A stretch of DNA of 64,000 bases from a virus (lineage: Duplodnaviria; Caudoviricetes): positions 32,303-96,302 of the IMG/VR virus record IMGVR_UViG_3300017911_002158; one strand, written 5' to 3'. Positions 1-64,000 of the stretch are shown piece by piece. Each line of letters starts with the position of its first letter. Positions within the stretch are counted from its first letter, which is position 1. A program made the translations under genes and the position numbers. The notes under the pieces were generated by a model, which searched no databases, was not told where the DNA came from, and saw nothing but the letters and a program-made list of their open reading frames with translations.

Positions 1-2943
1 CCTTTCTCTTTGAGATCTATCTAGAGCATCTTTTGCTCCTTGACTTAAATTAGCAGACTCTTTAAATCCTGAGAAAATACTAGCTAATAAATCAGTAGTA
101 CCAAATAAACTGTTCATAATTTTTTGAGCATCGTCAAAACCCTGTGGTAAAGAATATGTTCTTTGTTCTTGTAAGTCTTCTCGTCTTTGTATTGAGCTAA
201 CACCAGTTTCTACTGATCTTTTAAAGGCATCCGAAGCTGCTTTGTTTACAGCTTTAGAATAACTCTCTAATGCTTCACTAGAAGAGTCCAAAGATTTTTC
301 AAGTTGCTTACTAGTGCTTTCTAATTCAACGTCTTTAAGGCTATTCCCCCATGCTCTAAGAACAGCGTCTGCTAAGCTAAATCCAGCAACAACAATACCT
401 AAATTACGAGCAAATTTTTGACTTACTCCAGGAATCTGCCTTAAACTCTCAAAAGTAGCTATTCCAGTAGCCGCACCGCTAGCAAGTCCTTGCAAAGCAG
501 TATTCGTTGCCTTTGTGGTTGCAGTAGTATCTCCTATTGCTGATTCAAATGCAGTAACAGCTGCCTGGGCTGCTAATAATGCACCAATAGTGCCAGTTCC
601 AGCACTTTTTACTGGTTCAGCTATTCTTAATCCTTGCCTTCTCCATTGACGATCTGATGGATAGCCACCCCCTCGCAAACGAACAGGACCAACAGCGCCA
701 CCCTTATTAAATCCTATCTTATCTGCCTTGTTTAGTCTGTCTAATGTTTGTTCTCCGAGAGACCTAGCGGCCTTTTCATTAATTACATATTCACCAGGAG
801 TAAGTAATGCATCTACGGTGTCTCTACCACTAATAGGACCACCAGTATTTGCTCTTTTTGTTGGTTTAAAAGTTTCTCTAAAGTCAAATCCTCTTTTCTT
901 AGCTCCTCTCAACGCACTCTTCGGAGCAATCTTTTTAGATCTTCCTTCAGCTTGTAACTCTTGTTTTTTCTTTTCGTCAAGCTTTCCTGTATTATATGCA
1001 ACAAAAATTTGACCAGCATTAATATTTTTATCAATACCCATAGTATTAGATAATACATTTTGCTTTTTTCCTAGTTTATATCTTATAAGTTTGTCCAATA
1101 ATTCTGGGCCAGGAGTAAATTCTGTTCTATTTCTTACTTCTATTGGACCATATCCAGGCGCAACGACATCAACAGGAGCATTACCTCCTATCCATTGTCC
1201 TCCTAATGTAGCAGCAACTCTTTTTTCAAATTCTGTATTGCCAATTTTTGGAGATGCATCAATAGGTATTGATCTGATATTAAAATTAATTTCGTCTAAA
1301 TCATTAATTCTTTCTCCATCACGATATTGTTGTGAGGTTCCTGTTCTAGTAATTCTATTTCTAAGTGATACGCTACTAAGTTGTTCTGCTCGTACCGGAC
1401 CTCCACTATTATATTCAGGAAGTTTGCCAGTACGATTAACTCTTTCTAAGGTATCTCTGCCAATAGCTTTTACAGCAGCTTTTCTAATGACATATTCGCC
1501 TGGGGTTAATGCTGCTTCGACAGTATCATTGTTTCCAACACCAGGAACAAAACCACCAGTATTAAACCCTAAACCTTTCTTAAATCCTCTAGCAATAGAA
1601 GGAACACCACCAAGAACTTTAGCGGCACCAAGAGCAGCTAATGCTGGGATAATTGGCTTTACGGCATCAGCCACCTTAATCAATGCACTAGCAAGATCAA
1701 GACTTAATTGAATAAATTGTCTAAATTCTGATGTTTCGCCAATGCTTCTGATAAGAGCATCAAATTCTTGTTGTACTTTAGATATTTTAACAGCCAGGGT
1801 ATCTTGTCCAAGAGCAGCATCTCTAGCTAAAGAACCAGAACCCTGTTGTGCTACATTTAATGCTTGTTGGGCAGTGGTGAACTGCTGAATTAATGGGATA
1901 ACCTTGCCAACCTGACGGAAACCGCCGAGTTCTTCTACAATACCACTAAACTGTAATGATCTTGGGTCAAGACTACGTAAGCCCTTACTTAATTGTTCAA
2001 TTGCTTTGTATGGGCCAATAAATTTACCTTCTAGATCAGTGAGAGTAACACCAAAAGCCTCTAATGCTGCGATAGTGTCTTCTCTTTGTAAACGAGTAAA
2101 AATAGTTCTTAAACCAGTAGCAATAGTTTCTGCACCTTCACGAGTCGTAGCTCGAACACTAGTAAATACGGCCAAAAATTCATTAAGAGCATTTGTACCT
2201 TCGCTCACCCCCTGACTAGCGGCGGCAAACACACCACCAGCACGCTGAACAGCAGTAATAAGATCACCAGCTTCTACTGCAAAACTGCCAGCAACAGCAT
2301 TAATACTACCAAGAGCAGATTCTAGTTGGTTTGTACTAATGCTAAACTGTTTCATTAAGGCAATGCTACCTTCAACAGTTTGATTAATATCATTAAAAGT
2401 AGGGGCTAAAGTAGTCAGAGATAAAGCTCTCAATGCTTTTTCTGTTTCTCTAGCACTAAGACCAGCTTGACTAAGAGTAACAGCAACTTCAGCTAAAGAA
2501 GAGCTACTTGCGCCAAGAGATGTAGAAAGATTAGTAATCTCAGCAGACAATGCAGATAAAGACGACTTACTTGTATTTGTCACCTGAGCAATTCTAGTTA
2601 ATTGTTTATCATATTCAATAAATTTCTCTAATGATTGTTGCGTTGCTCTAGTAATAGCATAAAACCCAACAGTGGCGGCAGTAAATGCCCCGAATCGTTT
2701 AACGGCTAAACCTGCAGATTTGCCAAATTTTTCCATAGCATTTGCAGCATCATCAGCACTAGCTTTTACTTGTTTAGATTGCTGACTAATACCTTGTAAT
2801 GCTCTAGCTGTCTGAGGAGATACCTTAACATTAACATTGGCCTGAATATTGCTGAGTTGTTTTTGTATGTTATTTACAACATTATTAAGATTTTTTGGAC
2901 CTTGAAGATTTATCTGTACAGTTAAATTATAAGGTTTTGCCAT
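1..2943 (-). CDS. Tail tape measure protein (N-terminal part, runs off window)
   Basis: Starts ATG at 2943 (MAKPYNLTVQINLQGP); absent from the ORF track, presumably because it is open at the window edge; Ala-rich TP901-type core (AVAGSFAVEAGDLITAVQRAG) and two GG..G..DTV.A.LTPGEYVI motifs; lies downstream of tail tube and chaperone genes. Confidence 0.88.
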   Translation of the reverse strand, partial: MAKPYNLTVQINLQGPKNLNNVVNNIQKQLSNIQANVNVKVSPQTARALQGISQQSKQVKASADDAANAMEKFGKSAGLAVKRFGAFTAATVGFYAITRATQQSLEKFIEYDKQLTRIAQVTNTSKSSLSALSAEITNLSTSLGASSSSLAEVAVTLSQAGLSARETEKALRALSLTTLAPTFNDINQTVEGSIALMKQFSISTNQLESALGSINAVAGSFAVEAGDLITAVQRAGGVFAAASQGVSEGTNALNEFLAVFTSVRATTREGAETIATGLRTIFTRLQREDTIAALEAFGVTLTDLEGKFIGPYKAIEQLSKGLRSLDPRSLQFSGIVEELGGFRQVGKVIPLIQQFTTAQQALNVAQQGSGSLARDAALGQDTLAVKISKVQQEFDALIRSIGETSEFRQFIQLSLDLASALIKVADAVKPIIPALAALGAAKVLGGVPSIARGFKKGLGFNTGGFVPGVGNNDTVEAALTPGEYVIRKAAVKAIGRDTLERVNRTGKLPEYNSGGPVRAEQLSSVSLRNRITRTGTSQQYRDGERINDLDEINFNIRSIPIDASPKIGNTEFEKRVAATLGGQWIGGNAPVDVVAPGYGPIEVRNRTEFTPGPELLDKLIRYKLGKKQNVLSNTMGIDKNINAGQIFVAYNTGKLDEKKKQELQAEGRSKKIAPKSALRGAKKRGFDFRETFKPTKRANTGGPISGRDTVDALLTPGEYVINEKAARSLGEQTLDRLNKADKIGFNKGGAVGPVRLRGGGYPSDRQWRRQGLRIAEPVKSAGTGTIGALLAAQAAVTAFESAIGDTTATTKATNTALQGLASGAATGIATFESLRQIPGVSQKFARNLGIVVAGFSLADAVLRAWGNSLKDVELESTSKQLEKSLDSSSEALESYSKAVNKAASDAFKRSVETGVSSIQRREDLQEQRTYSLPQGFDDAQKIMNSLFGTTDLLASIFSGFKESANLSQGAKDALDRSQRER

Positions 2944-2962
2944 AATTTATTCCCTTAAAACA

Positions 2963-2994
2963 AAAGACACTATACCAAGAAGGTATAGTGCCCT
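2963..2994 (-). terminator. Hairpin, possible partial terminator upstream of tape measure gene
   Basis: CACTATACC-aagaa-GGTATAGTG inverted repeat followed by a T-rich tract on the minus strand. Confidence 0.5.
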
Positions 2995-3024
2995 TGTTGA
3001 AAAAATACTAAGTTACCAATACTG

Positions 3025-3900
3025 CTATGTTGACAATGCTTCAGAATCCTCCTGGGATTGTTTTGATGTCTTTTTTTTAGGTTTCTCATTTGAAGCAACT
3101 TCTTTTTCCATAGTAATAGGTTTGCCATCATCATCCAGGAATGGCTTAAATTCAACGACATAATCGCCTTCATCGTCTACCCTGTTGCCGTCTTTATCGA
3201 CATATTCACCATTGTCATTAATATATCGACCATTCTCATCAACAAGCCTACCCTCTGAATCTGTGAATTTACCTTGTTTGTTAATAAATCTTAAGTTTTC
3301 GTCAACAAACTTATATTCTTTAAGAAACTTATTTTCAGGCAAACTTTTCTCATAATCATCATCTAATCCATATAGTTTTGATGCCAATATTTGTGCTGCT
3401 TTAATAGCAATAGGATCTGCTGATTTATTCAAATATTCTTCATAATTTGCAAAATAAGCTTTCTTACTGTCTGAATACACCAAACAAACAGATACCAAGT
3501 AATTAAATCTAGCATTATCAGCCTGTCCTTCTGCGGTATTGTTGTCCAAATTAGTTCTAGAGCTAATTAATTCTCTTAGTTCATCTCGTAGATTTCTCAT
3601 TTCAAGAGCGATGGATTTAGCTTTTTGTAGGCTAATTCCACCCTTAGCTAATGATTGCTCGTTACCTAAAAGCTGATGCTGAATAGTATTCATTTTCATC
3701 TCTTTTTGATCATCCCATAATCCCTGTTCTTTTAGTAGATCATTTAGCCTGCCTCGGACAATACAGCCTGATTTTACAGCATCCGAGAAAGCCTGGTTAT
3801 AAACCTTTTGCGCCTCTCTTTGGTCCTTAAAAGATGGAGACTTAATAAGAAATTCTGTTTTATTCCCATCAATTTCCATAACAAAAGAATCTTCACTCAT
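3025..3900 (-). CDS. Putative tail assembly chaperone
   Basis: Between tail tube and tape measure genes; RBS (AAGGAG) supports MSEDSF start at 3900; C-terminal DxxG repeats. Confidence 0.5.
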   Translation of the reverse strand: MSEDSFVMEIDGNKTEFLIKSPSFKDQREAQKVYNQAFSDAVKSGCIVRGRLNDLLKEQGLWDDQKEMKMNTIQHQLLGNEQSLAKGGISLQKAKSIALEMRNLRDELRELISSRTNLDNNTAEGQADNARFNYLVSVCLVYSDSKKAYFANYEEYLNKSADPIAIKAAQILASKLYGLDDDYEKSLPENKFLKEYKFVDENLRFINKQGKFTDSEGRLVDENGRYINDNGEYVDKDGNRVDDEGDYVVEFKPFLDDDGKPITMEKEVASNEKPKKKTSKQSQEDSEALST

Positions 3901-3913
3901 AATATTTTTCTCC

Positions 3914-4225
3914 TTATTTCTTTGAATTGACACATTTCATAGTACATGATTCTGTATATGCTACATTTGATCTATTTTCATTTTGTATAAATTTTCTTAA
4001 ATCTGTTAAAGCTGCTCTCATTTGAAAATTACAATGGTCCAATATGTCATCCCTCAAGTCTTGCCAAATCTGTCTGTTATCTGATTGCTCAATAGAAATC
4101 ATCTCCTTATTATGTCCCCATGTAAAACCCAAATAATCCTCGATTCTTGCTAAAGATCCTATCATTGTTGTTTGAAATCTTTTTTCTATAGATAGAGCTA
4201 AGTATTCTACTTCTTCTGGTTTCAT
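3914..4225 (-). CDS. Hypothetical tail-module protein
   Basis: 103 aa ORF coupled to neighbours. Confidence 0.6.
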   Translation of the reverse strand: MKPEEVEYLALSIEKRFQTTMIGSLARIEDYLGFTWGHNKEMISIEQSDNRQIWQDLRDDILDHCNFQMRAALTDLRKFIQNENRSNVAYTESCTMKCVNSKK

Positions 4226-5271
4226 TTATTTGGTACTCCTTGTTTTTGATTTTGATAAATCTTAGACTGTATTTCCTGTTTAATGAAAGGAATATCCCTC
4301 CATTTCATAGATTCTCCTTCTTTTAGTCCGTTGTTACGAACAGCAGAAACTAACTGTTTTCCTCTATGGTCATTCAAATCGTCAATAGCTGCTGCTTCCT
4401 TCTGGTCTCGTGTAATAACGTACACGAACTCGTGACCACCTACTTTACCCCGAACTTTGTCTAAAGCCTCATTTTTTTTCTTATTGTGTTTATTCTTTTC
4501 TTTTTGATATAAAAACCATCCGTCTAAAGCATCAGGGTCAGATATTATTTCTTCTTCTGGACATTCTGGATGCTGTCTAACATTATCATACATTTTTTGT
4601 AAAGAGAGTAGATTGGCCTGATCGTCATTAAAATGAATAGAAGGACCAAAAATATTGTCTTGACATAAATATCTTTTCCATGCATCGGACATACATATTG
4701 CTCTTAAGTCTTCTGCAGTAATCTGGTGTTTTTCTATTTCATTAGCAATGCTTTTTAAAAGTACAGGATCCATTTTGTAGTAATCTTTTTCAAATACTGG
4801 TCTACCGTCTAGAGTTAATGTGCATTGAGATATTAAGAACTGATTTTTAATATTTTTAGCAAAAAAATCTAAAGTTAAATAATCTAAGCTGTGTTTTTTA
4901 GAGAGTAGTTCATTTTGATAATCTCTAAGAACTTTAAGCTCAGTTTTTGCCTCTTTGTTTATAGTATCATTTGAATAGTTTTGATATAATCTAATTTTTA
5001 TTTTATTTATATGTTCTTCTATTCCATCTAGCTTTTCTTGTTCTTGATGAGACCATATTTCATTATGAATCAATATTTTTTCTAGTTGTGCAGAATTCAG
5101 GTATTCTGTGTCAAATCTAGAATCCTGCATTAAAGAGACATAAAGCTGTTCTGCTTCGTATTTCTTTTGAATGTCTGGATATATAATTTTATATTTTTGA
5201 TCATTTACTCGTATTTCAAAATATCCTGTAATAATACGATAAAATTTTAGATCTGTTAAGTAATTATCCAC
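4222..5271 (-). CDS. Hypothetical tail-module protein (coiled-coil, chaperone-like)
   Basis: 349 aa ORF, synteny only. Confidence 0.5.
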   Translation of the reverse strand: MDNYLTDLKFYRIITGYFEIRVNDQKYKIIYPDIQKKYEAEQLYVSLMQDSRFDTEYLNSAQLEKILIHNEIWSHQEQEKLDGIEEHINKIKIRLYQNYSNDTINKEAKTELKVLRDYQNELLSKKHSLDYLTLDFFAKNIKNQFLISQCTLTLDGRPVFEKDYYKMDPVLLKSIANEIEKHQITAEDLRAICMSDAWKRYLCQDNIFGPSIHFNDDQANLLSLQKMYDNVRQHPECPEEEIISDPDALDGWFLYQKEKNKHNKKKNEALDKVRGKVGGHEFVYVITRDQKEAAAIDDLNDHRGKQLVSAVRNNGLKEGESMKWRDIPFIKQEIQSKIYQNQKQGVPNK

Positions 5272-6135
5272 TTATTTAAGCTCTATTATCCTTTTTAGTC
5301 CATTTAGAAATCCACCGGGAGAGAATAAACCAGATTCATAGTAATCATATGTTGATTTATAAGTATAAGAAATTTGTTGAATATCTCCATCGACTGTTGC
5401 CCCATCTAAACTTATGTTTTCTAAATATCCACTAGGAATTCCTCCACTAGCAGCAACTTCTGGGCCTTCGCAACCATCATACACACCACTTCCTTTTAAT
5501 GCATAGTTTTTTAATGTTTGACTATTTGGAATTCTTGTAACTGTTGAGCTAGTTTCTATTGGATATTTTATACAAATATGAGTAGGTGGTGCTATGCCAG
5601 GACTATATAATAATTCTCTATTAATTGAACAAGACGATTCAAATGCTGTTTGTCCACTTTCTAAAATCCCTGTATAACAAGCTCTTGTTGCTCCTATGTC
5701 GCTGATTCTCCCTGTTTCATCTGGAGGAGAAGAGAAAGATCCAGATTCTATATTTGTATGGCCTAGTGACATGTATGTTATTATCTTTTGACCAAATTGA
5801 TCTGTAGATATGCTACTTTTTGTTCCTGCTAATAGACATCCACTAAATATGATATTTCTATAAGAATAATCTTCCGACCATCTCTGTATTTCAATTATTC
5901 CAGTACTATTAAACAAAGCACAGTCTTGAGGATATATAAAAGAGCCATCGCTCAAGCTAGTTATATCAATAGTTATATTTTTTGCTTTGGAAATGACATG
6001 TTCAGTTCCAGTATTGTGTATAGAAACAAAATCTAGTCCAGTATCACCTTTTACGGCTACGCTCTGGACTAGACTTTGTGTTACGCCATCAATCTTGACA
6101 GAAACTTCATGAAATTGATAACAATATTGACCCAT
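5272..6135 (-). CDS. Tail tube-like protein 2 (diverged paralog of 6158-7057)
   Basis: Colinear motifs shared with the upstream gene (QSV, GCxL, RE..F/Y..G, F/YP.E, DG..YTY). Confidence 0.55.
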   Translation of the reverse strand: MGQYCYQFHEVSVKIDGVTQSLVQSVAVKGDTGLDFVSIHNTGTEHVISKAKNITIDITSLSDGSFIYPQDCALFNSTGIIEIQRWSEDYSYRNIIFSGCLLAGTKSSISTDQFGQKIITYMSLGHTNIESGSFSSPPDETGRISDIGATRACYTGILESGQTAFESSCSINRELLYSPGIAPPTHICIKYPIETSSTVTRIPNSQTLKNYALKGSGVYDGCEGPEVAASGGIPSGYLENISLDGATVDGDIQQISYTYKSTYDYYESGLFSPGGFLNGLKRIIELK

Positions 6136-6157
6136 AAGCTATCTACCGCTTAAGAGA

Positions 6158-7057
6158 TTAGGCTAAACTTTCTGCAACATCAAGAGTGTTATAGGTAGTA
6201 TATGTATAAGTCGTACTAGCATTACCACCACCAGTATCACCACCATCTTGAGCAACAGCGCTTAGTCTACAGCCACTCATGGTAAATGTATAGCCTGGAT
6301 CTGCTGAATCTTGATTGCTATCACACACATAAACGGTAATGGTTTGTTGGCTTGGTAGATCACCAAGACCAGTACAAGTAACACCATCAAGATTTACAAC
6401 ACTTGTGTCAACTGTAGTGTTAGCAACTGTAAATTCTACAGTAACTTCAAATGGAAAGTTTGCAAAACGATGGTATGGTCTAAAATTACCTAGTTTAAAC
6501 ATAGCCTCTCGTCCAAGGTCGGTGCTAATGCTAATATTTGTAACATTTTCTGACTCATGCACACCGCTCCAACTCACATGATGACGATATGCATTGTCTG
6601 CTGCTGTTGCAGTTGGTGGGTTAACAGTACCTTCGGTGCTCTTATTATCTGTAATCCAACTAATTTCTTCTGTAGCAAATCCATCACTTGGGAAGGTGTA
6701 AGAAAGACTACTAAGGTAACAGCCCGTCATTGTTGTGACAGTTTGCGAGCCAGTCTCTAGAGCAAGCGCAGATTCATCTGTGTTACTGGCCACAACAATA
6801 GGAACACGAGTATCTCCGTAACTTCCAACATTTCCACCGCCCATAAGGCCAAACATAGTGGAATTGCCATCCAAATTCTTGCTGGCTGTAATTGTGACTT
6901 CACCATCAGTAACAATATTGTCATAAACAGCTAGTCTACCTAGCTGGAAAGCTTGTTCTAAGCTATAATTAATGCTAATACCAACGCTTTGGGCACCTTC
7001 TACAGTAGTGCCACTTACACTCAAGCCTTGGGAAGCAAAGTAAACTCTATTGGCCAT
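6158..7057 (-). CDS. Major tail tube protein
   Basis: 299 aa, Thr/Ser/Gly beta-rich, strong RBS, own upstream late motif, lies after tail completion genes. Confidence 0.7.
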   Translation of the reverse strand: MANRVYFASQGLSVSGTTVEGAQSVGISINYSLEQAFQLGRLAVYDNIVTDGEVTITASKNLDGNSTMFGLMGGGNVGSYGDTRVPIVVASNTDESALALETGSQTVTTMTGCYLSSLSYTFPSDGFATEEISWITDNKSTEGTVNPPTATAADNAYRHHVSWSGVHESENVTNISISTDLGREAMFKLGNFRPYHRFANFPFEVTVEFTVANTTVDTSVVNLDGVTCTGLGDLPSQQTITVYVCDSNQDSADPGYTFTMSGCRLSAVAQDGGDTGGGNASTTYTYTTYNTLDVAESLA

Positions 7058-7108
7058 AGTATTTTCTCCGTTTTTGAAAGGGTAAACGTTATTATTAATT
7101 ACACTAAA

Positions 7109-8077
7109 TTAGGAATTTTGCAATAAAATTAGCTCATTAGTCATTTCTATTGTTGATCCGTATAATTCAATGCCATAAAACTGCATATCTGAAACAGTAA
7201 TATTTTTAAATCTACATGTCATCCACTTATAGTCAGTATTTGATAGTATTTGATCATATTCTAATCCACTAGGATTTATGCTACCATCAAAATTTAATCG
7301 ATAAGTTCCTGATTCTACTAATTTATTCAGATCATAAAGATCTATAGTTCTAGTGCTTTGTCTGTTTAAAATGTCATTAATTTTATCTCTGTCAGATTTA
7401 TTTTCAGCAATTACATGCAATAAAATCTTTTGATCAGAAATTAGACTGTGATCTCCTAGTCTCCAGGGGGTATTTTTGCTTCTGTTAACAGACTCCACAA
7501 TAATAGTGGGAAGTTGTGTGCGATGTTCAGAAGGAATAGCAAAATCTCCGCTAGTAAAATAGTTATTGCTAAAATGAGATGGATCAAAGGATTTTTGTTG
7601 TAAACTTTTCCATATTGGTGATTTATTGGCAACTTGCACATCAAATAATTTATAACTATATGATGCTGTTACTTTAGAAGTTCGTGAAATTTCTTGATCA
7701 AAAAGGATAGAGCCTTCTTTATAGTTGATAGTATATCCTATGGTAGAATTTCCGGTAGGAGATGGATAAAAAGAACTTCCAGAAACACCACTTACTGTAA
7801 TACCACTAAAAGAAATTGGGCTATAATCAACTCCAGTCACATTTTCATAAATCCAATTTTTTCTAGGAGACTGCCATAGGGTATAATCTGTATAATTATC
7901 ATTCTCAAAAGGTCTAAGCTCGCTCATATTCGAACCATAAAGATTAGATACAGACTCATGAACATTTCCAAACGCCCCTATTTTCAATAGACCATCCTCT
8001 AGAAAAGAAACAATATTGTTTTCTAGTTGTGTCGTTAAAGTATTAGCGCTATATTTATCTATGCCTATAAAACTCAT
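7109..8077 (-). CDS. Putative tail terminator/completion protein
   Basis: Start MSFIGID overlaps the upstream stop; LPTIIVES motif; synteny. Confidence 0.5.
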   Translation of the reverse strand: MSFIGIDKYSANTLTTQLENNIVSFLEDGLLKIGAFGNVHESVSNLYGSNMSELRPFENDNYTDYTLWQSPRKNWIYENVTGVDYSPISFSGITVSGVSGSSFYPSPTGNSTIGYTINYKEGSILFDQEISRTSKVTASYSYKLFDVQVANKSPIWKSLQQKSFDPSHFSNNYFTSGDFAIPSEHRTQLPTIIVESVNRSKNTPWRLGDHSLISDQKILLHVIAENKSDRDKINDILNRQSTRTIDLYDLNKLVESGTYRLNFDGSINPSGLEYDQILSNTDYKWMTCRFKNITVSDMQFYGIELYGSTIEMTNELILLQNS

Positions 8078-8721
8078 AGTGTTTGTTTCACGATCTTGTT
8101 CATGTATGATTCTATTTCTGGTAATGCAGAATCTACGCCTCTTGTAATCCAATTATCTGATTGTGTGCCAGCAAATTCTGGTGGCACTCTATAAACAGCA
8201 GATTCTCCACCAACCATAATACCCCTGCCAGTTCTAGATCTAGGATCTAATTTGGGTAAATACCTATATCCTATAATTACACTATTTTGGCCTTCTAACA
8301 GAAGCCACCTAAGCCAATCTATTTTCGATCCATTTTCTGTGGTATAAACACCAGCATTAGAAGATACTATTTCACTAAAGTCTTCTTTAATCATATTCAC
8401 AATAAAAGTTGCCTCAATAGAGCTTCCCTTAGTTTTTGCTTTAGATATTTTTATTTGAATATCGTCTAATTCTGATAAAATTGCATCCACTACAGAAGTA
8501 TTTGCCAGTCCAAATTGATTGCGTAAAGAACCAGATTTTAATGATATATATTCTGGTTGACTTCTAATGTTCCTTATAACTATATTTCTAATCTCGGTCT
8601 CGGCTACATTTAATTTTGTAAATAAATTTGTATTAATGGATTTAGCAATACTGTCTAAGATATATTTTTTAAAATTATCAATATTGCCAAGAAGTTTGGA
8701 AAAAATTTTGATATTACTCAT
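8074..8721 (-). CDS. Putative neck/tail completion protein
   Basis: WLLLEG...GTQSDNWITR resembles gp10-type neck proteins; synteny. Confidence 0.45.
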   Translation of the reverse strand: MSNIKIFSKLLGNIDNFKKYILDSIAKSINTNLFTKLNVAETEIRNIVIRNIRSQPEYISLKSGSLRNQFGLANTSVVDAILSELDDIQIKISKAKTKGSSIEATFIVNMIKEDFSEIVSSNAGVYTTENGSKIDWLRWLLLEGQNSVIIGYRYLPKLDPRSRTGRGIMVGGESAVYRVPPEFAGTQSDNWITRGVDSALPEIESYMNKIVKQTL

Positions 8722-9224
8722 CAGGCCATTTTCCAGTAAGTAAACAGATAATCATTACTGCCCAATCCTATTGGTTGAGGTTCTGAATCTCTGATGTACT
8801 CATTAGATGGAATGTATCCTATACTTGTATCAACTATCAAAGTATTAGCCTTTTGTATCTTTTGTAGATCTATAAATTTAGAAATGGTTTGTATCATACC
8901 TTCTGGTATATTAGTATTTGTATTAAAATTAATCCATTTTTTATAATCATGAATAACTAATAAATCTATTGTATCTTCACTAATATTGTACTTAAATCCG
9001 ACACCGTTGCAAACTGGGCATAATTGACCGTAAGGAAAATTAATATCTCCTCCTGTTTTATATCTTCCACTAGATTTTCCAGTAATAGGATCTATTATAC
9101 AGTTCGGGCATTTACTTTTCTTTTTATCTTTAGATATCAGTTTACATGGTAAAGATAGACCATTTTCTCCAAACATAGAATCTATCTGATCTTTAAAAAG
9201 CTTTTTAAATGTAGAGTTAATCAT
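8721..9224 (-). CDS. Putative head closure/neck protein with two CxxC motifs
   Basis: CPNC and CPVCNGVG; synteny. Confidence 0.45.
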   Translation of the reverse strand: MINSTFKKLFKDQIDSMFGENGLSLPCKLISKDKKKSKCPNCIIDPITGKSSGRYKTGGDINFPYGQLCPVCNGVGFKYNISEDTIDLLVIHDYKKWINFNTNTNIPEGMIQTISKFIDLQKIQKANTLIVDTSIGYIPSNEYIRDSEPQPIGLGSNDYLFTYWKMA

Positions 9225-9628
9225 TAGCTATCCGATACAGTAGCAATGCCTTGAATAATTTTTTGAGTATTTCCACCTGAAGAAATAAGCCTAATGAAAT
9301 AATATTGATTACCTAAAGGAATTCTGGATGTGTGTTTAACTGGAATATTGATAGTTACTCTGGCAGTGTCATAGTCTATATCTATCATTCTATTTTGAGT
9401 AGATAAAAATAATAAATCTACATTACTAGTAGAAGATGATCTAATTGCCATATTTATAGAATAGCCATCTAGATCTGCTGCTGCACTATTGTATTTTAAA
9501 TCAAATATCATAGTAAAAGTTTGACCTCTTACTATAGAAATATTATTAGAAGAAGATAATAGGCAAGATCCACCAGGATCTGTATCTGGAAAATCTATAA
9601 CATTAATATTAGTAATACAAAAAGCCAT
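9224..9628 (-). CDS. BppU-like beta-sandwich virion protein
   Basis: IVRGQTF...DLDGYS...IIQG pattern, shared with 20562-20969. Confidence 0.5.
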   Translation of the reverse strand: MAFCITNINVIDFPDTDPGGSCLLSSSNNISIVRGQTFTMIFDLKYNSAAADLDGYSINMAIRSSSTSNVDLLFLSTQNRMIDIDYDTARVTINIPVKHTSRIPLGNQYYFIRLISSGGNTQKIIQGIATVSDS

Positions 9629-9635
9629 AATTCAC

Positions 9636-10175
9636 CTAGCTGTAAAATCTGTCGATACCACCGTTTCGAGAAAGGCCACCATAATAAGAAGTAAGATTGG
9701 TCGGATCAAATTTATTGCCAACAAAAGGACTTAGCACTGCCTGTACAACACTTGGATTACCAATTTCAAATTCTTGGCGAAGTTGTGAATACATTCCACA
9801 AGGGCCAACATCTAAAAGATCTTTGTATCCTTTTAAGTTTCCAGCAACATGCAAGGTTGCTGATGCAAGGCTGGTCTTAATGCCCTCATTTACAGCTTTT
9901 GTTCTGTATGTGCTTTGATCCAAAATACAAGCTGCTTTGAGGGCTACCAGAGCAATAAAGTCATTATCATTTACGCTATCAGAAGTTGGATCAGGAGTTA
10001 TACTGATATTTACAACATCAACACTATAATTAGTCGAAAAAGAAACTTCACGAAGAACATTTTGAGCAGCAACTGTTACTACCTGAAGCATTCTATCGTC
10101 AGAGTATGTTGGATTAGAGTCAAGATCATTAATCCAAACCCTAGTAATAATAGGAATTTCTAATTGCCATGACAT
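9636..10175 (-). CDS. Putative head-tail adaptor
   Basis: Helical N-terminus (RVWINDL..YSDD.ML), synteny. Confidence 0.5.
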   Translation of the reverse strand: MSWQLEIPIITRVWINDLDSNPTYSDDRMLQVVTVAAQNVLREVSFSTNYSVDVVNISITPDPTSDSVNDNDFIALVALKAACILDQSTYRTKAVNEGIKTSLASATLHVAGNLKGYKDLLDVGPCGMYSQLRQEFEIGNPSVVQAVLSPFVGNKFDPTNLTSYYGGLSRNGGIDRFYS

Positions 10176-10226
10176 ATTTTTACCCTCTTGACTTGAAAAT
10201 CTAAAGTAATATACACCATATACTGA

Positions 10227-12809
10227 TTAGCTAATAAAATAAAGAGTATTAGGGTCGTACCCTGGCCCACCGCTAGAAATAGCTAGGTTATCATAGCCAT
10301 TTTGGCTAATAGAGACAATATTAGTAATTCCGGTAGCTTCTGTCATTCCAGAAATATCTGTCTGAATACCACTAGCATCATCAGCCCAAGATAAGATACC
10401 AGATCCATTAGTTTTTAATACCTGATTAGCACTACCATCTGTAGTTGGAAACTTGTATGCGTTGTTGAATGTAATAGCACCACTATCATTACCATCAATC
10501 TTAAATTGTCCGTTATTGCCTTGAGGATTTGCACCGCTACCATCAGTATCAACAGCAACCGAAAACTGTGTCCTGTTGGCATTGTTGGTGTTGTCAAAAG
10601 CAAACGCACCACCTACAAGTAGTGATGTGCCATTATAGTATTCGTGGTTACTTCTAAATAGATAATCACCTGCTTGTACAGCAGCAGGCTCAGCAGCTGT
10701 ACCTCTATATCTTCTTGTTCTTATATCTGGAGCATCAGCACTATCATTGTACTGCTCCATACGAATCTGTGCTGTTTGAGCACCTTCGCCTCTCATATGT
10801 AATGTTACTTCAGGAGAGGTTTGGTTAATACCAACATAGTTGTTGTTTGGGTCAATGGTAAGTGTACCGTCACTTTCAATACTACTTCCATCCGAACCTA
10901 CAATTAGTAATTCGTTAGCAGTACCCAGTGTAATACCAGAAACCCCATCTAAGTGGTTAAGTTCTGTGGCTGTTGCTGTAACTGCTGTTCCACCATAGTA
11001 GAACTGACTAGCACTAAATGTTCCGTTAACGTCTAGTTTGTAGGCTGGTGAAGCCGTACCTATACCAACATTAGTTCCATCGTCATAAATAATACCACTA
11101 GTTAAACTATCACTATCTGCCCACTTGGAAACATAATTAGCTATGCCAGTACCGTCTATGCCTCCTCCGCCTGCTGCTGTAGCATCATCAGCCCAAGATA
11201 AGACACCACTTCCATTGGTTTTTAATATCTGATTAGCACTACCGTCTGTGGTTGGGAATGTGAATGCGCCGCCAATAGTAAATTCTTGACCTTTCTTGCT
11301 GAACACTTTGGTCATATCATTTGCAGTATATCCTGCATCAACACTGGATTGCTCACTGTCTTGAGCTGTGTTCACAGTAACATTGTCTTTTTGTGAACTG
11401 GTTCTTGGAATAACTTCCATATCAACTGTAACAGTTCCGTAAATTGTGGCTAATGTTTTGAATGCAAAAATAAATCCTGCTGTGGTTGTTTCTTTGGTCC
11501 ACAGTTGAGGATCTATGTATCTACTACCGTTGTATTCTTCATCATAGGTTATAGTCCAGTTAAGGTCTGGTAATATGGTACTTCTCAATGCGGCATTAAA
11601 ATAAACTGTATGAGTTTCACTAGCATTTTGAGCCGTCATACGACCAACCACTTGATAGTTTTGGCTGTTGGCGTCTGGTATAATTGTTACTACTTTTTGA
11701 TATTCACCGTTACTAAAGTAAGTACCAATTGAACCACCAGTGTATATCTGGTTAAACTTCATTATGTTTGAATTTTGGAACTCAACAGTATTGTATGTTG
11801 CTGTTCCTATGATGCTTAAATCTGTAAATGTACTTGAGAATGTTAAGTCACCACTTCCATCAGTTTGTAAAAACTGTCCAGCAGTGCCGTCTGAGGTTGG
11901 AAAGGTAAATGCTCCGTTTACTTGTAATGTTGTAAAGTTGCCGCTGCTACTGGGAACCCAATAATTTGTAGCACTATTATATTGTAAAAACTGACCGTCC
12001 AGTGCTCCTGTAACAGAAACATCGTGATTATCGTTTAAATGTCCATAACTACTAGGACGTACAAACATTTGACCGTTACCATTTCCATTGCCAGGATCCA
12101 AAACTATAGCAACAGAAATACTGTGTTTAGGTTCTATTTTTGTTAACTTACCAGATGCCGTAGGGTGAACATAAAGGATATCTCCAGCGTTCCAGATCTC
12201 ATCTCCAACAGCATAATTAGAAGAAGATCCATCTAGATCCATATCATGTAAATGTCCAAAATCAATAACATAGCCATTATTGTTGTGATTAACATTCTCC
12301 AATATCACACCCATAAATCGAATTTCACGAATACTACCATCTGCCACATATTTATCTGGGGTTATCAATCCATTAGAGTGAACACCTGTAGCATATACTA
12401 CTTGGCCTTTGTAAAGAGTATTCCCTGTTTTGTTTCTCACTCTAAAATATCTATGTTCACCAATGTGAATAGTACTATTATCAGTTAAGCCAATATCCAT
12501 TGTTCCTTCAGTATCGTCCCAACTAATTTGTCCTTGACTAAGCACAGACTCATTATCAATATTAAATGAAATAGTGTCAAAATATCCGCTAGTTGCTGTA
12601 ATATCACCACTAATAGAAATATCTCCACTGCCACCAATATTATTAGAATTTAAATCTAGATTACCACCAAGTTGTGGATTGGGGTCTTCTATTAAGCCAG
12701 TAATATATCCAGAACCACCATGATTACCCCAATCGTATGCTTGCTTCCATTGTTTAGAATTTCCATCAGATGATGTTTGTAAGCTTTGTTCAAAAAAACG
12801 ATATGACAT
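10227..12809 (-). CDS. Fibre/appendage protein (860 aa)
   Basis: Three FPTxDGxAxQxLxTxGSGxLxW/F repeats, VGIGTASP and PQLGGNLDLN fibre motifs. Confidence 0.75.
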   Translation of the reverse strand: MSYRFFEQSLQTSSDGNSKQWKQAYDWGNHGGSGYITGLIEDPNPQLGGNLDLNSNNIGGSGDISISGDITATSGYFDTISFNIDNESVLSQGQISWDDTEGTMDIGLTDNSTIHIGEHRYFRVRNKTGNTLYKGQVVYATGVHSNGLITPDKYVADGSIREIRFMGVILENVNHNNNGYVIDFGHLHDMDLDGSSSNYAVGDEIWNAGDILYVHPTASGKLTKIEPKHSISVAIVLDPGNGNGNGQMFVRPSSYGHLNDNHDVSVTGALDGQFLQYNSATNYWVPSSSGNFTTLQVNGAFTFPTSDGTAGQFLQTDGSGDLTFSSTFTDLSIIGTATYNTVEFQNSNIMKFNQIYTGGSIGTYFSNGEYQKVVTIIPDANSQNYQVVGRMTAQNASETHTVYFNAALRSTILPDLNWTITYDEEYNGSRYIDPQLWTKETTTAGFIFAFKTLATIYGTVTVDMEVIPRTSSQKDNVTVNTAQDSEQSSVDAGYTANDMTKVFSKKGQEFTIGGAFTFPTTDGSANQILKTNGSGVLSWADDATAAGGGGIDGTGIANYVSKWADSDSLTSGIIYDDGTNVGIGTASPAYKLDVNGTFSASQFYYGGTAVTATATELNHLDGVSGITLGTANELLIVGSDGSSIESDGTLTIDPNNNYVGINQTSPEVTLHMRGEGAQTAQIRMEQYNDSADAPDIRTRRYRGTAAEPAAVQAGDYLFRSNHEYYNGTSLLVGGAFAFDNTNNANRTQFSVAVDTDGSGANPQGNNGQFKIDGNDSGAITFNNAYKFPTTDGSANQVLKTNGSGILSWADDASGIQTDISGMTEATGITNIVSISQNGYDNLAISSGGPGYDPNTLYFIS

Positions 12810-12811
12810 TA

Positions 12812-13126
12812 TTATGCTCCTGAAATGATATTATTTTCAGCGCCCAATTGCATTACATATCCAATCAGTGCGGTCATGGCTGTTTGTAAATTAGTGTCTG
12901 TGTCGGACTTTTCCAACATATTCTCAACCCTGACCCACTGGCCATTTCCGGGTTCTAGTTCTGCTACGCCATCAAACATACCGTATTTGTGTAGTTTGAC
13001 TTCGCCCGTAACGTCGCCGTTAGGATCAGGAGCGCGAATAACGATCTCTTCAATCCAAACTCTGTCATAAGTTTTAGCAGGAATGACCGCTGGATCAACT
13101 GCATTTAAAATTGGTAAATCTGCCAT
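12812..13126 (-). CDS. Hypothetical protein in fibre cluster
   Basis: 104 aa with strong RBS. Confidence 0.6.
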   Translation of the reverse strand: MADLPILNAVDPAVIPAKTYDRVWIEEIVIRAPDPNGDVTGEVKLHKYGMFDGVAELEPGNGQWVRVENMLEKSDTDTNLQTAMTALIGYVMQLGAENNIISGA

Positions 13127-13148
13127 ATTATTCTCCTTATTTAGAAAT

Positions 13149-14081
13149 TTAGAATTTGTTTTTATATCTAACTATTACTATACCGCTACCACCAGCAGAA
13201 GCAGCATGAACACCACCTCCACCACCACCGCCAGTATTTGCTGCGCCAGCAGTAGAGGATGAAGTAGAAACATGATTCTCGCCATCTCCACCACCACCCA
13301 AGCCTCCAGAGCCAGATCCAGCAGTCAGATAAGATTCTCCATCAACTTTACCGCTAGCACCACCACCACCCCCAGCATAATAAGTAGCTGTGCCATTTAT
13401 TGAAATTTGAGAACCATCTCCACCATTTGGTGGTGTTGTTGTCGATGTGCCAGCCGTACCAGCCGTACCAGCACCACCACCTCCTCCTGTATTCCTTGGA
13501 TTATCTCCAGAGTTACCTGAATTAGCACCATTGTTTCCTTGTCCTGATGTGCCAGCCCCTCCATAAGTATTAGGCCAAGGACCAGCATTGAAACTAGCTC
13601 CACCACCACTACCTCCAGAACTGCCGTTGTCTCCTCCTCCAGCTCCACCAGCACCTCCACCAATTGCTACAAAGACACTGCCAATAGAAGAATTTGAACC
13701 ATTAGTATTTACTGCTCCTCCAGCGCCTATAGTTACACTATAAGTTCCTACTCCAAGACTTGTAGTGTTTTGATTATATATCAGACCACCGCCTCCACCG
13801 CCCCCGCCACGACCACTACCTCCACCGCCTCCACCAGCAACAACTAAAATGTCTAATCCATCAGCGCCTAATGTTTCGATAGTAAGTGTTCCATTTGTTG
13901 TAAAAGTATGAACTGTATAATCTCCATCATAAGTTACAGTCCCGCCAGTAGCCGATGTAACTTGTGGCCATTTATCTTCTTGAAGGTATTTACGAACTTC
14001 TTCTAAAGCGAACATTCCGCTAGCACTAGTTTTGCTAGGCGTAAGATAAGCCCCGATAGTTCTATTAACTCTTCTTAACAT
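13149..14081 (-). CDS. Glycine-rich virion protein
   Basis: VVAGGGGGG, YYAGGGGG, GGSGIVIVRY glycine-rich domain. Confidence 0.75.
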   Translation of the reverse strand: MLRRVNRTIGAYLTPSKTSASGMFALEEVRKYLQEDKWPQVTSATGGTVTYDGDYTVHTFTTNGTLTIETLGADGLDILVVAGGGGGGSGRGGGGGGGGLIYNQNTTSLGVGTYSVTIGAGGAVNTNGSNSSIGSVFVAIGGGAGGAGGGDNGSSGGSGGGASFNAGPWPNTYGGAGTSGQGNNGANSGNSGDNPRNTGGGGGAGTAGTAGTSTTTPPNGGDGSQISINGTATYYAGGGGGASGKVDGESYLTAGSGSGGLGGGGDGENHVSTSSSTAGAANTGGGGGGGVHAASAGGSGIVIVRYKNKF

Positions 14082-15268
14082 TAAGGCAATCCTATTTTTT
14101 GTTTTAAGTAATCTGCTACCTGATTAACTTCAGTAGATGAAAGACCTCTATTGTAGACCAGAAAAGAATTAATTTGACCATACCACGCAGAATATGCGCC
14201 ACCATATTGATTACTCGATCCAAGATCTATTGCGGTAGTGGTAAGATTTAAATCCGAAGCAGTAGCTGTATCTATAGCTACCTGCGTTCCATCTTTATAA
14301 ATTCTTCTTGTGCTGCCGCCTGTATCTCTTTGAAAAGTCCATACATGAAATTCAAGATTATCGGCTGTTGATGGAGTATATGTCATTCTATAATCACCGG
14401 ATAAACCATAACCTTGATCAAAGTATATAACTCCATCAGTCCAGGGATGGTGCGCTGTAATACCTCTATTGTACGTTGCGTTGCTACTATAAAATTTAAA
14501 AGATTGACTCTGGGTATACGTTATTACACAAGAAACTAAAAAAATAGTATATCCACTTGTGTTATTGATTCCAACACTATTAGAAGCTGGCCCAGTACAT
14601 CTTCTGCCATTACACCAAAAACTTGGCACTTCTGGTCCTGTAGAACCATAAGCACCATACCCCCAGAGATTATGGACGGGACCATATGTTCCATTTGCCC
14701 AAGTAAAATCATTATCGTTTCCACTAATGTCATACCAATCATTACCGCTACCAGAATAAGAATTTGTATCTCCAGCATCTAAATGTATTTGAAGGCCGTC
14801 TGTAATTAAGGATTTGATCCACTGTTCTTGTTGAGGTACACTCCCCATCTGATAAACACCGCCCTTTGGGAGAAGGATAGACGAGGAACTAGAAGCTGTA
14901 TAATTTCTAATATAAATATTTCCTATCCAACTATAACTACAAGCACCTACTGTTTCCCAAGCTGTTCCATTCCATCTAGTATGGTAATTATCGCCACAGC
15001 TTGTATAATTACTTCTGCCGTCGCCCTGTACCGTTCCCCAGCTATAAATTTTCCCCCTATTATTTTCCCACTCTAAATCTGCAATTTTCTCAAGAGTAGC
15101 GGTATCCCACGCCAAACTCATTGGATTATGTCTTAGCCCTGCATATCTTATTCCTATCTCATGAGGATTGGTATTGCTATATGTACTGCTATAAGAATAG
15201 TAGTCAAAATCTAGAGTAGAATCAGGTCTTAATCCTATTGTATTTGCTGGCTTCCAAACAACACTCAT
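14081..15268 (-). CDS. LamG/concanavalin A-like lectin domain virion protein
   Basis: GLQIHLDAGD..SYSGSG..WYDISGN, IYKDG, VYNRGLS. Confidence 0.7.
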   Translation of the reverse strand: MSVVWKPANTIGLRPDSTLDFDYYSYSSTYSNTNPHEIGIRYAGLRHNPMSLAWDTATLEKIADLEWENNRGKIYSWGTVQGDGRSNYTSCGDNYHTRWNGTAWETVGACSYSWIGNIYIRNYTASSSSSILLPKGGVYQMGSVPQQEQWIKSLITDGLQIHLDAGDTNSYSGSGNDWYDISGNDNDFTWANGTYGPVHNLWGYGAYGSTGPEVPSFWCNGRRCTGPASNSVGINNTSGYTIFLVSCVITYTQSQSFKFYSSNATYNRGITAHHPWTDGVIYFDQGYGLSGDYRMTYTPSTADNLEFHVWTFQRDTGGSTRRIYKDGTQVAIDTATASDLNLTTTAIDLGSSNQYGGAYSAWYGQINSFLVYNRGLSSTEVNQVADYLKQKIGLP

Positions 15269-15639
15269 TAGGTAGTTTCCTCGTATGAACACACAACACT
15301 AATATCTCCACTAGCACTAGCTTGAACAGTCAGTCTCCTATCTTCTTCTAGCCATATATAAGAATCTGCGGCTAATAATACTACAGTGGCGTCAGCTGGT
15401 ACACTAATAGTATTTGCAATTGCATAGCCACTACCAGTAGTAGCTGAATCATACCATTTAAGACTAATATCAGCAGCAGTAGAACCATCGATATTTGCAG
15501 CATATAATGACTGCACTCGTATTGTTTTATTAGAACTAGCGGCATTAACAAGAATGTTTGTTTCACTTGTAGAATTCAAAATCAATCCTGTGGTTTTGGG
15601 ATATATAGATGATGGGGAAAGCATATTGGGGGCAGCCAT
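15268..15639 (-). CDS. Small beta-sandwich virion protein
   Basis: 123 aa, ISVPADAT motif, lies in fibre cluster. Confidence 0.55.
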   Translation of the reverse strand: MAAPNMLSPSSIYPKTTGLILNSTSETNILVNAASSNKTIRVQSLYAANIDGSTAADISLKWYDSATTGSGYAIANTISVPADATVVLLAADSYIWLEEDRRLTVQASASGDISVVCSYEETT

Positions 15640-15640
15640 T

Positions 15641-16252
15641 TTATTCTCCTATATTAATAATATCTAATTCTTGTTCGTTTGTTGCGTTTAATATTTGTTT
15701 TTTGAGAGAGGCATACTGATCGCTTAAACCTGATCTAAATTGACCATATCCAAGCATTAATTGTGTCATAGTAGCAAGGTCTAAAGTGTGAGCGTTTTGG
15801 TCTGTGTCTATAACATCAATAGTCTCAGTAAGACCAAGGGCCACACCTTCTTTTAGTAATACGAAAGCTCCCGTTAGCAAGGAAACATCATCAACAGATG
15901 CTGCCAAATACCATCCCTCTGGGGTTTGCCAGCCAGTTTGGAAAAGGTCGTTATAATAGCTGTCTAGCTGTAATAGTTTGGCTGATTGTAATTCTTCAAA
16001 TGTAACTACAGGAAGCATAGACTCTAACAAGGCTTTCTTTTGGTCGATATCTTCTTGAGTAATTTCTGTAATCTCATAACCAGCTAATAATAAAATTTCA
16101 GGATCGTTTGCCCATTGTTCTGGATCTGTTCTGGTTGAACCATCAGGAAGTCTAACTCGATATGGCAAGGTATTTACTATCTTTCCGGTGCTAATCACCC
16201 TGTAGTATGGTGGACTACCGAAAAATGTAAGTATATCATTTTGATCTGGCAT
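15641..16252 (-). CDS. Putative fibre assembly protein (DUF4376-like C-terminus)
   Basis: Ends LKKQILNATNEQELDII; directly downstream of the long fibre gene. Confidence 0.5.
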   Translation of the reverse strand: MPDQNDILTFFGSPPYYRVISTGKIVNTLPYRVRLPDGSTRTDPEQWANDPEILLLAGYEITEITQEDIDQKKALLESMLPVVTFEELQSAKLLQLDSYYNDLFQTGWQTPEGWYLAASVDDVSLLTGAFVLLKEGVALGLTETIDVIDTDQNAHTLDLATMTQLMLGYGQFRSGLSDQYASLKKQILNATNEQELDIINIGE

Positions 16253-16261
16253 ATTTTTTCC

Positions 16262-19200
16262 CTATCTAAATATTAGACTATAAATATAATTCGAAGAACT
16301 TGCAGCGCCTTGTTGGTCTTGCCAAGTTAAAGCTCCGCTACCATTAGTTACTAGTACTTGATCAGCAGAACCATCTGTTGTGGGGAAAGTAAAATTTCCA
16401 TTTATATTGAGTTGATCTATCTTTGCGTTTCCATCAACTGTAAGTCTGTAACCAAGACTTGGAAGACCAGTACCAATAATGGTCGTTCCGTCCAGATGTG
16501 TTTCGCCATTAACATGAAAATCTCTGTCTGGAGAAGAAGTTTTGATTCCAACTCTATTAGCACTAGCATCTGTAAATAGTAAATATTCGTCAGTATTGCT
16601 CTCTACTCTAAAATCAACATTTCTTTGTTGCTGATTAACGACTATTTCTTTGCCAGCAACAGCATCTAATTCAATAGCGGCGTTTTCTGTGTAACCAGAG
16701 CTGCCATATACTAAAATTTGATTAGAGCCATAATTACCACCGCCCCTTATATAGACTCTACCCGTTGTGCCTTTGGCACTCATTAGGGTGTTTGTACCTT
16801 CGCTAATCATCATATAATCAGATGAGCCTGTCATACCGACGTGTGTTATTCCTTGATATACATCGCTTGTTGAGTATGCCATATCCCCAAATAATAGACC
16901 ATCATTGCTATCGCTATCCTTAATCAGCGCCATACCACCGCCAGTCGGATAACGAATGTCTAGTTTTTCTGATGGCGAAGCCGTCCCTATACCAACCTTA
17001 TCGTTATTGGCATCAACATACAGTAAGTTATCGTCGTTTTCGCCCTTAACTTGAAAGTCAATATCATTTCCATCTTCATTAAATACATTTACAGAATTGC
17101 CAAAAATAGAAACATTAGATCCATCGGTAGATGTAAATGTTGTGGAATAATTTAAAACATTGGATGTCTCAAGTAGTTGCATACGGATGTTGCCGTCTAC
17201 GCCAAACTGCATATATGAAGCTGTAATAGAGTCTGTTGGATCTACTTCGATAACTCCAGCAGTATTAAACGATCCAAGCTTAAGTTCATTGCTGCTAGAT
17301 GTGTCTCGCAAAATTAATTGGTAGCCCTCGTCTGTAATAGAGACAGAGCCACCAGACACAGAAAAATCTCCAACAACATGCAACTTGGTTGCTGGCGAAG
17401 CCGTACCTATACCAACGTCGCCGCTTGTTGTTAAATACATATAGCCAATATTGTTAGCTCTAAATTCTAAATTATGATTGCTTTCTGTTCCTAAGATACC
17501 AATGTTTCCAACGCTATAGGCTTGTTGTTTAACAACTACAGAACTGTCTACAGACTGTATTTTTACACCAGCGGCTTTAGCTTGTATAGTACCACGAACA
17601 TCTAGTGTGGTTTCTGGCGAAGCAGTCAATATGCCAACCCTGTCTTGGTAATCCACCCGCATTACTTCAGAGTCATCAACATTAAAAGTAATGGCAGATC
17701 CACCAGCGCCAGAAAATATATCTGCATTCAGCTCTAGTATCCCATTATTTTTTGCTGTAATGTACGATTCGTTAGTGTCTTGCCCCATAAACATTACAGC
17801 GGGATCAACACCAACACCCCTAATAAATAATCCATCTTCATCGAGATCAGAGTTTGATGTTTTAACATATAGTTTATAAGTTGGATCACTTTGTCCTATG
17901 CCAACAGTTTTCTTGTTTGCGTCTGTTTGGAATAGATGTGTTTCTCCGTCTCCCTCTACCCTAAAGTCATAGTTTCCACCTAAATCATTAAATACTACAT
18001 TACCGTTCTCAACGTTCAGTTTTTCAGATGGTGTGGCCGTCCCTATACCAACCCTACTATTAGATATATCTACATGAATAGTACCATCTGCAACTGCTTG
18101 ATTACTTGAATTACCTACAAACAATCTGCCCTCATTTAAGTTAGGGGTAGCGTTGGTACGACCAGCGCCCATGACTTTTATAGAGCCAGCAGAATTGTCT
18201 CTTCTTGTTACTTTAGCGATTTTTTGTATTTGCGAAGACTCGCCAGTAGGAGCAGTTTTAGTTAGTACGCCAGCAGTATTACTAACATAAAGTTCGTCTC
18301 CCTCATCCCAATCTGGAGTATCTGTATCTATGTTGTAAAGCGAACCAAAAGTAATAATATTTACATTTGCGTTATTGTTTACAGTTTCAGCGGCTATGCC
18401 AAAAGCTGGCATTTTAGAAGAATCATTAGCGTCTGCTTTAGAAACAACAGTTTTATTGCCTGATATGCCAGATATATAAACTACGTCGCCCTTAGTTAAT
18501 GCTTCACCAGCTTGGGCTGTAAAGTATATAGCGCCTCTTAAATTACCAATAAATTGGTTGGCTTCAACATCTCCATCTATTGTAATGTTACCAGTACCAA
18601 CTATGTCATAACCGTTAAGGTCTAAGTTGCCATCTAGCTGGCCGGATAATGAAAAATTACCAGAAGTAATATATCCTGCGTCATTATTTAGAAAACTTAC
18701 ATTATCTCCACTGTGAATAATATTATCTAAAATACCAGTAATACTACCGCTATTTCTAGACAAAATCAAAGAGTGAGTGCTGGAATTGTAAGTTATACCT
18801 GTAACAAAAACATTTGTATCCACAACGGTTTCTGTGGAAGTAGTTATTCCTGTGATATGACCATAAGGATCAACAAAAATGTCTTGAACATAGGTTCTAC
18901 CGCTTTCATTTATTCCTGTACCGTTCACAGGGATGTGATAATTTGTACCACTAACTAACACACCTTCTAAATGCCCGGTAATGGTAATACTATCATTTCT
19001 TTGCAATATTAAATTATTATTACCACTATCAAATGTCAATCCTGTAATAAAAGTATTTAACCCCGTCTCAGTATAGCCTGTTATGTATCCAGCATCATTA
19101 TTTAGAACACTGATATTGTCCCCAGATACTAAATACCCACTTGTAGAATGGTCACCCCAGCCATAAGAGTCATTCCAATTGGCTATATCTCCAGTAGATA

Positions 19201-20560
19201 TTGTATATGCTGGAGAGCCTGTGAAAATAGGATCTGTTTCTGTGAATCCTGTTATATAACCAATATCATTATATAAATGACTTACATTATCTCCGCTAAT
19301 AATAACTCCACTTAAAACACCAGTGACTGTTGAGCTATCATTATTTTGTAATACTAATTCATTATTACCGCTATTAAAAACTATATTAGTAGCATAAGTA
19401 TCTGTATTTATGCCAGTTCCAGAAGCTAGTGCTGTTGACACTCCTGTAACGTGTCCATATGTATCAAAAAGTAAGTTTTGAATAAAAAAAGATCCACTAT
19501 TTGATGTGTCTGAAGCTGCAGAAACACCTATATGAGATCCGCTAAGAGCATATAATCCACTATTATTTAAAAACCCTATATAATCACCACTATGTAAAAC
19601 AACGCCAATATCTCCGGTTAGAGATGCTCCATCATTTCTGCTTAGAACAATTTCTCTTTGTTGGGTAGAATAAATTATTCCTGTTATAAAGGTATTTGTA
19701 TCCTCTGGAATATTGTCTATTTGATCTTGTAGATATCCGGAAACAGAATTTAATTCGCCAGTTGTAGCATATTCAGATAAATCGCCTGTATGAACAACAC
19801 CATTCAATATGCCTGTAACGCTACCAGACTGATGAGTAAGAACTAATTCACTAATAGAAGAATTATATGTTATTCCAGTTATATAAATATCAGAACCAGA
19901 AACTATGCCAGTACCACTAGCTGTAGCAACAACAATTCCGGTAATATGGCCATAATTATCTAATAAAATATCTTGAATAAAATTTTGACCAGAATTATCT
20001 GAGCTAGAAGCAGCATTAATGCTCGGATGATAATCTGTTCCAGATATCAAAACCCCAGAAATAAATTCTAATGCAGAAGCTGACGAATTCACAGCAACTA
20101 CTTTAGAATTATTGCCACTAAAGGTTGATGGAGTATCTGTGAGATCTAAAAACGTTGACGCTCCTCCGCCTATGCCTGTACCAGTTGCATATGCAGAATT
20201 TATACCAGTGATATGTCCATATTGATCTAGAAAAATATCTTGAATAAATAGATTCCCATCATTGTCTACAGAAGATGCTGCAGAAATAGTTGGATGATCT
20301 ATGATGAAGTCTGTGGTAATGACTAGATTTATATCGTTAACTTTTTCTATAGTTATAGAATTAGTACTTGAAGCACTGTCTACAGATGTAGTTATTTCGA
20401 TAATATTTTTTGTGGTTTCTGCTGTTCCTGCTATCCCTTGTTCTATTTCCAAAAAAAATTTATCTTGCGAAGAGCTACTAGTAAAACTATCAGCAGTACT
20501 AGTATTTACATCAATAATATATTTTTCAGCTTCAGAAACCTCTATTGTAAAGGTAGCCAT
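16262..20560 (-). CDS. Long fibre/appendage protein (1432 aa)
   Basis: Four F/YxQxxxxDxYGHI/VTG repeats, multiple VGIGTAxP repeats, C-terminal FTFPTTDGS repeat. Confidence 0.78.
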   Translation of the reverse strand: MATFTIEVSEAEKYIIDVNTSTADSFTSSSSQDKFFLEIEQGIAGTAETTKNIIEITTSVDSASSTNSITIEKVNDINLVITTDFIIDHPTISAASSVDNDGNLFIQDIFLDQYGHITGINSAYATGTGIGGGASTFLDLTDTPSTFSGNNSKVVAVNSSASALEFISGVLISGTDYHPSINAASSSDNSGQNFIQDILLDNYGHITGIVVATASGTGIVSGSDIYITGITYNSSISELVLTHQSGSVTGILNGVVHTGDLSEYATTGELNSVSGYLQDQIDNIPEDTNTFITGIIYSTQQREIVLSRNDGASLTGDIGVVLHSGDYIGFLNNSGLYALSGSHIGVSAASDTSNSGSFFIQNLLFDTYGHVTGVSTALASGTGINTDTYATNIVFNSGNNELVLQNNDSSTVTGVLSGVIISGDNVSHLYNDIGYITGFTETDPIFTGSPAYTISTGDIANWNDSYGWGDHSTSGYLVSGDNISVLNNDAGYITGYTETGLNTFITGLTFDSGNNNLILQRNDSITITGHLEGVLVSGTNYHIPVNGTGINESGRTYVQDIFVDPYGHITGITTSTETVVDTNVFVTGITYNSSTHSLILSRNSGSITGILDNIIHSGDNVSFLNNDAGYITSGNFSLSGQLDGNLDLNGYDIVGTGNITIDGDVEANQFIGNLRGAIYFTAQAGEALTKGDVVYISGISGNKTVVSKADANDSSKMPAFGIAAETVNNNANVNIITFGSLYNIDTDTPDWDEGDELYVSNTAGVLTKTAPTGESSQIQKIAKVTRRDNSAGSIKVMGAGRTNATPNLNEGRLFVGNSSNQAVADGTIHVDISNSRVGIGTATPSEKLNVENGNVVFNDLGGNYDFRVEGDGETHLFQTDANKKTVGIGQSDPTYKLYVKTSNSDLDEDGLFIRGVGVDPAVMFMGQDTNESYITAKNNGILELNADIFSGAGGSAITFNVDDSEVMRVDYQDRVGILTASPETTLDVRGTIQAKAAGVKIQSVDSSVVVKQQAYSVGNIGILGTESNHNLEFRANNIGYMYLTTSGDVGIGTASPATKLHVVGDFSVSGGSVSITDEGYQLILRDTSSSNELKLGSFNTAGVIEVDPTDSITASYMQFGVDGNIRMQLLETSNVLNYSTTFTSTDGSNVSIFGNSVNVFNEDGNDIDFQVKGENDDNLLYVDANNDKVGIGTASPSEKLDIRYPTGGGMALIKDSDSNDGLLFGDMAYSTSDVYQGITHVGMTGSSDYMMISEGTNTLMSAKGTTGRVYIRGGGNYGSNQILVYGSSGYTENAAIELDAVAGKEIVVNQQQRNVDFRVESNTDEYLLFTDASANRVGIKTSSPDRDFHVNGETHLDGTTIIGTGLPSLGYRLTVDGNAKIDQLNINGNFTFPTTDGSADQVLVTNGSGALTWQDQQGAASSSNYIYSLIFR

Positions 20561-20561
20561 A

Positions 20562-20969
20562 TTAAGTAGTACATTCTAGTAACGTATTAGATTTACTATA
20601 TCGTTTAATAATATCAATAGTGCCGTATAAAATTCTAATTATATATTTACCACCATCCGTATAATGATCATCGTCTGATTGAAGCTCAAAATCATACTTA
20701 GCGGTAGAAAAATCGTAACTATTTGTTACATCTGCTGGTAATTCAAATTTCACTGTACCAGAATCATCATTTACTATAGTAAAGTTATACAGAGATGGAT
20801 CTGTATTTTCTGTGGTAAAAGTTGTGGTTGTTCCGAGATTGGTGGTCCAAATAATTCTGGCACACCAACCACGAATATCTACAGGATTATTATTGGCGTC
20901 TTTATAAATAACTGTCATCCTGAAAGAAGAGCCTTGTTCTATACTAAAATCATATTGACTAGCTGCCAT
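20562..20969 (-). CDS. BppU-like beta-sandwich virion protein
   Basis: RBS GGAGG before MAASQYDFSIEQGSSF; YDFEL...RILYG. Confidence 0.55.
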   Translation of the reverse strand: MAASQYDFSIEQGSSFRMTVIYKDANNNPVDIRGWCARIIWTTNLGTTTTFTTENTDPSLYNFTIVNDDSGTVKFELPADVTNSYDFSTAKYDFELQSDDDHYTDGGKYIIRILYGTIDIIKRYSKSNTLLECTT

Positions 20970-21022
20970 TATTTGCCTCCTGTGGGGTCTGGCCAGATTA
21001 TATAATAGTATACACAATCCCA

Positions 21023-21054
21023 TAAAAAAAGGGCTAGCAAGTGCCAGCCCTTTT
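21023..21054 (-). terminator. Intrinsic terminator after major capsid gene
   Basis: AAAGGGCT...AGCCCTTT hairpin plus T7 on the minus strand. Confidence 0.75.
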
Positions 21055-21079
21055 CTACTAGGAAGTAGTTCTCAGACAA

Positions 21080-22093
21080 TTAGAGAGAACCGAGGATGAC
21101 TCTGCGGTTGTCTAGAACAGCAAAGCCTTGCTCTGCCCAACCGTAGAAACCAGCTCTCTTCTGTCTGTGAAGCGAATCGTCTTCGAAGATTTGAACTTCT
21201 TGACGAACTGGCATCACAAAAGAATCTCTCTTGCGTAGGTCTAGACCAACGACAACTTCGGTATTGTGATCAGTTGGCATGGTGCCACTTAGTTCATTGG
21301 AGTAGAATAGTTGATACTCCTGACCACTACCTAGTTCGTCTAGGTCATGTAGATTAACGCCAAAGATTCTATTGACACTGCCATCAGCAGCTGTGTAGAT
21401 CTCACGACGAGTAACTTCGTCAACTTGATCAACACCCCAGTTGCGAATGTCCTCCATGGCTTCTGGAGAAACATATAGGTCTGTTAAGGCACCTCTATTG
21501 TTTGAAGTGCTATTACCACCGCCATTACGACGCATAACAGTCTTCATGAGGCTAACAAGACGCTTAGTGAACTGACCGTTTTCAGCATCTCCATCATAAA
21601 CAACGATGTTGCGATCAACACCAGCTGCTAATAGGGTATGCCAACCGTCGTCGTTCATCTTCTTAACGAACTGGGCTTCCATAACTTCCATAGCACGACC
21701 AACAACATCCCAACGAGCATCACGGGCATACTTTAAGAGATAGTCGATGCTGGCACCAATGTCATAGGTTGGAACCATGACATAGTCGCCTTCGACATGA
21801 CGCTCTGGAATATATCCGTGATTTGGAATGGTATAAGCAACAAAATCTTTTTCAGTGCCAGGAGCAAGAAAATCCAATGGAAATTCTGGAGTGGCACTTT
21901 CTGATAATCTAACTGGCTCGAAAATGCCATCTAGAATATCTCCATTGAGAACACCTTGTCTTAATGGGAGTTCTAGAGCTTTGGCAAACTGTGCGTTAGC
22001 TTCTAAAGACTGATTCTTCTCTGCTGAGCCAGAGCGCATTAGAAGATCAGTAAGTTCTTGAGAAGGCTGAAATTTATCGTAAGATGCTGACAT
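21080..22093 (-). CDS. Major capsid protein
   Basis: 337 aa, downstream of protease/scaffold and decoration genes; ends GFYGWAEQGFAVLDNRRV (HK97-fold-type C-terminus). Confidence 0.8.
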   Translation of the reverse strand: MSASYDKFQPSQELTDLLMRSGSAEKNQSLEANAQFAKALELPLRQGVLNGDILDGIFEPVRLSESATPEFPLDFLAPGTEKDFVAYTIPNHGYIPERHVEGDYVMVPTYDIGASIDYLLKYARDARWDVVGRAMEVMEAQFVKKMNDDGWHTLLAAGVDRNIVVYDGDAENGQFTKRLVSLMKTVMRRNGGGNSTSNNRGALTDLYVSPEAMEDIRNWGVDQVDEVTRREIYTAADGSVNRIFGVNLHDLDELGSGQEYQLFYSNELSGTMPTDHNTEVVVGLDLRKRDSFVMPVRQEVQIFEDDSLHRQKRAGFYGWAEQGFAVLDNRRVILGSL

Positions 22094-22112
22094 TGTTTTT
22101 TTCTCCCATTTA

Positions 22113-22568
22113 TTAGACGTTGATTGAAACTTTAGCGTAACCGTCGGAATCTTTAGCGCTTAAGAACTGACCAACAGCAACTGCGCCAGTTTCTTGAGTA
22201 GCACTAATATTACCGCCACTATGAACATAAGCGACTTGACCAGCGGCTGGATCGCCATCAATGTTATTAGTAGTGACTTGACCATTTCTTAGGACAGTAA
22301 CTTTGCCGCCCTTTTGTACTTCGTCTTTGTGCCAGTTAATGTGTTGTCTAGTTAGATCAAGATCTACAACATCATTAAGTAATACTCCGACAGGATATGC
22401 ACCGCTTGGATTGCTGGCATATGAGACAACAGCATTAGCATCGTCCATAGCAACTCCAACACCAGTTGAAGCTGTTGAAACAGATACTACGCCTCCTCTA
22501 GTACCAGTTGTACTCATGAAAAATGAGATATCAGTAAGTAGTTCGATACGATCAGGTTTTAGAGCCAT
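22113..22568 (-). CDS. Capsid decoration/cement protein
   Basis: 151 aa between scaffold and capsid genes; PVGVLLND...G.VTV...VGQFLS. Confidence 0.65.
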   Translation of the reverse strand: MALKPDRIELLTDISFFMSTTGTRGGVVSVSTASTGVGVAMDDANAVVSYASNPSGAYPVGVLLNDVVDLDLTRQHINWHKDEVQKGGKVTVLRNGQVTTNNIDGDPAAGQVAYVHSGGNISATQETGAVAVGQFLSAKDSDGYAKVSINV

Positions 22569-22570
22569 TT

Positions 22571-23326
22571 TTATTCTCCCTTATTTAGTTTTTTACCGAG
22601 TCTAGAATAAACAAAATCAATTAAAGCCGCGCTAGTTGTGTTGGCTTCAGAATTATCTTCACCACCAACAGTAAGATCTAGAGCTTCGGTCTCTTCAACC
22701 TCTTCTAAAATCTCTTCTGTTGTATCAAATTCATTTTCTGCTTTTGATTCTTTTTCTTTTTTCTTATCTAAAGCTTCTTTGAGGGCTGGAGGCATAGCTG
22801 CTTCAGCTTCTTTTTCCTCTTTTTTGCCATCATGTTCTTTAGCCATTTTTTTCTTCATCATAGCAATTACTGAATCAAATGCTTCGTCATCCAGAGCATC
22901 ATAAGCAGCAAGAGACTCTTCAATTTCTGAGGCTTCAAATCCACAGTCAATCAAAGAGGCAGTTCTTTTTGCCATTAGTTCTTTGTTTTTCATGCCCTTG
23001 ATCTCGTCTTTCATCTTCTTCATTGTTGCTTCTGCTTCATCAAGCTTTTTCTTGTCTTCTTCTTTTTCTGCCATATACTTTTTCATAGCAGCTTCAGATT
23101 CTTCAAGCTTAGATTGTAGCTCTGCAATGGTAGCAACTTTATCATCAAGTTCAGCTTGAACCTGTTCTAAAGATGGACCTTCAGTTTGTTCGGTTTCAGA
23201 AACTTCTGTGACTTCTGTAGCTTCTACAGGTGCCTCAACGGTTTCTGTAGTTTCAGCTTCACAAGCAACGACTTGCTCTTCTGCAACTTCTTCAGGTTTA
23301 ATTTCTAATTCTTCTTGTTTGCTCAT
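22571..23326 (-). CDS. Nested in-frame scaffold protein (MSKQEE start)
   Basis: GGAGG RBS at 23335-23339 and GGTGTA motif at 23369-23374 upstream of an in-frame ATG. Confidence 0.6.
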   Translation of the reverse strand: MSKQEELEIKPEEVAEEQVVACEAETTETVEAPVEATEVTEVSETEQTEGPSLEQVQAELDDKVATIAELQSKLEESEAAMKKYMAEKEEDKKKLDEAEATMKKMKDEIKGMKNKELMAKRTASLIDCGFEASEIEESLAAYDALDDEAFDSVIAMMKKKMAKEHDGKKEEKEAEAAMPPALKEALDKKKEKESKAENEFDTTEEILEEVEETEALDLTVGGEDNSEANTTSAALIDFVYSRLGKKLNKGE

Positions 23327-24157
23327 TATACAAGCCTCCACAGTATGAGTTTCTATGTAATCTAATGATACACCTTTATTTTCAGAAATAACGTTTTTTA
23401 TTTGATCTTTTTTCATATCATCAAAATTGTCCAGTTTAGTCTGTAGTATAATACTATTAACATTTGCTGGTTTGTCAACATAGCCTTTACCACTAAAAGT
23501 AATATTTCTTAATACTCTACCAATTTTATAATTGTCTTTTTGTCCAGTTCCACCATAAGCTTTGAGGTATTTTGTTAAATATGCGCTATCATTATCTCTA
23601 GCAACAACTTTATAAGAACCAGTAGCAGGATCAGTAATGCCATAATCAAAATTATCGAAATAACATTCCATGCTTACATATTTAGTGCCTTCTTCGATGG
23701 AGGCGATTAATTCTCTGGTTCTCTCTTTAAGTTCAGGATCAGTATATGCTTTGTAGATAACTGAGCCAGTTAAGATATGGAAATTCTTTGGAAGGTTTTC
23801 TGATGGTGTGTTCTTATCTATAAGAATACCATCCTCTGTAATAGGATAATTAGATATAATATGTCCTACTATAATTTTTTCATCATGATTTAAATTTGTA
23901 GGTTTATGCTCTGGTGTTTCTTTGGCCTTCCAAACTTCTTCTGGTTCAAAAATATCATCATTTTTATTCCAATTAGAAGAAACCAGAATTGACTGAACAT
24001 AATACATATCGGTATCTTGTATAGATGCAAGAGCTTTCATCTGTTTAGAAATAGCATCTACACATAACGGTTCTGCTACAGATGCAAAAGACAATGATTT
24101 ATTGCCTATAATACTATCTGCTACTCCATCATCATATTCTTGTTGAAAAATTTGCAT
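22571..24157 (-). CDS. Prohead protease fused to acidic coiled-coil scaffold
   Basis: N-terminal N.NDD.F, PTNLNH, VSMEC, FSGKGYVDKPAN; C-terminal Glu/Lys coiled coil; RBS supports ATG at 24157. Confidence 0.75.
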   Translation of the reverse strand: MQIFQQEYDDGVADSIIGNKSLSFASVAEPLCVDAISKQMKALASIQDTDMYYVQSILVSSNWNKNDDIFEPEEVWKAKETPEHKPTNLNHDEKIIVGHIISNYPITEDGILIDKNTPSENLPKNFHILTGSVIYKAYTDPELKERTRELIASIEEGTKYVSMECYFDNFDYGITDPATGSYKVVARDNDSAYLTKYLKAYGGTGQKDNYKIGRVLRNITFSGKGYVDKPANVNSIILQTKLDNFDDMKKDQIKNVISENKGVSLDYIETHTVEACIMSKQEELEIKPEEVAEEQVVACEAETTETVEAPVEATEVTEVSETEQTEGPSLEQVQAELDDKVATIAELQSKLEESEAAMKKYMAEKEEDKKKLDEAEATMKKMKDEIKGMKNKELMAKRTASLIDCGFEASEIEESLAAYDALDDEAFDSVIAMMKKKMAKEHDGKKEEKEAEAAMPPALKEALDKKKEKESKAENEFDTTEEILEEVEETEALDLTVGGEDNSEANTTSAALIDFVYSRLGKKLNKGE

Positions 24158-24171
24158 TTTAGCCTCCAAAT

Positions 24172-26286
24172 TCAAGCATACACCATAGAATAGAAATACG
24201 CCTTTAATTGTTTATAATCATCAGTAGTTAAGTCTTTGTCTATGCTAGATTTAATTTGTTTAGAAAACTGATTATATTTATTTATAGTGTTTTGATTTTG
24301 AGATGACTTAATCTTTTCTTTAATAAGTTCACTAGTAACATTGTCTAAAGGATTAATACTAAATAAGATAGATGTCTTAACATTGTCAGCTGTTTCATAT
24401 TCTGACTGAGAAAGGCTTCTCATATTCTTTTTATTAAAAAACTCTAAGAATACAGGATTTACAATATCTGATATTTGTTCTTGTAGACCTAATGCTTTCA
24501 TGATTAATGAGGCACCAGTCTGTGGGGCAAATTCTTTTTGTTTTCTTGGCTGGCTATCTTTAGAAGTTTTTGGTCTACCTTGACCAGATACGCCCTGAAT
24601 ATCTTTTTTGGGAGCAAACTGACTTTTTAGTTCCAGCATTGTTTTTTCATTATTATCATTAGGATTCAGTTCTAGTCCCACTTGACTAGGAGTAGCAATC
24701 CCTAATTGTAATGCTACCTTTCTTAGGTTGTAATCATTAGTAACATATGGTCCAAGCTTAGATTCTGTCTTGTTTTCTCTTTCTACTCGTACATTTTCTA
24801 GCTCAGGATCAGCACCAAATCTCTTTTGCACAAATTCATTGGACACAATATTACGATCTGCCAATTGAATGATCAATGCTTTTTCTGCTTCTTCATTGCT
24901 TAGATCCATGTTATCAAATTCTATTTTTGCAGAATACCTGAAGCCCATGACCTTTTGGATCATGTCTAGTTCTTCTTGCCAAAATCTTCTTAAAACATCT
25001 CTGCCATATTGTAATCTTTGTGTTAGAGTTTTTAAGCTGATAAAATTATTGGTAGTACCAGCTGCTCCGTATGTTCCAGTTAGGGTTGGAGGAATGCCTA
25101 ATCCAGCATATACATTATTGAGATGCGGAGTATATTTTGCCTCACCAAGAAATTGATGAACATTAGTATTGCTCTCAATCAACTCAATATCTGGACCCCA
25201 AACAATATCCATTGTACCACCGCCTACATTATTCTGTAAAATAGAAGCAAGCTTTGAAGCTGCTGCTTTGGTAGGTGCAATTTTATGGTCTAAATTACCG
25301 AGCTTAAATATTCTAGTATTTGAAATAGCTCCATCAAGTGCTGCCATATCCGCTAGCTTCAATTTTTCTAAGACTGTAATATCATCCATGATGCTATACA
25401 TCATTGGAAATGCCCAAGTCTGCCAGTCATCCTTTTTGTAATGACTAACAATGACTTTATCAGGATCTAAGAAATATGGTTTTTTAGTTTTGGCTGCTTC
25501 AATTACCTCTGGAGGCAATTTAGAAACCATAAACTTTTCTGCATCATTTTTGGGAGAATTAATGATCTTACGAAGGTGTGCAGGAAGTTTCAAACCATAA
25601 GCCTTTTTTCCGCCAACAAAAGAAGCTAGCGGACCAGCAGCGATTTCAATATACATAGGATCAATAAATGTATATTTCCAAGGGATTTCTTTGGCCCCAA
25701 GAGATGTAATTTCTTTACGAATATCTCTATCTGTAAAATCTGCAGCATTAGCTTTATACATATCTTTAATTGATCTGTTAGTAAGCTTTGCTGTTCTTCT
25801 TGTCATTACGACATTTCCTATGCGATATAGATTATTTAAAAATCTTTCGCTACGATCTTTTCCATTAACCTTTTTAAACCAATTCCTGTAAAATCTTTCT
25901 ATTCTTTTATTAGGATGAGAAACAGTAATTCCCTGAGCAGCAAAATCACCCATAAGATCGATGACATTTTTAACTAATCCTACTCTTTGATAAATAAATT
26001 CTGCTCTATTTAATACTGCATATATTTGATTAGGAACAGCTTCGTGAGGACGATAGTAATCATAGTCTGATTTGCTAAGTCCTGGTCTACTGGAAATATT
26101 AGGTAGTAGATTCGAGAAATCTTGTCTATTAGATATTCTGCCAGTTCCAGCCTTGGCATGATGAATACCAACGTATTCTTCTAAAGATCCTGCGCTAGCA
26201 CTCAATGCTTCTTGTTGACTAGCCTCATTGTCTCCCCAGAAAACAAAAGGAGTTTCTAGGTTCTCATTATTATTATTTTGTTTCAT
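24172..26286 (-). CDS. Portal protein
   Basis: ~700 aa between terminase and protease; LVKNVIDLMGDF, AGLGIPP motifs. Confidence 0.8.
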   Translation of the reverse strand: MKQNNNNENLETPFVFWGDNEASQQEALSASAGSLEEYVGIHHAKAGTGRISNRQDFSNLLPNISSRPGLSKSDYDYYRPHEAVPNQIYAVLNRAEFIYQRVGLVKNVIDLMGDFAAQGITVSHPNKRIERFYRNWFKKVNGKDRSERFLNNLYRIGNVVMTRRTAKLTNRSIKDMYKANAADFTDRDIRKEITSLGAKEIPWKYTFIDPMYIEIAAGPLASFVGGKKAYGLKLPAHLRKIINSPKNDAEKFMVSKLPPEVIEAAKTKKPYFLDPDKVIVSHYKKDDWQTWAFPMMYSIMDDITVLEKLKLADMAALDGAISNTRIFKLGNLDHKIAPTKAAASKLASILQNNVGGGTMDIVWGPDIELIESNTNVHQFLGEAKYTPHLNNVYAGLGIPPTLTGTYGAAGTTNNFISLKTLTQRLQYGRDVLRRFWQEELDMIQKVMGFRYSAKIEFDNMDLSNEEAEKALIIQLADRNIVSNEFVQKRFGADPELENVRVERENKTESKLGPYVTNDYNLRKVALQLGIATPSQVGLELNPNDNNEKTMLELKSQFAPKKDIQGVSGQGRPKTSKDSQPRKQKEFAPQTGASLIMKALGLQEQISDIVNPVFLEFFNKKNMRSLSQSEYETADNVKTSILFSINPLDNVTSELIKEKIKSSQNQNTINKYNQFSKQIKSSIDKDLTTDDYKQLKAYFYSMVYA

Positions 26287-26333
26287 GTTTTTCAATACTA
26301 TTGCAATGTAATTGGTTTATGAATATTTACACC

Positions 26334-28367
26334 TTATTTTTGAATTCCTAGATAAATATCGTCATTTGCAGCTTTAGTAAACCACTCTGGTCCTTTATAC
26401 ATTTCAGAATCTTTGCTCTTAACCATATCCTGAGCACTTCCTCCTATTACATTATATTCAGGATCTACTAATTGTAAATCTAATTGTCTAGCTATCATAT
26501 TAGAAATTAAAAGAGAACTATATCTATCTTTTCTTAATTTACCCTTTTTACCATGTGAACCTTTAACGTCCGGGGTATCCCACCTGTCTCTAGCCCCCAC
26601 CCCACTACTGGTTTGAGTCATAACTATGGTTGTAAGTTCATTTTTTAATTCTTCGATCTCTACAATGCATTCACTTAAACTGTCGTATAAGGGATTAAGA
26701 TCTGCCTCTAAGATGTTCTTTCCTTCTTTTTCTAATGCTAAGCCAATGCTTAATGAATCAAATCTAGGAAAAATAAGTTTTTTATCTTCAAAGTCTTTTC
26801 TTAATCCATGATTAGCACCAGCCAACCAATCGAACTTTGCAAATTGTATCAGTTCTAGTATGTGTAATCCTACCTGATTATCAGTAGGTTTTGCTTTATC
26901 ATAATCTATAATTGGCCAAATTAAACTTTCTCCTTCTTGTAGATTTTTTGGATCATGCAAAGCTTCTTCAATTGCAACTCCACCGCCCTGAGCATCAACA
27001 CCTATACTAATAACATTAAAAGCTTTCATTAAGTTTCTTATTTTTCTGGCACAGAAACTATAGAAATCATGATCTTCAGTTAGTCCTGTTTTTTGTCTTT
27101 CTCTAAAGTTGCCTCTGTTAGTAGTCCAGCAATATACTAATCTTCTATGATCTTTATTTAGTTCTATTACTGTAATGCTAAAATTATCTTTTTCACTAGC
27201 AGGATCAACACCAATAATATATTGCTTATTAGGATCTCCTTTGATAGTAGGATCAAAATTAATCTCTCCGTCCAATCCAATAATAGGATTCTTTTCATTA
27301 CATGTGCAGCTTTCTATAAGGCTGCGCTTAAAGAAGCCTTCACTATCGCTAGTAAAACAAGCAGCATATTCCATTTGATAAATACCATTATGAATAGTAG
27401 CTTTTGCTCTAGCAACCTGCTTATCATCCATAAAGCCTTTAGGTATCATCTCATATGGAATCCTGATAACGCTATAATCTTTCCAATTAAAGTTTTCAGG
27501 AACAGGCCCACCAAAAATTTCTTCTAATTCTCTAGTATCCCCCTTGCTTTCTACAATAGCTTTATATCTTCTCCAATACTGAGCAAAATGCTTAAAGCTG
27601 TAATCAGCAGTTCCACTAATAATAGCTTGATTGCTTTTCTTCACCATTAATTCATCCATCTCTGGCGTCCATATGCCAGCTTCTTTCATGGCCTTTTTCT
27701 TAGCCTCTGCCTTCACGTTTTGTATGGGGCTAGCACTAACAGCAGCGAAGCCTGACACAACTGTTTCGTAGATGTCAGGACTTATTGATGCAAATTCGTC
27801 TGCAATAATAATATGGGCACGAAGACCTCTAATTTTATCACCAGTTCCTAATGGAATAGCAACTGCCCAACTTTCGCCCAGACGCATCGTACAACGATCT
27901 ACATCTCGTCTAGGACCATCACTAGCCCCATTGAATATGCTTCGAATAATGTCGCTGTTACGCCACAAATTCTCCATATATTCAAATATAATTTTACTCT
28001 GTCGAAATGCACTACCTACTATAACAATCTTACTACCAGGAACAAACATGCATTTAAGCATCGCATACATGCCTAGTATAAATGACTTACCAAAACCACG
28101 ACTTGCAATAAACATAGGAAATGGTCTGTTCCAAAATTCCTGTAGGATTGCTACTTGTATAGGATGTAGTTCTATTCCGAATAAACTCTTGACAGTAAAT
28201 CCAAAGTAGGTAGGATCTGTCATTATTTTTAATAGATGAGCATCTGGATTTTCAATATCATATTTGGATCGCCCAATCATAAGATTGCGATCTATTACTA
28301 GCTTGCTGGTATCGCCCAGACCTAACCATGCTTCATCGAATTTTTTATTTTCTATTTTGCTGCTCAT
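26334..28367 (-). CDS. terL: Terminase large subunit
   Basis: Walker A ASRGFGKS, IRGLRA..IIADEF Walker B, GVDPA and KDRYSS nuclease motifs. Confidence 0.93.
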   Translation of the reverse strand: MSSKIENKKFDEAWLGLGDTSKLVIDRNLMIGRSKYDIENPDAHLLKIMTDPTYFGFTVKSLFGIELHPIQVAILQEFWNRPFPMFIASRGFGKSFILGMYAMLKCMFVPGSKIVIVGSAFRQSKIIFEYMENLWRNSDIIRSIFNGASDGPRRDVDRCTMRLGESWAVAIPLGTGDKIRGLRAHIIIADEFASISPDIYETVVSGFAAVSASPIQNVKAEAKKKAMKEAGIWTPEMDELMVKKSNQAIISGTADYSFKHFAQYWRRYKAIVESKGDTRELEEIFGGPVPENFNWKDYSVIRIPYEMIPKGFMDDKQVARAKATIHNGIYQMEYAACFTSDSEGFFKRSLIESCTCNEKNPIIGLDGEINFDPTIKGDPNKQYIIGVDPASEKDNFSITVIELNKDHRRLVYCWTTNRGNFRERQKTGLTEDHDFYSFCARKIRNLMKAFNVISIGVDAQGGGVAIEEALHDPKNLQEGESLIWPIIDYDKAKPTDNQVGLHILELIQFAKFDWLAGANHGLRKDFEDKKLIFPRFDSLSIGLALEKEGKNILEADLNPLYDSLSECIVEIEELKNELTTIVMTQTSSGVGARDRWDTPDVKGSHGKKGKLRKDRYSSLLISNMIARQLDLQLVDPEYNVIGGSAQDMVKSKDSEMYKGPEWFTKAANDDIYLGIQK

Positions 28368-28812
28368 TGACTCTTTTCATTATGCTAATTGCTAGTGCCA
28401 TTGCGTTTTCTCTATTACCACAAAAATGCGTTTGTATGCCATATATGGTATTAATTTCAGTTATATATTTTAGCAGATATAAGGGTGTGATACGAAGGTT
28501 TTTCCATAATTTTGGGGGTATGCCACTATTGCGGGGAAATTGTAATATGTCATATAGGTCAAATTCAAATAGTATATGTTTATGGGGATATCCTGCCATT
28601 CGGTCTAGTACGTCTTTAAATCTTTTTTCAGTTATATTATTGGACACTTCATTGACGCTACTTTTACGCTCAATACATAATAGGTTCTCAAGGCCCGCTA
28701 TGCTATAATCGCCCGTGTCTAATTTCGCCTTGGTTATATTAAAGTTATCATTAAAGTCCCACGGTTTCTGTTCCCTGGTATCTACGATAATGTCGAAGTA
28801 TTTATTTTTCAT
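28345..28812 (-). CDS. ERCC4/XPF-family nuclease
   Basis: IIVDTREQ, LDTGDYS, IERKS signature. Confidence 0.85.
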   Translation of the reverse strand: MKNKYFDIIVDTREQKPWDFNDNFNITKAKLDTGDYSIAGLENLLCIERKSSVNEVSNNITEKRFKDVLDRMAGYPHKHILFEFDLYDILQFPRNSGIPPKLWKNLRITPLYLLKYITEINTIYGIQTHFCGNRENAMALAISIMKRVNEQQNRK

Positions 28813-29072
28813 GATTGTTTGGCCGCCACGATTTTAAAAAACAAAGGAGCATAGCCATCTTCATTTCCATGAATAAAATTATGATGTCTGCGGCATAAAG
28901 TAATTCCATTATTAGGATTAAATCTTAAGCCAGGATAATCGCTCCATCTTCTTATATGATGCGCGTTAAGATATTTTTTACCTCCACACTTTGGCCACTG
29001 ACAGGTATATCTGTCCCTCTTGTATACTTGGGCCCGCCAGTTCTTATAATTGTTATCAATCGGACGAGTCAT
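28809..29072 (-). CDS. HNH endonuclease (packaging-associated)
   Basis: RDRYTCQ..CG...AHHI...NGITLC..HH. Confidence 0.88.
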   Translation of the reverse strand: MTRPIDNNYKNWRAQVYKRDRYTCQWPKCGGKKYLNAHHIRRWSDYPGLRFNPNNGITLCRRHHNFIHGNEDGYAPLFFKIVAAKQS

Positions 29073-29880
29073 GTTTACTTACCGCCTCTGGAGTTAAGAA
29101 TGGCATATCCGCACTTTTATCTTGATATACATGAACATCTTCTAAATCATCAATATGTTTTCTGACACTCATACTCATAATTTCCATTTGACGACCTTCG
29201 GCCTCTCGTATCTTTTCGTCCTCCAACATGCGAAGCAAACCTGTCCAACTACTTTTGCCGTCCTCGATTCTTTTGATTCTTTGTTCTCTAGTGGCTTTGA
29301 GATCTTTGCTTATTTTTTGTTGTTCTGCAAGGAGTTTGGTATATTCGTTTGTATAAGATGTGATGCTATTGCGGGCGAAACTTAATTGGGTTTCTAGATT
29401 GGTTAAGTATGCATTATCACGGTCTTCTTCTTGTTTTAGGTATTCGTCGTCTACCATCTTTTGAATTCGTTCAGTGTCTGCTATGTGGCGTTTGCGCTCT
29501 TTCATAGATCGGTTGATAAGAATGTCTATAGTGATAAATTGTTTAATTTGTAGTTCCTCTGCTGGTAACACATCTTCCCGGAATTGTTTAATAAGGCCGA
29601 TCCATGTGTCTTCGAAATATTTTAATTCTCCAGTATCAGCGTCAAACTGACGTTCTATTTCGCTCCAGAAAGTTTTTTTGTGAAGTTTGTGTCTTAAGTA
29701 TTTGGTGTCTTCGTCAGAGTCTTCTTCTCCTGCTAGTAGATGGTTGTCTTCTATAAATCTTTCTATAGGAGCAACGCTTCTGTTTAGATACTCTGCTATT
29801 TCTTCAACACTGTCTTTTTTAAAGTGATCACGAATATGTTTTTGTTCGCTAAGACTTAGCTGGCCTCTTTTTTTACTCAT
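29056..29880 (-). CDS. Putative terminase small subunit (HTH plus coiled coil)
   Basis: SVEEIAEYLNRS HTH, coiled coil, upstream of terL. Confidence 0.45.
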   Translation of the reverse strand: MSKKRGQLSLSEQKHIRDHFKKDSVEEIAEYLNRSVAPIERFIEDNHLLAGEEDSDEDTKYLRHKLHKKTFWSEIERQFDADTGELKYFEDTWIGLIKQFREDVLPAEELQIKQFITIDILINRSMKERKRHIADTERIQKMVDDEYLKQEEDRDNAYLTNLETQLSFARNSITSYTNEYTKLLAEQQKISKDLKATREQRIKRIEDGKSSWTGLLRMLEDEKIREAEGRQMEIMSMSVRKHIDDLEDVHVYQDKSADMPFLTPEAVSKHDSSD

Positions 29881-30508
29881 AACTATTTAGTATCTCTTTA
29901 ATGTTTTGCAGAAGAAGGGAGTTATACTTTTTGGGGATCTTTTGTCCATAAAGAATCATAAGGTAATATTTACGAAGTTCTACTTTAATGTGGGGATCTA
30001 TCTTTTTTAATATTTCTTGGTTTTGTATACTAGAGATAAAATCTAATTCAGGGTTTTGTATACTCTCTGCTTTTTCTGTGTGGCTAACCTGCATAAGGTT
30101 CTTTTTGTTGTTATTTTTAACGTACCAATTATTGTATAGGGTGCAATTAGTTTTACAGTTGAACTGGGTGCATTGACTAGTGCTTTTTGCATAGTCTTTG
30201 TCATAAAACTCGCAGGTGCTGCAAGGAAGATCTGGTCTTTGATATTTGTCTCGTTTGAAATTAAAAAGACGATTGCGAATGTGGGTCCAAAGAAAATTTT
30301 CTAGGGGTTTGCTAGTGTCATAATTTTCTAGTCCTTGCAAGGCAAAAATGTATGCTTGCTGTTTCATATCTTCTATGTCATGATAGCCAAATCTAAATTT
30401 ATGAAGCAGCTTGTAACAGATTTTATCTATAGTTTCAAGAAAGTGTTTCTCTGTTACTTTGTCTAAGATCATCTTTTCCTTGGGTTTCTTCTTGGTTCGT
30501 TGTGCCAT
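29873..30508 (-). CDS. Phage sigma70-family sigma factor with Cys-rich insert
   Basis: Region 2-like DIEDMKQQAYIFALQGLENYD...FLWTHIRNRLFNFKR; CSTC..C..C..C insert; short C-terminus. Confidence 0.72.
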   Translation of the reverse strand: MAQRTKKKPKEKMILDKVTEKHFLETIDKICYKLLHKFRFGYHDIEDMKQQAYIFALQGLENYDTSKPLENFLWTHIRNRLFNFKRDKYQRPDLPCSTCEFYDKDYAKSTSQCTQFNCKTNCTLYNNWYVKNNNKKNLMQVSHTEKAESIQNPELDFISSIQNQEILKKIDPHIKVELRKYYLMILYGQKIPKKYNSLLLQNIKEILNSYE

Positions 30509-30649
30509 CTAGTAGCTCCGCTATGCTTTTTCCATCGGGCAGATGCAGTTCAGCCTCTGATGGATGAGTGTCTGGGTTTCCTGTTACTTTAAGTGATGAT
30601 GCTGCGAAAATATGGTCCATAGTTTCTCCTGCAATAGTATTATAATGGT

Positions 30650-30677
30650 ATTATAGAATCTATACACCAAAAGTCAA
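30650..30677 (-). promoter_or_regulatory. sigma70 promoter with embedded GGTGTA late motif, driving the leftward arm
   Basis: TTGACT-16-TATAAT on the minus strand with GGTGTATA in the spacer. Confidence 0.65.
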
Positions 30678-30763
30678 GTTTCATTAATATGTGTATCTTA
30701 GTGTTAATCTTTATGGTTTAGGTATTACATTTTAGGATAGTTGGGCTTGCTATGTTAGTACCA

Positions 30764-30924
30764 CCCCCCGCAATTTGGGGGGTACCCCACCAATGGGGGG
30801 GAAATGAAAAAACCCCCCTAGATAGGGGGAATATCACAACACGATACCCTACCGATAAGGGGTGCAGCAAAATGCAATGCAAAATGCAAAAAACGATGCA
30901 AAATGCTACACCTACCAATGGGGG
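30764..30924. repeat. Cluster of five CCCC-N6-GGGG-type boxes plus TGCAAAA short repeats
   Basis: Boxes at about 30764, 30785, 30813, 30847 and 30911; GCAAAA(T) four times at 30867-30906. Confidence 0.8.
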
Positions 30925-30974
30925 ATACGATACGAAAAACCCTATTTTTATAGGCTCAAAAATTTTTTTCCGAA

Positions 30975-30990
30975 TGGCACGCCGATTGCA
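30975..30990 (+). promoter_or_regulatory. sigma54 consensus promoter
   Basis: TGGCACGCCGATTGCA = TGGCACG-N4-TTGCA. Confidence 0.6.
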
Positions 30991-31038
30991 CTATATTCTG
31001 GCATGGAAAACGGAAGAAAAAAAATCGAAAAAAATCTC

Positions 31039-31074
31039 TTGACGATTCAAGATTCGATGCTAAACTTCCGATAT
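31039..31074 (+). promoter_or_regulatory. Composite sigma70/sigma28-like promoter
   Basis: TTGACG-16-TAAACT overlapping TCAAG-15-TCCGATAT. Confidence 0.6.
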
Positions 31075-31107
31075 AGAAAACAGACCTTTACTTTGGAGAT
31101 TGAAAAA

Positions 31108-31260
31108 ATGGAATTGGAAATTGTGACCGTTTACGTTTCGGATTGCTGCGGTGCATATCTTGATGATGCCCACGTTCAACATGGCATCTGCCACGATTGC
31201 GGTGAGCATTGCGAAATTATCACCGAAGAATATCCTGCCACCCCCGTTTGTGGGGGGTGA
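31108..31260 (+). CDS. Small Cys-rich (zinc-binding) protein
   Basis: RBS GGAG; SDCCGA...CHDCGEHC. Confidence 0.6.
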   Translation: MELEIVTVYVSDCCGAYLDDAHVQHGICHDCGEHCEIITEEYPATPVCGG

Positions 31261-31309
31261 AAATAGAATAGACTGCCGATAGACTAGACTAGTTCGCCAC
31301 CACCATAGG

Positions 31310-31858
31310 ATGAAAAAAATGTTCACGCTTACCGATCTAGCAGAAATCAAAACGGAAATTTTCGGAGACCGTCAAGAACTGTACAGCGTAGAAAAAAATG
31401 CAGTCAGTTTCGGATTGTCTCTTTTGAGCAATCTCGACCGGGGAACCGCTTGCGAAAAATACTTGTGTCGCACAATGAACGCCCACGGAATCGACGCCAC
31501 CCATATGGGGGGTTCGGGCAATAGTAACGATATGTCCCTCTATGTAGGGGGTCGCATAGTCCGGGGTGAGAGCAAGTCTAGTCTGTTAGGCCCGCAGTCA
31601 GGGAAGTACTACTTTATAGGGGTCAAGCCAGAATTGTTTGACATTCTGTTTTTCTGCTTTGTTCACCCCACCAAAGGGGTAGTCGTCAAAACCGCTAGTG
31701 CAAAGCATATTCGGCAATGGGTGGCAGAATACAATCCAACCAACAAAACGAAAGACGGCGGCCCAGCATCCTACGATATATACTTCCGGGGTGACATGAC
31801 AAACAGCAAAATCCCCACAATCGAATGGGATCCCGCTGGAGAGGGGGTCAAGATGTAG
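31310..31858 (+). CDS. PD-(D/E)xK restriction-endonuclease-like protein
   Basis: G..CE helix, ND, ESK catalytic-type spacing. Confidence 0.55.
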   Translation: MKKMFTLTDLAEIKTEIFGDRQELYSVEKNAVSFGLSLLSNLDRGTACEKYLCRTMNAHGIDATHMGGSGNSNDMSLYVGGRIVRGESKSSLLGPQSGKYYFIGVKPELFDILFFCFVHPTKGVVVKTASAKHIRQWVAEYNPTNKTKDGGPASYDIYFRGDMTNSKIPTIEWDPAGEGVKM

Positions 31859-31927
31859 TCCCCTAGTCGGGGGGTTGACAAGAAAAAAAAATTGCTAGAC
31901 TTTGGATATAAGAAAGAGAGAAAGAAA

Positions 31928-32131
31928 ATGAAAACGATTGAAATTTCACCAAGTTACGTTGACTATCAAAACTACTTCCACAAAATGAGTGACGAGTTGC
32001 TAACATTGTGGATCGAAGTTGCAGAGCGTAGGCTGACTTGCTATCGTCGGAAATCTGACTTGCTACGGGTTGCATTGGGCATCCGTGCTGCGAAAAGTGT
32101 TCAGCGTTTACGAGAAAGGAATTGGGAGTGA
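31928..32131 (+). CDS. Hypothetical early protein
   Basis: ORF with purine-rich leader. Confidence 0.5.
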   Translation: MKTIEISPSYVDYQNYFHKMSDELLTLWIEVAERRLTCYRRKSDLLRVALGIRAAKSVQRLRERNWE

Positions 32132-32213
32132 TCATCTTGACCGTTGCTGTTTCGTTTGCTATGCTGTTCTGCGGGTTCGCCGCTCTCTATCTCACCCTAT
32201 AAGGAAAACCACA

Positions 32214-32504
32214 ATGAATACCGAAAAACTCATGCAACAATACCCGATTCTCACTGACGCTTGGAATCAGTGTACCCTAGTCTGGAAGGGTATTGAGCAG
32301 AACGGGAACCTTCACAAGTTCAACCGAAAGACTTTGAGAAAAATTGTAAAGGCTAACCGCTCTAGTGTCGATAAAAGGCTAGTGGGTGGGAATGACAACA
32401 TGATTGAAAAGGTAGGAAAGCCTGGATCCCCTGAAAGGGTGGTTGCGTTGGCTGCTCAATATGCTAGACTCAGTGAAAGTGAATCGTCACCCTTTGGAGA
32501 ATAA
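32214..32504 (+). CDS. Hypothetical early protein
   Basis: sigma70 promoter at 32137-32165, RBS AAGGA. Confidence 0.55.
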   Translation: MNTEKLMQQYPILTDAWNQCTLVWKGIEQNGNLHKFNRKTLRKIVKANRSSVDKRLVGGNDNMIEKVGKPGSPERVVALAAQYARLSESESSPFGE

Positions 32505-32610
32505 GACCATGAAAGAATCAGATCAGGAATTGTTGTTGATTGTGATTGTGTGTTGTGTTATTGTTGTATCTGTGCTTTGGAACTATACCCCTATCTGCTA
32601 AGGTGATGGA

Positions 32611-32847
32611 ATGACAACCTACGAAAAAATGACAACGCGAGAACTTGACGCTTGGATCCGGGAAGGTGGAAAAGACTTGTGCGATAATGCTCAAACGTAC
32701 ACTCCGGCAAAGTATAGGCTGGTGGCCCATATGGTACGCTCTGCCGTTCGTGAGAAGTTGCGACGGGTTCGCCATGCTGATTGGCTGGAGCGGGAATACG
32801 CTTGGGAAACTGAACGGGCGATCAGGGGTGGTACTGGATGGAGTTAA
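32611..32847 (+). CDS. Hypothetical early protein
   Basis: 78 aa with AAGGTGA RBS. Confidence 0.55.
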   Translation: MTTYEKMTTRELDAWIREGGKDLCDNAQTYTPAKYRLVAHMVRSAVREKLRRVRHADWLEREYAWETERAIRGGTGWS

Positions 32848-32941
32848 TCCCCCATCGGAGGGGAAAAACGTTTTACCCCACCTATAAGGGGGTTGCCCCC
32901 TTGTCTTACCTAACCCTTCGGGTTAAATTATGGAAACAGCC

Positions 32942-32957
32942 AGCAAAAACCGTGCCA
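32942..32957 (-). promoter_or_regulatory. sigma54 consensus site, antisense to early genes
   Basis: Reverse complement TGGCACGGTTTTTGCT. Confidence 0.55.
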
Positions 32958-32990
32958 AAAAAATTTTGGTTTTTCAGATTTTTTTTTTGC

Positions 32991-33027
32991 TTGACAACTA
33001 AAGTTCCGTATGGTAAAATGCCGATAT
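32991..33027 (+). promoter_or_regulatory. Composite sigma70/sigma28-like promoter
   Basis: TTGACA-17-TAAAAT overlapping TAAAG-16-GCCGATAT. Confidence 0.8.
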
Positions 33028-33056
33028 AAGAAGTAAGAAAGAAAAGGAGAAAGAAA

Positions 33057-33284
33057 ATGATGTTCATGAGCAAGACTGAGATTCAAGACCATATCCAAGA
33101 TCGTACCGGAAATTGGTATGATGAGTTGGTGAACATGGGTATGGTAAGTGATGAGTTGTTGAGTGAGGCCCTTGCCAATGATGGCGAGTTGCAGATTGGC
33201 TATGATTTTGGTACGCTCAATATCGACAATGAGGGATACGTTGTTGATTGGGAGCCGTTGAACGATGCTTGGAATGAGGATTGA
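33057..33284 (+). CDS. Acidic hypothetical protein
   Basis: Strong RBS AAGGAG, D/E-rich. Confidence 0.65.
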   Translation: MMFMSKTEIQDHIQDRTGNWYDELVNMGMVSDELLSEALANDGELQIGYDFGTLNIDNEGYVVDWEPLNDAWNED

Positions 33285-33388
33285 AAATGAAAAAATCAAA
33301 ACTTGACAATGAAGGCGTGATGCGTGGGCATTATGCTATCTTTAGTGAGTATGACTTGGACGAGTTTTGTCTTTAGGAGTTTGGTAGA

Positions 33389-33649
33389 ATGACAACGCAA
33401 ACATTGAAAAACCATATTCGATCAGGCCGATATGCTTGGCCCGGAGGATACCCGAAGTATTTTGTAATGAACGACGGCGAGGCCATGAGTTTCGACGCTG
33501 TGCTAGAAAACTTCCGTTTGGTTTTGGATTCTGTGAAGCACAAGCGGAATGATGGTTGGCGGGCGGTTGCCTGTGATATCAACTGGGAAGATGAGAATCT
33601 GTATTGTTGTGATAGTGGTGAGAAGATTGAAGTAGCCTACGGAGAATAA
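33389..33649 (+). CDS. Phage hypothetical protein (YAWPGGYP motif)
   Basis: RBS AGGAG; 86 aa. Confidence 0.7.
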   Translation: MTTQTLKNHIRSGRYAWPGGYPKYFVMNDGEAMSFDAVLENFRLVLDSVKHKRNDGWRAVACDINWEDENLYCCDSGEKIEVAYGE

Positions 33650-33799
33650 AGATGAAAGAAAAACTACAAGACGAGATAATCACATACTTTGGAGTTTACG
33701 AAAACATGATACCGTTCGTCTATACTGATGAACAACACCAGAAGTTCATAGACGATATTTGCCAAATAGTTGTAGACGCATACAAAAAAGAGGTTGTAA

Positions 33800-33934
33800 G
33801 TGACTGAGTATGATGAGGGATATGAGGATGGATACCATGATGCTTGGGCTGAACTTGAGGCATGGTATGGTATAGATGATGAAGGTTGGGATTGGTATGT
33901 AGTTGATGAGGATGAGTATGAGACCGTTGATTGA
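33800..33934 (+). CDS. Very acidic microprotein (44 aa)
   Basis: GAGG RBS, GTG start, TEYDEGYEDGYHDAW...DEDEYETVD. Confidence 0.5.
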   Translation: MTEYDEGYEDGYHDAWAELEAWYGIDDEGWDWYVVDEDEYETVD

Positions 33935-34455
33935 TGAGGGGCCTTGGCTTGATGAATATGGTTGGATGTTATCGGTATGTTATCATATTGTTTTTATGGT
34001 AATGTTTACGAAGGTAATGTTTAAAGGGTGGAAGTAATCCCCCGTGAGTGGGGAAAAATGATTTATACCCCTGATAGGGGGTTGTACCACCCAAACTGGG
34101 CGGTTAAATTTTATGAAAACAGCCAGCCAAAATCAAGCCCAAAATTTTTATTTTCCTGTAAAGTATCTGGGGTGGATTGTCGATATATAAAGTATTGGCA
34201 AGGATAACCCACGGAGAAAAAAGATGTTGACACTCTACACGATTTTTGGTATGTTTGTTGGTTTCGAGGGATACGATAACGGCAAAGTTTACTTTGGGAT
34301 TTATACCCCCCAATATGAGTATGGGTATGTGATTACGCAGAATGAAATTTATCTGGACACAATTTTAGAAAAATCTAAAGATTAGGGGTTGACTTGGACG
34401 ATCCAAGGAGTATAATTCGGGCATGACACGTAACCAACACCACGGAGGATTGAAG

Positions 34456-34638
34456 ATGGATGAAATCAACACTGCTCTCTTGATTGCTGCTCTTGAGGCT
34501 GAAGGAACTATTGAGCCTTGCGACGATATCAATGCCCATCCTCTTGACTGGATGGATGCTACTGGTGTAGACTTGATCGACGATTACTTCAAGGATAACG
34601 ACCCGCTTTACGCTCTACTGCTTGAGGAGGCTAACTGA
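34456..34638 (+). CDS. Acidic hypothetical protein
   Basis: GGAGG RBS, promoter at 34376-34416. Confidence 0.6.
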   Translation: MDEINTALLIAALEAEGTIEPCDDINAHPLDWMDATGVDLIDDYFKDNDPLYALLLEEAN

Positions 34639-34853
34639 TGACACCTAGCGAGAATATTTACAATTCGGACTATGATGAAATTGACGGACTTGTTGACGTT
34701 GAAGGTTATTGTGACGAGATGATGGAAGGAGTGTACGATTACCACGAGGATGATTATTACGATGATAGCATGGATGGGGATTTTGATTCGGCCATGCGTG
34801 ATTGTGGATTCGGAACTGATGAGGACTATGGTTACTATGGAGAGGATTATTGA
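34638..34853 (+). CDS. Very acidic Tyr/Asp-rich protein
   Basis: DGDFDSAMRDCGFGTDEDYG; coupled to the upstream gene. Confidence 0.65.
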   Translation: MTPSENIYNSDYDEIDGLVDVEGYCDEMMEGVYDYHEDDYYDDSMDGDFDSAMRDCGFGTDEDYGYYGEDY

Positions 34854-35350
34854 TGAGACAATATAACTGCTACGATATAAAAACTGTTGACAATCAAAAT
34901 CACTACGGTACTTGCTCAGTAATTGTGCCAACTATTGACCTTAGTGAAGCAGTTGATCGACAGGAAAATCTGGCCGCTATCTCTGGTGTGTTGGAAAGTA
35001 TTGTGGGCGAGGTTGATAGTTTTAGTTATGAGGAGGTACTATAATGATTCAACTAGACCCTGCTAGTTTGGCGATAGGATATGCTGCTGGTACACTGTTG
35101 TGCTGGTACTTGAATCAAACTCTAAACGCTAAGGAGAGCGAATATGAGCGAGAAGATGACGGAGCGACAGATAAAGACTTTATACATTATAAGAACAGCG
35201 TTTATGGCTGGAATTATCCTTACGATAATAATACATCTGCTAGAAGGTAATGCCACGATTGCAGGGTTTGGTCCGATGTAGTACTTATGGGGGGTTGGAA
35301 AACCATTTTCCCCACCTATGGGGGATATGCGATTTTTTTATTTTTTTTGC

Positions 35351-35387
35351 TTGACAGACTCAAGTTCGGCTGGTAGAATGTCGATAT
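35351..35387 (+). promoter_or_regulatory. Composite sigma70/sigma28-like promoter
   Basis: TTGACA-17-TAGAAT overlapping TCAAG-15-GTCGATAT. Confidence 0.75.
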
Positions 35388-35464
35388 AGTTAGTAGGGAA
35401 AGCAACCACACGGGTGTCTTCCCTATGGTAGAATGTTAGTAGGTTTAGTTTCGCTTCGGAGAAA

Positions 35465-35854
35465 ATGAAAATGGAAAACGTGATTATGATTGCTGGTTTC
35501 TTGGCTGTTAGTGCTTTGGTTTTGGTTATGTTTGGTGTGTATGCCGTCTATGGTGGTAGTCATGCCGAACTTTGCAACGCTAAACCCGGTCAGGTATTCA
35601 ACTTTGAGTATCTTCAGCCGCTGAATGGCGAACGCAAGCGTGTGCTTGCTAAAGTTCTTGAGCGACCAGTTCACTTGGACGATCATACTATCGCTAGCAT
35701 GAACGCTAGAAGTGCCTATCGTCGAAATGATCCTAAGTTTGAGCGTACTCATCATCTGGTAACGTGTCAAACTGCCGATGGTAATATCCGACAGTTCTAC
35801 TGTGAACGTGTCAAGAACTGCCGAAAGCCACTACTTGGCTCTCTGGTTGCATAA
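35465..35854 (+). CDS. Membrane-anchored hypothetical protein
   Basis: N-terminal hydrophobic helix, RBS GGAG. Confidence 0.65.
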   Translation: MKMENVIMIAGFLAVSALVLVMFGVYAVYGGSHAELCNAKPGQVFNFEYLQPLNGERKRVLAKVLERPVHLDDHTIASMNARSAYRRNDPKFERTHHLVTCQTADGNIRQFYCERVKNCRKPLLGSLVA

Positions 35855-35880
35855 CTCTCTCCGTGGTGGTGTTGTCGAAA

Positions 35881-35918
35881 GCCCCGTCACTCAGCAATGG
35901 GTGGCGGGGTTTTCTTTT
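35881..35918 (+). terminator. Intrinsic terminator
   Basis: GCCCCGTCACTCA-gcaa-TGGGTGGCGGGGT plus T tract. Confidence 0.85.
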
Positions 35919-36122
35919 ATACTTATTTGGTGGGGGTAAAACCATTTTTTTGCCACCAATGGGGGGTTGTACCACCCGAACTGACCAGTTTGGCATTATG
36001 GTAAAGCCAGCCAAAATCTAGCAAATTCTGTGCCGAATATTTTTTTTATTTTTTCTGGATTTTTTACTTGACGGCTGACGATAATATGATATACTGGAGA
36101 GACAACCACGGAGAACAATACC

Positions 36123-36830
36123 ATGAAAACTGCAAACGGCAACGATAAACTAGGCAAGGAAAACTGCATCGTCGTGAGTCGCCCCGTTGGCGATACTTGC
36201 CCGCCTACTTGTGCGTTCCTTGGCAACGGCTGCTATGCCGAACAGACTGAGAAGATATATCCGGGTGTTCGCCCTGCTGGTATGCAAAACGTCATCACCG
36301 AACGTGGGCGTATTCGCTCGATGATTATTGACGCGGAGCGTAAAGGCAAGTCTATCCGCTGGCATGAGCGTGGTGACTGGTTCCTCAATGGTAAACTCGA
36401 CACCGATTATGTCGATAACGTAGTCTGGGCGTGTGAGAGTATTCTGGCTGACGGCGGTAGTCTGCCCGATATGTGGTTCTACACTCATATTTACGATAGT
36501 CGGCTGGTCAGTATGAACAAGTATATGGCCGTGTATGCTAGTGTTCACAATGCCCAAGATGTTCTCGATGCTAAGGCCGTTGGTTTCAAACTGTTCGCAT
36601 GGTGTGACAGTGACCAGAAGATTGCCACCAAGCGTCCGCGTGGCAAGGTCAAGGCTCAACAGTGGCGTGACAGTCTGCCAAAGTTGGTTGTCATCGACAA
36701 CGAGAAGTATGTCACCTGCCCTGAGATTCGTCGTGGTCGTGGTGTCGTGACCTGCACGCCAACCAAAAATAGTGTCGCCTGCAATCTGTGCGTCAAGGGT
36801 CTGGGTAACGTACTGTTTCCATCACACTGA
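36123..36830 (+). CDS. Gp88-like Cys-rich (radical-SAM-like) phage protein
   Basis: TCPPTC....GCYA, IRWHERGD, WFYTH, CP...C..C..C. Confidence 0.65.
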   Translation: MKTANGNDKLGKENCIVVSRPVGDTCPPTCAFLGNGCYAEQTEKIYPGVRPAGMQNVITERGRIRSMIIDAERKGKSIRWHERGDWFLNGKLDTDYVDNVVWACESILADGGSLPDMWFYTHIYDSRLVSMNKYMAVYASVHNAQDVLDAKAVGFKLFAWCDSDQKIATKRPRGKVKAQQWRDSLPKLVVIDNEKYVTCPEIRRGRGVVTCTPTKNSVACNLCVKGLGNVLFPSH

Positions 36831-36997
36831 GGAGTTTACTATGTTCAAAGTAGTCAAAGACGAGAATGTTATATCATACTGGGAGTGTGAAGATTGTCAT
36901 GACAAAGTTGGCATCACGCCCGACTGGTATGAACAGAATGGCACACCAGTGTGTGTTGAATGTGACCGGGATATGTTATACGGCTGGACGGAGGTGA

Positions 36998-37228
36998 ATG
37001 TCGATGGCTAAATACTATATTCAATCTGGCAGTCTACAACTGATATACTCAACTAGTCAAAGCGTGTTCGATGCTTGTAGGACAGTATTGTGGGAGTGTA
37101 ATGAAAACGATACCCTGGACGAGTATTTTTATATTGACGAGCGTGGCTTTCGTGGATATGTTAGTGCTGATGGAGATACTATGGTTGTTCCGTCTATTGA
37201 GATAATGGAGGCTGAAGGCTGGGCATGA
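36998..37228 (+). CDS. Hypothetical early protein
   Basis: GGAGGTG RBS. Confidence 0.6.
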   Translation: MSMAKYYIQSGSLQLIYSTSQSVFDACRTVLWECNENDTLDEYFYIDERGFRGYVSADGDTMVVPSIEIMEAEGWA

Positions 37229-37284
37229 TATAAAAAGCCATTTACCCTACTATTGGGGGATGAGGTATTCACCGCAAAAAATTC

Positions 37285-37324
37285 TAAAGTTTTCTCTTGA
37301 CAGCGACGATAATAATGATATACT
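37285..37324 (+). promoter_or_regulatory. Composite promoter driving the tRNA-like RNA
   Basis: TAAAG-15-GACGATAA overlapping TTGACA-16-TATACT. Confidence 0.75.
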
Positions 37325-37331
37325 TAGAACA

Positions 37332-37442
37332 CACGGCACGAAGACAGTTTCCAAGCGTTCGTACCTGAGATTGTGATGCCATAAGGTACTGTGGTCCAGC
37401 AATCGGAAACGCTTGTAGGGTGCAACTCCCTAGTGACCGTGG
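37332..37442 (+). ncRNA. Putative tRNA-like structured RNA with pseudoknot
   Basis: Acceptor-like stem, T-arm TAGGG-TGCAACT-CCCTA, 8 bp CAAGCGTT/AACGCTTG helix, GTACCT/AGGTAC pseudoknot; begins ~7 nt after a -10 box. Confidence 0.6.
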
Positions 37443-37785
37443 CCGTACAACAATTGTCTATACAGTATATTTTGGAGAGCATGATGAATAAAGAACAACA
37501 AATAAAAACAATACTCAACTACCTGAATAGTAAGATGAGTGCTATGAGCAAACCCGAAACAGAAAAGGTCAAGAAAATCCTGGAGGATGACGATATTAGT
37601 CTACAGGAGGTAGTAGAATGGTATATCGACTATGTGCGTTCGCATTGATCTTTTGTAGTGGTTGTGTGAGTACCAGCAGGGTTTCTCTATTTTGCAACAA
37701 AACAATAGACCTTGACAAACGCCCGCTAGAGGGTACAATGGACGTTGGCATCCGATTGGAACTGTTTAGGAATTGGAAGTAGAAT

Positions 37786-38040
37786 ATGAGCAAGATTATT
37801 GTGAGTACATGTGGATGGTGCGAGGCTGATCCTAGCCGTACGATGTTCCAGTATATTGGAGATCGGGACGATGTGGACAAGTTGATTAGTGGCGAGCAGT
37901 GGTTGTCGCTACCAGAAGATGATGATCTTGATGTGGAAATATGTCGTAATGATTATATCCTAGAATCTGTTGCATCAGCGTTCAAGTATGCTCTTGATGG
38001 TGAGTATTCCCACGTTGATGTGGAGGTGGAAAATGAGTAA
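37786..38040 (+). CDS. Acidic hypothetical protein
   Basis: sigma70 promoter at about 37712-37739; 84 aa. Confidence 0.55.
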   Translation: MSKIIVSTCGWCEADPSRTMFQYIGDRDDVDKLISGEQWLSLPEDDDLDVEICRNDYILESVASAFKYALDGEYSHVDVEVENE

Positions 38041-38378
38041 GTACGGCAAGATAAAAACTAAAGTAAAGAAACCTTGGGAGTTAGCCCGTGGACACAACAG
38101 CCATCGTTCTGGTTCTGGTAGTCATGATAACAGGCCTCGCAGAATTCGCACCAGAATGGATGTTCGGAGACGAGCATTAGCAGAATATTGCTAGCCAGAA
38201 AAACCTTTTATCCTTCTGTTGGGGGGGTGACACACCCAAACTGACCAGTTGAAATTTATGAAAACAGCCAGCGAAAAATTCAAGATTATGCTCTTGACAG
38301 GACGATACTATATGGTAGAATGATAGGACAAGCAACAAGCACTGTGCAAGTTGCAACTTTGGTTTAGACGATTGGAGA

Positions 38379-38627
38379 ATGATAATGAAGAAGTTTAGTT
38401 TCACCATCGACATGGTTTCTGATGCTCTCGACATTGAGACAACCAAGGCTGAAATTCAGCAGTTCCTTGCAGAGAAGCATGAGAGTGTTGTTTCGCAAGT
38501 AAAGTCTGCTGGAGTCAAGAACTTCAGCGAGCAGGGTTTCAAGGTCTGGCGTGCTAGGGTTACTGGTGTGACCGCCAAGCAGGCTGGTGATGCTCATAAC
38601 CCAAAGGCTGAGACAACTGCCTCCTGA
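38379..38627 (+). CDS. Hypothetical protein
   Basis: Composite promoter at 38280-38321, RBS GGAG, downstream hairpin at 38635-38670. Confidence 0.65.
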   Translation: MIMKKFSFTIDMVSDALDIETTKAEIQQFLAEKHESVVSQVKSAGVKNFSEQGFKVWRARVTGVTAKQAGDAHNPKAETTAS

Positions 38628-38676
38628 CTGCTCTAGGGTAGGCCCGTAGGTTTGCTGCGGGTCTACCTTTAGTCAA

Positions 38677-38748
38677 GGCCCCATAGTTCAACGGATAGAA
38701 CAGCGGTCTTCTAAACCGTAGATAGAGGTTCGATTCCTCTTGGGGCTA
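38677..38748 (+). tRNA. tRNA-Arg(TCT)
   Basis: Cloverleaf GGCCCCA/TGGGGCT, anticodon loop CT-TCT-AA, GGTTCGATTCC T-arm; no encoded CCA. Confidence 0.93.
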
Positions 38749-38862
38749 CTTGACTTTCTTTGAGTGGTGTGGTAAACTTGTACCTGGAGGTGCGTATGGA
38801 ATGGTTGATTATTATTACGGTTGTGTGCTTGTCTATTCATGGTATTTACAAAGGAGAACAAA

Positions 38863-39372
38863 GTGCCTAACTGGTGTGCTAATAACGTGACGATTACCCA
38901 TGATGATCCTGCTAAACTCAACGAGTTGCTGGATGCTTACAAGCGTGGGGAGTTGATGGAACACTATCTACCTACGCCAAGAGATCCAAATGATCCAACC
39001 AAGTTGCTTGGTCAAGGTATACCAACAACGATTGGCGGCAACGATTGGTATAATTGGCGTGTGCATAATTGGGGTACTAAGTGGGACGTTGGTGGTGAGT
39101 ACGCTTTTTGTAAACGCATAGTTACTGCTGACAATACTGTTGTGCTATCTTTCGATAGTGCATGGTCGCCGCCTATTGAGTTTTATAGTTTCCTAAAAGA
39201 TGAACACGGTTTTGATATTCGTGCATCATACTTTGAACCGGGTATGGCTTTCTGCGGTGATTGGATCGACGGTGTGGATGATTATTATGAGGGTGAGTGG
39301 CGAGATTTTCCAGATCATCTTATCCAAGAATATAATATGGAAGAGTTCTATGAGGATGAAGAAGTAGCATAA
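38863..39372 (+). CDS. YubB/DUF1281-like ferredoxin-fold protein
   Basis: PNWCAN, WYNWRVHNWGTKWD, FDSAWSPP, YFEPGMAFCG. Confidence 0.8.
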   Translation: MPNWCANNVTITHDDPAKLNELLDAYKRGELMEHYLPTPRDPNDPTKLLGQGIPTTIGGNDWYNWRVHNWGTKWDVGGEYAFCKRIVTADNTVVLSFDSAWSPPIEFYSFLKDEHGFDIRASYFEPGMAFCGDWIDGVDDYYEGEWRDFPDHLIQEYNMEEFYEDEEVA

Positions 39373-39419
39373 TAAAATTCGGAGGCTAGTGCTAAGTATT
39401 TATAATTTATAACTTTATC

Positions 39420-39457
39420 GCCCGTCTCAGGAGCAATCCTGGGGCGGGTTTATTTTT
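39420..39457 (+). terminator. Intrinsic terminator
   Basis: GCCCGTCTCAGGA-gcaa-TCCTGGGGCGGGT plus T tract. Confidence 0.85.
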
Positions 39458-39508
39458 GGCATAAAAAAAGCGTTTTACCCCCACGATAGGGGATGACCAA
39501 AGTTTTCT

Positions 39509-39549
39509 TAAAGAATTATGCTTGACAGGGACGATAAGTATGGTATACT
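39509..39549 (+). promoter_or_regulatory. Composite sigma70/sigma28-like promoter
   Basis: TAAAG-16-GACGATAA overlapping TTGACA-16-TATACT. Confidence 0.8.
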
Positions 39550-39588
39550 CAAGGCATAGCAAGTAACCACTAACGAAAGGACGATAAG

Positions 39589-40536
39589 ATGCCTGCTAAT
39601 GTTGAAACTATGTTCTACACTGGTGCTACCCCTTGGCACGGTCTTGGTGAAAAGTTGGAGCAGGCTCCGACGATCAGCGAGGCCATTGAGGCGAGTGGGT
39701 TGAATTGGGAAGTTGGAACCAAGGATCTGGTGACCGTTGATGGTCAGTCGGTTCCTGCAAGGGCTACCTATCGCAAGAGCGACAATAGTATTCTGGGGGT
39801 TGTCGGGCCTCGATATGTCCCGCTCCAGAACAAGGATGCTTTTGAATGGTTCCAGCCGTTCGTTGATGCTGGCGAGTGCAGCCTGCATACTGGTGGATCG
39901 CTAAGTGACGGTCAGAAGGTCTGGGTTCTTGCTCAGTTGAACCGTGACCCTAGCGAGATTGTGTCTGGTGATGAGGTGCAGAAGTTCATCCTTCTGTCAA
40001 ACAGTCACGATGGCACTACCGCTATCCGTGTAGGCTATACCCCGATTCGGGTTGTGTGTGTCAATACCTTGGCTTTTGCTCACTCCCACAAGGAGAGCAA
40101 TCTGCTGAGAATCCGACATACTCGTAGCAGCAAGACTGCCCTAGATAATGTCCGTGACATCATGGACAATATCAACGCTCAGTTTGAGGCTACTGCTGAA
40201 CAGTATCGGTTCCTCGCTAGTCGAGACTTCAATCAGGCTGACGTACAGAAGTATGTCAAGGTTCTGCTTGGAGTTGACAAGAAGGCTCCAGAGGACATCA
40301 AGACTCGGACGCAGAATATCCTGACCGAGATTCTTGCTACCATCGAAGGGCCAAAGCAGAGTATGCCCGGAGTACGGGGTACTTGGTGGGCTGCCTACAA
40401 CGGCTTCAACGAGTATCTCAATTACACCAAGGGACGGAATACCAATAACCGTCTGGAAAGCCTCTGGTTCGGCCAGAATGGCACTGATAATAACAAGGCG
40501 TTGCAACTAGCGACAGAGTTCGCCAACGCCGTATAA
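39589..40536 (+). CDS. DUF932-family phage/plasmid protein
   Basis: PWHGLG, LGVVGPRY.PLQN, NSHDG, TPIRVVCVNTL, GTWWAAYNGFNEY. Confidence 0.9.
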   Translation: MPANVETMFYTGATPWHGLGEKLEQAPTISEAIEASGLNWEVGTKDLVTVDGQSVPARATYRKSDNSILGVVGPRYVPLQNKDAFEWFQPFVDAGECSLHTGGSLSDGQKVWVLAQLNRDPSEIVSGDEVQKFILLSNSHDGTTAIRVGYTPIRVVCVNTLAFAHSHKESNLLRIRHTRSSKTALDNVRDIMDNINAQFEATAEQYRFLASRDFNQADVQKYVKVLLGVDKKAPEDIKTRTQNILTEILATIEGPKQSMPGVRGTWWAAYNGFNEYLNYTKGRNTNNRLESLWFGQNGTDNNKALQLATEFANAV

Positions 40537-40566
40537 CGCTCTCCTTTCGTGGTGGTGAGCGAGAGA

Positions 40567-40599
40567 GGTCGCCCTGAGAAATCGGGGCGGCCTTTTTTT
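40567..40599 (+). terminator. Intrinsic terminator
   Basis: GGTCGCCCTGA-gaaa-TCGGGGCGGCC plus T7. Confidence 0.88.
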
Positions 40600-40792
40600 A
40601 TTGGCACAAAAAGTGTTTTACCCCCACAATCATACTACTAATATAATTATGTACCACCTAAACAAACCCATTCGGACTTTGTAAGATAGTCAGCAAAATT
40701 AGTGGCCATTTGGAAAAATTAAAGAATGTACTTGACAGGTGACGATATGTATTGTATACTGGGATGAGTAAGACGAAACCCTAAAGGAGAAA

Positions 40793-41017
40793 ATGATGAT
40801 CGCTGCTTACAACCGTCGCCCCATGTCCGTATCCTGCTGCCACTGTGGTGCAGAGCATAGTCTCATGGTAAATCCAGAAGATATTATTCGTTGGCAATCT
40901 GGCGAGTATATCCAAGATTGTATGGGATATTTGTCATCAGCAGAACGTGAACTTCTTATTAGTCAGACTTGTGATGATTGTTGGAAGAATATGTTCGGTA
41001 GTGATGAGGATGAATAA
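40793..41017 (+). CDS. Small zinc-binding hypothetical protein
   Basis: CCHCG...CDDCW; composite promoter at 40720-40760. Confidence 0.65.
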   Translation: MMIAAYNRRPMSVSCCHCGAEHSLMVNPEDIIRWQSGEYIQDCMGYLSSAERELLISQTCDDCWKNMFGSDEDE

Positions 41018-41182
41018 TGTATGACTATCAGTTCTTCTATGATATGAGGGATATATCTACTGAAGAAATTAAAGAACATAGGGACTTTGCTTCTGAATCG
41101 TGGCAATATGCAGACTATCAACAAAGATGCCATCTAAAGTGTCTGAAGGATAGTTGTGTTAGGGAACTTATAAGGAGAAAGA

Positions 41183-41581
41183 ATGAAATATCAAATTAGG
41201 TTCCACCTTGCTAGGGGTGAACATTATATGCACTGGCAAATTAAGGCTTATGATGGGTCTGTACAGTATATTAATCCTGCTAAACAAGATATCGAAATGA
41301 TTGGCTGTAAATTAGTCAATAAAATTGGTGCAGCAAAGAGGGTTAATAGTCGGGGTGTTAAGGATGTGTGTGGATGGATAGAGTGTGATAATTATTGGCC
41401 TAGATATATTGATGATATTCCTATCTATGGTTTAGAAAGATTGAGTTATAATCCTATTAGGGATATTCATTGGCGTAGGGCTAGTGATGATGGTGAATTC
41501 AGTTGGGATAATAGTGAGTATGATAGTCTAGTAACTAATGGATCAAGTGTCTATGTGCTAGAAGAAACCTGCTGCTCTTAA
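41183..41581 (+). CDS. Hypothetical protein
   Basis: AAGGAG RBS, 132 aa. Confidence 0.65.
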   Translation: MKYQIRFHLARGEHYMHWQIKAYDGSVQYINPAKQDIEMIGCKLVNKIGAAKRVNSRGVKDVCGWIECDNYWPRYIDDIPIYGLERLSYNPIRDIHWRRASDDGEFSWDNSEYDSLVTNGSSVYVLEETCCS

Positions 41582-41609
41582 ATACATATATAATAACCGT
41601 TCTCCTTTG

Positions 41610-41639
41610 GCCTCCGGGGTAAAATCCGGGGGCTTTTTT
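41610..41639 (+). terminator. Intrinsic terminator
   Basis: GCCTCCGG...CCGGGGGC plus T6. Confidence 0.8.
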
Positions 41640-43415
41640 ATTTGTATTACCTAATATATTAAGGTCGTGACAATGTGGACAGCCAGTAAAACTGGTCTAT
41701 TAAATTCATTATGTATTATCCAAACTAATCCTTTCGCCTGATAATAGATAGTCAGTCAAATCTTACGGTCAGTAGTATTGGTTAGGGATATACTATTGTA
41801 GCATGTAGTCTAGTAGAGTCAAGGGCCAGTATATTTATTATGCAGGAAAGAGTATTAGTATTACCCAAAGTAATAGGTGAACGCCAATATTAGATAGCCA
41901 GTAAAAATTAATAGTATAGTCTTATTGAACTCAAGCCCCCTAAATAACCTCTTAACCCCTCTGCATAACTAGTAGTCAGAATTCTAGAAAGTGTCAAGGT
42001 GAAAAAATTATAAAAAAATTCTAGACCATGAAACTTGCATCTTTAGGCCCAGTGGATACTATAGGTCAGGGAGTCAGTAGTAGTATGTGGTATGCGATTA
42101 AATTAGATAGTAGTATTGATTGTAAGAAAATTTGTACTAGTATACAAAAGAACCTGTTCGAGAAATTTCTCAAAGAAAATATCCCACTAGATGGTAAAAT
42201 TTTATATATGGAGATTAAAGACCCAGTAGATTCATCTGCACCAATAGAATCACTGGAACATAAAAAACCCAATATTATCGAGAGTTAATAAGGTTTTTAC
42301 TACTACTAGTATACAATATATCAAGGCCCAGTAAAGATTCTACCATATTTATTATCAAGACTATACATTAAATGAATATTTTTGCAATCTTTTGTAGAGA
42401 AATTCACCATATTTTATTCTTTTCTGCATAAAAATGCCCGTATTTCCCGTGTTTTTTTAATTTAGTCACTTATTTTGCGGCGACGAGGTAAAATCGGGAA
42501 TAAATATAAATCCCCACCAGAGAACTAGCAGTACCCTCTATTTCCCTATTGACTCTACTGTTACTGTTAGTTATACTAGTAGTAGGAAACTCTTAAAAAA
42601 TAGGGGAAAAATTATGTATAAGCCCATGCTTCTTACAGATCAAGAACTAAAATTACTACTAGAAATCATAGACTCTCATAAGGGTAATAATGGTCATAAT
42701 GCCACTAATATCCACCTAATTAAGCGTAGAATTACCCATTTGATTAATGCTAAAAAATAGGTAGAAAGTGTAATTAAGGAGAATTCCCCACTAATTAAAA
42801 AGAAATCAAACCTAATTGGGCAATAGTCCCACAGAAATCAAAATACGGTGCTTATATGTTCAATATAGTCTTATTGTGTATATGGTTATTGGTAAATTTA
42901 CTAATGATAGTATATGAGAGGAAAGCCTGTTATGAAAAAGACTATCATGGTTATGGCAACCATTACAATAGAAGGTGATGATCTCAATGCGGGATTTCTC
43001 AAGAGTATTTTGCAGAAGATAAGGAAGTGGTTTAAATACCAGCACAGGCTAGAGTCAGATACTTATATTGTTGCTAATGTGGAATTTAGTGATAGTTATA
43101 TTGAAATAGAAAGGTAGTCTAGTGGATATATTTGATATAGAAAGTCTAGTTTCTTATATAGAGGAAAATCACTATAATCCAATAGAAATGCTACCATCTT
43201 TTTCTACTAAAAAAATAGAAACCATATATAACAAAAATAACAAGTACAATGGTGAAGATGTAGTAGTTACGGATATTACTCTGGAAAATTCCGATATAAG
43301 AATTACTCTAAATGAAGGTGGTACTTGGTCAGTCGATTTCTGGAATAAATAGTAAAGTCTACCCTTGACTCAGGACGATAGTGGTGGTATACTGATAGGA
43401 ACCTTGGAGGAAACC

Positions 43416-43634
43416 ATGAGAATTGACCGGATTAAAGACGTAAACGATTATAGTAGTGCGGTAGCAGATTATCTTTGTGATGAATATGGGGATATGACCA
43501 AAGCACTACAAATTGACGATACCCAGCGTAATGTGGTTGGTAGTATTATCAACTATTGTTATGATCATGGTGATAGTGTGAGTAATGCGGGGAATTATCT
43601 TATTGAATTTATTAGGAAAACTAGTCATGAATGA
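43416..43634 (+). CDS. Small helical protein (paralog family with 48584 and 48778)
   Basis: Composite promoter at 43353-43393, GGAGG RBS. Confidence 0.6.
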   Translation: MRIDRIKDVNDYSSAVADYLCDEYGDMTKALQIDDTQRNVVGSIINYCYDHGDSVSNAGNYLIEFIRKTSHE

Positions 43635-44556
43635 AATTAGCAATCTTAAAAAGATCGAGTGGGTTCATTGGGTACTGGATGAACTATCTCAGGGAACCAC
43701 TATGGATAATGGTGAGATTGAACAGGCTAGGGATTTTATTGAAGATATTAGAGAACTCTTTATACCGGATATGAAATAAAATGAAGAAATATATTACAAT
43801 GCAGATCAGTTTTATTGCTCAATATGACGAAGATACAACTGATATTAACGAAGTATTGCATGATATGGATATTAAGATTAAAGATCAAACTGGTCAGGCT
43901 GATTTGTATGATCTTGATATTTTTGATTGGGAAATAAAGGAGGTGGAAGAATGAACTACTATATAGAAAAACATGATATGGAAATTATCTTGGATGCACT
44001 AGAAGCGTTACACCAAGATATGAAACACGCTGACGAGAGTGGCTATCCAGATATAAATGCTGGGCGTGGATATACTATTGATGATGTTGATGGACTATTT
44101 CAATCGCTAGATAATAGTGGCACATACTACGATGTATTAAAGGATAAGATATGATAATTGCAAGCGATAACTATCAAGCAGTAAAAGATGGTGATACTTG
44201 GACTGTTGAGAAAAATGGTCACAAAGTCACCCTGCCACTGTCGGATGGTGATAATATTGTAGCAGAATTTTCTAGCAGAGAAGAAGCAGACCGTTATATT
44301 GGTTATGTGGGAATGTTACTAGAACAAGGATATAAATAAACGGTGTATATTCTTCTTATTGAAGGAGAAAATATGCTTGATACAAATATAGAATTTAAAA
44401 TAAAAAAAAGTAATGATATCTACGCCATAGAGGTTTATAGATCAAATGCACAAGAAGATGGTACAAAATTCCTCTCCTATATAGATTCCTTCCATCCAAT
44501 GAATAATGTTGAATTATTAGTATTGAAAAATTTCCTACAGGAGTATCTCCATAATA

Positions 44557-44955
44557 ATGACTGGGATTAATATTCAGTCTCCTTGGTCAACTTTGCTAAT
44601 TAATGGAGATAAATGCGTAGAAACACGCAGTTATCCTCTACCAGAAAAATACGAAGGTGAAGAATTAGCCTTAATAGAAACTCCCGGTAAATATGGAGAC
44701 TTTAAGGCTAGGATTATTGGAACCATAACATTTAGTCACAGTTTCAAATATCCAGACAGGAAAGCATGGGAAGATGATCGAAACAGACACTCGATTTGTC
44801 CTAACAATAATATATTTGGATGGAATAAATGTAAAGATAAATATGGCTGGGTTGTTAGTAATGTCACAAAATTCGATGAACATCAACCAGCACCAAAAAA
44901 TAAAGGTATAATTTTTACACTAGATTGTAATATCTTAATTCCATCAGGTGTTTAA
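44557..44955 (+). CDS. ASCH domain protein
   Basis: GINIQSPWSTLLINGDKCVETRS. Confidence 0.85.
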   Translation: MTGINIQSPWSTLLINGDKCVETRSYPLPEKYEGEELALIETPGKYGDFKARIIGTITFSHSFKYPDRKAWEDDRNRHSICPNNNIFGWNKCKDKYGWVVSNVTKFDEHQPAPKNKGIIFTLDCNILIPSGV

Positions 44956-45265
44956 TATGTATGTGGTTATTTGTACAGACAACAAAATATTGGATATGTC
45001 TAATTTTAGTGGATATAAATGGTCTAATGTAGTATTCGGGCCTTTTGCTGAGAAATATGATGCGGAAGAATGGGTTGACAATCATTGTGGTAAACAATAC
45101 TGGAATATAGTAAAATTAAATGACACAACCACTCAGTAAGGAACTATTGCTGGAAAGAGGAAAATGTTGTGGTAATAAATGTTTGAATTGCCCATATCAC
45201 CCATGTTGGACAAAAGGTGTAACTGATATAATAAAAAATAAACCTAAAACCAATGGTACAAAAAA

Positions 45266-45700
45266 ATGAGAACTAACAAATACTTAGAAGCATTAAAAGC
45301 TATAGCAGACAAACCGGGACCAAAAGATCCAAGAAGAACTCCTGCACCCAAAAAGGATCAGAAAAAAGGAAGCAAAAGGAACAAACCAGATAGTGCTAAA
45401 GATGACAAAAGCAGCATTACTTTTAGTGCTAAAACTATTGAAAAGTTAAAAAATAAAGTTAGCGAACACAATAAAAAGGGTAAAGGAAGTAAAGCAACTC
45501 TAGGTATGCTAAAGGCAGTATACAGAAGGGGTGCTGGTGCTTACTCTACTTCTCATGCACCTAAAATGAGCAGAGATGGATGGGCTATGGCAAGAGTTAA
45601 TGCCTTTTTGACCTTACTAAGAACAGGTAGACCATCAAATTCTGGTTATAAACAAGATAACGACTTATTGCCTAAAGGACATCCTCGTAGTACAAAATAG
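45266..45700 (+). CDS. Basic hypothetical protein (VYRRGAGAY...WAMARVNAFL motif)
   Basis: 144 aa, Lys-rich; GGTGTA motif upstream. Confidence 0.65.
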   Translation: MRTNKYLEALKAIADKPGPKDPRRTPAPKKDQKKGSKRNKPDSAKDDKSSITFSAKTIEKLKNKVSEHNKKGKGSKATLGMLKAVYRRGAGAYSTSHAPKMSRDGWAMARVNAFLTLLRTGRPSNSGYKQDNDLLPKGHPRSTK

Positions 45701-45798
45701 TTAATTTTCTAAAAAACTAACATTTCTCAGACCAGTATATAGTGTATAAACTATATTGGTACTTTATTAGAGTTGTGTTAGCTTTTTGGAGAATTAAT

Positions 45799-46284
45799 AT
45801 GAATTACATTAGATGTATTGTCAGAACTTTGTTCTATTGCTCTTTATTAGTATTCTCTTGTGTTTCTTTATTATTAATTAATTACCCAGAATACTACGGT
45901 ATAAGATATTTTGTCGCAAAACAGTCTATTAAAAATATATTCTATCCAACCACTTTTGAAGAATTTAAACCAACATTAAAATACTATTCCTATGTTAAAT
46001 TAAGCAGATGGAACGATCATCATATAATAGATATTATTGAGGATGCTTTTGCTTTTGAGTATGAATACTGGTGCAAATATACTTATATTGACAAATACGG
46101 TAATCGTGGAATTAATATTGATAGAGTTATTCATAATTGGAAACCTTGGGAGTATCATTATTTAGAGCATGATAAAGACTATATTACTCCAGAACATAAT
46201 AGGGCTATGGTATTAAGGAAAGAGTGGATGGATAATTATAGGGACATGGAAATAGAACAGCATAGGCGATATCAAATCGACTAA
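45799..46284 (+). CDS. Membrane-anchored WKPWEY protein A
   Basis: N-terminal TM segment; paralog of 49523-50080. Confidence 0.6.
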   Translation: MNYIRCIVRTLFYCSLLVFSCVSLLLINYPEYYGIRYFVAKQSIKNIFYPTTFEEFKPTLKYYSYVKLSRWNDHHIIDIIEDAFAFEYEYWCKYTYIDKYGNRGINIDRVIHNWKPWEYHYLEHDKDYITPEHNRAMVLRKEWMDNYRDMEIEQHRRYQID

Positions 46285-46542
46285 AGTTTTCTCTTGACTC
46301 CAGCCGATAAGGGTAGTATAATGGACAGTCTCACTACCCTAGTGTTGTTCATTTTGGTCTACACTTTACTTTGGCTTACGGATTTTAGCGATGAAATATA
46401 ATATTGGAGATGAAGTCTATTGGAATGATCCAGACGACAACATTCTTTCTGGGTATTATATTATTAAAGCAGTATCTTGCTATCTTCCTGTTGTTTATGT
46501 AATTGGTGAAGGAACAGAAGTTTTTGAGTGGGAGTTATCGTA

Positions 46543-47130
46543 ATGGAAAATTCTAATGTTGTAATCCCGACAGAAATTACCAACTATACTAGAACAGATT
46601 ATGAGTTGGAAGTCTTTTGGTTGTTTTGTATCCTTGTTGCTGGTAAAAATAGTGATACAACCAGCAGGGTATTAGCAAAATTTTTGAATGAATTACCAGA
46701 AGATCAAACTCCGTTTGAAGGTATTAGAGAATTAGGTGAGGATGGATTACATAATCTTCTTGTCAGTCATAGGGTTGGGCAGTATAATAGGATAACAAAA
46801 GCAATATGGCAGAGTCTTGATTTAGACCTACGCAATTGCACCCGTGATGATTTGATGAATATTTACGGAGTTAGTCATAAAACTAGCAGGTTTTTCTTAC
46901 TGCATAGTAGAGAATTTTGTGAAGAAATTGTCTTAGATACACACATTTTACGATGGATGAAAGATCATTGTCATATAGTCGGAGTGCCAGATAATACTCC
47001 ACAGAATAAAGACAAATATGAATATTTAGCCAGTTTATGTCGAGACTTAATGCAAAATTATTATCCCGGTATGAATTTGGCTCAGGTAGATTTGCTCATC
47101 TGGACTATGATGAGTGGAAGGTTGGATTAG
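46543..47130 (+). CDS. HhH-superfamily DNA glycosylase-like protein
   Basis: LFCILVAG, LMNIYGVSHKTSRFFL (HhH), VLDTHILRW, VDLLIW. Confidence 0.75.
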   Translation: MENSNVVIPTEITNYTRTDYELEVFWLFCILVAGKNSDTTSRVLAKFLNELPEDQTPFEGIRELGEDGLHNLLVSHRVGQYNRITKAIWQSLDLDLRNCTRDDLMNIYGVSHKTSRFFLLHSREFCEEIVLDTHILRWMKDHCHIVGVPDNTPQNKDKYEYLASLCRDLMQNYYPGMNLAQVDLLIWTMMSGRLD

Positions 47131-47162
47131 TTTTACTTTTAACAGAAAGAAGATGATAAGAT

Positions 47163-47327
47163 ATGGGTAATAAGAGTTATTTTCTCGTTGCTGCTTTTGC
47201 TAGTTTTTGCTTGAGCGTAGGAGTATGGTTTCTTGGCACAGCAGATGTTGCTAAGGAACAAGGAATCTTTATTGGATTGTGGGTTCCTAGTATTCTTGGT
47301 TTAGGGAGTTATTTTAATAATGAGTGA
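47163..47327 (+). CDS. Two-TM microprotein (GIFIGLWVPSIL)
   Basis: Translated by hand, 54 aa, hydrophobic. Confidence 0.55.
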   Translation: MGNKSYFLVAAFASFCLSVGVWFLGTADVAKEQGIFIGLWVPSILGLGSYFNNE

Positions 47328-47466
47328 TTTCGCAATTTTTGTTTGCGGAGTAGTGATTACCCTCATCGCTGGGATGGGGGTAATTACTTCTCAAGTGTTT
47401 TTGGGGTATAAAAAGTTTATGGAGCAAGAAAAGGATGAGCCAGAACCAAACCCAGAAACTATTTAA
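47320..47466 (+). CDS. Single-TM microprotein
   Basis: Translated by hand, 48 aa, abuts both neighbours. Confidence 0.5.
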   Translation: MSDFAIFVCGVVITLIAGMGVITSQVFLGYKKFMEQEKDEPEPNPETI

Positions 47467-48135
47467 ATGAATGATGCAATTATAATCAGTGATACTCATT
47501 TAGGAAGCGATGTTTGCGAAGTTAAGCAACTTCATGCTTTTTTAGAGTTAGCTTGGAATAAAACAAACAAGATTATAATTAACGGTGATTTTTTTGATAA
47601 TCTAGATTTTAGAAGATTAAAGAAAAGTCATTGGAAAGTATTGTCTTTATTGCGTCGAATGAGCAAATATGTTGATATTGTTTGGATAAGAGGAAACCAT
47701 GACGGCGATGCAGAGATTATCTCTCACTTAATAGGATTAGACTTTAAAGATGAGTATATTTTTACCAGCGGAGATAAAAGTATTCTTTGCCTTCATGGCG
47801 ATAGGTTTGATGATTTTATTTATAAGTATCCTAAAACAACAAAGATAGCAGATTTAATTTATAGAACTATCCAAAGAGTGGACAAGAGATTCTTACCTAA
47901 ATTTATTAAGCAAAGATCAAAAATCTATCTTAGATGTAATGAGAATATGATTAATAGTTCCAGAAAATACGCAAAGGAAAAAGGTGTTGACATAGTTTGT
48001 CTTGGGCATACTCACTATCCTACTATTGACAAAAATGATAGCGTATGGTACTATAACAGTGGTTGCTGGACAGAGAAGCATTGTTCTTATCTAGCCATTA
48101 AAGATGGCGTTGTTGAACTAGAGTATTTTAAATGA
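47467..48135 (+). CDS. Metallophosphoesterase, LpxH/UDP-2,3-diacylglucosamine hydrolase-like
   Basis: ISDTHLG, NGDFFD, GNHD, HGD.FD, GHTH, NSGCW. Confidence 0.82.
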   Translation: MNDAIIISDTHLGSDVCEVKQLHAFLELAWNKTNKIIINGDFFDNLDFRRLKKSHWKVLSLLRRMSKYVDIVWIRGNHDGDAEIISHLIGLDFKDEYIFTSGDKSILCLHGDRFDDFIYKYPKTTKIADLIYRTIQRVDKRFLPKFIKQRSKIYLRCNENMINSSRKYAKEKGVDIVCLGHTHYPTIDKNDSVWYYNSGCWTEKHCSYLAIKDGVVELEYFK

Positions 48136-48353
48136 ACGAAGAATTACCAGACGTTGAACCACCTTGGTTCAGTATGCCAACAGAAGGTGAATATAGTGAT
48201 GATCTTGAAGATGGTACTCCTTACGATATAGGGTACAAAGTAGACGAGGCTTATATGGAATAGCAAAACATTCAAGATTAGCCTTGACAATCCCGATAAC
48301 TATGGTATAATGAATTGCTGACAGCACATCAAAATCTTCACTAGGACTATAGA

Positions 48354-48587
48354 ATGAAAGACCGATTTGATCTTGAAAACGAAATTATGCGAACGGCTAA
48401 TTATGCTGATGATCTCCGCACTATTACAGAAAATATGATTAATGATTCTGTAGACGGTAATGTAAATGTTGATAAGTATTTTAATGCCATAGAAGGAGTT
48501 TCGTGTTTAATTGAAATGCATAGCAATAAAATGTTCGATACTATGAGCCAGTGTTTTAAACTTGATAACTATAAGGAGTCAGTATGA
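48354..48587 (+). CDS. Hypothetical protein
   Basis: Composite promoter at 48272-48311. Confidence 0.6.
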   Translation: MKDRFDLENEIMRTANYADDLRTITENMINDSVDGNVNVDKYFNAIEGVSCLIEMHSNKMFDTMSQCFKLDNYKESV

Positions 48588-49522
48588 CAGATACTATTGA
48601 TTTTAATACCGAAGTTCTTGCTTTCGTTGAAAAAACTTATGGACAAAAGGTAGCCAAAAAAATTGTTCTTAAAAAGAATAGCGAAGTTGTTGATAGAATT
48701 CTACTAGATTCTAAGAATAAGAGTTATAGTGCAGAGAAAACGGGAAATAAACTAATCGCTATGCTAAGGATCAACCCGTGAAAAAGAAAAGCAATAAAGA
48801 ATTGAGAGAGGCTAAAATCCGAGCGATGCAGCATATGTTCTATGAAGATGTGTGCATTTATATGATGGAAGAATATAGTCCTCGTACTTGCAGATTATTT
48901 TTCGATAGTCCTATCGCTGGTGATATTGTTGATCTGGTTAATGAATACTTTTGGGGAGGTAATACCGTACAATTTACCGCTGGACAAGTTGCCGACCTAT
49001 TAAAAAGCAAATACCCTAAAAAGAAATGACAGAACTTTTTATCACAATAGCACTTATTTTAGCAATAGAAATAGGATTTCACGCATATTTTAGTAGGCAT
49101 GACAGATGAATATTACAGAACAAATATTACAGAAACAAATTGCTCAAATAGTTAAACTATGTAATGAAAAAATTTACGATCAAAAACAACATGAGGCATC
49201 TGCCGGATATGGAGAAGATTATACTGATGGTAGAATAGTAGGGGCTGCTGCATTAGCTAGAAGAATATTATCCGTAGTTAGAGGAAAATAATGTTAAAAC
49301 CTCAATATATTGTAACAATATCATCCGCCTATAAAGGATTTGTTGAAGAAAAAATGGTTTTCGGCCCATTTGACAGCATAGAAGATATCAGAGAGTGGCT
49401 AAAAGATAAATACAACAATAGTAAATATATAATAGACATTAATCCACTTAATCAACCACACAAATGAAAGGTGTATAGTATGGGTATCCTGCCTTAAAAT
49501 CCCACCAACATAAGGAACTATT

Positions 49523-50080
49523 ATGATACTCATAACTGTAGCAAGAACACTATTTTATCAGTTTTTTCTTTTATTTATAGGAATTTCAATAGGATTTATT
49601 TGTAACGCAGAATGGATCGGGTGGAAATCAAATCTAATAACAAGATCGTATACAAATATATTCAATCCTGTAGAATTTGATGAACAAATCTGCCAAAAGG
49701 TTAAAAACTGGGGAGCGACTAGAATTTGGGCAGAACTTGGCAGGCCCAAAAATTTTGAAGTAATTGAGGACGCTATTGCAGCAGAAGAATTTTATATCGG
49801 TAAATTTAAATATACAGACATAGAAACTGGACAAACTAAAACAGAGATATTATCATACAGAGTAAGATGGAAGCCTTGGGAATATTATTGGGAAAACCCA
49901 CAACCATCAACAGATGAAGAACTTTGGGACTATATTGAAAATGGAACCTTAAACAGTAAAGAAACAGATAAGGCTTTAAGACTAAGACAAGAAAAATTAC
50001 TACAACAAAGGAAAGAGAAAAAAGATGAAAAGAAAAATGGTAGTGCTGGGCCTCGCGTTTATGCTGGGCTTGTGTTGTAA
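49523..50080 (+). CDS. Membrane-anchored WKPWEY protein B
   Basis: N-terminal TM segment; paralog of 45799-46284. Confidence 0.65.
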   Translation: MILITVARTLFYQFFLLFIGISIGFICNAEWIGWKSNLITRSYTNIFNPVEFDEQICQKVKNWGATRIWAELGRPKNFEVIEDAIAAEEFYIGKFKYTDIETGQTKTEILSYRVRWKPWEYYWENPQPSTDEELWDYIENGTLNSKETDKALRLRQEKLLQQRKEKKDEKKNGSAGPRVYAGLVL

Positions 50081-50330
50081 AATTTCATATGGAGATAATT
50101 ACTATTATTATTCGCCTCCACCTACAATTAACTATCCTATAGTTCAATTCCCAATTAATCCCTATAGAACCTATTCAACATATTATATTCCAAGAATTAG
50201 ATATGAATGGATTCCTGTTTATAAGCAAGTATTAATTAAGAAAGAAAGACTATACGGATTTTCTTGGTTAAGACAACCAGAATATCAAACTATTATCGAA
50301 TGGCAATTTGTTCCAGTTACTAGATATTAA
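50025..50330 (+). CDS. Secreted Tyr/Pro-rich protein
   Basis: Signal-peptide-like N-terminus, YYYYSPPP. Confidence 0.5.
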   Translation: MKRKMVVLGLAFMLGLCCKISYGDNYYYYSPPPTINYPIVQFPINPYRTYSTYYIPRIRYEWIPVYKQVLIKKERLYGFSWLRQPEYQTIIEWQFVPVTRY

Positions 50331-51521
50331 AGGATTATTAATATGGATAGAGATATTTGTAGTATGCTTTTCCAGCAAATCGAAAAACCTAAAAATTTTG
50401 AACTATGTAAAGCGATAAATGTTTATGACAATAAATATAGAATAAATGTATATACTAGAATTTACGACGAAGTATATGACTTAGAAAAGAAACGTATTAC
50501 ACATAGTTATTTCGCTAAATTAAATGGAGACAAATTGGAGTTGTTAGCGTAATGAGTTTTGGTGTTGTGCTATTGACAATCATATGTCTTTTGTTTACAA
50601 TAGGCATTGTAAGCACTGTGGTTTCGATCATTTATGAAAAAGAATTAAATAAGCAATATGTTCCAACCCAACCGACTCGCTCAGTGGTTAAACCATTGAT
50701 AAAAAACAAAGAGTTGGCAACTGATATTGCTGATGATTATTTTTCTGAATTTGATTTTGATAATGTAATTGTTTCCGACCAGGAATTTTATTATGAGAAA
50801 ATGGATATCCACAAGATATCATCTGCCAGATGAAGGTCAAAAAATTTATTATTTCTGTGATTTCTTAGGTATATTTAGGGGTGAGTATCATTTAGAGAAA
50901 ACAAGAGTTGCTATTGCTCTAAGTCCTCATACTTTTATTAGTAATCACGGAAAACTAGATAGTGATGAAGTTACATACTGGATGCCATATGATCATGCTT
51001 TTAGAGACATGATTCCTTTACCTCCAGATTATAAAAAAATTGACATTCATCACTCACAGTCTATGATAAATAGTGGTTTAGACTTAAACTTCGATGAAGT
51101 GGAAATTCCGCAACAACACAGACAAATGAAATTTAATTATGAAATAGCAGGAGATATTAAATGAATAGATTTATTAGGGCATTAGAGGCAAAATATCAAG
51201 CAAATATTGAAGAAGCATTAGCTACAATTGATTTGTATCTAAATAAATCCGTTGGAGTTGGTGAACATCCAGATATTTTAGACGTTCTAGATAAATACGT
51301 CGCTCTACTAGATGAAAATAAATCTAAGATAGAAACATTAAGGTCTTTATTCCTTCCTTTAGATGAAACTGCAAATAGTGCTTCATCAGATCAAAAATAA
51401 TTTTCAATTTAATATTGTTGTATTAATAATCTGTTTTGTTCTAGGGTATGTGGTAGCAATACTACTGCCCTAGACTTGACATTGTTTAGAACTTATGTTA
51501 TACTCCTAACAGGAGAACTAC

Positions 51522-51866
51522 ATGAAACAGGAACATATTGATTTAATTGATGAATGGTGCAATGTATTGGAAATTAAAACCAACAAAGATATTTCATACA
51601 GAAACAGAACATATTTCTGGTTTAAGATTAATAAGAAATATACTAAAATAGTTAAGGTTGATGGTTGGGATCAACAAGAAAGTGTTCACGCTTTTGTTGA
51701 CAACAAAACACTTGATGTGTATAAAGCAGCAACTTGGAAAGCACCTTTTAAAGATGCTAGGTATAATTTGTCTACTAGTTTTAATGAATTACTAAATGAC
51801 TGCGAATGGACAGGTGGTTACTTATACAAAAGTGGAGTTAAAAAAGTAAAGGCTTATGGTTGCTAG
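51522..51866 (+). CDS. Phage hypothetical protein (SVHAFVD..DVYKAATWKAP)
   Basis: sigma70 promoter at about 51476-51504, AGGAG RBS. Confidence 0.7.
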   Translation: MKQEHIDLIDEWCNVLEIKTNKDISYRNRTYFWFKINKKYTKIVKVDGWDQQESVHAFVDNKTLDVYKAATWKAPFKDARYNLSTSFNELLNDCEWTGGYLYKSGVKKVKAYGC

Positions 51867-52756
51867 TAAAAGAAAAAAAGAAATTCTGTATTTAGAAAAA
51901 AAACAAAACATTAAGAAACTTCTTGAATCTTTAGGGTATGAGAATATACTAAGATATATGATCGAAGATTTAGATAATATTGAAGATGTTAATAACACGC
52001 AAAGTATGTATCTTTTTCAACTTATTTCTGCACTAGAAAATGCCTTAGAGATATATCCAAGAATTCAAAATGCCTAAAGAAACTAAACCATTAAAATATC
52101 TGTCTGTTTTACCAGAAAAGAAAAAACAGATAGCTAATATCTATAAAGATTATCAAGTTACAGAACACATAGAAGAACTTTATGATTTAATAGATTATCA
52201 AATGAAACTAATTAGTGATCAACGTAGACAAATCGTTGCAGACAAACATAAGGATGCTTGGAAACATTACTATAAATCCTTAGATGAATATAATGAATCT
52301 GAGAGAAGATATTTTACAGAAGAAGAACTAAAAGCGAGGAAATGCTAGATGAAATGGTCGCTTATTAAAAGTTGGGCTAAAGATCATGGATACACTAGTT
52401 TCAGAGAAAAAACTGATAGAGTTGACAATCCTAATGAATATGATTACTATTGGGGTAAGACAGATGATCCTTCTGTAACTGGATGTGCAATCAGCGTAAG
52501 CAAACTTGCTACAGACATTTATAATCATATGACAGATAATAAGTTTGTAGAACATCAGGAAAGATATAGACAACAAATGGCAAACGAGGATATAAGTCGT
52601 GATGCATTGTCAGAAGGATGGTAAAAGATTCAAGATAACCAATATACCAATAACATTAGGAAGTTTACTAGCATCAGTAATTAGTGCTATTGCTGGATAT
52701 ATTGCTGTTTATTTTTTTAAGCCTTTATGGGCAAAACTTATTAAGTGGTGGAATAA

Positions 52757-53407
52757 ATGAATGTTAAACTAATTAGCGTGACTCCAGACGCAGAAAAACA
52801 CATGGCATATTGTGCTAGGGTGTCAAACCCGATGGGGCAGGATCGAGATGATTATGCTAAATTATTAAAATACTGCATTGATCATGGTCATTGGTCAATT
52901 TTTGAAATGGCAAATATGGTTCTTGAAATAAATACTACAAGAGGTATTGCAGCACAAATACTTCGTCATCGTAGTTTTAGTTTTCAAGAGTTTAGTCAGA
53001 GATATGCAGATACAAACTTGCTGACAGAAGATATTCCTCCTATTGACATTCGTAGACAAGACGTTAAAAATAGACAGAACAGTATAGATGACTTTGAAGA
53101 AAGTGACAAAAAGACTTTCAAAGAAATAATTCATAATCATTTTATGGCTAGTCAACACTTGTATCAAACATTACTTGACGGAGGTGTTGCAAAAGAATGT
53201 GCAAGATTTGTTCTACCTTTAGCAACTCCTACAAGAATGTATATGAATGGGACTATAAGATCGTGGATACATTACATTAATCTTAGGGAAAGTAATGGAA
53301 CACAAAAAGAACATATGAATATTGCTAAAGAGTGCAAGAAGATATTTTGCGAACAATTTCCAACAATAGCGGAAGCACTAGGTGGAGCAGAAAAAGATTG
53401 GAGTTGA
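52757..53407 (+). CDS. thyX: FAD-dependent thymidylate synthase
   Basis: HWSIFE, QILRHRSFSFQEFSQRY, KECARFVLP. Confidence 0.97.
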   Translation: MNVKLISVTPDAEKHMAYCARVSNPMGQDRDDYAKLLKYCIDHGHWSIFEMANMVLEINTTRGIAAQILRHRSFSFQEFSQRYADTNLLTEDIPPIDIRRQDVKNRQNSIDDFEESDKKTFKEIIHNHFMASQHLYQTLLDGGVAKECARFVLPLATPTRMYMNGTIRSWIHYINLRESNGTQKEHMNIAKECKKIFCEQFPTIAEALGGAEKDWS

Positions 53408-53452
53408 CAATCTGGTTTTGCCGATATATAATTGGAACACAGGAGCAAAACT

Positions 53453-54367
53453 ATGACTAAACTCGGACTCTGCTGCATATCTCTCGACCTGCAAGAACTT
53501 GACGAACCACTCAAGTTCCAGACTATGACATATAAACGGTTTAGCCAACTAGACCGTAGCGAAGCATTGTCTATATTAGGCGACCGTATCTTAAATAATA
53601 TGCTTGTGACAAATGCTACTATTCAGCATTGTGCAGATAACGATATGTGCTATCGTATTAGTAGTGATCTATTCCCACTAATGACATATCAAGCAGCAAA
53701 TATTGAGTGGGAAGAACTACCTAACTACGATCAGATTGATGAATCATTTGATCTCATTTACGAGACTATACAATCTACCAATATTCGTATATCTGCCCAT
53801 CCTAGTGAGTTCAATGTATTAGCATCTACTAATACTGATGCAGTTGACAGAACCGTTACAGAACTAAATTTTTACAGTAGTTTCCTTGACAGGATTGGTT
53901 GTCCTGCCGATTATAATTCGCCCATGAATTTACATATCAATAATCGACAAGGAAGTAACGATGAGGTTGTTAACAGATTTATGCGGAATTACGATAGACT
54001 TGACGATAATTGCCGCAATCGTCTTGTTATCGAAAATGATGATAAACTTAATTGCTGGTCTGTTAAGCAGTTAATAGAAGATTTCTACCCCAAGACCCAT
54101 ATACCTATAACCTTCGACTATCTGCATCATGCTTGTCATCCTGACGGTTGGACAGAGCAACAGGCTATAAGATTTTGTTATTTGACTTGGCCTACAAAAC
54201 CCCTGTTTCATTATAGCGAAAATATACCCGATCATCCAAACCCACGCAAACACGCAGATTATGCGTCAAAACCTTTCAATACTTATGGATTAGACTTTGA
54301 TGTAGATATGGAACTAAAAATGAAAGACAAAGCCATAGCAGCATACCTAGAAGGTGTATTAGTATGA
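53453..54367 (+). CDS. uvsE: UV damage endonuclease
   Basis: LGLCC, YRISSDLFP, SAHP, LVIENDD, FDYLHH, HYSE, HADY, MELKMKD. Confidence 0.93.
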   Translation: MTKLGLCCISLDLQELDEPLKFQTMTYKRFSQLDRSEALSILGDRILNNMLVTNATIQHCADNDMCYRISSDLFPLMTYQAANIEWEELPNYDQIDESFDLIYETIQSTNIRISAHPSEFNVLASTNTDAVDRTVTELNFYSSFLDRIGCPADYNSPMNLHINNRQGSNDEVVNRFMRNYDRLDDNCRNRLVIENDDKLNCWSVKQLIEDFYPKTHIPITFDYLHHACHPDGWTEQQAIRFCYLTWPTKPLFHYSENIPDHPNPRKHADYASKPFNTYGLDFDVDMELKMKDKAIAAYLEGVLV

Positions 54368-54677
54368 GCGGATGGTTAATTGCATTGACTGGGATTATTT
54401 ACCTTTATGTCTCAATTGAACAATTATATAACCATAAGAATGTTGGAATGTTTATAGCATATCTTGGTTATGCCTTTTCTAATATTGGATTATATTTACT
54501 AGCATCAAAATAGGGAGATTCAGATGAAAGAACCTACAAGATATTCTATGACTACCGGATTGCCAGTAACTAAAGAAGTAAATTCTTATCCTCTTAAAAG
54601 TGCAGAACAATCATTTTGGGATTTTATATCAAAGCATGAACAAGCCAGACAAGATTGGCATAACAAAGCAAAAAATA

Positions 54678-55118
54678 ATGAAGATAATAAAGAGGGCGAT
54701 CAAACTTAGTTACGATAGATTTAAACCCAATCCTTATCAACGAAGATATCATTTTGCTATTGCTTTTGATGTAAATAAGCCAATTGCTATTGCACAAAAT
54801 AATCCAATAAAAATAAACCATAAGGCTTACAAAATAGGACAAAGATTTAATATCTCACAATATAAGGAATATCCATACTCTCATGCTGAATCTCATCTTG
54901 TATCTAAATTACTTGATACATATAATACCATTCGTTCTGATTGGTCACTTGTTGTACTCCGTATTAATAGACAGGGCAAAATACTACTAAGTAAACCTTG
55001 CGATAATTGTCAAAGAATTTTAGATTCTGTAGGATTAAAAAAAGTATATTGGAGCATAGATAGAAATACTTTTGCATTTAACAATAAGATTATTTCTTTA
55101 AGGAATATTTATGAGTAA
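54678..55118 (+). CDS. Cytidine/dCMP deaminase-like zinc protein
   Basis: HAE and SKPCDNC motifs. Confidence 0.75.
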   Translation: MKIIKRAIKLSYDRFKPNPYQRRYHFAIAFDVNKPIAIAQNNPIKINHKAYKIGQRFNISQYKEYPYSHAESHLVSKLLDTYNTIRSDWSLVVLRINRQGKILLSKPCDNCQRILDSVGLKKVYWSIDRNTFAFNNKIISLRNIYE

Positions 55119-56028
55119 AATATTAGTCACTGGTGGAACTGGATTGCTAGGTAGTGCATTAAAACAATTTTTACATGATGCTATTTTTGTATCATCAGTA
55201 GACTGTAATCTTTATGATTTTGACGATACATTTAGAATGTTAAAACAATACAAGCCCAATACTGTTATTCATTTAGCGGCAGAGGTCGGTGGTTTGTTTA
55301 AGAACATGAACGACAATGAGGGTATGCTAAACAGAAACCTTATTATGAACACAAACATAATAAAATCATGCTTATATGAGAATGTAACAAAATTTATTGG
55401 CTGTTTATCTACTTGTATATTTCCTGCTACAGTTCAGTATCCAATCACAGAGGATATGCTACATGATGGAGAACCGCATGAATCAAACTATGGATATGCT
55501 TATGCAAAAAGAATGATGGAGGTTCAATGTAGATCAATTAGAGATCAATACGGATACTCATATAACTGCATCATCCCTACTAATATTTATGGCACACATG
55601 ATAATTATAGCCTTAAAGATGGTCATGTAATACCTTCATTAATTCATAAAGCATATTTAGCTAAAAAAAATGATACCGATTTCTCTGTTGCTGGAAGCGG
55701 AAAACCATTAAGACAATTTATATACGCTAAAGATTTATCAAATATTATATCAAAATTAATTGTTTTGGAATCATTGAAAAGCCCTATAATTATAGCAGAT
55801 AAAATAGAATATAGTATTTATGAAGTATCATATATGATATCTGAATATTTTGGTATTTCTGATCGTCTTGTGTTTGATACCAATTTATCAGATGGTCAAT
55901 ATAAAAAAACAGCAGATAATTCACGTCTTATTGAGACTATAGGTGATTTTACTTTTACGCCATTAAAACAGGGTCTTAAAGAAACTATAGATTGGTTTGT
56001 TGAAAATTACGACAAAGCCAGAAAATAA
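55111..56028 (+). CDS. fcl: GDP-L-fucose synthase
   Basis: GGTGLLG, HLAAEVGG, LSTCIFP, YAYAKR, PTNIYG.HDN, GSGKPLRQF. Confidence 0.92.
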   Translation: MSKILVTGGTGLLGSALKQFLHDAIFVSSVDCNLYDFDDTFRMLKQYKPNTVIHLAAEVGGLFKNMNDNEGMLNRNLIMNTNIIKSCLYENVTKFIGCLSTCIFPATVQYPITEDMLHDGEPHESNYGYAYAKRMMEVQCRSIRDQYGYSYNCIIPTNIYGTHDNYSLKDGHVIPSLIHKAYLAKKNDTDFSVAGSGKPLRQFIYAKDLSNIISKLIVLESLKSPIIIADKIEYSIYEVSYMISEYFGISDRLVFDTNLSDGQYKKTADNSRLIETIGDFTFTPLKQGLKETIDWFVENYDKARK

Positions 56029-56100
56029 TTGAAGTAATGTCTTGACAAACGCCGATACTAGTGATATACTAGAGGAAATCAATCTTTCACAGGAGACTAA

Positions 56101-56511
56101 ATGATGCCGAAGGGCAAGAAAACTTGCGACAATTGCGGAACCATGACAGGCCCAAGGGCATATATGTGTTCTAATTGCAATACTCCTTTTACTTTTGCTG
56201 TTCAAAGCAAGGAAAGGAAAAATACTAGAGTTATTCGTAACTTTGATTGGCGTGAACTAGAAACCGGAGACAAGATTAAAACTAGTGGAGGCCCATATTA
56301 TGTTAAGGGTGGAGAATTTATCCCTATGGGTTATAGAGGTAGATTTACCGTAGTAAGTTTAGATGATAATGGTATTGTTGCCTATAGCGATAAGGGTGGA
56401 TATTGCCATATCTATATGGGTAAAGATATTCAATGCCCAGAAACAAAGGTATGGAAAACAAAACATAAGTTGGCTAAACTAAAGCCTAAAACTCCAAAGA
56501 TTAAGGTGTAA
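56101..56511 (+). CDS. Zinc-ribbon hypothetical protein
   Basis: CDNCG...CSNC; composite promoter at 56030-56070. Confidence 0.65.
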   Translation: MMPKGKKTCDNCGTMTGPRAYMCSNCNTPFTFAVQSKERKNTRVIRNFDWRELETGDKIKTSGGPYYVKGGEFIPMGYRGRFTVVSLDDNGIVAYSDKGGYCHIYMGKDIQCPETKVWKTKHKLAKLKPKTPKIKV

Positions 56512-56542
56512 AATATAATAATCTATTTTCATTGGAGATATT

Positions 56543-56824
56543 ATGCCCCCTAAAAAACACAAAGATAAAGACAGCGTAAGGACTATTGAAACGCCAAGTG
56601 CTTTTGGCAGTCATTCTAGTATGCTGGTAGATATTGATGAAATTGCAAAAAATCATAATGTTCCATCAGATAAGGTTATATGTCAAGACGAAAGAGGATA
56701 TTATGTAACCTATAAAAATAGGATTGATAATGGTCTGGCTGACCCTTGCAGATATGCTTGTCCATTATGCAGGTTTAGTAACTTAAACATTGTCTTTGCT
56801 AGTTGGGATATCGTCAAAAAATAA
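56543..56824 (+). CDS. Hypothetical protein
   Basis: GGAG RBS, GGTGTA motif upstream. Confidence 0.55.
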   Translation: MPPKKHKDKDSVRTIETPSAFGSHSSMLVDIDEIAKNHNVPSDKVICQDERGYYVTYKNRIDNGLADPCRYACPLCRFSNLNIVFASWDIVKK

Positions 56825-56940
56825 CTAAAGACTTGACAACCAACTGCCGATAGATTATACTAATACAGTACGGGTTTGGTTTTTTGTGGCGAATCAGACC
56901 CTTTGGTTTTAGGATGCCACGCTTTAAAAGGGTTTATTTT

Positions 56941-57171
56941 ATGGCAACTTCGACTATGACGAAGCAGGATCGTGTGGTTAACTATCTTACCAAGGGACGA
57001 ACCTTGAGTCAGGATAGTGCTTATAGTATGTTTGAAGTAGGTAATCTTCGGGCTACTATTAGCGACGTTAAGCCGATGCTTCATACGAAGGGTTTTGATG
57101 TTGTGCGTACAACTGGCAGGCACGGCGAAACTCGCTATGGTGTTACTCGTCGCCAGACTAGACGACGATAA
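56941..57171 (+). CDS. Small winged-HTH DNA-binding protein
   Basis: QDRVVNYLTKGRTLSQDSAYSMFEVGNLRATISDVK. Confidence 0.65.
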   Translation: MATSTMTKQDRVVNYLTKGRTLSQDSAYSMFEVGNLRATISDVKPMLHTKGFDVVRTTGRHGETRYGVTRRQTRRR

Positions 57172-57207
57172 TTTAAATGGTCTTAGACTAATAATCTAAG
57201 GCCAAAA

Positions 57208-57279
57208 GCCCACATAGTATAATGGTTATTACAGTTGATTTGTAATCATCGGATGGGGGTTCGATTCCCTCTGCGGGCT
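57208..57279 (+). tRNA. tRNA-Thr(TGT)
   Basis: Cloverleaf, loop TT-TGT-AA; one mismatch each in the acceptor and anticodon stems. Confidence 0.78.
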
Positions 57280-57280
57280 T

Positions 57281-57351
57281 TACGGGGTGGTGTAACGGTA
57301 GCACAAAGGATTTTGGTTCCTTTTGTCGGGGTTCAAATCCCTGCCCCGTAG
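57281..57351 (+). tRNA. tRNA-Gln(TTG)
   Basis: TACGGGG/CCCCGTA, loop TT-TTG-GT. Confidence 0.9.
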
Positions 57352-57354
57352 TTT

Positions 57355-57426
57355 TGCCCTGTAGTTCAACGGTAGAACAAGCGGCTGTTAACCGCTGGGT
57401 TATAGGTTCAAATCCTATCGGGGCAG
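57355..57426 (+). tRNA. tRNA-Asn(GTT)
   Basis: TGCCCTG/CGGGGCA, loop CT-GTT-AA. Confidence 0.92.
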
Positions 57427-57486
57427 TTAGACTAAAGGAAACACTTGACAGTTGACGATAAGTATGTTAGAATGAGATAACAACAC

Positions 57487-57559
57487 GGGGCGTTCATCTA
57501 ATGGTCAAAGATGCTACTCTTATAAGGTAGTCAAGAAAGTTCGATTCTTTCACGCCCTA
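57487..57559 (+). tRNA. tRNA-Ile(TAT)
   Basis: GGGGCGT/ACGCCCT, CTACT-CT-TAT-AA-GGTAG; own composite promoter at 57433-57473. Confidence 0.85.
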
Positions 57560-57564
57560 CTTAT

Positions 57565-57638
57565 GCCCTCATAACTCAATTGGTTAGAGTAGCGGTCTTT
57601 TAAACCGTAAGTTCTAGGTTCGAGTCCTAGTGGGGGTA
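57565..57638 (+). tRNA. tRNA-Lys(TTT)
   Basis: GCCCTCA/TGGGGGT, loop CT-TTT-AA. Confidence 0.92.
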
Positions 57639-57840
57639 CTGTTAATGTTCGATAGTTTATAACTAGGAGTTTTTAAATGAGTGATTTTGAGTGGGAATAT
57701 TTAGATCATTCAGAACACACTGATGATACAGAAGATACTTTTATTAATGATGAAAATGAATATCTTTATGATAGTCATAATAATCTAACAGAATGGCACT
57801 GTTATTACTCAGATATCGCTCCAGAAGAAATTGAATATTA

Positions 57841-58308
57841 ATGCAAGAATTAATCAACAGAAGAACAGAAAACGGACAATGGATGCAGGGTTGTGAACAC
57901 ACAACATCTCTTCTCAACAAAAAGGTTAGAAATAAAGTAATATTCGATGCAATAGAATCTCTAATTAAAATAGAAAAACAGTTCGATACTATTGCTTGTT
58001 GTGGTACAAGCGGATTGCTGGTTGTTCCTCAAATCTCAGAAATTCTCAAGAAAAATATTCTGGTTGTCAGGAAAAGAAATGAGCAAAGATATTCTCCTTT
58101 TGCTTATGAAGGGGCAGTTCCAGAAAACTATATTATTGTTGATGATTTAATTTGTAGCGGCAAAACTGTAAAGCATATCATTAAGACTATTAACGAAGAT
58201 TGTACTAGAGCAAAATGCTTAGGTGTTTATGTCTTTTTTAAAGATAAGTGCGCATACAAAGCAGACAATTCTTTGTGCAAAAAAGATCTAGGGATAGAAT
58301 ACTTATGA
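57841..58308 (+). CDS. Type I phosphoribosyltransferase
   Basis: YIIVDDLICSGKT PRPP-binding motif. Confidence 0.85.
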   Translation: MQELINRRTENGQWMQGCEHTTSLLNKKVRNKVIFDAIESLIKIEKQFDTIACCGTSGLLVVPQISEILKKNILVVRKRNEQRYSPFAYEGAVPENYIIVDDLICSGKTVKHIIKTINEDCTRAKCLGVYVFFKDKCAYKADNSLCKKDLGIEYL

Positions 58309-59420
58309 AAATTAACAATGATCCTAAATTAGATTTTGATGACGTATTACTGGTTCCGCAAAGAAGCAGGGCAGCATCAAGAAAAGAAGTGGAATTAAAT
58401 AGAAATTTTTCTTTCTATCATTCTAATAGGGTGTGGAAAGGGATTCCTATTTTTGCTGCAAATATGGATACTACTGGTACTGTTGATATATCTAATACTT
58501 TAATGAGATATCAAATGCCAACCTGTCTTCATAAGCACTATTCAAAAGAACAATATCCAGACCTTATCTGGAATCAAGACCTTCAATGGTTTAGTATGGG
58601 TATTAAACAGGATGATCTTGACAAACTCACCTATTGCTGTAAAACAAATCATAGGATTCCTAATATTTGCATTGATGTTGCCAATGGATATACAGACGAT
58701 TTTGTAAATTTTTGTGCTAAAGTTAGAAAAGAACTTGGAGATGAACCAGTTATTATGGCTGGTAATGTATGTACTCCAGAAATGGTTCAAGAAATTATTC
58801 TGCATGGTGGCGTAGACATTGTTAAAGTAGGAATTGGCCCCGGTAGTGCTTGTACCACCAGATTAAAAACAGGTTGTGGCTACCCACAATTATCTGCCAT
58901 TATTGAATGTAGTCATGCTGCTCATGGATTAAAAAGTGGTAAAGGTAAATTAGGGCTGGTTTGTGCTGATGGCGGTTGTAGAACTCCATCAGATATTTGC
59001 AAGGCTTTTGCTGCGGGTGCAGATTTTGTTATGCTTGGCGGGATGCTTGCTGGTACAGAAGAATGTGAGGGTGAGTGGCAGTACGAATATAAGTGTTCTG
59101 TCAGAAATAAAGATGGTTCAGAATGGTGGCAAAGTAGTGACCCCGGTTATCCAACTGACAAAAGAAAAGTTTCATTAAAATTTTATGGTATGTCATCTCA
59201 TAATGCTCAGAATAAATATGGTGGTGTAAAAGATTATAGAGCAAGTGAAGGGAGGACTAAAACTATTCCCTACAAAGGTAGTGCTTCTGTTGTTGTTGAA
59301 GATATTCTTGGTGGATTAAGAAGTGCATGTGCCTATATTGGATCAACTTGTTTAAAAGATATGAATAAGTGTGCAGAATTTAATGTAGTAAATAGAACTC
59401 ATTTTGATCAGAGTTTATAG
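58305..59420 (+). CDS. guaC: GMP reductase
   Basis: KLDFDDVLL.P, ANMDTTGT, IDVANGY, KVGIGPGSACTTR, GYPQLSA, YRASEG. Confidence 0.95.
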   Translation: MKINNDPKLDFDDVLLVPQRSRAASRKEVELNRNFSFYHSNRVWKGIPIFAANMDTTGTVDISNTLMRYQMPTCLHKHYSKEQYPDLIWNQDLQWFSMGIKQDDLDKLTYCCKTNHRIPNICIDVANGYTDDFVNFCAKVRKELGDEPVIMAGNVCTPEMVQEIILHGGVDIVKVGIGPGSACTTRLKTGCGYPQLSAIIECSHAAHGLKSGKGKLGLVCADGGCRTPSDICKAFAAGADFVMLGGMLAGTEECEGEWQYEYKCSVRNKDGSEWWQSSDPGYPTDKRKVSLKFYGMSSHNAQNKYGGVKDYRASEGRTKTIPYKGSASVVVEDILGGLRSACAYIGSTCLKDMNKCAEFNVVNRTHFDQSL

Positions 59421-59760
59421 GGGGCGTAAAGGTTTCGACAGGTAAATAGAAGTGTAGATTGCATCGACTGGTTGATCTAAAGGCCAGTTTAAAAATAGAT
59501 CAAAGTTTCAATTGCCGATACTTCTGTATTAGCACTCGCTGCTTAGTGAGAGGGGTTGCATAAACCTTTTTACCCAATTATGCTGACTCCGATAATCGGA
59601 TAGGGTTGTCCTACCTAAATTAAGAAGGTCGATGAGCGTAAGCGTTCTGACATTTGGAAAGACAAATAGTTTTGTCTATAGTATTAATAACAATAGACTA
59701 ACGATGTAGAAGTTTATATGTAATTTATACTGGACAGGGGTTCGACTCCCCTCGCCTCCA
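59420..59760 (+). ncRNA. ssrA: tmRNA, tag peptide (A)ADTSVLALAA at 59514-59546
   Basis: GGGGGCG/CGCCTCC acceptor stem with G3-U70, GGTTTCGAC D-region, GAC-AGGGGTTCGACTCCCCT T-arm, tag ORF ending LAA-stop. Confidence 0.95.
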
Positions 59761-59807
59761 CTTTTGCCGGAATGGTGTATCTAATCTAAAGAAAGGTTGG
59801 GTGCATT

Positions 59808-60071
59808 ATGTTAATAAAAAAATCTGTTGAGCATTTAGATCAAAATAATATGGGTTATTGGGAGCATTTGCGATTTGCTTCCTCTCATGGTATTAGGTGT
59901 ATCAAAGCGGGCGTTCTTTTAATCCTTCATTCTATCATCCCCGCTTTGTTCCCTAAAACTGGATCAATACTAGTAAATAAATTAAACAAAGATTTTACTG
60001 AACATAATGATTGGTTAATGTTAAAAGCTAAAATGGAAGTCTTTAAAAATATATACAAATCAAATGAGTGA
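59808..60071 (+). CDS. DUF6356-like protein
   Basis: HL....MGYWEHLRFA...ILHSIIPALF. Confidence 0.65.
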   Translation: MLIKKSVEHLDQNNMGYWEHLRFASSHGIRCIKAGVLLILHSIIPALFPKTGSILVNKLNKDFTEHNDWLMLKAKMEVFKNIYKSNE

Positions 60072-60346
60072 AAAAACACAAATAAAAATTCTACAACTAG
60101 AGTTAAGAAAACAAGAAGTTATTGCACAAAATCTCGAAAAGAAAATAGGTAGATACGAAAAGGCAAACAGTATCGTTAAGAATACTATTGCTCAACAGGA
60201 AATTGATGATATAAAAACAGAACTAGAAACAGCAAGACTACAAAAAGCAATTTTGTCATCAAAAATAGAATTGCTCAAAGACTAAAGATTCCCCTTGACA
60301 GCCGCCGATAGATAGGATATACTTGGGGAAACACAGGAGGACTACA

Positions 60347-61642
60347 ATGAGTTTTGAGTATGTTTGGGGAATGGTGCGTGATCTTCGGGCTACCAGTAGC
60401 ACAATTGACAAGCAAGGCATTATAGAAGATTATTGCAATCATGGTAGTGAGGCAGCAGAATTTACCAAAAGCATTTTGCTCTATACTTATCATCCGTTGT
60501 GGCAATATAATGTCACCAGCGACAATATCAAGAAAAAGAAATCTCTGTGCGGAGAAAGATACGATACGATTTTTGATCTGCTCAACGCATTAAAAAATAG
60601 AGATATTACTGGTCACGATGCTATTGGTGCAGTCAATACTTTTATTGACAGTTATCCAGATTATGAAGAACTCATCTTGTGCATCATAGATAAAGACCTA
60701 AAGACTAGGGCTGGAGACAAAATAATAAACAAGGCTATTCCAAACCATATTCCAGAGTTTAGTGTAGCCTTGGCAGATAAATATGAACCTAAACTTGTAG
60801 ACTGGAAAGATGAATGGTATGTATCTCGTAAACTTGATGGCGTTAGATGCTTGTGTGTTGTTGATAATAGTGGTAATCCTACTTTCTATTCCAGAACAGG
60901 CAAAGAATTTTATACCCTTGGCGTTGTTGCCGATGGTATTACCAGTCTTTGTTTATCTGGTGTTGTATTTGATGGGGAGTTGTGCCTGCTAGATGAAGAT
61001 GGTAATGAAGATTTTCAAGGCATAATGAAACAACTTAAAAAGAAAGACCATACAATACCCAATCCCTCATATAAAATCTTTGATGTAATGTCTCTGGATG
61101 ATTTTAATAACAAGAAGGGTACGACTCCGTTATCTAAAAGATTGAGTCATCTTGAAAGATATATGCAGAACAATGAGTGTCCTTGTTTAACTATTCTAGA
61201 ACAAGAACACATTCTAGATGATGACCATTTTCAAGAATGGGTACATAAAGCAGACTCTAATGGTTGGGAAGGCGTTATGCTGCGTAAGAACGCTCCATAT
61301 AAAGGAAAGAGGTCGAAAGACCTTTTGAAAGTAAAAACCTTTCACGATGCAGAATACGAGGTCTTGGACGTAGAAATGGGGCCGTTTAGATATGTGAAGG
61401 ATGGTGCAGAATGTGAGGAGGATATGTTGAGTTGTGTTTATATCTCCCACAAAGATCACCTTGTCAGAGTAGGTAGTGGATTTACTATAGAAGAAAGACA
61501 GAATTTTTACAAAGATAAGACTAGGATATTGGGTAAGGTAATTCAAGTACAGTATTTTGAAGAGACTAAAAACCAAGATGGCGGCATTAGTCTTAGATTT
61601 CCAACCTTTAAATATTTATATGGAGATGCCCGAACTGTATGA
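60347..61642 (+). CDS. ATP-dependent DNA ligase
   Basis: KLDGVR, VFDGE, EGVMLR, LLKVK, VGSGF, SLRFP; composite promoter at 60283-60323. Confidence 0.95.
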   Translation: MSFEYVWGMVRDLRATSSTIDKQGIIEDYCNHGSEAAEFTKSILLYTYHPLWQYNVTSDNIKKKKSLCGERYDTIFDLLNALKNRDITGHDAIGAVNTFIDSYPDYEELILCIIDKDLKTRAGDKIINKAIPNHIPEFSVALADKYEPKLVDWKDEWYVSRKLDGVRCLCVVDNSGNPTFYSRTGKEFYTLGVVADGITSLCLSGVVFDGELCLLDEDGNEDFQGIMKQLKKKDHTIPNPSYKIFDVMSLDDFNNKKGTTPLSKRLSHLERYMQNNECPCLTILEQEHILDDDHFQEWVHKADSNGWEGVMLRKNAPYKGKRSKDLLKVKTFHDAEYEVLDVEMGPFRYVKDGAECEEDMLSCVYISHKDHLVRVGSGFTIEERQNFYKDKTRILGKVIQVQYFEETKNQDGGISLRFPTFKYLYGDARTV

Positions 61643-62004
61643 GGACAACATTAATACTAGCGGGAATATACAATATAGTTTGGGGATTTTTTGCTATATT
61701 TTTTACTGAACTTAGTTTTAGCATGGTTGGAATGAAGCAACCATTATATCCTGAGTTTTGGCAATGTATAGGTATGATAGTTGGTGTATATGGCATAGGA
61801 TACCTTATAGCATCATCTGATCCAATCAAACATTGGCCTATCACATTAGTTGGATTAATAGGAAAGATACTTGGGCCTATAGGTTTTGCTGGAGCAATAA
61901 TACAAGATAAATTGCCTATAGAGTTTGGATGGAATATTATAACCAATGATATAGTTTGGTGGATACCATTTTCTTGCATTCTATGTAAAGCATACAAGAA
62001 GTGA
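61639..62004 (+). CDS. Multi-pass membrane protein
   Basis: Hydrophobic segments, WQCIGMIVGVYGIGY, GKILGPIGF. Confidence 0.7.
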   Translation: MRTTLILAGIYNIVWGFFAIFFTELSFSMVGMKQPLYPEFWQCIGMIVGVYGIGYLIASSDPIKHWPITLVGLIGKILGPIGFAGAIIQDKLPIEFGWNIITNDIVWWIPFSCILCKAYKK

Positions 62005-62648
62005 ATAAAATTATTAAATATTCTGTAAAAGATTATCCCTTTATAGATTTAATACAAAAGCTATTTAATAGTCAAAATTTATCTGAATTACATACTCAAG
62101 ATGATACAAATTATCCTATTTTTGAAGTATCAAAAGATTCTAGTACTGTTTTTCATAAAATATTTTATGATCAAATGCGAAGCGGGTGGGATGCATTTAT
62201 AGAGACTTATAAGAATTTTATTGCTAATATTGTAAGGCCATATATAAACGAAGATATTATTTATCAAAAATGGCCGACTTTTAGAGTTCATTTACCTAAT
62301 AATTTAGCGGTTGGTGCTTGGCATACAGATACAGAATTTAATCATCCAGAAGGAGAAATTAATTTTATATTGCCTATTACTAGAATGTTTGAGAGTAATA
62401 CCGTCATCCTTGAAAGTGAACCGGGATTGAGGGACTTTAAGCAAATAGAACTTGAACCGGGGGAACTTTTTATTTTTAACGGAAACAAGTGTATGCATGG
62501 TAATCTTCCTAATAGGACTGGAAGTACACGAATTAGTTTAGATTTTAGAGTCCTAAAAAATTCCGACTATAATTCAGAAAAAAACAAAAGTTCAATTACT
62601 ACCAACACTAAATTTGTCATAGGCGACTATTACGAACAGTTATACTAA
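62001..62648 (+). CDS. 2OG-Fe(II) dioxygenase-like (StrG-like) protein
   Basis: YQKWPTFRVH, WHTD, HGN..N.T..TRISLDFR. Confidence 0.75.
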   Translation: MNKIIKYSVKDYPFIDLIQKLFNSQNLSELHTQDDTNYPIFEVSKDSSTVFHKIFYDQMRSGWDAFIETYKNFIANIVRPYINEDIIYQKWPTFRVHLPNNLAVGAWHTDTEFNHPEGEINFILPITRMFESNTVILESEPGLRDFKQIELEPGELFIFNGNKCMHGNLPNRTGSTRISLDFRVLKNSDYNSEKNKSSITTNTKFVIGDYYEQLY

Positions 62649-64000
62649 TGTCAATATCAATAGAAAATTTTTATATACAAAATCCACATATAGATTCAGA
62701 TTTTGATGAGCATTTTTATGCAAGTGCTTATCCTTCGACCGAAAATTTTTACCAACCATATTGCTATGACAATAATATTTCTGATAGACACAGATTGTTT
62801 TTTCATTACATCCAATACGGCAAGCATAGTAATGCAAAAAAATCTGGAAAAGCATTATATGTTAAACCAGTAAATGGTCTAGGAAATAGGTTGCTACAAA
62901 TAGATTCTGCCTATGCTTTTATGAAGGAGTATGATTTTGATATCTTGAAAATATGCTGGGTCAAAGGAGAGGGTTTTTCAGACGAAACTTTTGCAGAGTT
63001 ATTTGATATTACTAGACTAGATCGTAAAGTTAATTTTATAACAGAAGCGGAGTATTCTGAGGCATCAAAAAAACATATTAAGCTGGAAGAATATTTTCAT
63101 CAAGATCCTAAAACATTAGAATATATATGGAACGATATAAATAGAGAAGATTTTTTTCAACAGATAATTAGCTCTAGCTTTTGTTTAAATTCGTTTGCGT
63201 CATTGGACTGGATTTTTGGATTGAGCTTGAAATACAGATATCAATTTCTACAAACTTATTTAGGTGCATCCCAACAATTGCAAGAAATAATAGATTCTTA
63301 TGCTATAGACGATACTTTTATAGGATTACATATCAGAGAAGGAGATGCTATAATCGGGCCTTGGGCTGAACACTACAAGGAATCAAAGGATGAATACTAC
63401 GATGCTGTAATTAAAATGCACGATAAGATTTTTCTTTCCACTGATAGCAAAGATAAGCAAGACACGCTTACAAAAAAATATCCAACTAAAATAAAATGCA
63501 TTGATAAAGATTTTGTAGATACCAAAACTACTATACACGACAATAAAGGATTACAAGCAGAAGCGGTGGTGGATATGATATTATTATCCCAAACCTCTAG
63601 AATATATGGCACTAACTGGAGTACTTTTAATGAAGTTGCTTCAATTGTTGGTAGTTGTCCTAGAATACTGCTAACAAAAGAAACTATGTCCAAATTTTCT
63701 TTTGATTGTAGGAGGGAATATAGTGTCATTACTGCTGTTAAGAATAGATTCCCAGTACTTCTAGCATCTATATCGTCTTGGCTGGTTCAAGAAGAGATTA
63801 AAGAAATAGTAATTGTTGATTATGATTCTGATGATTTTGACCATGACCGCATGAAATCATTAGATGATAGAATTACAATTGTTAGCGTAAAAGATAAGCC
63901 ATATTTTAATCAATCTAATGCTTACAATATTGCTATACAAAATTGTTCATACGACAATATACTTAAATTAGATGTAGATTATTTTCTAAATCCATACTAT
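62648..64000 (+). CDS. Fucosyltransferase-like domain fused to GT2 glycosyltransferase (runs off window)
   Basis: Hand translation: GLGNRL, GLHIREGD, FLSTD, DMILLS...GTNWSTF, then SVITAVKNR, IVIVDYDS, KLDVD. Confidence 0.75.
   Translation, partial: MSISIENFYIQNPHIDSDFDEHFYASAYPSTENFYQPYCYDNNISDRHRLFFHYIQYGKHSNAKKSGKALYVKPVNGLGNRLLQIDSAYAFMKEYDFDILKICWVKGEGFSDETFAELFDITRLDRKVNFITEAEYSEASKKHIKLEEYFHQDPKTLEYIWNDINREDFFQQIISSSFCLNSFASLDWIFGLSLKYRYQFLQTYLGASQQLQEIIDSYAIDDTFIGLHIREGDAIIGPWAEHYKESKDEYYDAVIKMHDKIFLSTDSKDKQDTLTKKYPTKIKCIDKDFVDTKTTIHDNKGLQAEAVVDMILLSQTSRIYGTNWSTFNEVASIVGSCPRILLTKETMSKFSFDCRREYSVITAVKNRFPVLLASISSWLVQEEIKEIVIVDYDSDDFDHDRMKSLDDRITIVSVKDKPYFNQSNAYNIAIQNCSYDNILKLDVDYFLNPYY

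Follow-up and report, generated by a model that had tools for sequence, protein, structure and literature searches.

A sigma-28-like two-box signal accompanies the early promoters of a phage family

In the genome of the large uncultured phage studied here, the majority of the strong early promoters, which are of sigma-70 type, are interleaved with a second pair of boxes, and we asked whether this pair is a signal in its own right and what may read it. The window, the whole stretch of DNA analyzed, is 64,000 nucleotides long, and an earlier note on it had listed 17 starts of a TAAAG/CGATA motif. The motif is present at 17/17 of these, with CGATC in place of CGATA at 34376. The two copies described as degenerate are genuine as well, with TGGAT at 36056 and TGGAG at 53399 as the first box and CGATA in both. 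A further match to the motif, absent from that list, lies within coding sequence at 37569. The window holds 19 matches to T(A/C/G)AAG-N17/18-CGATA, 17 of them on the plus strand between 31047 and 60310, while about 0.7 are expected from 100 dinucleotide-preserving shuffles. The N17 form accounts for 8 matches (0.32 expected) and the N18 form for 11 (0.40 expected), and none of the 100 shuffles reached either number, which confirms that the spacing is enriched over shuffled sequence. Plotting the TVAAG-to-CGATA distance from 0 to 44 nt gave a single spike at 17 (8 matches) and 18 (9 matches), on the plus strand only; the same histogram shows no TAAAG-N16-CGATA in the phage genome. Two-block motif discovery agrees: when all 5-mer dyads of the 96-kb genome are counted blind and without bias, TAAAG-N18-CGATA comes second, close behind TTGAC-N18-TATAC. 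The motif is restricted to the plus strand of the early region, so the description "genome-wide" was wrong: neither the 53-kb late block nor genome positions 1-9181 contain it. About seven good sigma-70-type promoters also lack it, for example those at 37712, 38750, 42549, and 51476, as well as the minus-strand promoter of the sigma gene at 30677.

The overlap claimed with TTGACN-16/17-TANNNT holds at 15/17 listed sites. At these 15 and at both degenerate sites, a sigma-70-type partner (TTGACA, 16-18 nt, TAnnnT) matches 9 to 11 of 12 consensus positions. Measured from TAAAG, TTGACA lies in the window at -9/-8, +7, or +12 to +14, three registers that we describe as layout A (TTGAC box upstream of the first box), B2 (TTGACA at +7), and B1 (about +12 to +14). 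All of the following sites are on the plus strand. Layout A is found in TCAAG-N17-CGATA at 31047..31073 (TTGACG 8 nt upstream at 31039, CGATA after the -10 box TAAACT, next gene start 31108), TAAAG-N18-CGATA at 32999..33026 (TTGACA at 32991, -10 box TAAAAT, gene start 33057), and TCAAG-N17-CGATA at 35360..35386 (TTGACA at 35351). Layout B1, in which A-tracts run ahead of TAAAG, begins with TAAAG-N18-CGATC at 34376..34403 (degenerate second box, TTGACT at 34389, +13), TGGAT-N18-CGATA at 36056..36083 (degenerate first box, TTGACG at 36068), TAAAGTTT...GACGATAA with N17 at 37285..37311 (TTGACA at 37297, +12), and TCAAG-N18-CGATA at 38280..38307 (TTGACA at +14, upstream of tRNA-Arg 38677). It continues with TAAAG-N18-CGATA at 39509..39536, 40720..40747, and 43353..43380 (gene starts 39589, 40793, and 43416), TAAAGTTT...GCCGATAA with N18 at 46282..46309, TCAAG-N17-CGATA at 48272..48298 (gene start 48354), and TGAAG-N18-GCCGATAC at 56030..56057. 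Also of this layout are TAAAG-N18-GACGATAA at 57433..57460, with tRNA-Ile and tRNA-Lys immediately downstream, and TAAAG-N18-GCCGATAG at 60283..60310, before an ATP-dependent DNA ligase gene (60347-61642). TAAAG-N17-GCCGATAG at 56826..56852, upstream of a tRNA cluster, has layout B2 (TTGACA at +7), and TGGAG-N18-GCCGATAT at 53399..53426 (degenerate first box) has TTGACA at +5 and precedes a UvdE-like gene (start 53453). There is no TTGACA at TAAAG-N17-CGATA at 32347..32373, which lies within a 96-amino-acid ORF (32215-32505) and is probably a chance or internal match. TAAAG-N17-GTCGATAT at 34159..34185 is a stand-alone intergenic site with no sigma-70 boxes, 39 nt before an ATG at 34224, and has stand-alone counterparts in relatives.

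We then pooled 84 sites from more than 10 phages. The gap between the boxes is 17 in 36 sites and 18 in 48, and TTGACA lies at -9 to -7, +7/8, or +10 to +14. The pair thus slides by about 22 bp relative to TTGACA and keeps its mutual distance. Every site in the window is oriented the same way as the genes, as are 84/84 in the pooled set. This bears out the earlier proposal of an independent bipartite signal and shows it to be oriented, and a one-base tolerance in an asymmetric pair of fixed orientation is typical of sigma promoters. The information content between the boxes is near zero across the 84 sites, indicating that selection maintains the boxes and that they did not arise by recent copying. 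Stand-alone sites make up about 5% of the total, and about 95% overlap a sigma-70-type promoter; stand-alone intergenic sites immediately upstream of genes occur at 34159 in the window and in three other records (G001, L004, and L020). In one record (L033), the promoters resemble recent copies of each other.

More than 20 related records of uncultured phages, 50-238 kb in length, contain the element as well. Counted by strand over whole related records, sites number 11/1, 0/21, 13/0, 23/1, 25/3, 18/1, and 1/22, with controls at 0-5. It is retained in phages whose sigma proteins are just 46-51% identical, and one complete genome (G004) has 21 sites. We conclude that the two-box signal is real and conserved throughout a phage family. 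No cultured phage relative was found, and the metagenome-assembled genome bins that contain related contigs are mutually inconsistent on the host. The conservation also bears on whether the boxes have any function of their own. They could be upstream or spacer features that tune sigma-70 promoters, or remnants of a duplicated promoter cassette, which would suit the A-tracts of layout B1 and the look-alike promoters of L033. We regard this as very improbable, given the distance kept during sliding, the unconserved sequence between the boxes, and retention across phages with such divergent sigmas.

Both boxes resemble those of sigma-28 promoters. The published sigma-28 consensus is TAAAGTTT-n11-GCCGATAA, with 11 nt between the 8-mers, and E. 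coli sigma-28 is likewise sensitive to the G of TAAAG (PMC2859248). Among the 84 sites, the first box is of the sigma-28 -35 type, TAAA(G)(TTT), with A as the second base in 54, C in 25, and G in 5; the TCAAG form, at 30%, differs from the TAAAG of sigma-28. The second box is of the -10 type GCCGATAA with its CGA core. Positions left free in the search agree too: (T/A)TT is favored after TAAAG, a G stands two bases before CGATA in 72/84 sites, and A or T directly follows CGATA in 72/84. The spacer does not follow suit. It is n12/n13 between the 8-mers versus the canonical n11, always 1-2 bp longer. The class-3 flagellar promoters tar, motA, fliC, and fliD of E. coli, used as controls, have N16 (n11) in 4/4 cases. 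The earlier note had miscounted here: the canonical TAAA-N15-GCCGATAA corresponds to TAAAG-N16-CGATA, while the phage has N17/N18. Its FliA likeness therefore stands for the boxes, including positions that were not fixed, and fails for the spacer; if an E. coli-like sigma-28 were the reader, more than half of the sites would exceed its spacing by 2 bp. A literature search found no paper describing nested sigma-28-like phage promoters, and reliance on sigma-28 is not known from any phage.

From this sequence evidence we infer that the element is probably a promoter for an alternative holoenzyme. It would act as a complete second promoter lying within or next to the sigma-70-type early promoters, with a -35-like box T(A/C)AAG(T/A)TT and a -10-like box G-n-CGATA(A/T) whose starts are 22-23 nt apart. 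Host RNA polymerase with a non-housekeeping sigma of sigma-28-like specificity would bind both boxes, and transcription would start a few bases upstream (B1, B2) or downstream (A) of the sigma-70 start. Two holoenzymes could then each fire nearly every early unit. Reading by a host sigma-28-type factor is a more tentative proposition, one we consider quite possible, and we give the statement as a whole the same standing. The suggestion that infection could thereby begin in either motile or sessile host states is speculation.

The tight coupling to sigma-70-type promoters, with so few stand-alone sites, would fit a regulator acting on those promoters as well. An early or middle phage protein sitting on both boxes would occlude polymerase in all three registers and block the overlapping promoter, shutting off the early genes, and early shut-off is common in lytic phages. 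Such an operator appears unlikely to us. A simple roadblock has no need of a shared orientation, yet 84/84 sites face the same way relative to transcription; the boxes are asymmetric, show no dyad symmetry, and allow their spacing to vary by one base; and the stand-alone sites precede genes that have no other promoter. A sigma consensus is, moreover, matched over about 16 positions.

If the element is a promoter, its reader could instead be made by the phage. The earlier note had offered a phage sigma with FliA-like specificity as its alternative, and the phage does encode a sigma factor of 211 amino acids (29873..30508, minus strand). Sigma region 2 is joined in it by a four-Cys insert, which is conserved, and by a C-terminal domain that is short and helical. 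Of sigma-like genes, this one alone turned up in every family member checked. Its fold resembles two-domain ECF sigmas, ECF being a small two-domain class of alternative sigma factors, and is not FliA-like; no region 4 helix-turn-helix is detectable in it. Region 2 superposes on gp55 (Z 7.9, rmsd 2.4 Å, 74 residues), a match tied with many other sigma region 2 domains.

ECF sigmas usually drive their own gene. TAAAG/CGATA is found neither ahead of the phage sigma gene nor ahead of the late genes, autoregulation being a rule of thumb and not proof. The promoter of the operon formed by a small ORF and the sigma gene (30650..30677, minus strand) is TTGACT-N16-TATAAT with GTGTAT in its spacer, a layout kept in relatives. 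GTGTAT without TAAAG/CGATA also occurs in every late-strand gap, in this genome and nearly all of about 30 relatives. On the minus strand of the window these late-type boxes are GGTGTAAAT at 26325..26333, in the gap between terminase and the next gene (GTGTAT at the same position in about 30 relatives); TGTGTATAC at 21008..21016, just past the terminator hairpin behind a 337-amino-acid gene and conserved in relatives; and GGTGTATAT at 10209..10217 and AGTGTAATT at 7097..7105, each in a 51-nt late-strand gap. They are short, have no conserved -35 box, and are placed after terminators. The phage sigma is a better fit to GTGTAT than to TAAAG/CGATA, and for this reason we slightly favor a host group 3 (FliA/SigD-type) sigma over the phage's own as the reader of the two boxes.

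Reading by a phage factor, either the family sigma or another phage sigma or adaptor so diverged that it escapes detection, would place the element in a "middle" class that sustains early units once the host housekeeping sigma is shut off. Motif and sigma co-occur in 8/8 motif-bearing records that are at least 90% complete, the noncanonical spacer argues for a noncanonical reader, and the ECF-like fold fits, as some ECF promoters look similar (the PvdS box is TAAAT-N16-CGT). Profile searches, moreover, often miss phage sigmas. We nevertheless find a phage reader rather doubtful. Co-occurrence may reflect shared ancestry only; sigma variants without the Cys insert (G014, G023) go with an unchanged motif; and no second sigma was found in G000, G002, G004, or G005, of which G004 is the complete genome with 21 sites. 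The distant relative G008:C1, whose sigma is 36% identical, keeps sigma and GTGTAT and lacks both the TTGACA-type promoters and the motif, a single case that suggests that the motif tracks host-type promoters. The GTGTAT of the sigma operon and late genes and the undetected region 4 also count against a phage reader.

If the element is a promoter, it would be a compact way of placing one gene set under two RNA polymerase holoenzymes, nested at several registers. The resulting three-class code (sigma-70 type, TAAAG/CGATA, GTGTAT) could then annotate gene timing in hundreds of uncultured phage genomes of 100-240 kb. A phage factor as reader would bring a new specificity, an imitation of sigma-28 set to a longer spacer, and a host flagellar sigma would tie phage expression to host motility, which has not been described before. 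Such wiring would be sensible if infection is restricted to swimming cells, for instance through flagellar adsorption, since sigma-28 would then be guaranteed to be active. It would also be the first phage transcription program built on sigma-28, with each alternative -10 box, sigma-28-like or GTGTAT, tucked into a sigma-70 spacer. That the large lytic aquatic phages of a widespread family connect nearly all of their early promoters to both the flagellar and the housekeeping sigma of the host, in a three-signal code, is a possibility that we hold with considerable doubt.

Known phage systems offer partial parallels. T4 has overlapping early and middle promoters, in which a MotA box is combined with a sigma-70 -10 box, and SPO1 runs a cascade from host sigma A to gp28 to gp33/34. 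As in these phages, a second recognition signal is added at or near host-type early promoters, and there is a separate late class, here GTGTAT, and a phage-encoded sigma. In contrast, the -10-like box here belongs to the second signal itself and is unlike TAnnnT, the signal can lie on either side of the sigma-70 boxes, and the phage has no identified MotA/AsiA-like genes. A T4-type middle promoter, with TAnnnT at a fixed distance, was rejected: the second box is GnCGATAw, and the T-7-equivalent position is T in only about one-third of sites. T4 late promoters, TATAAATA without a -35 box, are read by gp55, and it is the late class, not TAAAG/CGATA, that recalls them in its short boxes, in the missing conserved -35 box, and in the superposition of sigma region 2 on gp55; the box sequence differs, and the phage sigma has the extra Cys insert and a C-terminal domain. 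ECF promoters, AAC-N16/17-CGT, are likewise bipartite, with an A-rich -35 box and a -10 box beginning with CG, but the phage spacing is about one base longer and the phage sigma gene lacks the element. Sigma-28 class-3 flagellar promoters (FliA in E. coli, SigD in Bacillus, WhiG in Streptomyces) differ in that the phage element is built into sigma-70 promoters. They share with it an oriented, asymmetric pair of boxes, and the match extends over both 8-mers, taking in the G that ends TAAAG, the CGA core with a G two bases ahead of it, and the A/T tail.

A direct check found T(A/C/G)AAG/CGATA at every start that the earlier note had claimed, and 15 of the 17 sites do overlap TTGACN-16/17-TANNNT. 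The enrichment over shuffled sequence that it proposed for a 15-16 bp spacing is present, but with the spacing counted as N17 or N18. There are 8 matches to the N17 form against 0.32 expected and 11 to the N18 form against 0.40, and none of 100 dinucleotide-preserving shuffles gave a count as high in either case. In a histogram, the spacings from T(A/C/G)AAG to CGATA form one sharp peak, at 17 and 18, which is confined to the plus strand. We also counted, blindly, every pair of 5-mers separated by 12-22 nt in the entire genome, and this two-block search put TTGAC-N18-TATAC and TAAAG-N18-CGATA at the top. The observation of sites, spacing, and enrichment is solid. What did not hold is the description of the motif as genome-wide: its sites are restricted to the early region. 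The site at 32347 lies inside a 96-aa ORF, a further match in coding sequence (37569) had not been listed, and the motif is missing from some seven good promoters of the sigma-70 type. At 38255-38279, a stretch (A)G(T/C)CAGCGAAAAA stands directly 5′ of TAAAG/TCAAG; it recurs ahead of several promoters with TTGACA downstream of TAAAG (B type) and in the relatives L006, L009, L024, and G004, and may be a further upstream element.

The parent IMG/VR record is linear, 96.3 kb, and 68% complete (CheckV); the window is its bases 32303-96302, with a GC content of 36.8%. A minus-strand block of 53 kb holds the terminase (26334-28367), then a 707-aa gene, further virion genes, and giant ORFs. The largest of these, at 3208 aa, is a single ORF at 25625-35248 of the genome (window 1-2946, minus strand), with neighbors of 2160, 1432, and 1278 aa. 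On the plus strand, from about 31000 rightwards, come numerous small genes along with six tRNAs and a tmRNA; ThyX, UvdE, a GMP-reductase-like protein, an epimerase, and a DNA ligase are encoded there too. The phage-encoded tmRNA gene (59420-59763, plus strand), directly 3′ of the GMP-reductase-like gene, is one-piece and full-length (Rfam RF00023, 110.7 bits); by alignment its tag is ADTSVLALAA, and the tag printed by ARAGORN looks misframed. A tRNA-Ile with anticodon TAT (57487-57560, plus strand) belongs to a five-tRNA cluster flanked on both sides by dual promoters. Short CCCC...GGGG palindromes lie in series at 30750-30940, where the sigma operon and the first early promoter diverge, and others at 34040-34090. 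Among 50,697 phage records, searched by nucleotide sequence and with the sigma protein, no close cultured phage turned up, and the terminase shares only 24-27% identity with its counterparts in Bacillus and Microcystis phages. Host assignment from metagenomic bins was left unused, since the eight contigs contradict one another, falling in Flavobacteriales, Alphaproteobacteria, archaea, Saprospiraceae, and Lyngbya.

To the claim that the two boxes form an independent bipartite signal we brought a pooled set of 84 sites, drawn from this genome plus over ten related records, and the claim stands. The gap between the boxes stays at 17 (36/84) or 18 (48/84) while TTGACA takes three registers: at -9 to -7, with CGATA after the -10 hexamer (layout A); at +7/8 (B2); or at +10 to +14, with CGATA within the sigma-70 spacer (B1). 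With the positions left free in the search included, the consensus reads T(A/C)AAG(T/A)TT...G-n-CGATA(A/T). The bases between the boxes have almost no information content, so the boxes are under selection and are not recent copies; that the element lacks a separate function seems very unlikely. About 95% of the sites overlap a sigma-70 promoter, as an operator might, but all 84 are codirectional with genes, the boxes are asymmetric, a one-base change of spacing is tolerated, and stand-alone sites occur ahead of genes, which makes an operator improbable.

Using the phage sigma protein as a query, we retrieved 40 IMG/VR loci, and these carry the motif on their early strand. We then scanned whole records, with the pattern read backwards as a control (counts of 0-5). 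Forward/reverse matches were 11/1 in G001 (160 kb, complete), 0/21 in G004 (166 kb, complete), 13/0 in G010 (175 kb), 23/1 in G016 (238 kb), 25/3 in G018 (223 kb), 18/1 in G021 (159 kb), and 1/22 in G023 (145 kb). Counts this one-sided, against such controls, indicate that the TAAAG/CGATA element is a trait of a large family of uncultured phages.

The late genes have a motif of their own. GTGTA(T/A)(A/T) occurs in all sizeable late-strand gaps, on the minus strand at 26325-26333, 21008-21016 (directly after a terminator), 10209-10217, and 7097-7105; about 0.16 matches are expected by chance in these roughly 680 nt. Some 30 relatives, including ones whose sigmas are only 31-36% identical, have the box in corresponding places, both in the gap that follows the terminase and behind the terminator 3′ of a 337-aa gene. 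No conserved -35 box accompanies the late boxes here or in the relatives. Presence in every late gap and conservation of position make GTGTAT a candidate for a third, late promoter class. Here and in almost all relatives, the operon of a small ORF plus sigma is preceded by TTGACT-N4-GTGTAT...TATAAT, as is the paralogue in G001. Such an arrangement suggests self-activation, and it would make GTGTAT, not TAAAG/CGATA, the motif linked to the phage sigma.

This sigma, a 211-aa ORF at 29873-30508 (minus strand), matches Sigma70_r2 (26 bits) and, below the cutoff, the sigma70-ECF superfamily model. In its relatives, four cysteines are invariant; they fall in the stretch that connects region 2 to a short helical domain at the C terminus. 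An AlphaFold model (pLDDT 74) can be superposed on ECF sigmas, and Foldseek ranks M. tuberculosis SigH first (probability 0.96, E 0.03, whole-model E values being weak). With VIA-align, region 2 scores are effectively tied (Z 8.7 to SigH, 7.9 to T4 gp55, and 7.6 to FliA). No region 4 helix-turn-helix was detectable in the protein, and a sequence profile of its C-terminal half retrieved no sigma region 4 from the PDB. The earlier note's alternative, a phage-encoded sigma with FliA-like specificity, is borne out as to a phage sigma but not as to its likeness to FliA, the protein being ECF-like. The module of dual TTGAC/GTGTAT promoter, small ORF (here 61 aa, 30435-30620, minus strand), and Cys-insert sigma gene is conserved, and G001 has an entire second copy; the sigmas of G014 and G023 (171-175 aa) lack the insert. 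A profile for phage single-subunit RNA polymerase (PF00940) had no matches here or in control genomes.

We infer that TAAAG/CGATA is probably a promoter for an alternative holoenzyme. A host sigma-28-type factor is a plausible, if tentative, reader. The phage sigma seems already committed to GTGTAT, and no other sigma turned up in G004, which has 21 sites, or in G000, G002, or G005. A distant relative, G008:C1, keeps sigma and GTGTAT and lacks both TTGACA-type promoters and TAAAG/CGATA; thus, the motif tracks host-type promoters. (A search of G008:C1 for Bacteroidetes-type TAnnTTTG promoters gave a noisy signal.) Sigma-28 specificity is, moreover, known to vary very little among bacteria. Two points speak against a host reader: the spacer is longer than canonical, and there is no known precedent, our literature search having turned up no report of phage promoters of the sigma-28 type. 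The odd spacer would suit a phage factor, and motif and sigma occur together in all eight records that have the motif and a completeness of at least 90%; shared ancestry would explain this co-occurrence, however, and we consider a phage reader rather doubtful. G001, the closest complete relative, encodes besides the paralogue a 200-aa sigma-70 family protein with a good region 4 (L043:950-1552; PF04545, 47.6 bits), adjoining a ClpP-like gene. As a candidate FliA-like sigma, it cannot be the general reader, since G000, G002, G004, G005, and G009 have no homologue.

The likeness to FliA/SigD/WhiG promoters holds for the boxes and fails for the spacing. The sigma-28 consensus is TAAAGTTT-n11-GCCGATAA, and changing the G of TAAAG lowers promoter activity (PMC2859248). 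E. coli K-12 tar, motA, fliC, and fliD all have TAAAG-N16-CGATA, whereas the phage element has N17 and N18 only. With one defining feature of sigma-28 promoters missing, we class the element as sigma-28-like and not as a sigma-28 promoter.

Follow-up and report, generated by a model that had tools for sequence, protein, structure and literature searches.

Three early transcription units and the elements in their tails

The window, meaning the whole 64,000-nucleotide stretch of DNA analysed here, derives from a large, uncultured phage of the class Caudoviricetes (record IMGVR_UViG_3300017911_002158). Promoter, leader, ORF, element and terminator were all mapped in three of its units, with the following features.

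35351..35379, + strand: sigma70-like promoter of unit 1 (TTGACA-17-TAGAAT, 11/12 matches)
35452..35462, + strand: leader and Shine-Dalgarno (SD) sequence of the gene at 35465-35854, predicted partner of element 1
35465..35854, + strand: element-1 gene, encoding a 129-aa early protein placed in no family by family searches
35855..35876, + strand: element 1, an anti-SD sequence then a GT-rich tract, directly after the stop codon
35877..35920, + strand: intrinsic terminator of unit 1 (17-pair stem and T run)
36105..36114, + strand: leader of the next gene (36123-36830), a 10-nt perfect complement of element 1 and possible second target
39522..39549, + strand: promoter of the DUF932 unit (TTGACA-16-TATACT)
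39566..39581, + strand: leader and SD of the DUF932 gene, partner of element 2 as predicted by transcript folding
39589..40536, + strand: DUF932/phrog_1221 gene (Pfam PF06067, 3.5e-50; PHROG, 1e-62)
40537..40557, + strand: element 2, comprising anti-SD, TTCGTGG and a GT-rich tract in that order
40562..40599, + strand: intrinsic terminator of the DUF932 unit (16-pair hairpin and T run in the MFE fold)
40732..40760, + strand: promoter of a three-gene unit (unit 3, 40793-41581; TTGACA-17-TATACT)
40782..40791, + strand: leader and SD of the first cistron of unit 3 (40793-41017), predicted partner of element 3
41599..41610, + strand: element 3, an anti-SD tract overlapping the foot of the terminator
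41609..41640, + strand: intrinsic terminator of unit 3

The three elements named in a preliminary description of this DNA were all present, and the position it gave them, just upstream of an intrinsic terminator, was borne out in each case by a gap of 0-12 nt, taking the terminators as 35877-35914, 40562-40599 and 41609-41634. The elements start 0-12 nt past the stop codon, and the tail from stop codon through terminator spans ~60 nt. No function is established for DUF932 in the literature on this family.

Complementarity and predicted folding of whole transcripts

The preliminary description also held that pairing extends beyond the generic SD core, and we found perfect Watson-Crick complements of 9-11 nt. 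Those of element 1 comprised 10 nt at 36105, 10 nt at 34438 and 9 nt at 34209, and those of element 3 comprised 11 nt at 38849 and 9 nt at 40783. Element 2 had 9 nt at 39573, plus ACCAC/GTGGT across a 3-nt bulge, as well as a 10-nt perfect complement in the leader at 35131. Wherever a match included the SD, it sat at the ribosome-binding position of a gene on the + strand. In elements 1 and 2, the GT-rich half had many further complements within coding DNA that are meaningless. The leader partners first proposed are therefore real complements, but for elements 1 and 3 the neighbouring leaders listed were not the best ones; thermodynamically, each element paired best with the ribosome site that comes first in its own unit. 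The perfect match of element 1 to its own leader is only 6 nt long, compared with 9-10 nt in three other leaders. On the + strand of the 7.8-kb early region (33901-41700), TCTCC occurred at three sites against a Markov expectation of 3.2, and all three were the pre-terminator elements; as 25-nt pre-terminator segments make up <2 % of this region, their placement exceeds chance. Ranked by duplex energy alone, the own leader was unexceptional (2nd to 242nd among ~700 windows per locus) because the GT-rich tract pairs promiscuously, and a sliding RNAduplex scan was discarded as a specificity test for this reason. When element 1 was compared with leaders only, that of the gene just downstream ranked 1st to 3rd of 17-46 in the window, L013, L005 and L014 (L numbers denote loci of relatives).

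Whole transcripts were then assessed by the number of SD:element pairs expected. In partition-function folds, which for 1-kb mRNAs, like MFE folds, leave ribosomes and co-transcriptional folding out of account, the three window units gave 8.6, 10.3 and 7.4 expected pairs, each element pairing with its own ribosome site. Pair probabilities were 0.86-0.95 for element 1 with 35452-35462 (540-nt transcript), 0.9-1.0 for element 2 with 39566-39581 (1045-nt transcript) and up to 0.99 for element 3 with 40782-40791 (876-nt transcript). Transcripts of relatives behaved similarly, with 6-12.8 expected pairs in 36/38 DUF932 relatives and 9.4-13.9 in relatives of the element-1 gene, where the own-unit ribosome site was paired in 3/3. 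The SD formed the middle of the helix in 36/38 relatives, with the leader's initial 10-17 nt left unpaired. By comparison, nine control terminated units put through the identical pipeline yielded 0-2.9 expected pairs (median 0.03), against ~10 for element-bearing units. Composition-preserving shuffles brought expected pairs below 1 in 20/30 cases, and shuffled CU-rich tails still paired with the SD in 8/30 trials. Two hallmarks of the icaR type of regulation were thus found in silico: the anti-SD lies in the transcript's own 3' UTR, and it is predicted to pair with that transcript's SD region.

The matches to other leaders bear on a different explanation, in which the ~60-nt stop-to-terminator piece would be a 3'UTR-derived small RNA, released or separately made, whose exposed 5' seed (anti-SD plus GT tract) would act in trans on several early leaders, including those of the next unit or of read-through transcripts, and possibly on host mRNAs. 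Small RNAs of the CpxQ/SdhX type carry a conserved seed in single-stranded form and, behind it, a Rho-independent terminator ending in a U tail. The phage tails display this layout, and their seed is mostly unpaired in local folds. The 9-10 nt complements of element 1 in three other leaders, the high rank of the leader just downstream and the complement of element 2 at 35131 point the same way. Nevertheless, we consider this explanation unlikely, given that the sequence displays no apparent sign of an internal promoter or processing, that the element is bound to two gene families rather than free-standing, and that no pairing between element 1 and the following leader arose when read-through of unit 1 was modelled. 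The co-variation of leader and tail within units, described below, is likewise something a general trans regulator would not need.

Conservation and co-variation among relatives

Element 2 was kept in 39/46 distinct viral-contig relatives (72-97 % aa identity), and where it was kept the terminator stems and the remaining leader diverged. Its TTCGT core was kept in ~50/56 unique metagenome relatives among the matches listed (80 of roughly 550), and TTCGTGG was nearly invariant regardless of the leader. The element 1 motif was kept in all homologous units, behind a second gene unrelated to DUF932 (homologues in L005, L006, L008, L013, L014 and L084-L086). These data support purifying selection on two of the three elements, namely 1 and 2. 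Element 3 was not conserved in L013, the sole comparable relative, and a search for further relatives returned new loci without a comparable terminator. The element was missing from distant DUF932 homologues (33-67 % identity), although L074 may represent an independent instance. Other terminators in these phages displayed no such element but AT-rich upstream sequence, so a general terminator feature was rejected. The proposal that the elements mark early terminators therefore holds for two gene families, in which elements 1 and 2 are conserved, but not as a general rule or for element 3. Near and distant DNA searches of GenBank phages returned a tRNA as the only match.

Several other readings could be dismissed. 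The preliminary description had raised the possibility that the elements are simply ribosome-binding sites of minus-strand micro-ORFs, but L005 and L014 have no ATG behind element 1, and elements 2 and 3 are followed by nothing of the kind. An in-frame read-through peptide was rejected on the basis of a motif-to-stop offset varying by 1-11 nt among relatives, and a conserved local hairpin or anti-terminator because the stems in MFE folds were short (2-5 bp) and varied in form, except in the L017 clade, whose element folds into a local hairpin of 8 bp. A lambda-type nut site (boxA) was rejected because the CGCTCT start of element 2 is unconserved (CGATCC, TAATCC, TGATCT) and lies only ~5 nt from its own terminator, whereas boxA is promoter-proximal to overridden terminators; for a Chi-like site, too, the relevant bases were unconserved. 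A hok/sok system was discounted as the genes encode DUF932 and an unknown 129-aa protein, and a search for an antisense promoter or unit revealed none. Only tRNA passed the Rfam gathering threshold, with sub-threshold matches over the terminator to sX12 (32 bits vs 106) and CC2171 (22 vs 75).

Covariation in relatives, proposed at the outset as a check on pairing, was found when leaders and tails were compared between sister lineages. Across 24 phylogenetically independent sister pairs, pairing of a tail with its own leader was better than with the swapped one in 15 and worse in four (sign test, p = 0.0096; Wilcoxon, p = 0.0027), and among eight clade representatives own partners gave -21.4 kcal/mol compared with -19.0 for swapped partners (exact p = 0.0011). 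The anchored register contained 90 % canonical pairs over 11 columns, compared with 49-63 % when slid, and none of 1000 column shuffles reached the observed canonical pairing. Wobble was consistent with the strand (G.U/U.G, 53; A.C/C.A, 11). Matches specific to single lineages included CTCTCACG/CGTGAAGAG in L114, a 14-bp helix in L164, and GATTC/GAATC in L167 as opposed to GAATC/GGTTC in L015, the distal helices of the latter two co-varying far from the SD. Over the core of 10 bp that is invariant, swapping partners made no difference (p = 0.24), and single-column co-variation on the protein tree offered too few independent events (three pairs).

In the lineage of L116, L118 and L122 the anti-SD part was lost, yet two helices between the tail and the 5'-terminal leader were kept with the SD free, indicating that the conserved property may be end-to-end pairing as such. 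Pairing of the ends might accordingly be selected in itself, guarding the message from 5'-end-dependent or endonucleolytic decay, with covering of the SD a side effect. The co-varying distal helices of L015 and L167 are consistent with this, and there is a precedent in Bacillus subtilis hbs, where a 5'/3'-UTR interaction governs how ribonucleases reach the message and ties its stability to translation (PMC5737220). The phage messages resemble hbs in end-to-end pairing within a short, highly expressed mRNA, but differ in that the SD is the helix centre in most lineages. We regard such protection as an improbable primary function, since the helix was SD-centred in 36/38 relatives with the first 10-17 nt of the leader unpaired, and since measured anti-SD-like sequences lower both mRNA level and translation (PMC12697547).

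Least likely in our estimation is that the motif is kept for a reason other than pairing, as a site recognised by a protein or RNase of the phage or host, or as an accessory of the terminator, with complementarity to purine-rich leaders incidental and element 3 due to chance. The near invariance of TTCGTGG, the equal core energies of own and swapped partners, the pairing of shuffled CU-rich tails and the absence of element 3 from L013 fit such an explanation. So does the persistence of the leader core in lineages without the 3' element, which indicates that the leader is also constrained for another reason. However, the same two-part complementarity to own leaders recurs in two unrelated gene families, own partners are favoured by independent contrasts, wobble pairs are strand-consistent, the motif is missing from other terminators and no conserved local hairpin explains it.

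A predicted brake on early translation

The conserved tails of the two early genes probably represent a built-in brake on translation. More specifically, we lean, with a little better than even confidence, towards elements 1 and 2, and perhaps 3, being cis-acting 3' UTR anti-SD elements of the icaR type. Complementarity, conservation, dominance of the folding ensemble and co-variation of the ends are in silico observations; the sequence of events that follows is a model built on them. Each element lies past the stop codon and ahead of the terminator, in a short early unit that host RNA polymerase would transcribe. After the 3' end is transcribed, the pyrimidine-rich part would pair with the SD of the first cistron and the adjacent GT-rich part with a CAC-rich block just upstream, closing the mRNA into a 5'-3' stem of ~10-20 bp beside the terminator hairpin. 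This stem would lower 30S access, so that translation would be weaker once a message is finished than while it is nascent, and may alter decay. A ribosome that terminates 1-12 nt short of the element may in turn melt the stem transiently.

To our knowledge, only a handful of bacterial mRNAs regulate themselves by pairing of 5' and 3' UTRs (icaR, hbs). Other cases of 3' ends meeting 5' regions differ in their making. Full-length hok mRNA is kept translationally inert by its 3' end, which folds onto the 5' region; the phage units share this folding by prediction, whilst the 3' processing that hok needs for activity, its mok/sok partners and its toxin were not seen here. Saito and Richardson reportedly described in 1981 that the 3' end of the T7 gene 1.2 early mRNA can pair with the ribosome-binding site, that end being made by an RNase III cut of polycistronic RNA, whereas here it is set by a terminator. 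In Staphylococcus aureus icaR, a pyrimidine-rich 3' UTR anti-SD pairs with the SD region of its own mRNA, blocking the initiation complex and creating an RNase III substrate (PMC3868564). The phage units resemble this by prediction. They differ in several respects: the icaR 3' UTR is long (>100 nt), whereas the phage tail is ~60 nt and the element abuts the terminator; icaR is a single chromosomal gene rather than two phage early-gene families in about 100 lineages among the matches listed; and the predicted phage helix is bipartite (SD/anti-SD plus CAC/GTG).

In B. subtilis and Escherichia coli, Gill et al. (2025) describe anti-SD-like 8-mers that pair with the RBS from hundreds of nucleotides downstream, 3' UTR included, promote decay, inhibit initiation and potently repress expression, and that are deleterious and normally depleted from genes (PMC12697547). 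The phage element, in contrast, is positively conserved, which implies use. That sequences normally purged should be conserved and co-evolve with the leader in two early-gene families suggests that these widespread uncultured aquatic phages exploit the anti-SD effect deliberately, possibly shaping early expression without a repressor protein. A bolder extension, which we think doubtful, is a translation-coupled switch that many phages would use on early genes. Because the footprint of a ribosome at the stop codon reaches the start of the anti-SD, every round of termination would open the 5'-3' stem and allow a further initiation, so messages would be open only while translated and then locked, and the released tail might also act in trans on neighbouring early leaders. 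If true, this would constitute a protein-free, self-timed and perhaps general shut-off of early expression. The element is short, portable and easily tested in reporters.

Pre-terminator elements in a predicted early-gene array and their relatives

The window covers the final 64 kb, at the 3' end, of a 96-kb IMG/VR contig from an uncultured phage (~68 % complete). Its 34-42 kb part is a plus-strand run of short units, each with a sigma70-like promoter, a 20-40 nt leader and 1-3 small ORFs, and some units close with an intrinsic terminator. DNA searches found no relatives of the window among GenBank phages, a tRNA match apart. The unit promoters share a conserved CGATA block in the spacer and are host-type, for which reason we read these genes as early. 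Three units end in tracts complementary to the Shine-Dalgarno (SD) sequence:

35855-35876 (+), element 1, 3' of a gene for a 129-aa protein without family
40537-40557 (+), element 2, 3' of the DUF932/phrog_1221 gene
41599-41610 (+), element 3, at the end of a three-gene unit

The element sequences and all complements listed in the preliminary description proved exact, and each element sits 0-12 nt 5' of a terminator stem. TCTCC occurs only three times on the sense strand of 33901-41700, always within an element. CTCC-type words there (10 observed vs 13.9 expected under a Markov model) were not significantly depleted, so the signal lies in where the words stand rather than in how many there are. 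No hok-like, nut-like or Rfam family fits the elements.

For element 2, a protein-guided scan of viral contigs gave 80 loci. Among DUF932 relatives at 72-97 % identity, a pyrimidine-rich tract, the near-invariant TTCGTGG and a GT-rich tract followed 0-12 nt after the stop codon in 39 of 46 distinct leader/tail combinations, while terminator stems, loops and distal leader diverged. The other seven lacked both element and terminator, a pattern of absence requiring four gains or losses on the protein tree. Among the matches listed in a metagenome scan, ~50 of 56 further distinct combinations had the TTCGT core. Element 2 was absent from distant DUF932 homologues (33-67 % identity). One GC-rich homologue (L074:5028-5060, 36 % identity) carries CGCTCTCCC 8 nt post-stop and GGGGAGAGG in its leader, which may represent an independent origin of the layout.

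All homologues of the 129-aa gene (in L005, L006, L007/L008, L013, L014 and L084-L086) are followed by the element 1 motif, which persists where another hairpin stands in for the canonical terminator. Upstream of other terminators in these phages, the sequence is AT-rich. Element 3 was missing in L013, the sole relative with a matching gene-terminator junction, and is a weak case. A GTAAGTnCTTG...CAAGGACTTAC-type palindromic hairpin replaces the terminator in lineages without an anti-SD element, directly after the DUF932 stop (L019, L021, L030, L040, L055 and others); it also lies 3' of the element 1 homologue in L005/L006/L084 and is repeated at many intergenic sites of relatives.

Pairing of leader and tail

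Ranked by duplex energy against all 36-nt windows per locus, the element's own leader came anywhere from 2nd to 242nd; energy alone discriminates poorly because CA-rich stretches, of which there are many, all offer partners to the GT tract. When only ribosome sites were compared, the own leader ranked first at 12 of 39 loci and within the top three at 27 (mean fractional rank 0.11). When unit 1 was modelled with read-through, folding gave no pairing of element 1 with the next leader. A tail fragment acting in trans is an improbable alternative.

A stronger test was partition-function folding of whole transcripts, from predicted start site to terminator, read out as expected SD:element base pairs.

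Expected SD:element base pairs in folded transcripts
Window units 1, 2 and 3: 8.6, 10.3 and 7.4 (partner positions P ~0.9-1.0)
DUF932 relatives: 6-12.8 in 36 of 38; exceptions L016 (2.8) and L043 (0.6)
Element 1 relatives (n=3): 9.4-13.9
Nine other terminated units, identical pipeline: 0-2.9, median 0.03
Composition-preserving element shuffles (n=30): <1 in 20, at least 5 in 8

The shuffles indicate that a CU-rich tail favours SD pairing by itself, and the native sequence more so.

Co-variation was assessed in a fixed register of 11 columns anchored on an invariant CG:CG step. Canonical pairs made up 90 % of this register, falling to 49-63 % when slid by 1-3 positions, and 0 of 1000 column shuffles equalled the anchored value. 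Two columns exchanged A-U for G-C or G-U with zero non-canonical cells. G.U/U.G pairs outnumbered A.C/C.A pairs (53 vs 11), as expected for RNA from this strand. Single-column tests on the tree had too few independent events, and own and swapped partners were equal in the 10-bp core helix; lineage differences lie in the flanking helices. Own partners scored -21.4 vs -19.0 kcal/mol for swapped ones among eight clade representatives (exact p = 0.0011). Across 24 independent sister pairs differing at both ends, own was better in 15, swapped in four and neither in five (sign test p = 0.0096; Wilcoxon p = 0.0027; mean difference -1.65 kcal/mol). Examples include L114/L154, where leader CTCTCACG complements tail CGTGAAGAG, a distal helix that reads GAATC/GGTTC in L015 but GATTC/GAATC in L167, and L164, lengthened to 14 bp. 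In silico, then, each of two unrelated gene families has a 5'-3' helix with the SD at its centre, and this helix is conserved and co-evolves. The interpretation in the preliminary description is supported in part: an anti-SD tail that pairs in cis stands up, through folding, conservation and co-variation, and the proposed timer, action in trans and host targets are putative.

Probable effect of the helix

The predicted helix could form only once the 3' end is transcribed, so nascent messages would be translated and finished ones dampened. Its position directly beside the terminator hairpin could allow the two to stack. Given the established size of the ribosome footprint, the element lies less than one footprint from the stop codon, and terminating ribosomes should therefore open the helix transiently.

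Repression is the likelier direction because it has experimental precedent. The icaR 5'-3' UTR interaction represses (PMC3868564), and in silico the window elements share two of its defining features, an anti-SD motif in the 3' UTR of the target's own transcript and its pairing with the SD region. Anti-SD-like 8-mers, 3' UTRs included, pair with ribosome-binding sites, prevent initiation and hasten decay; such words are normally depleted from genes (PMC12697547). Stabilisation by 5'-3' pairing, as in hbs (PMC5737220), seems unlikely. We found no description in the literature of anti-SD tail elements in phage early mRNAs.

The metagenome relatives L116/L118/L122 form a cautionary lineage, in which the anti-SD part of the tail is lost and replaced by a GT-rich tract. 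This tract pairs with the 5'-terminal part of the leader, and the SD stays unpaired. A binding function unrelated to leader pairing is the least probable alternative to a repressive helix.

Other features of the array

The 82-aa gene at 38379-38627 ends in CCTCCTGA, an anti-SD-like word across its stop, followed by a hairpin and tRNA-Arg(TCT) at 38677-38748; this tail (38618-38748) may be a fourth, weaker case. The leader at 35125-35143 of a 45-aa ORF (35144-35281) contains palindromic CGCTAAGGAGAGCG, and ten of its bases perfectly complement the start of element 2. The spacer block, as (G/C)CGATA between -35 and -10, recurs in early promoters at 34389-40760 and in loci L004-L070, relatives' promoters including TTGACAnnGCCGATA...TAGAAT. 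Copies of a ~60-nt repeat of the form ACCACCC-AAACTG...CAGCCAGCCAAAATC, 76-78 % identical, separate a terminator from the promoter that follows it at 34086-34140, 35966-36020 and 38228-38285. Small CCCC-N6-GGGG-type palindromes follow most unit ends, before the next promoter (35288-35325, 35930-35965, 37244-37270, 38209-38232, 39467-39500 and 40610-40630).
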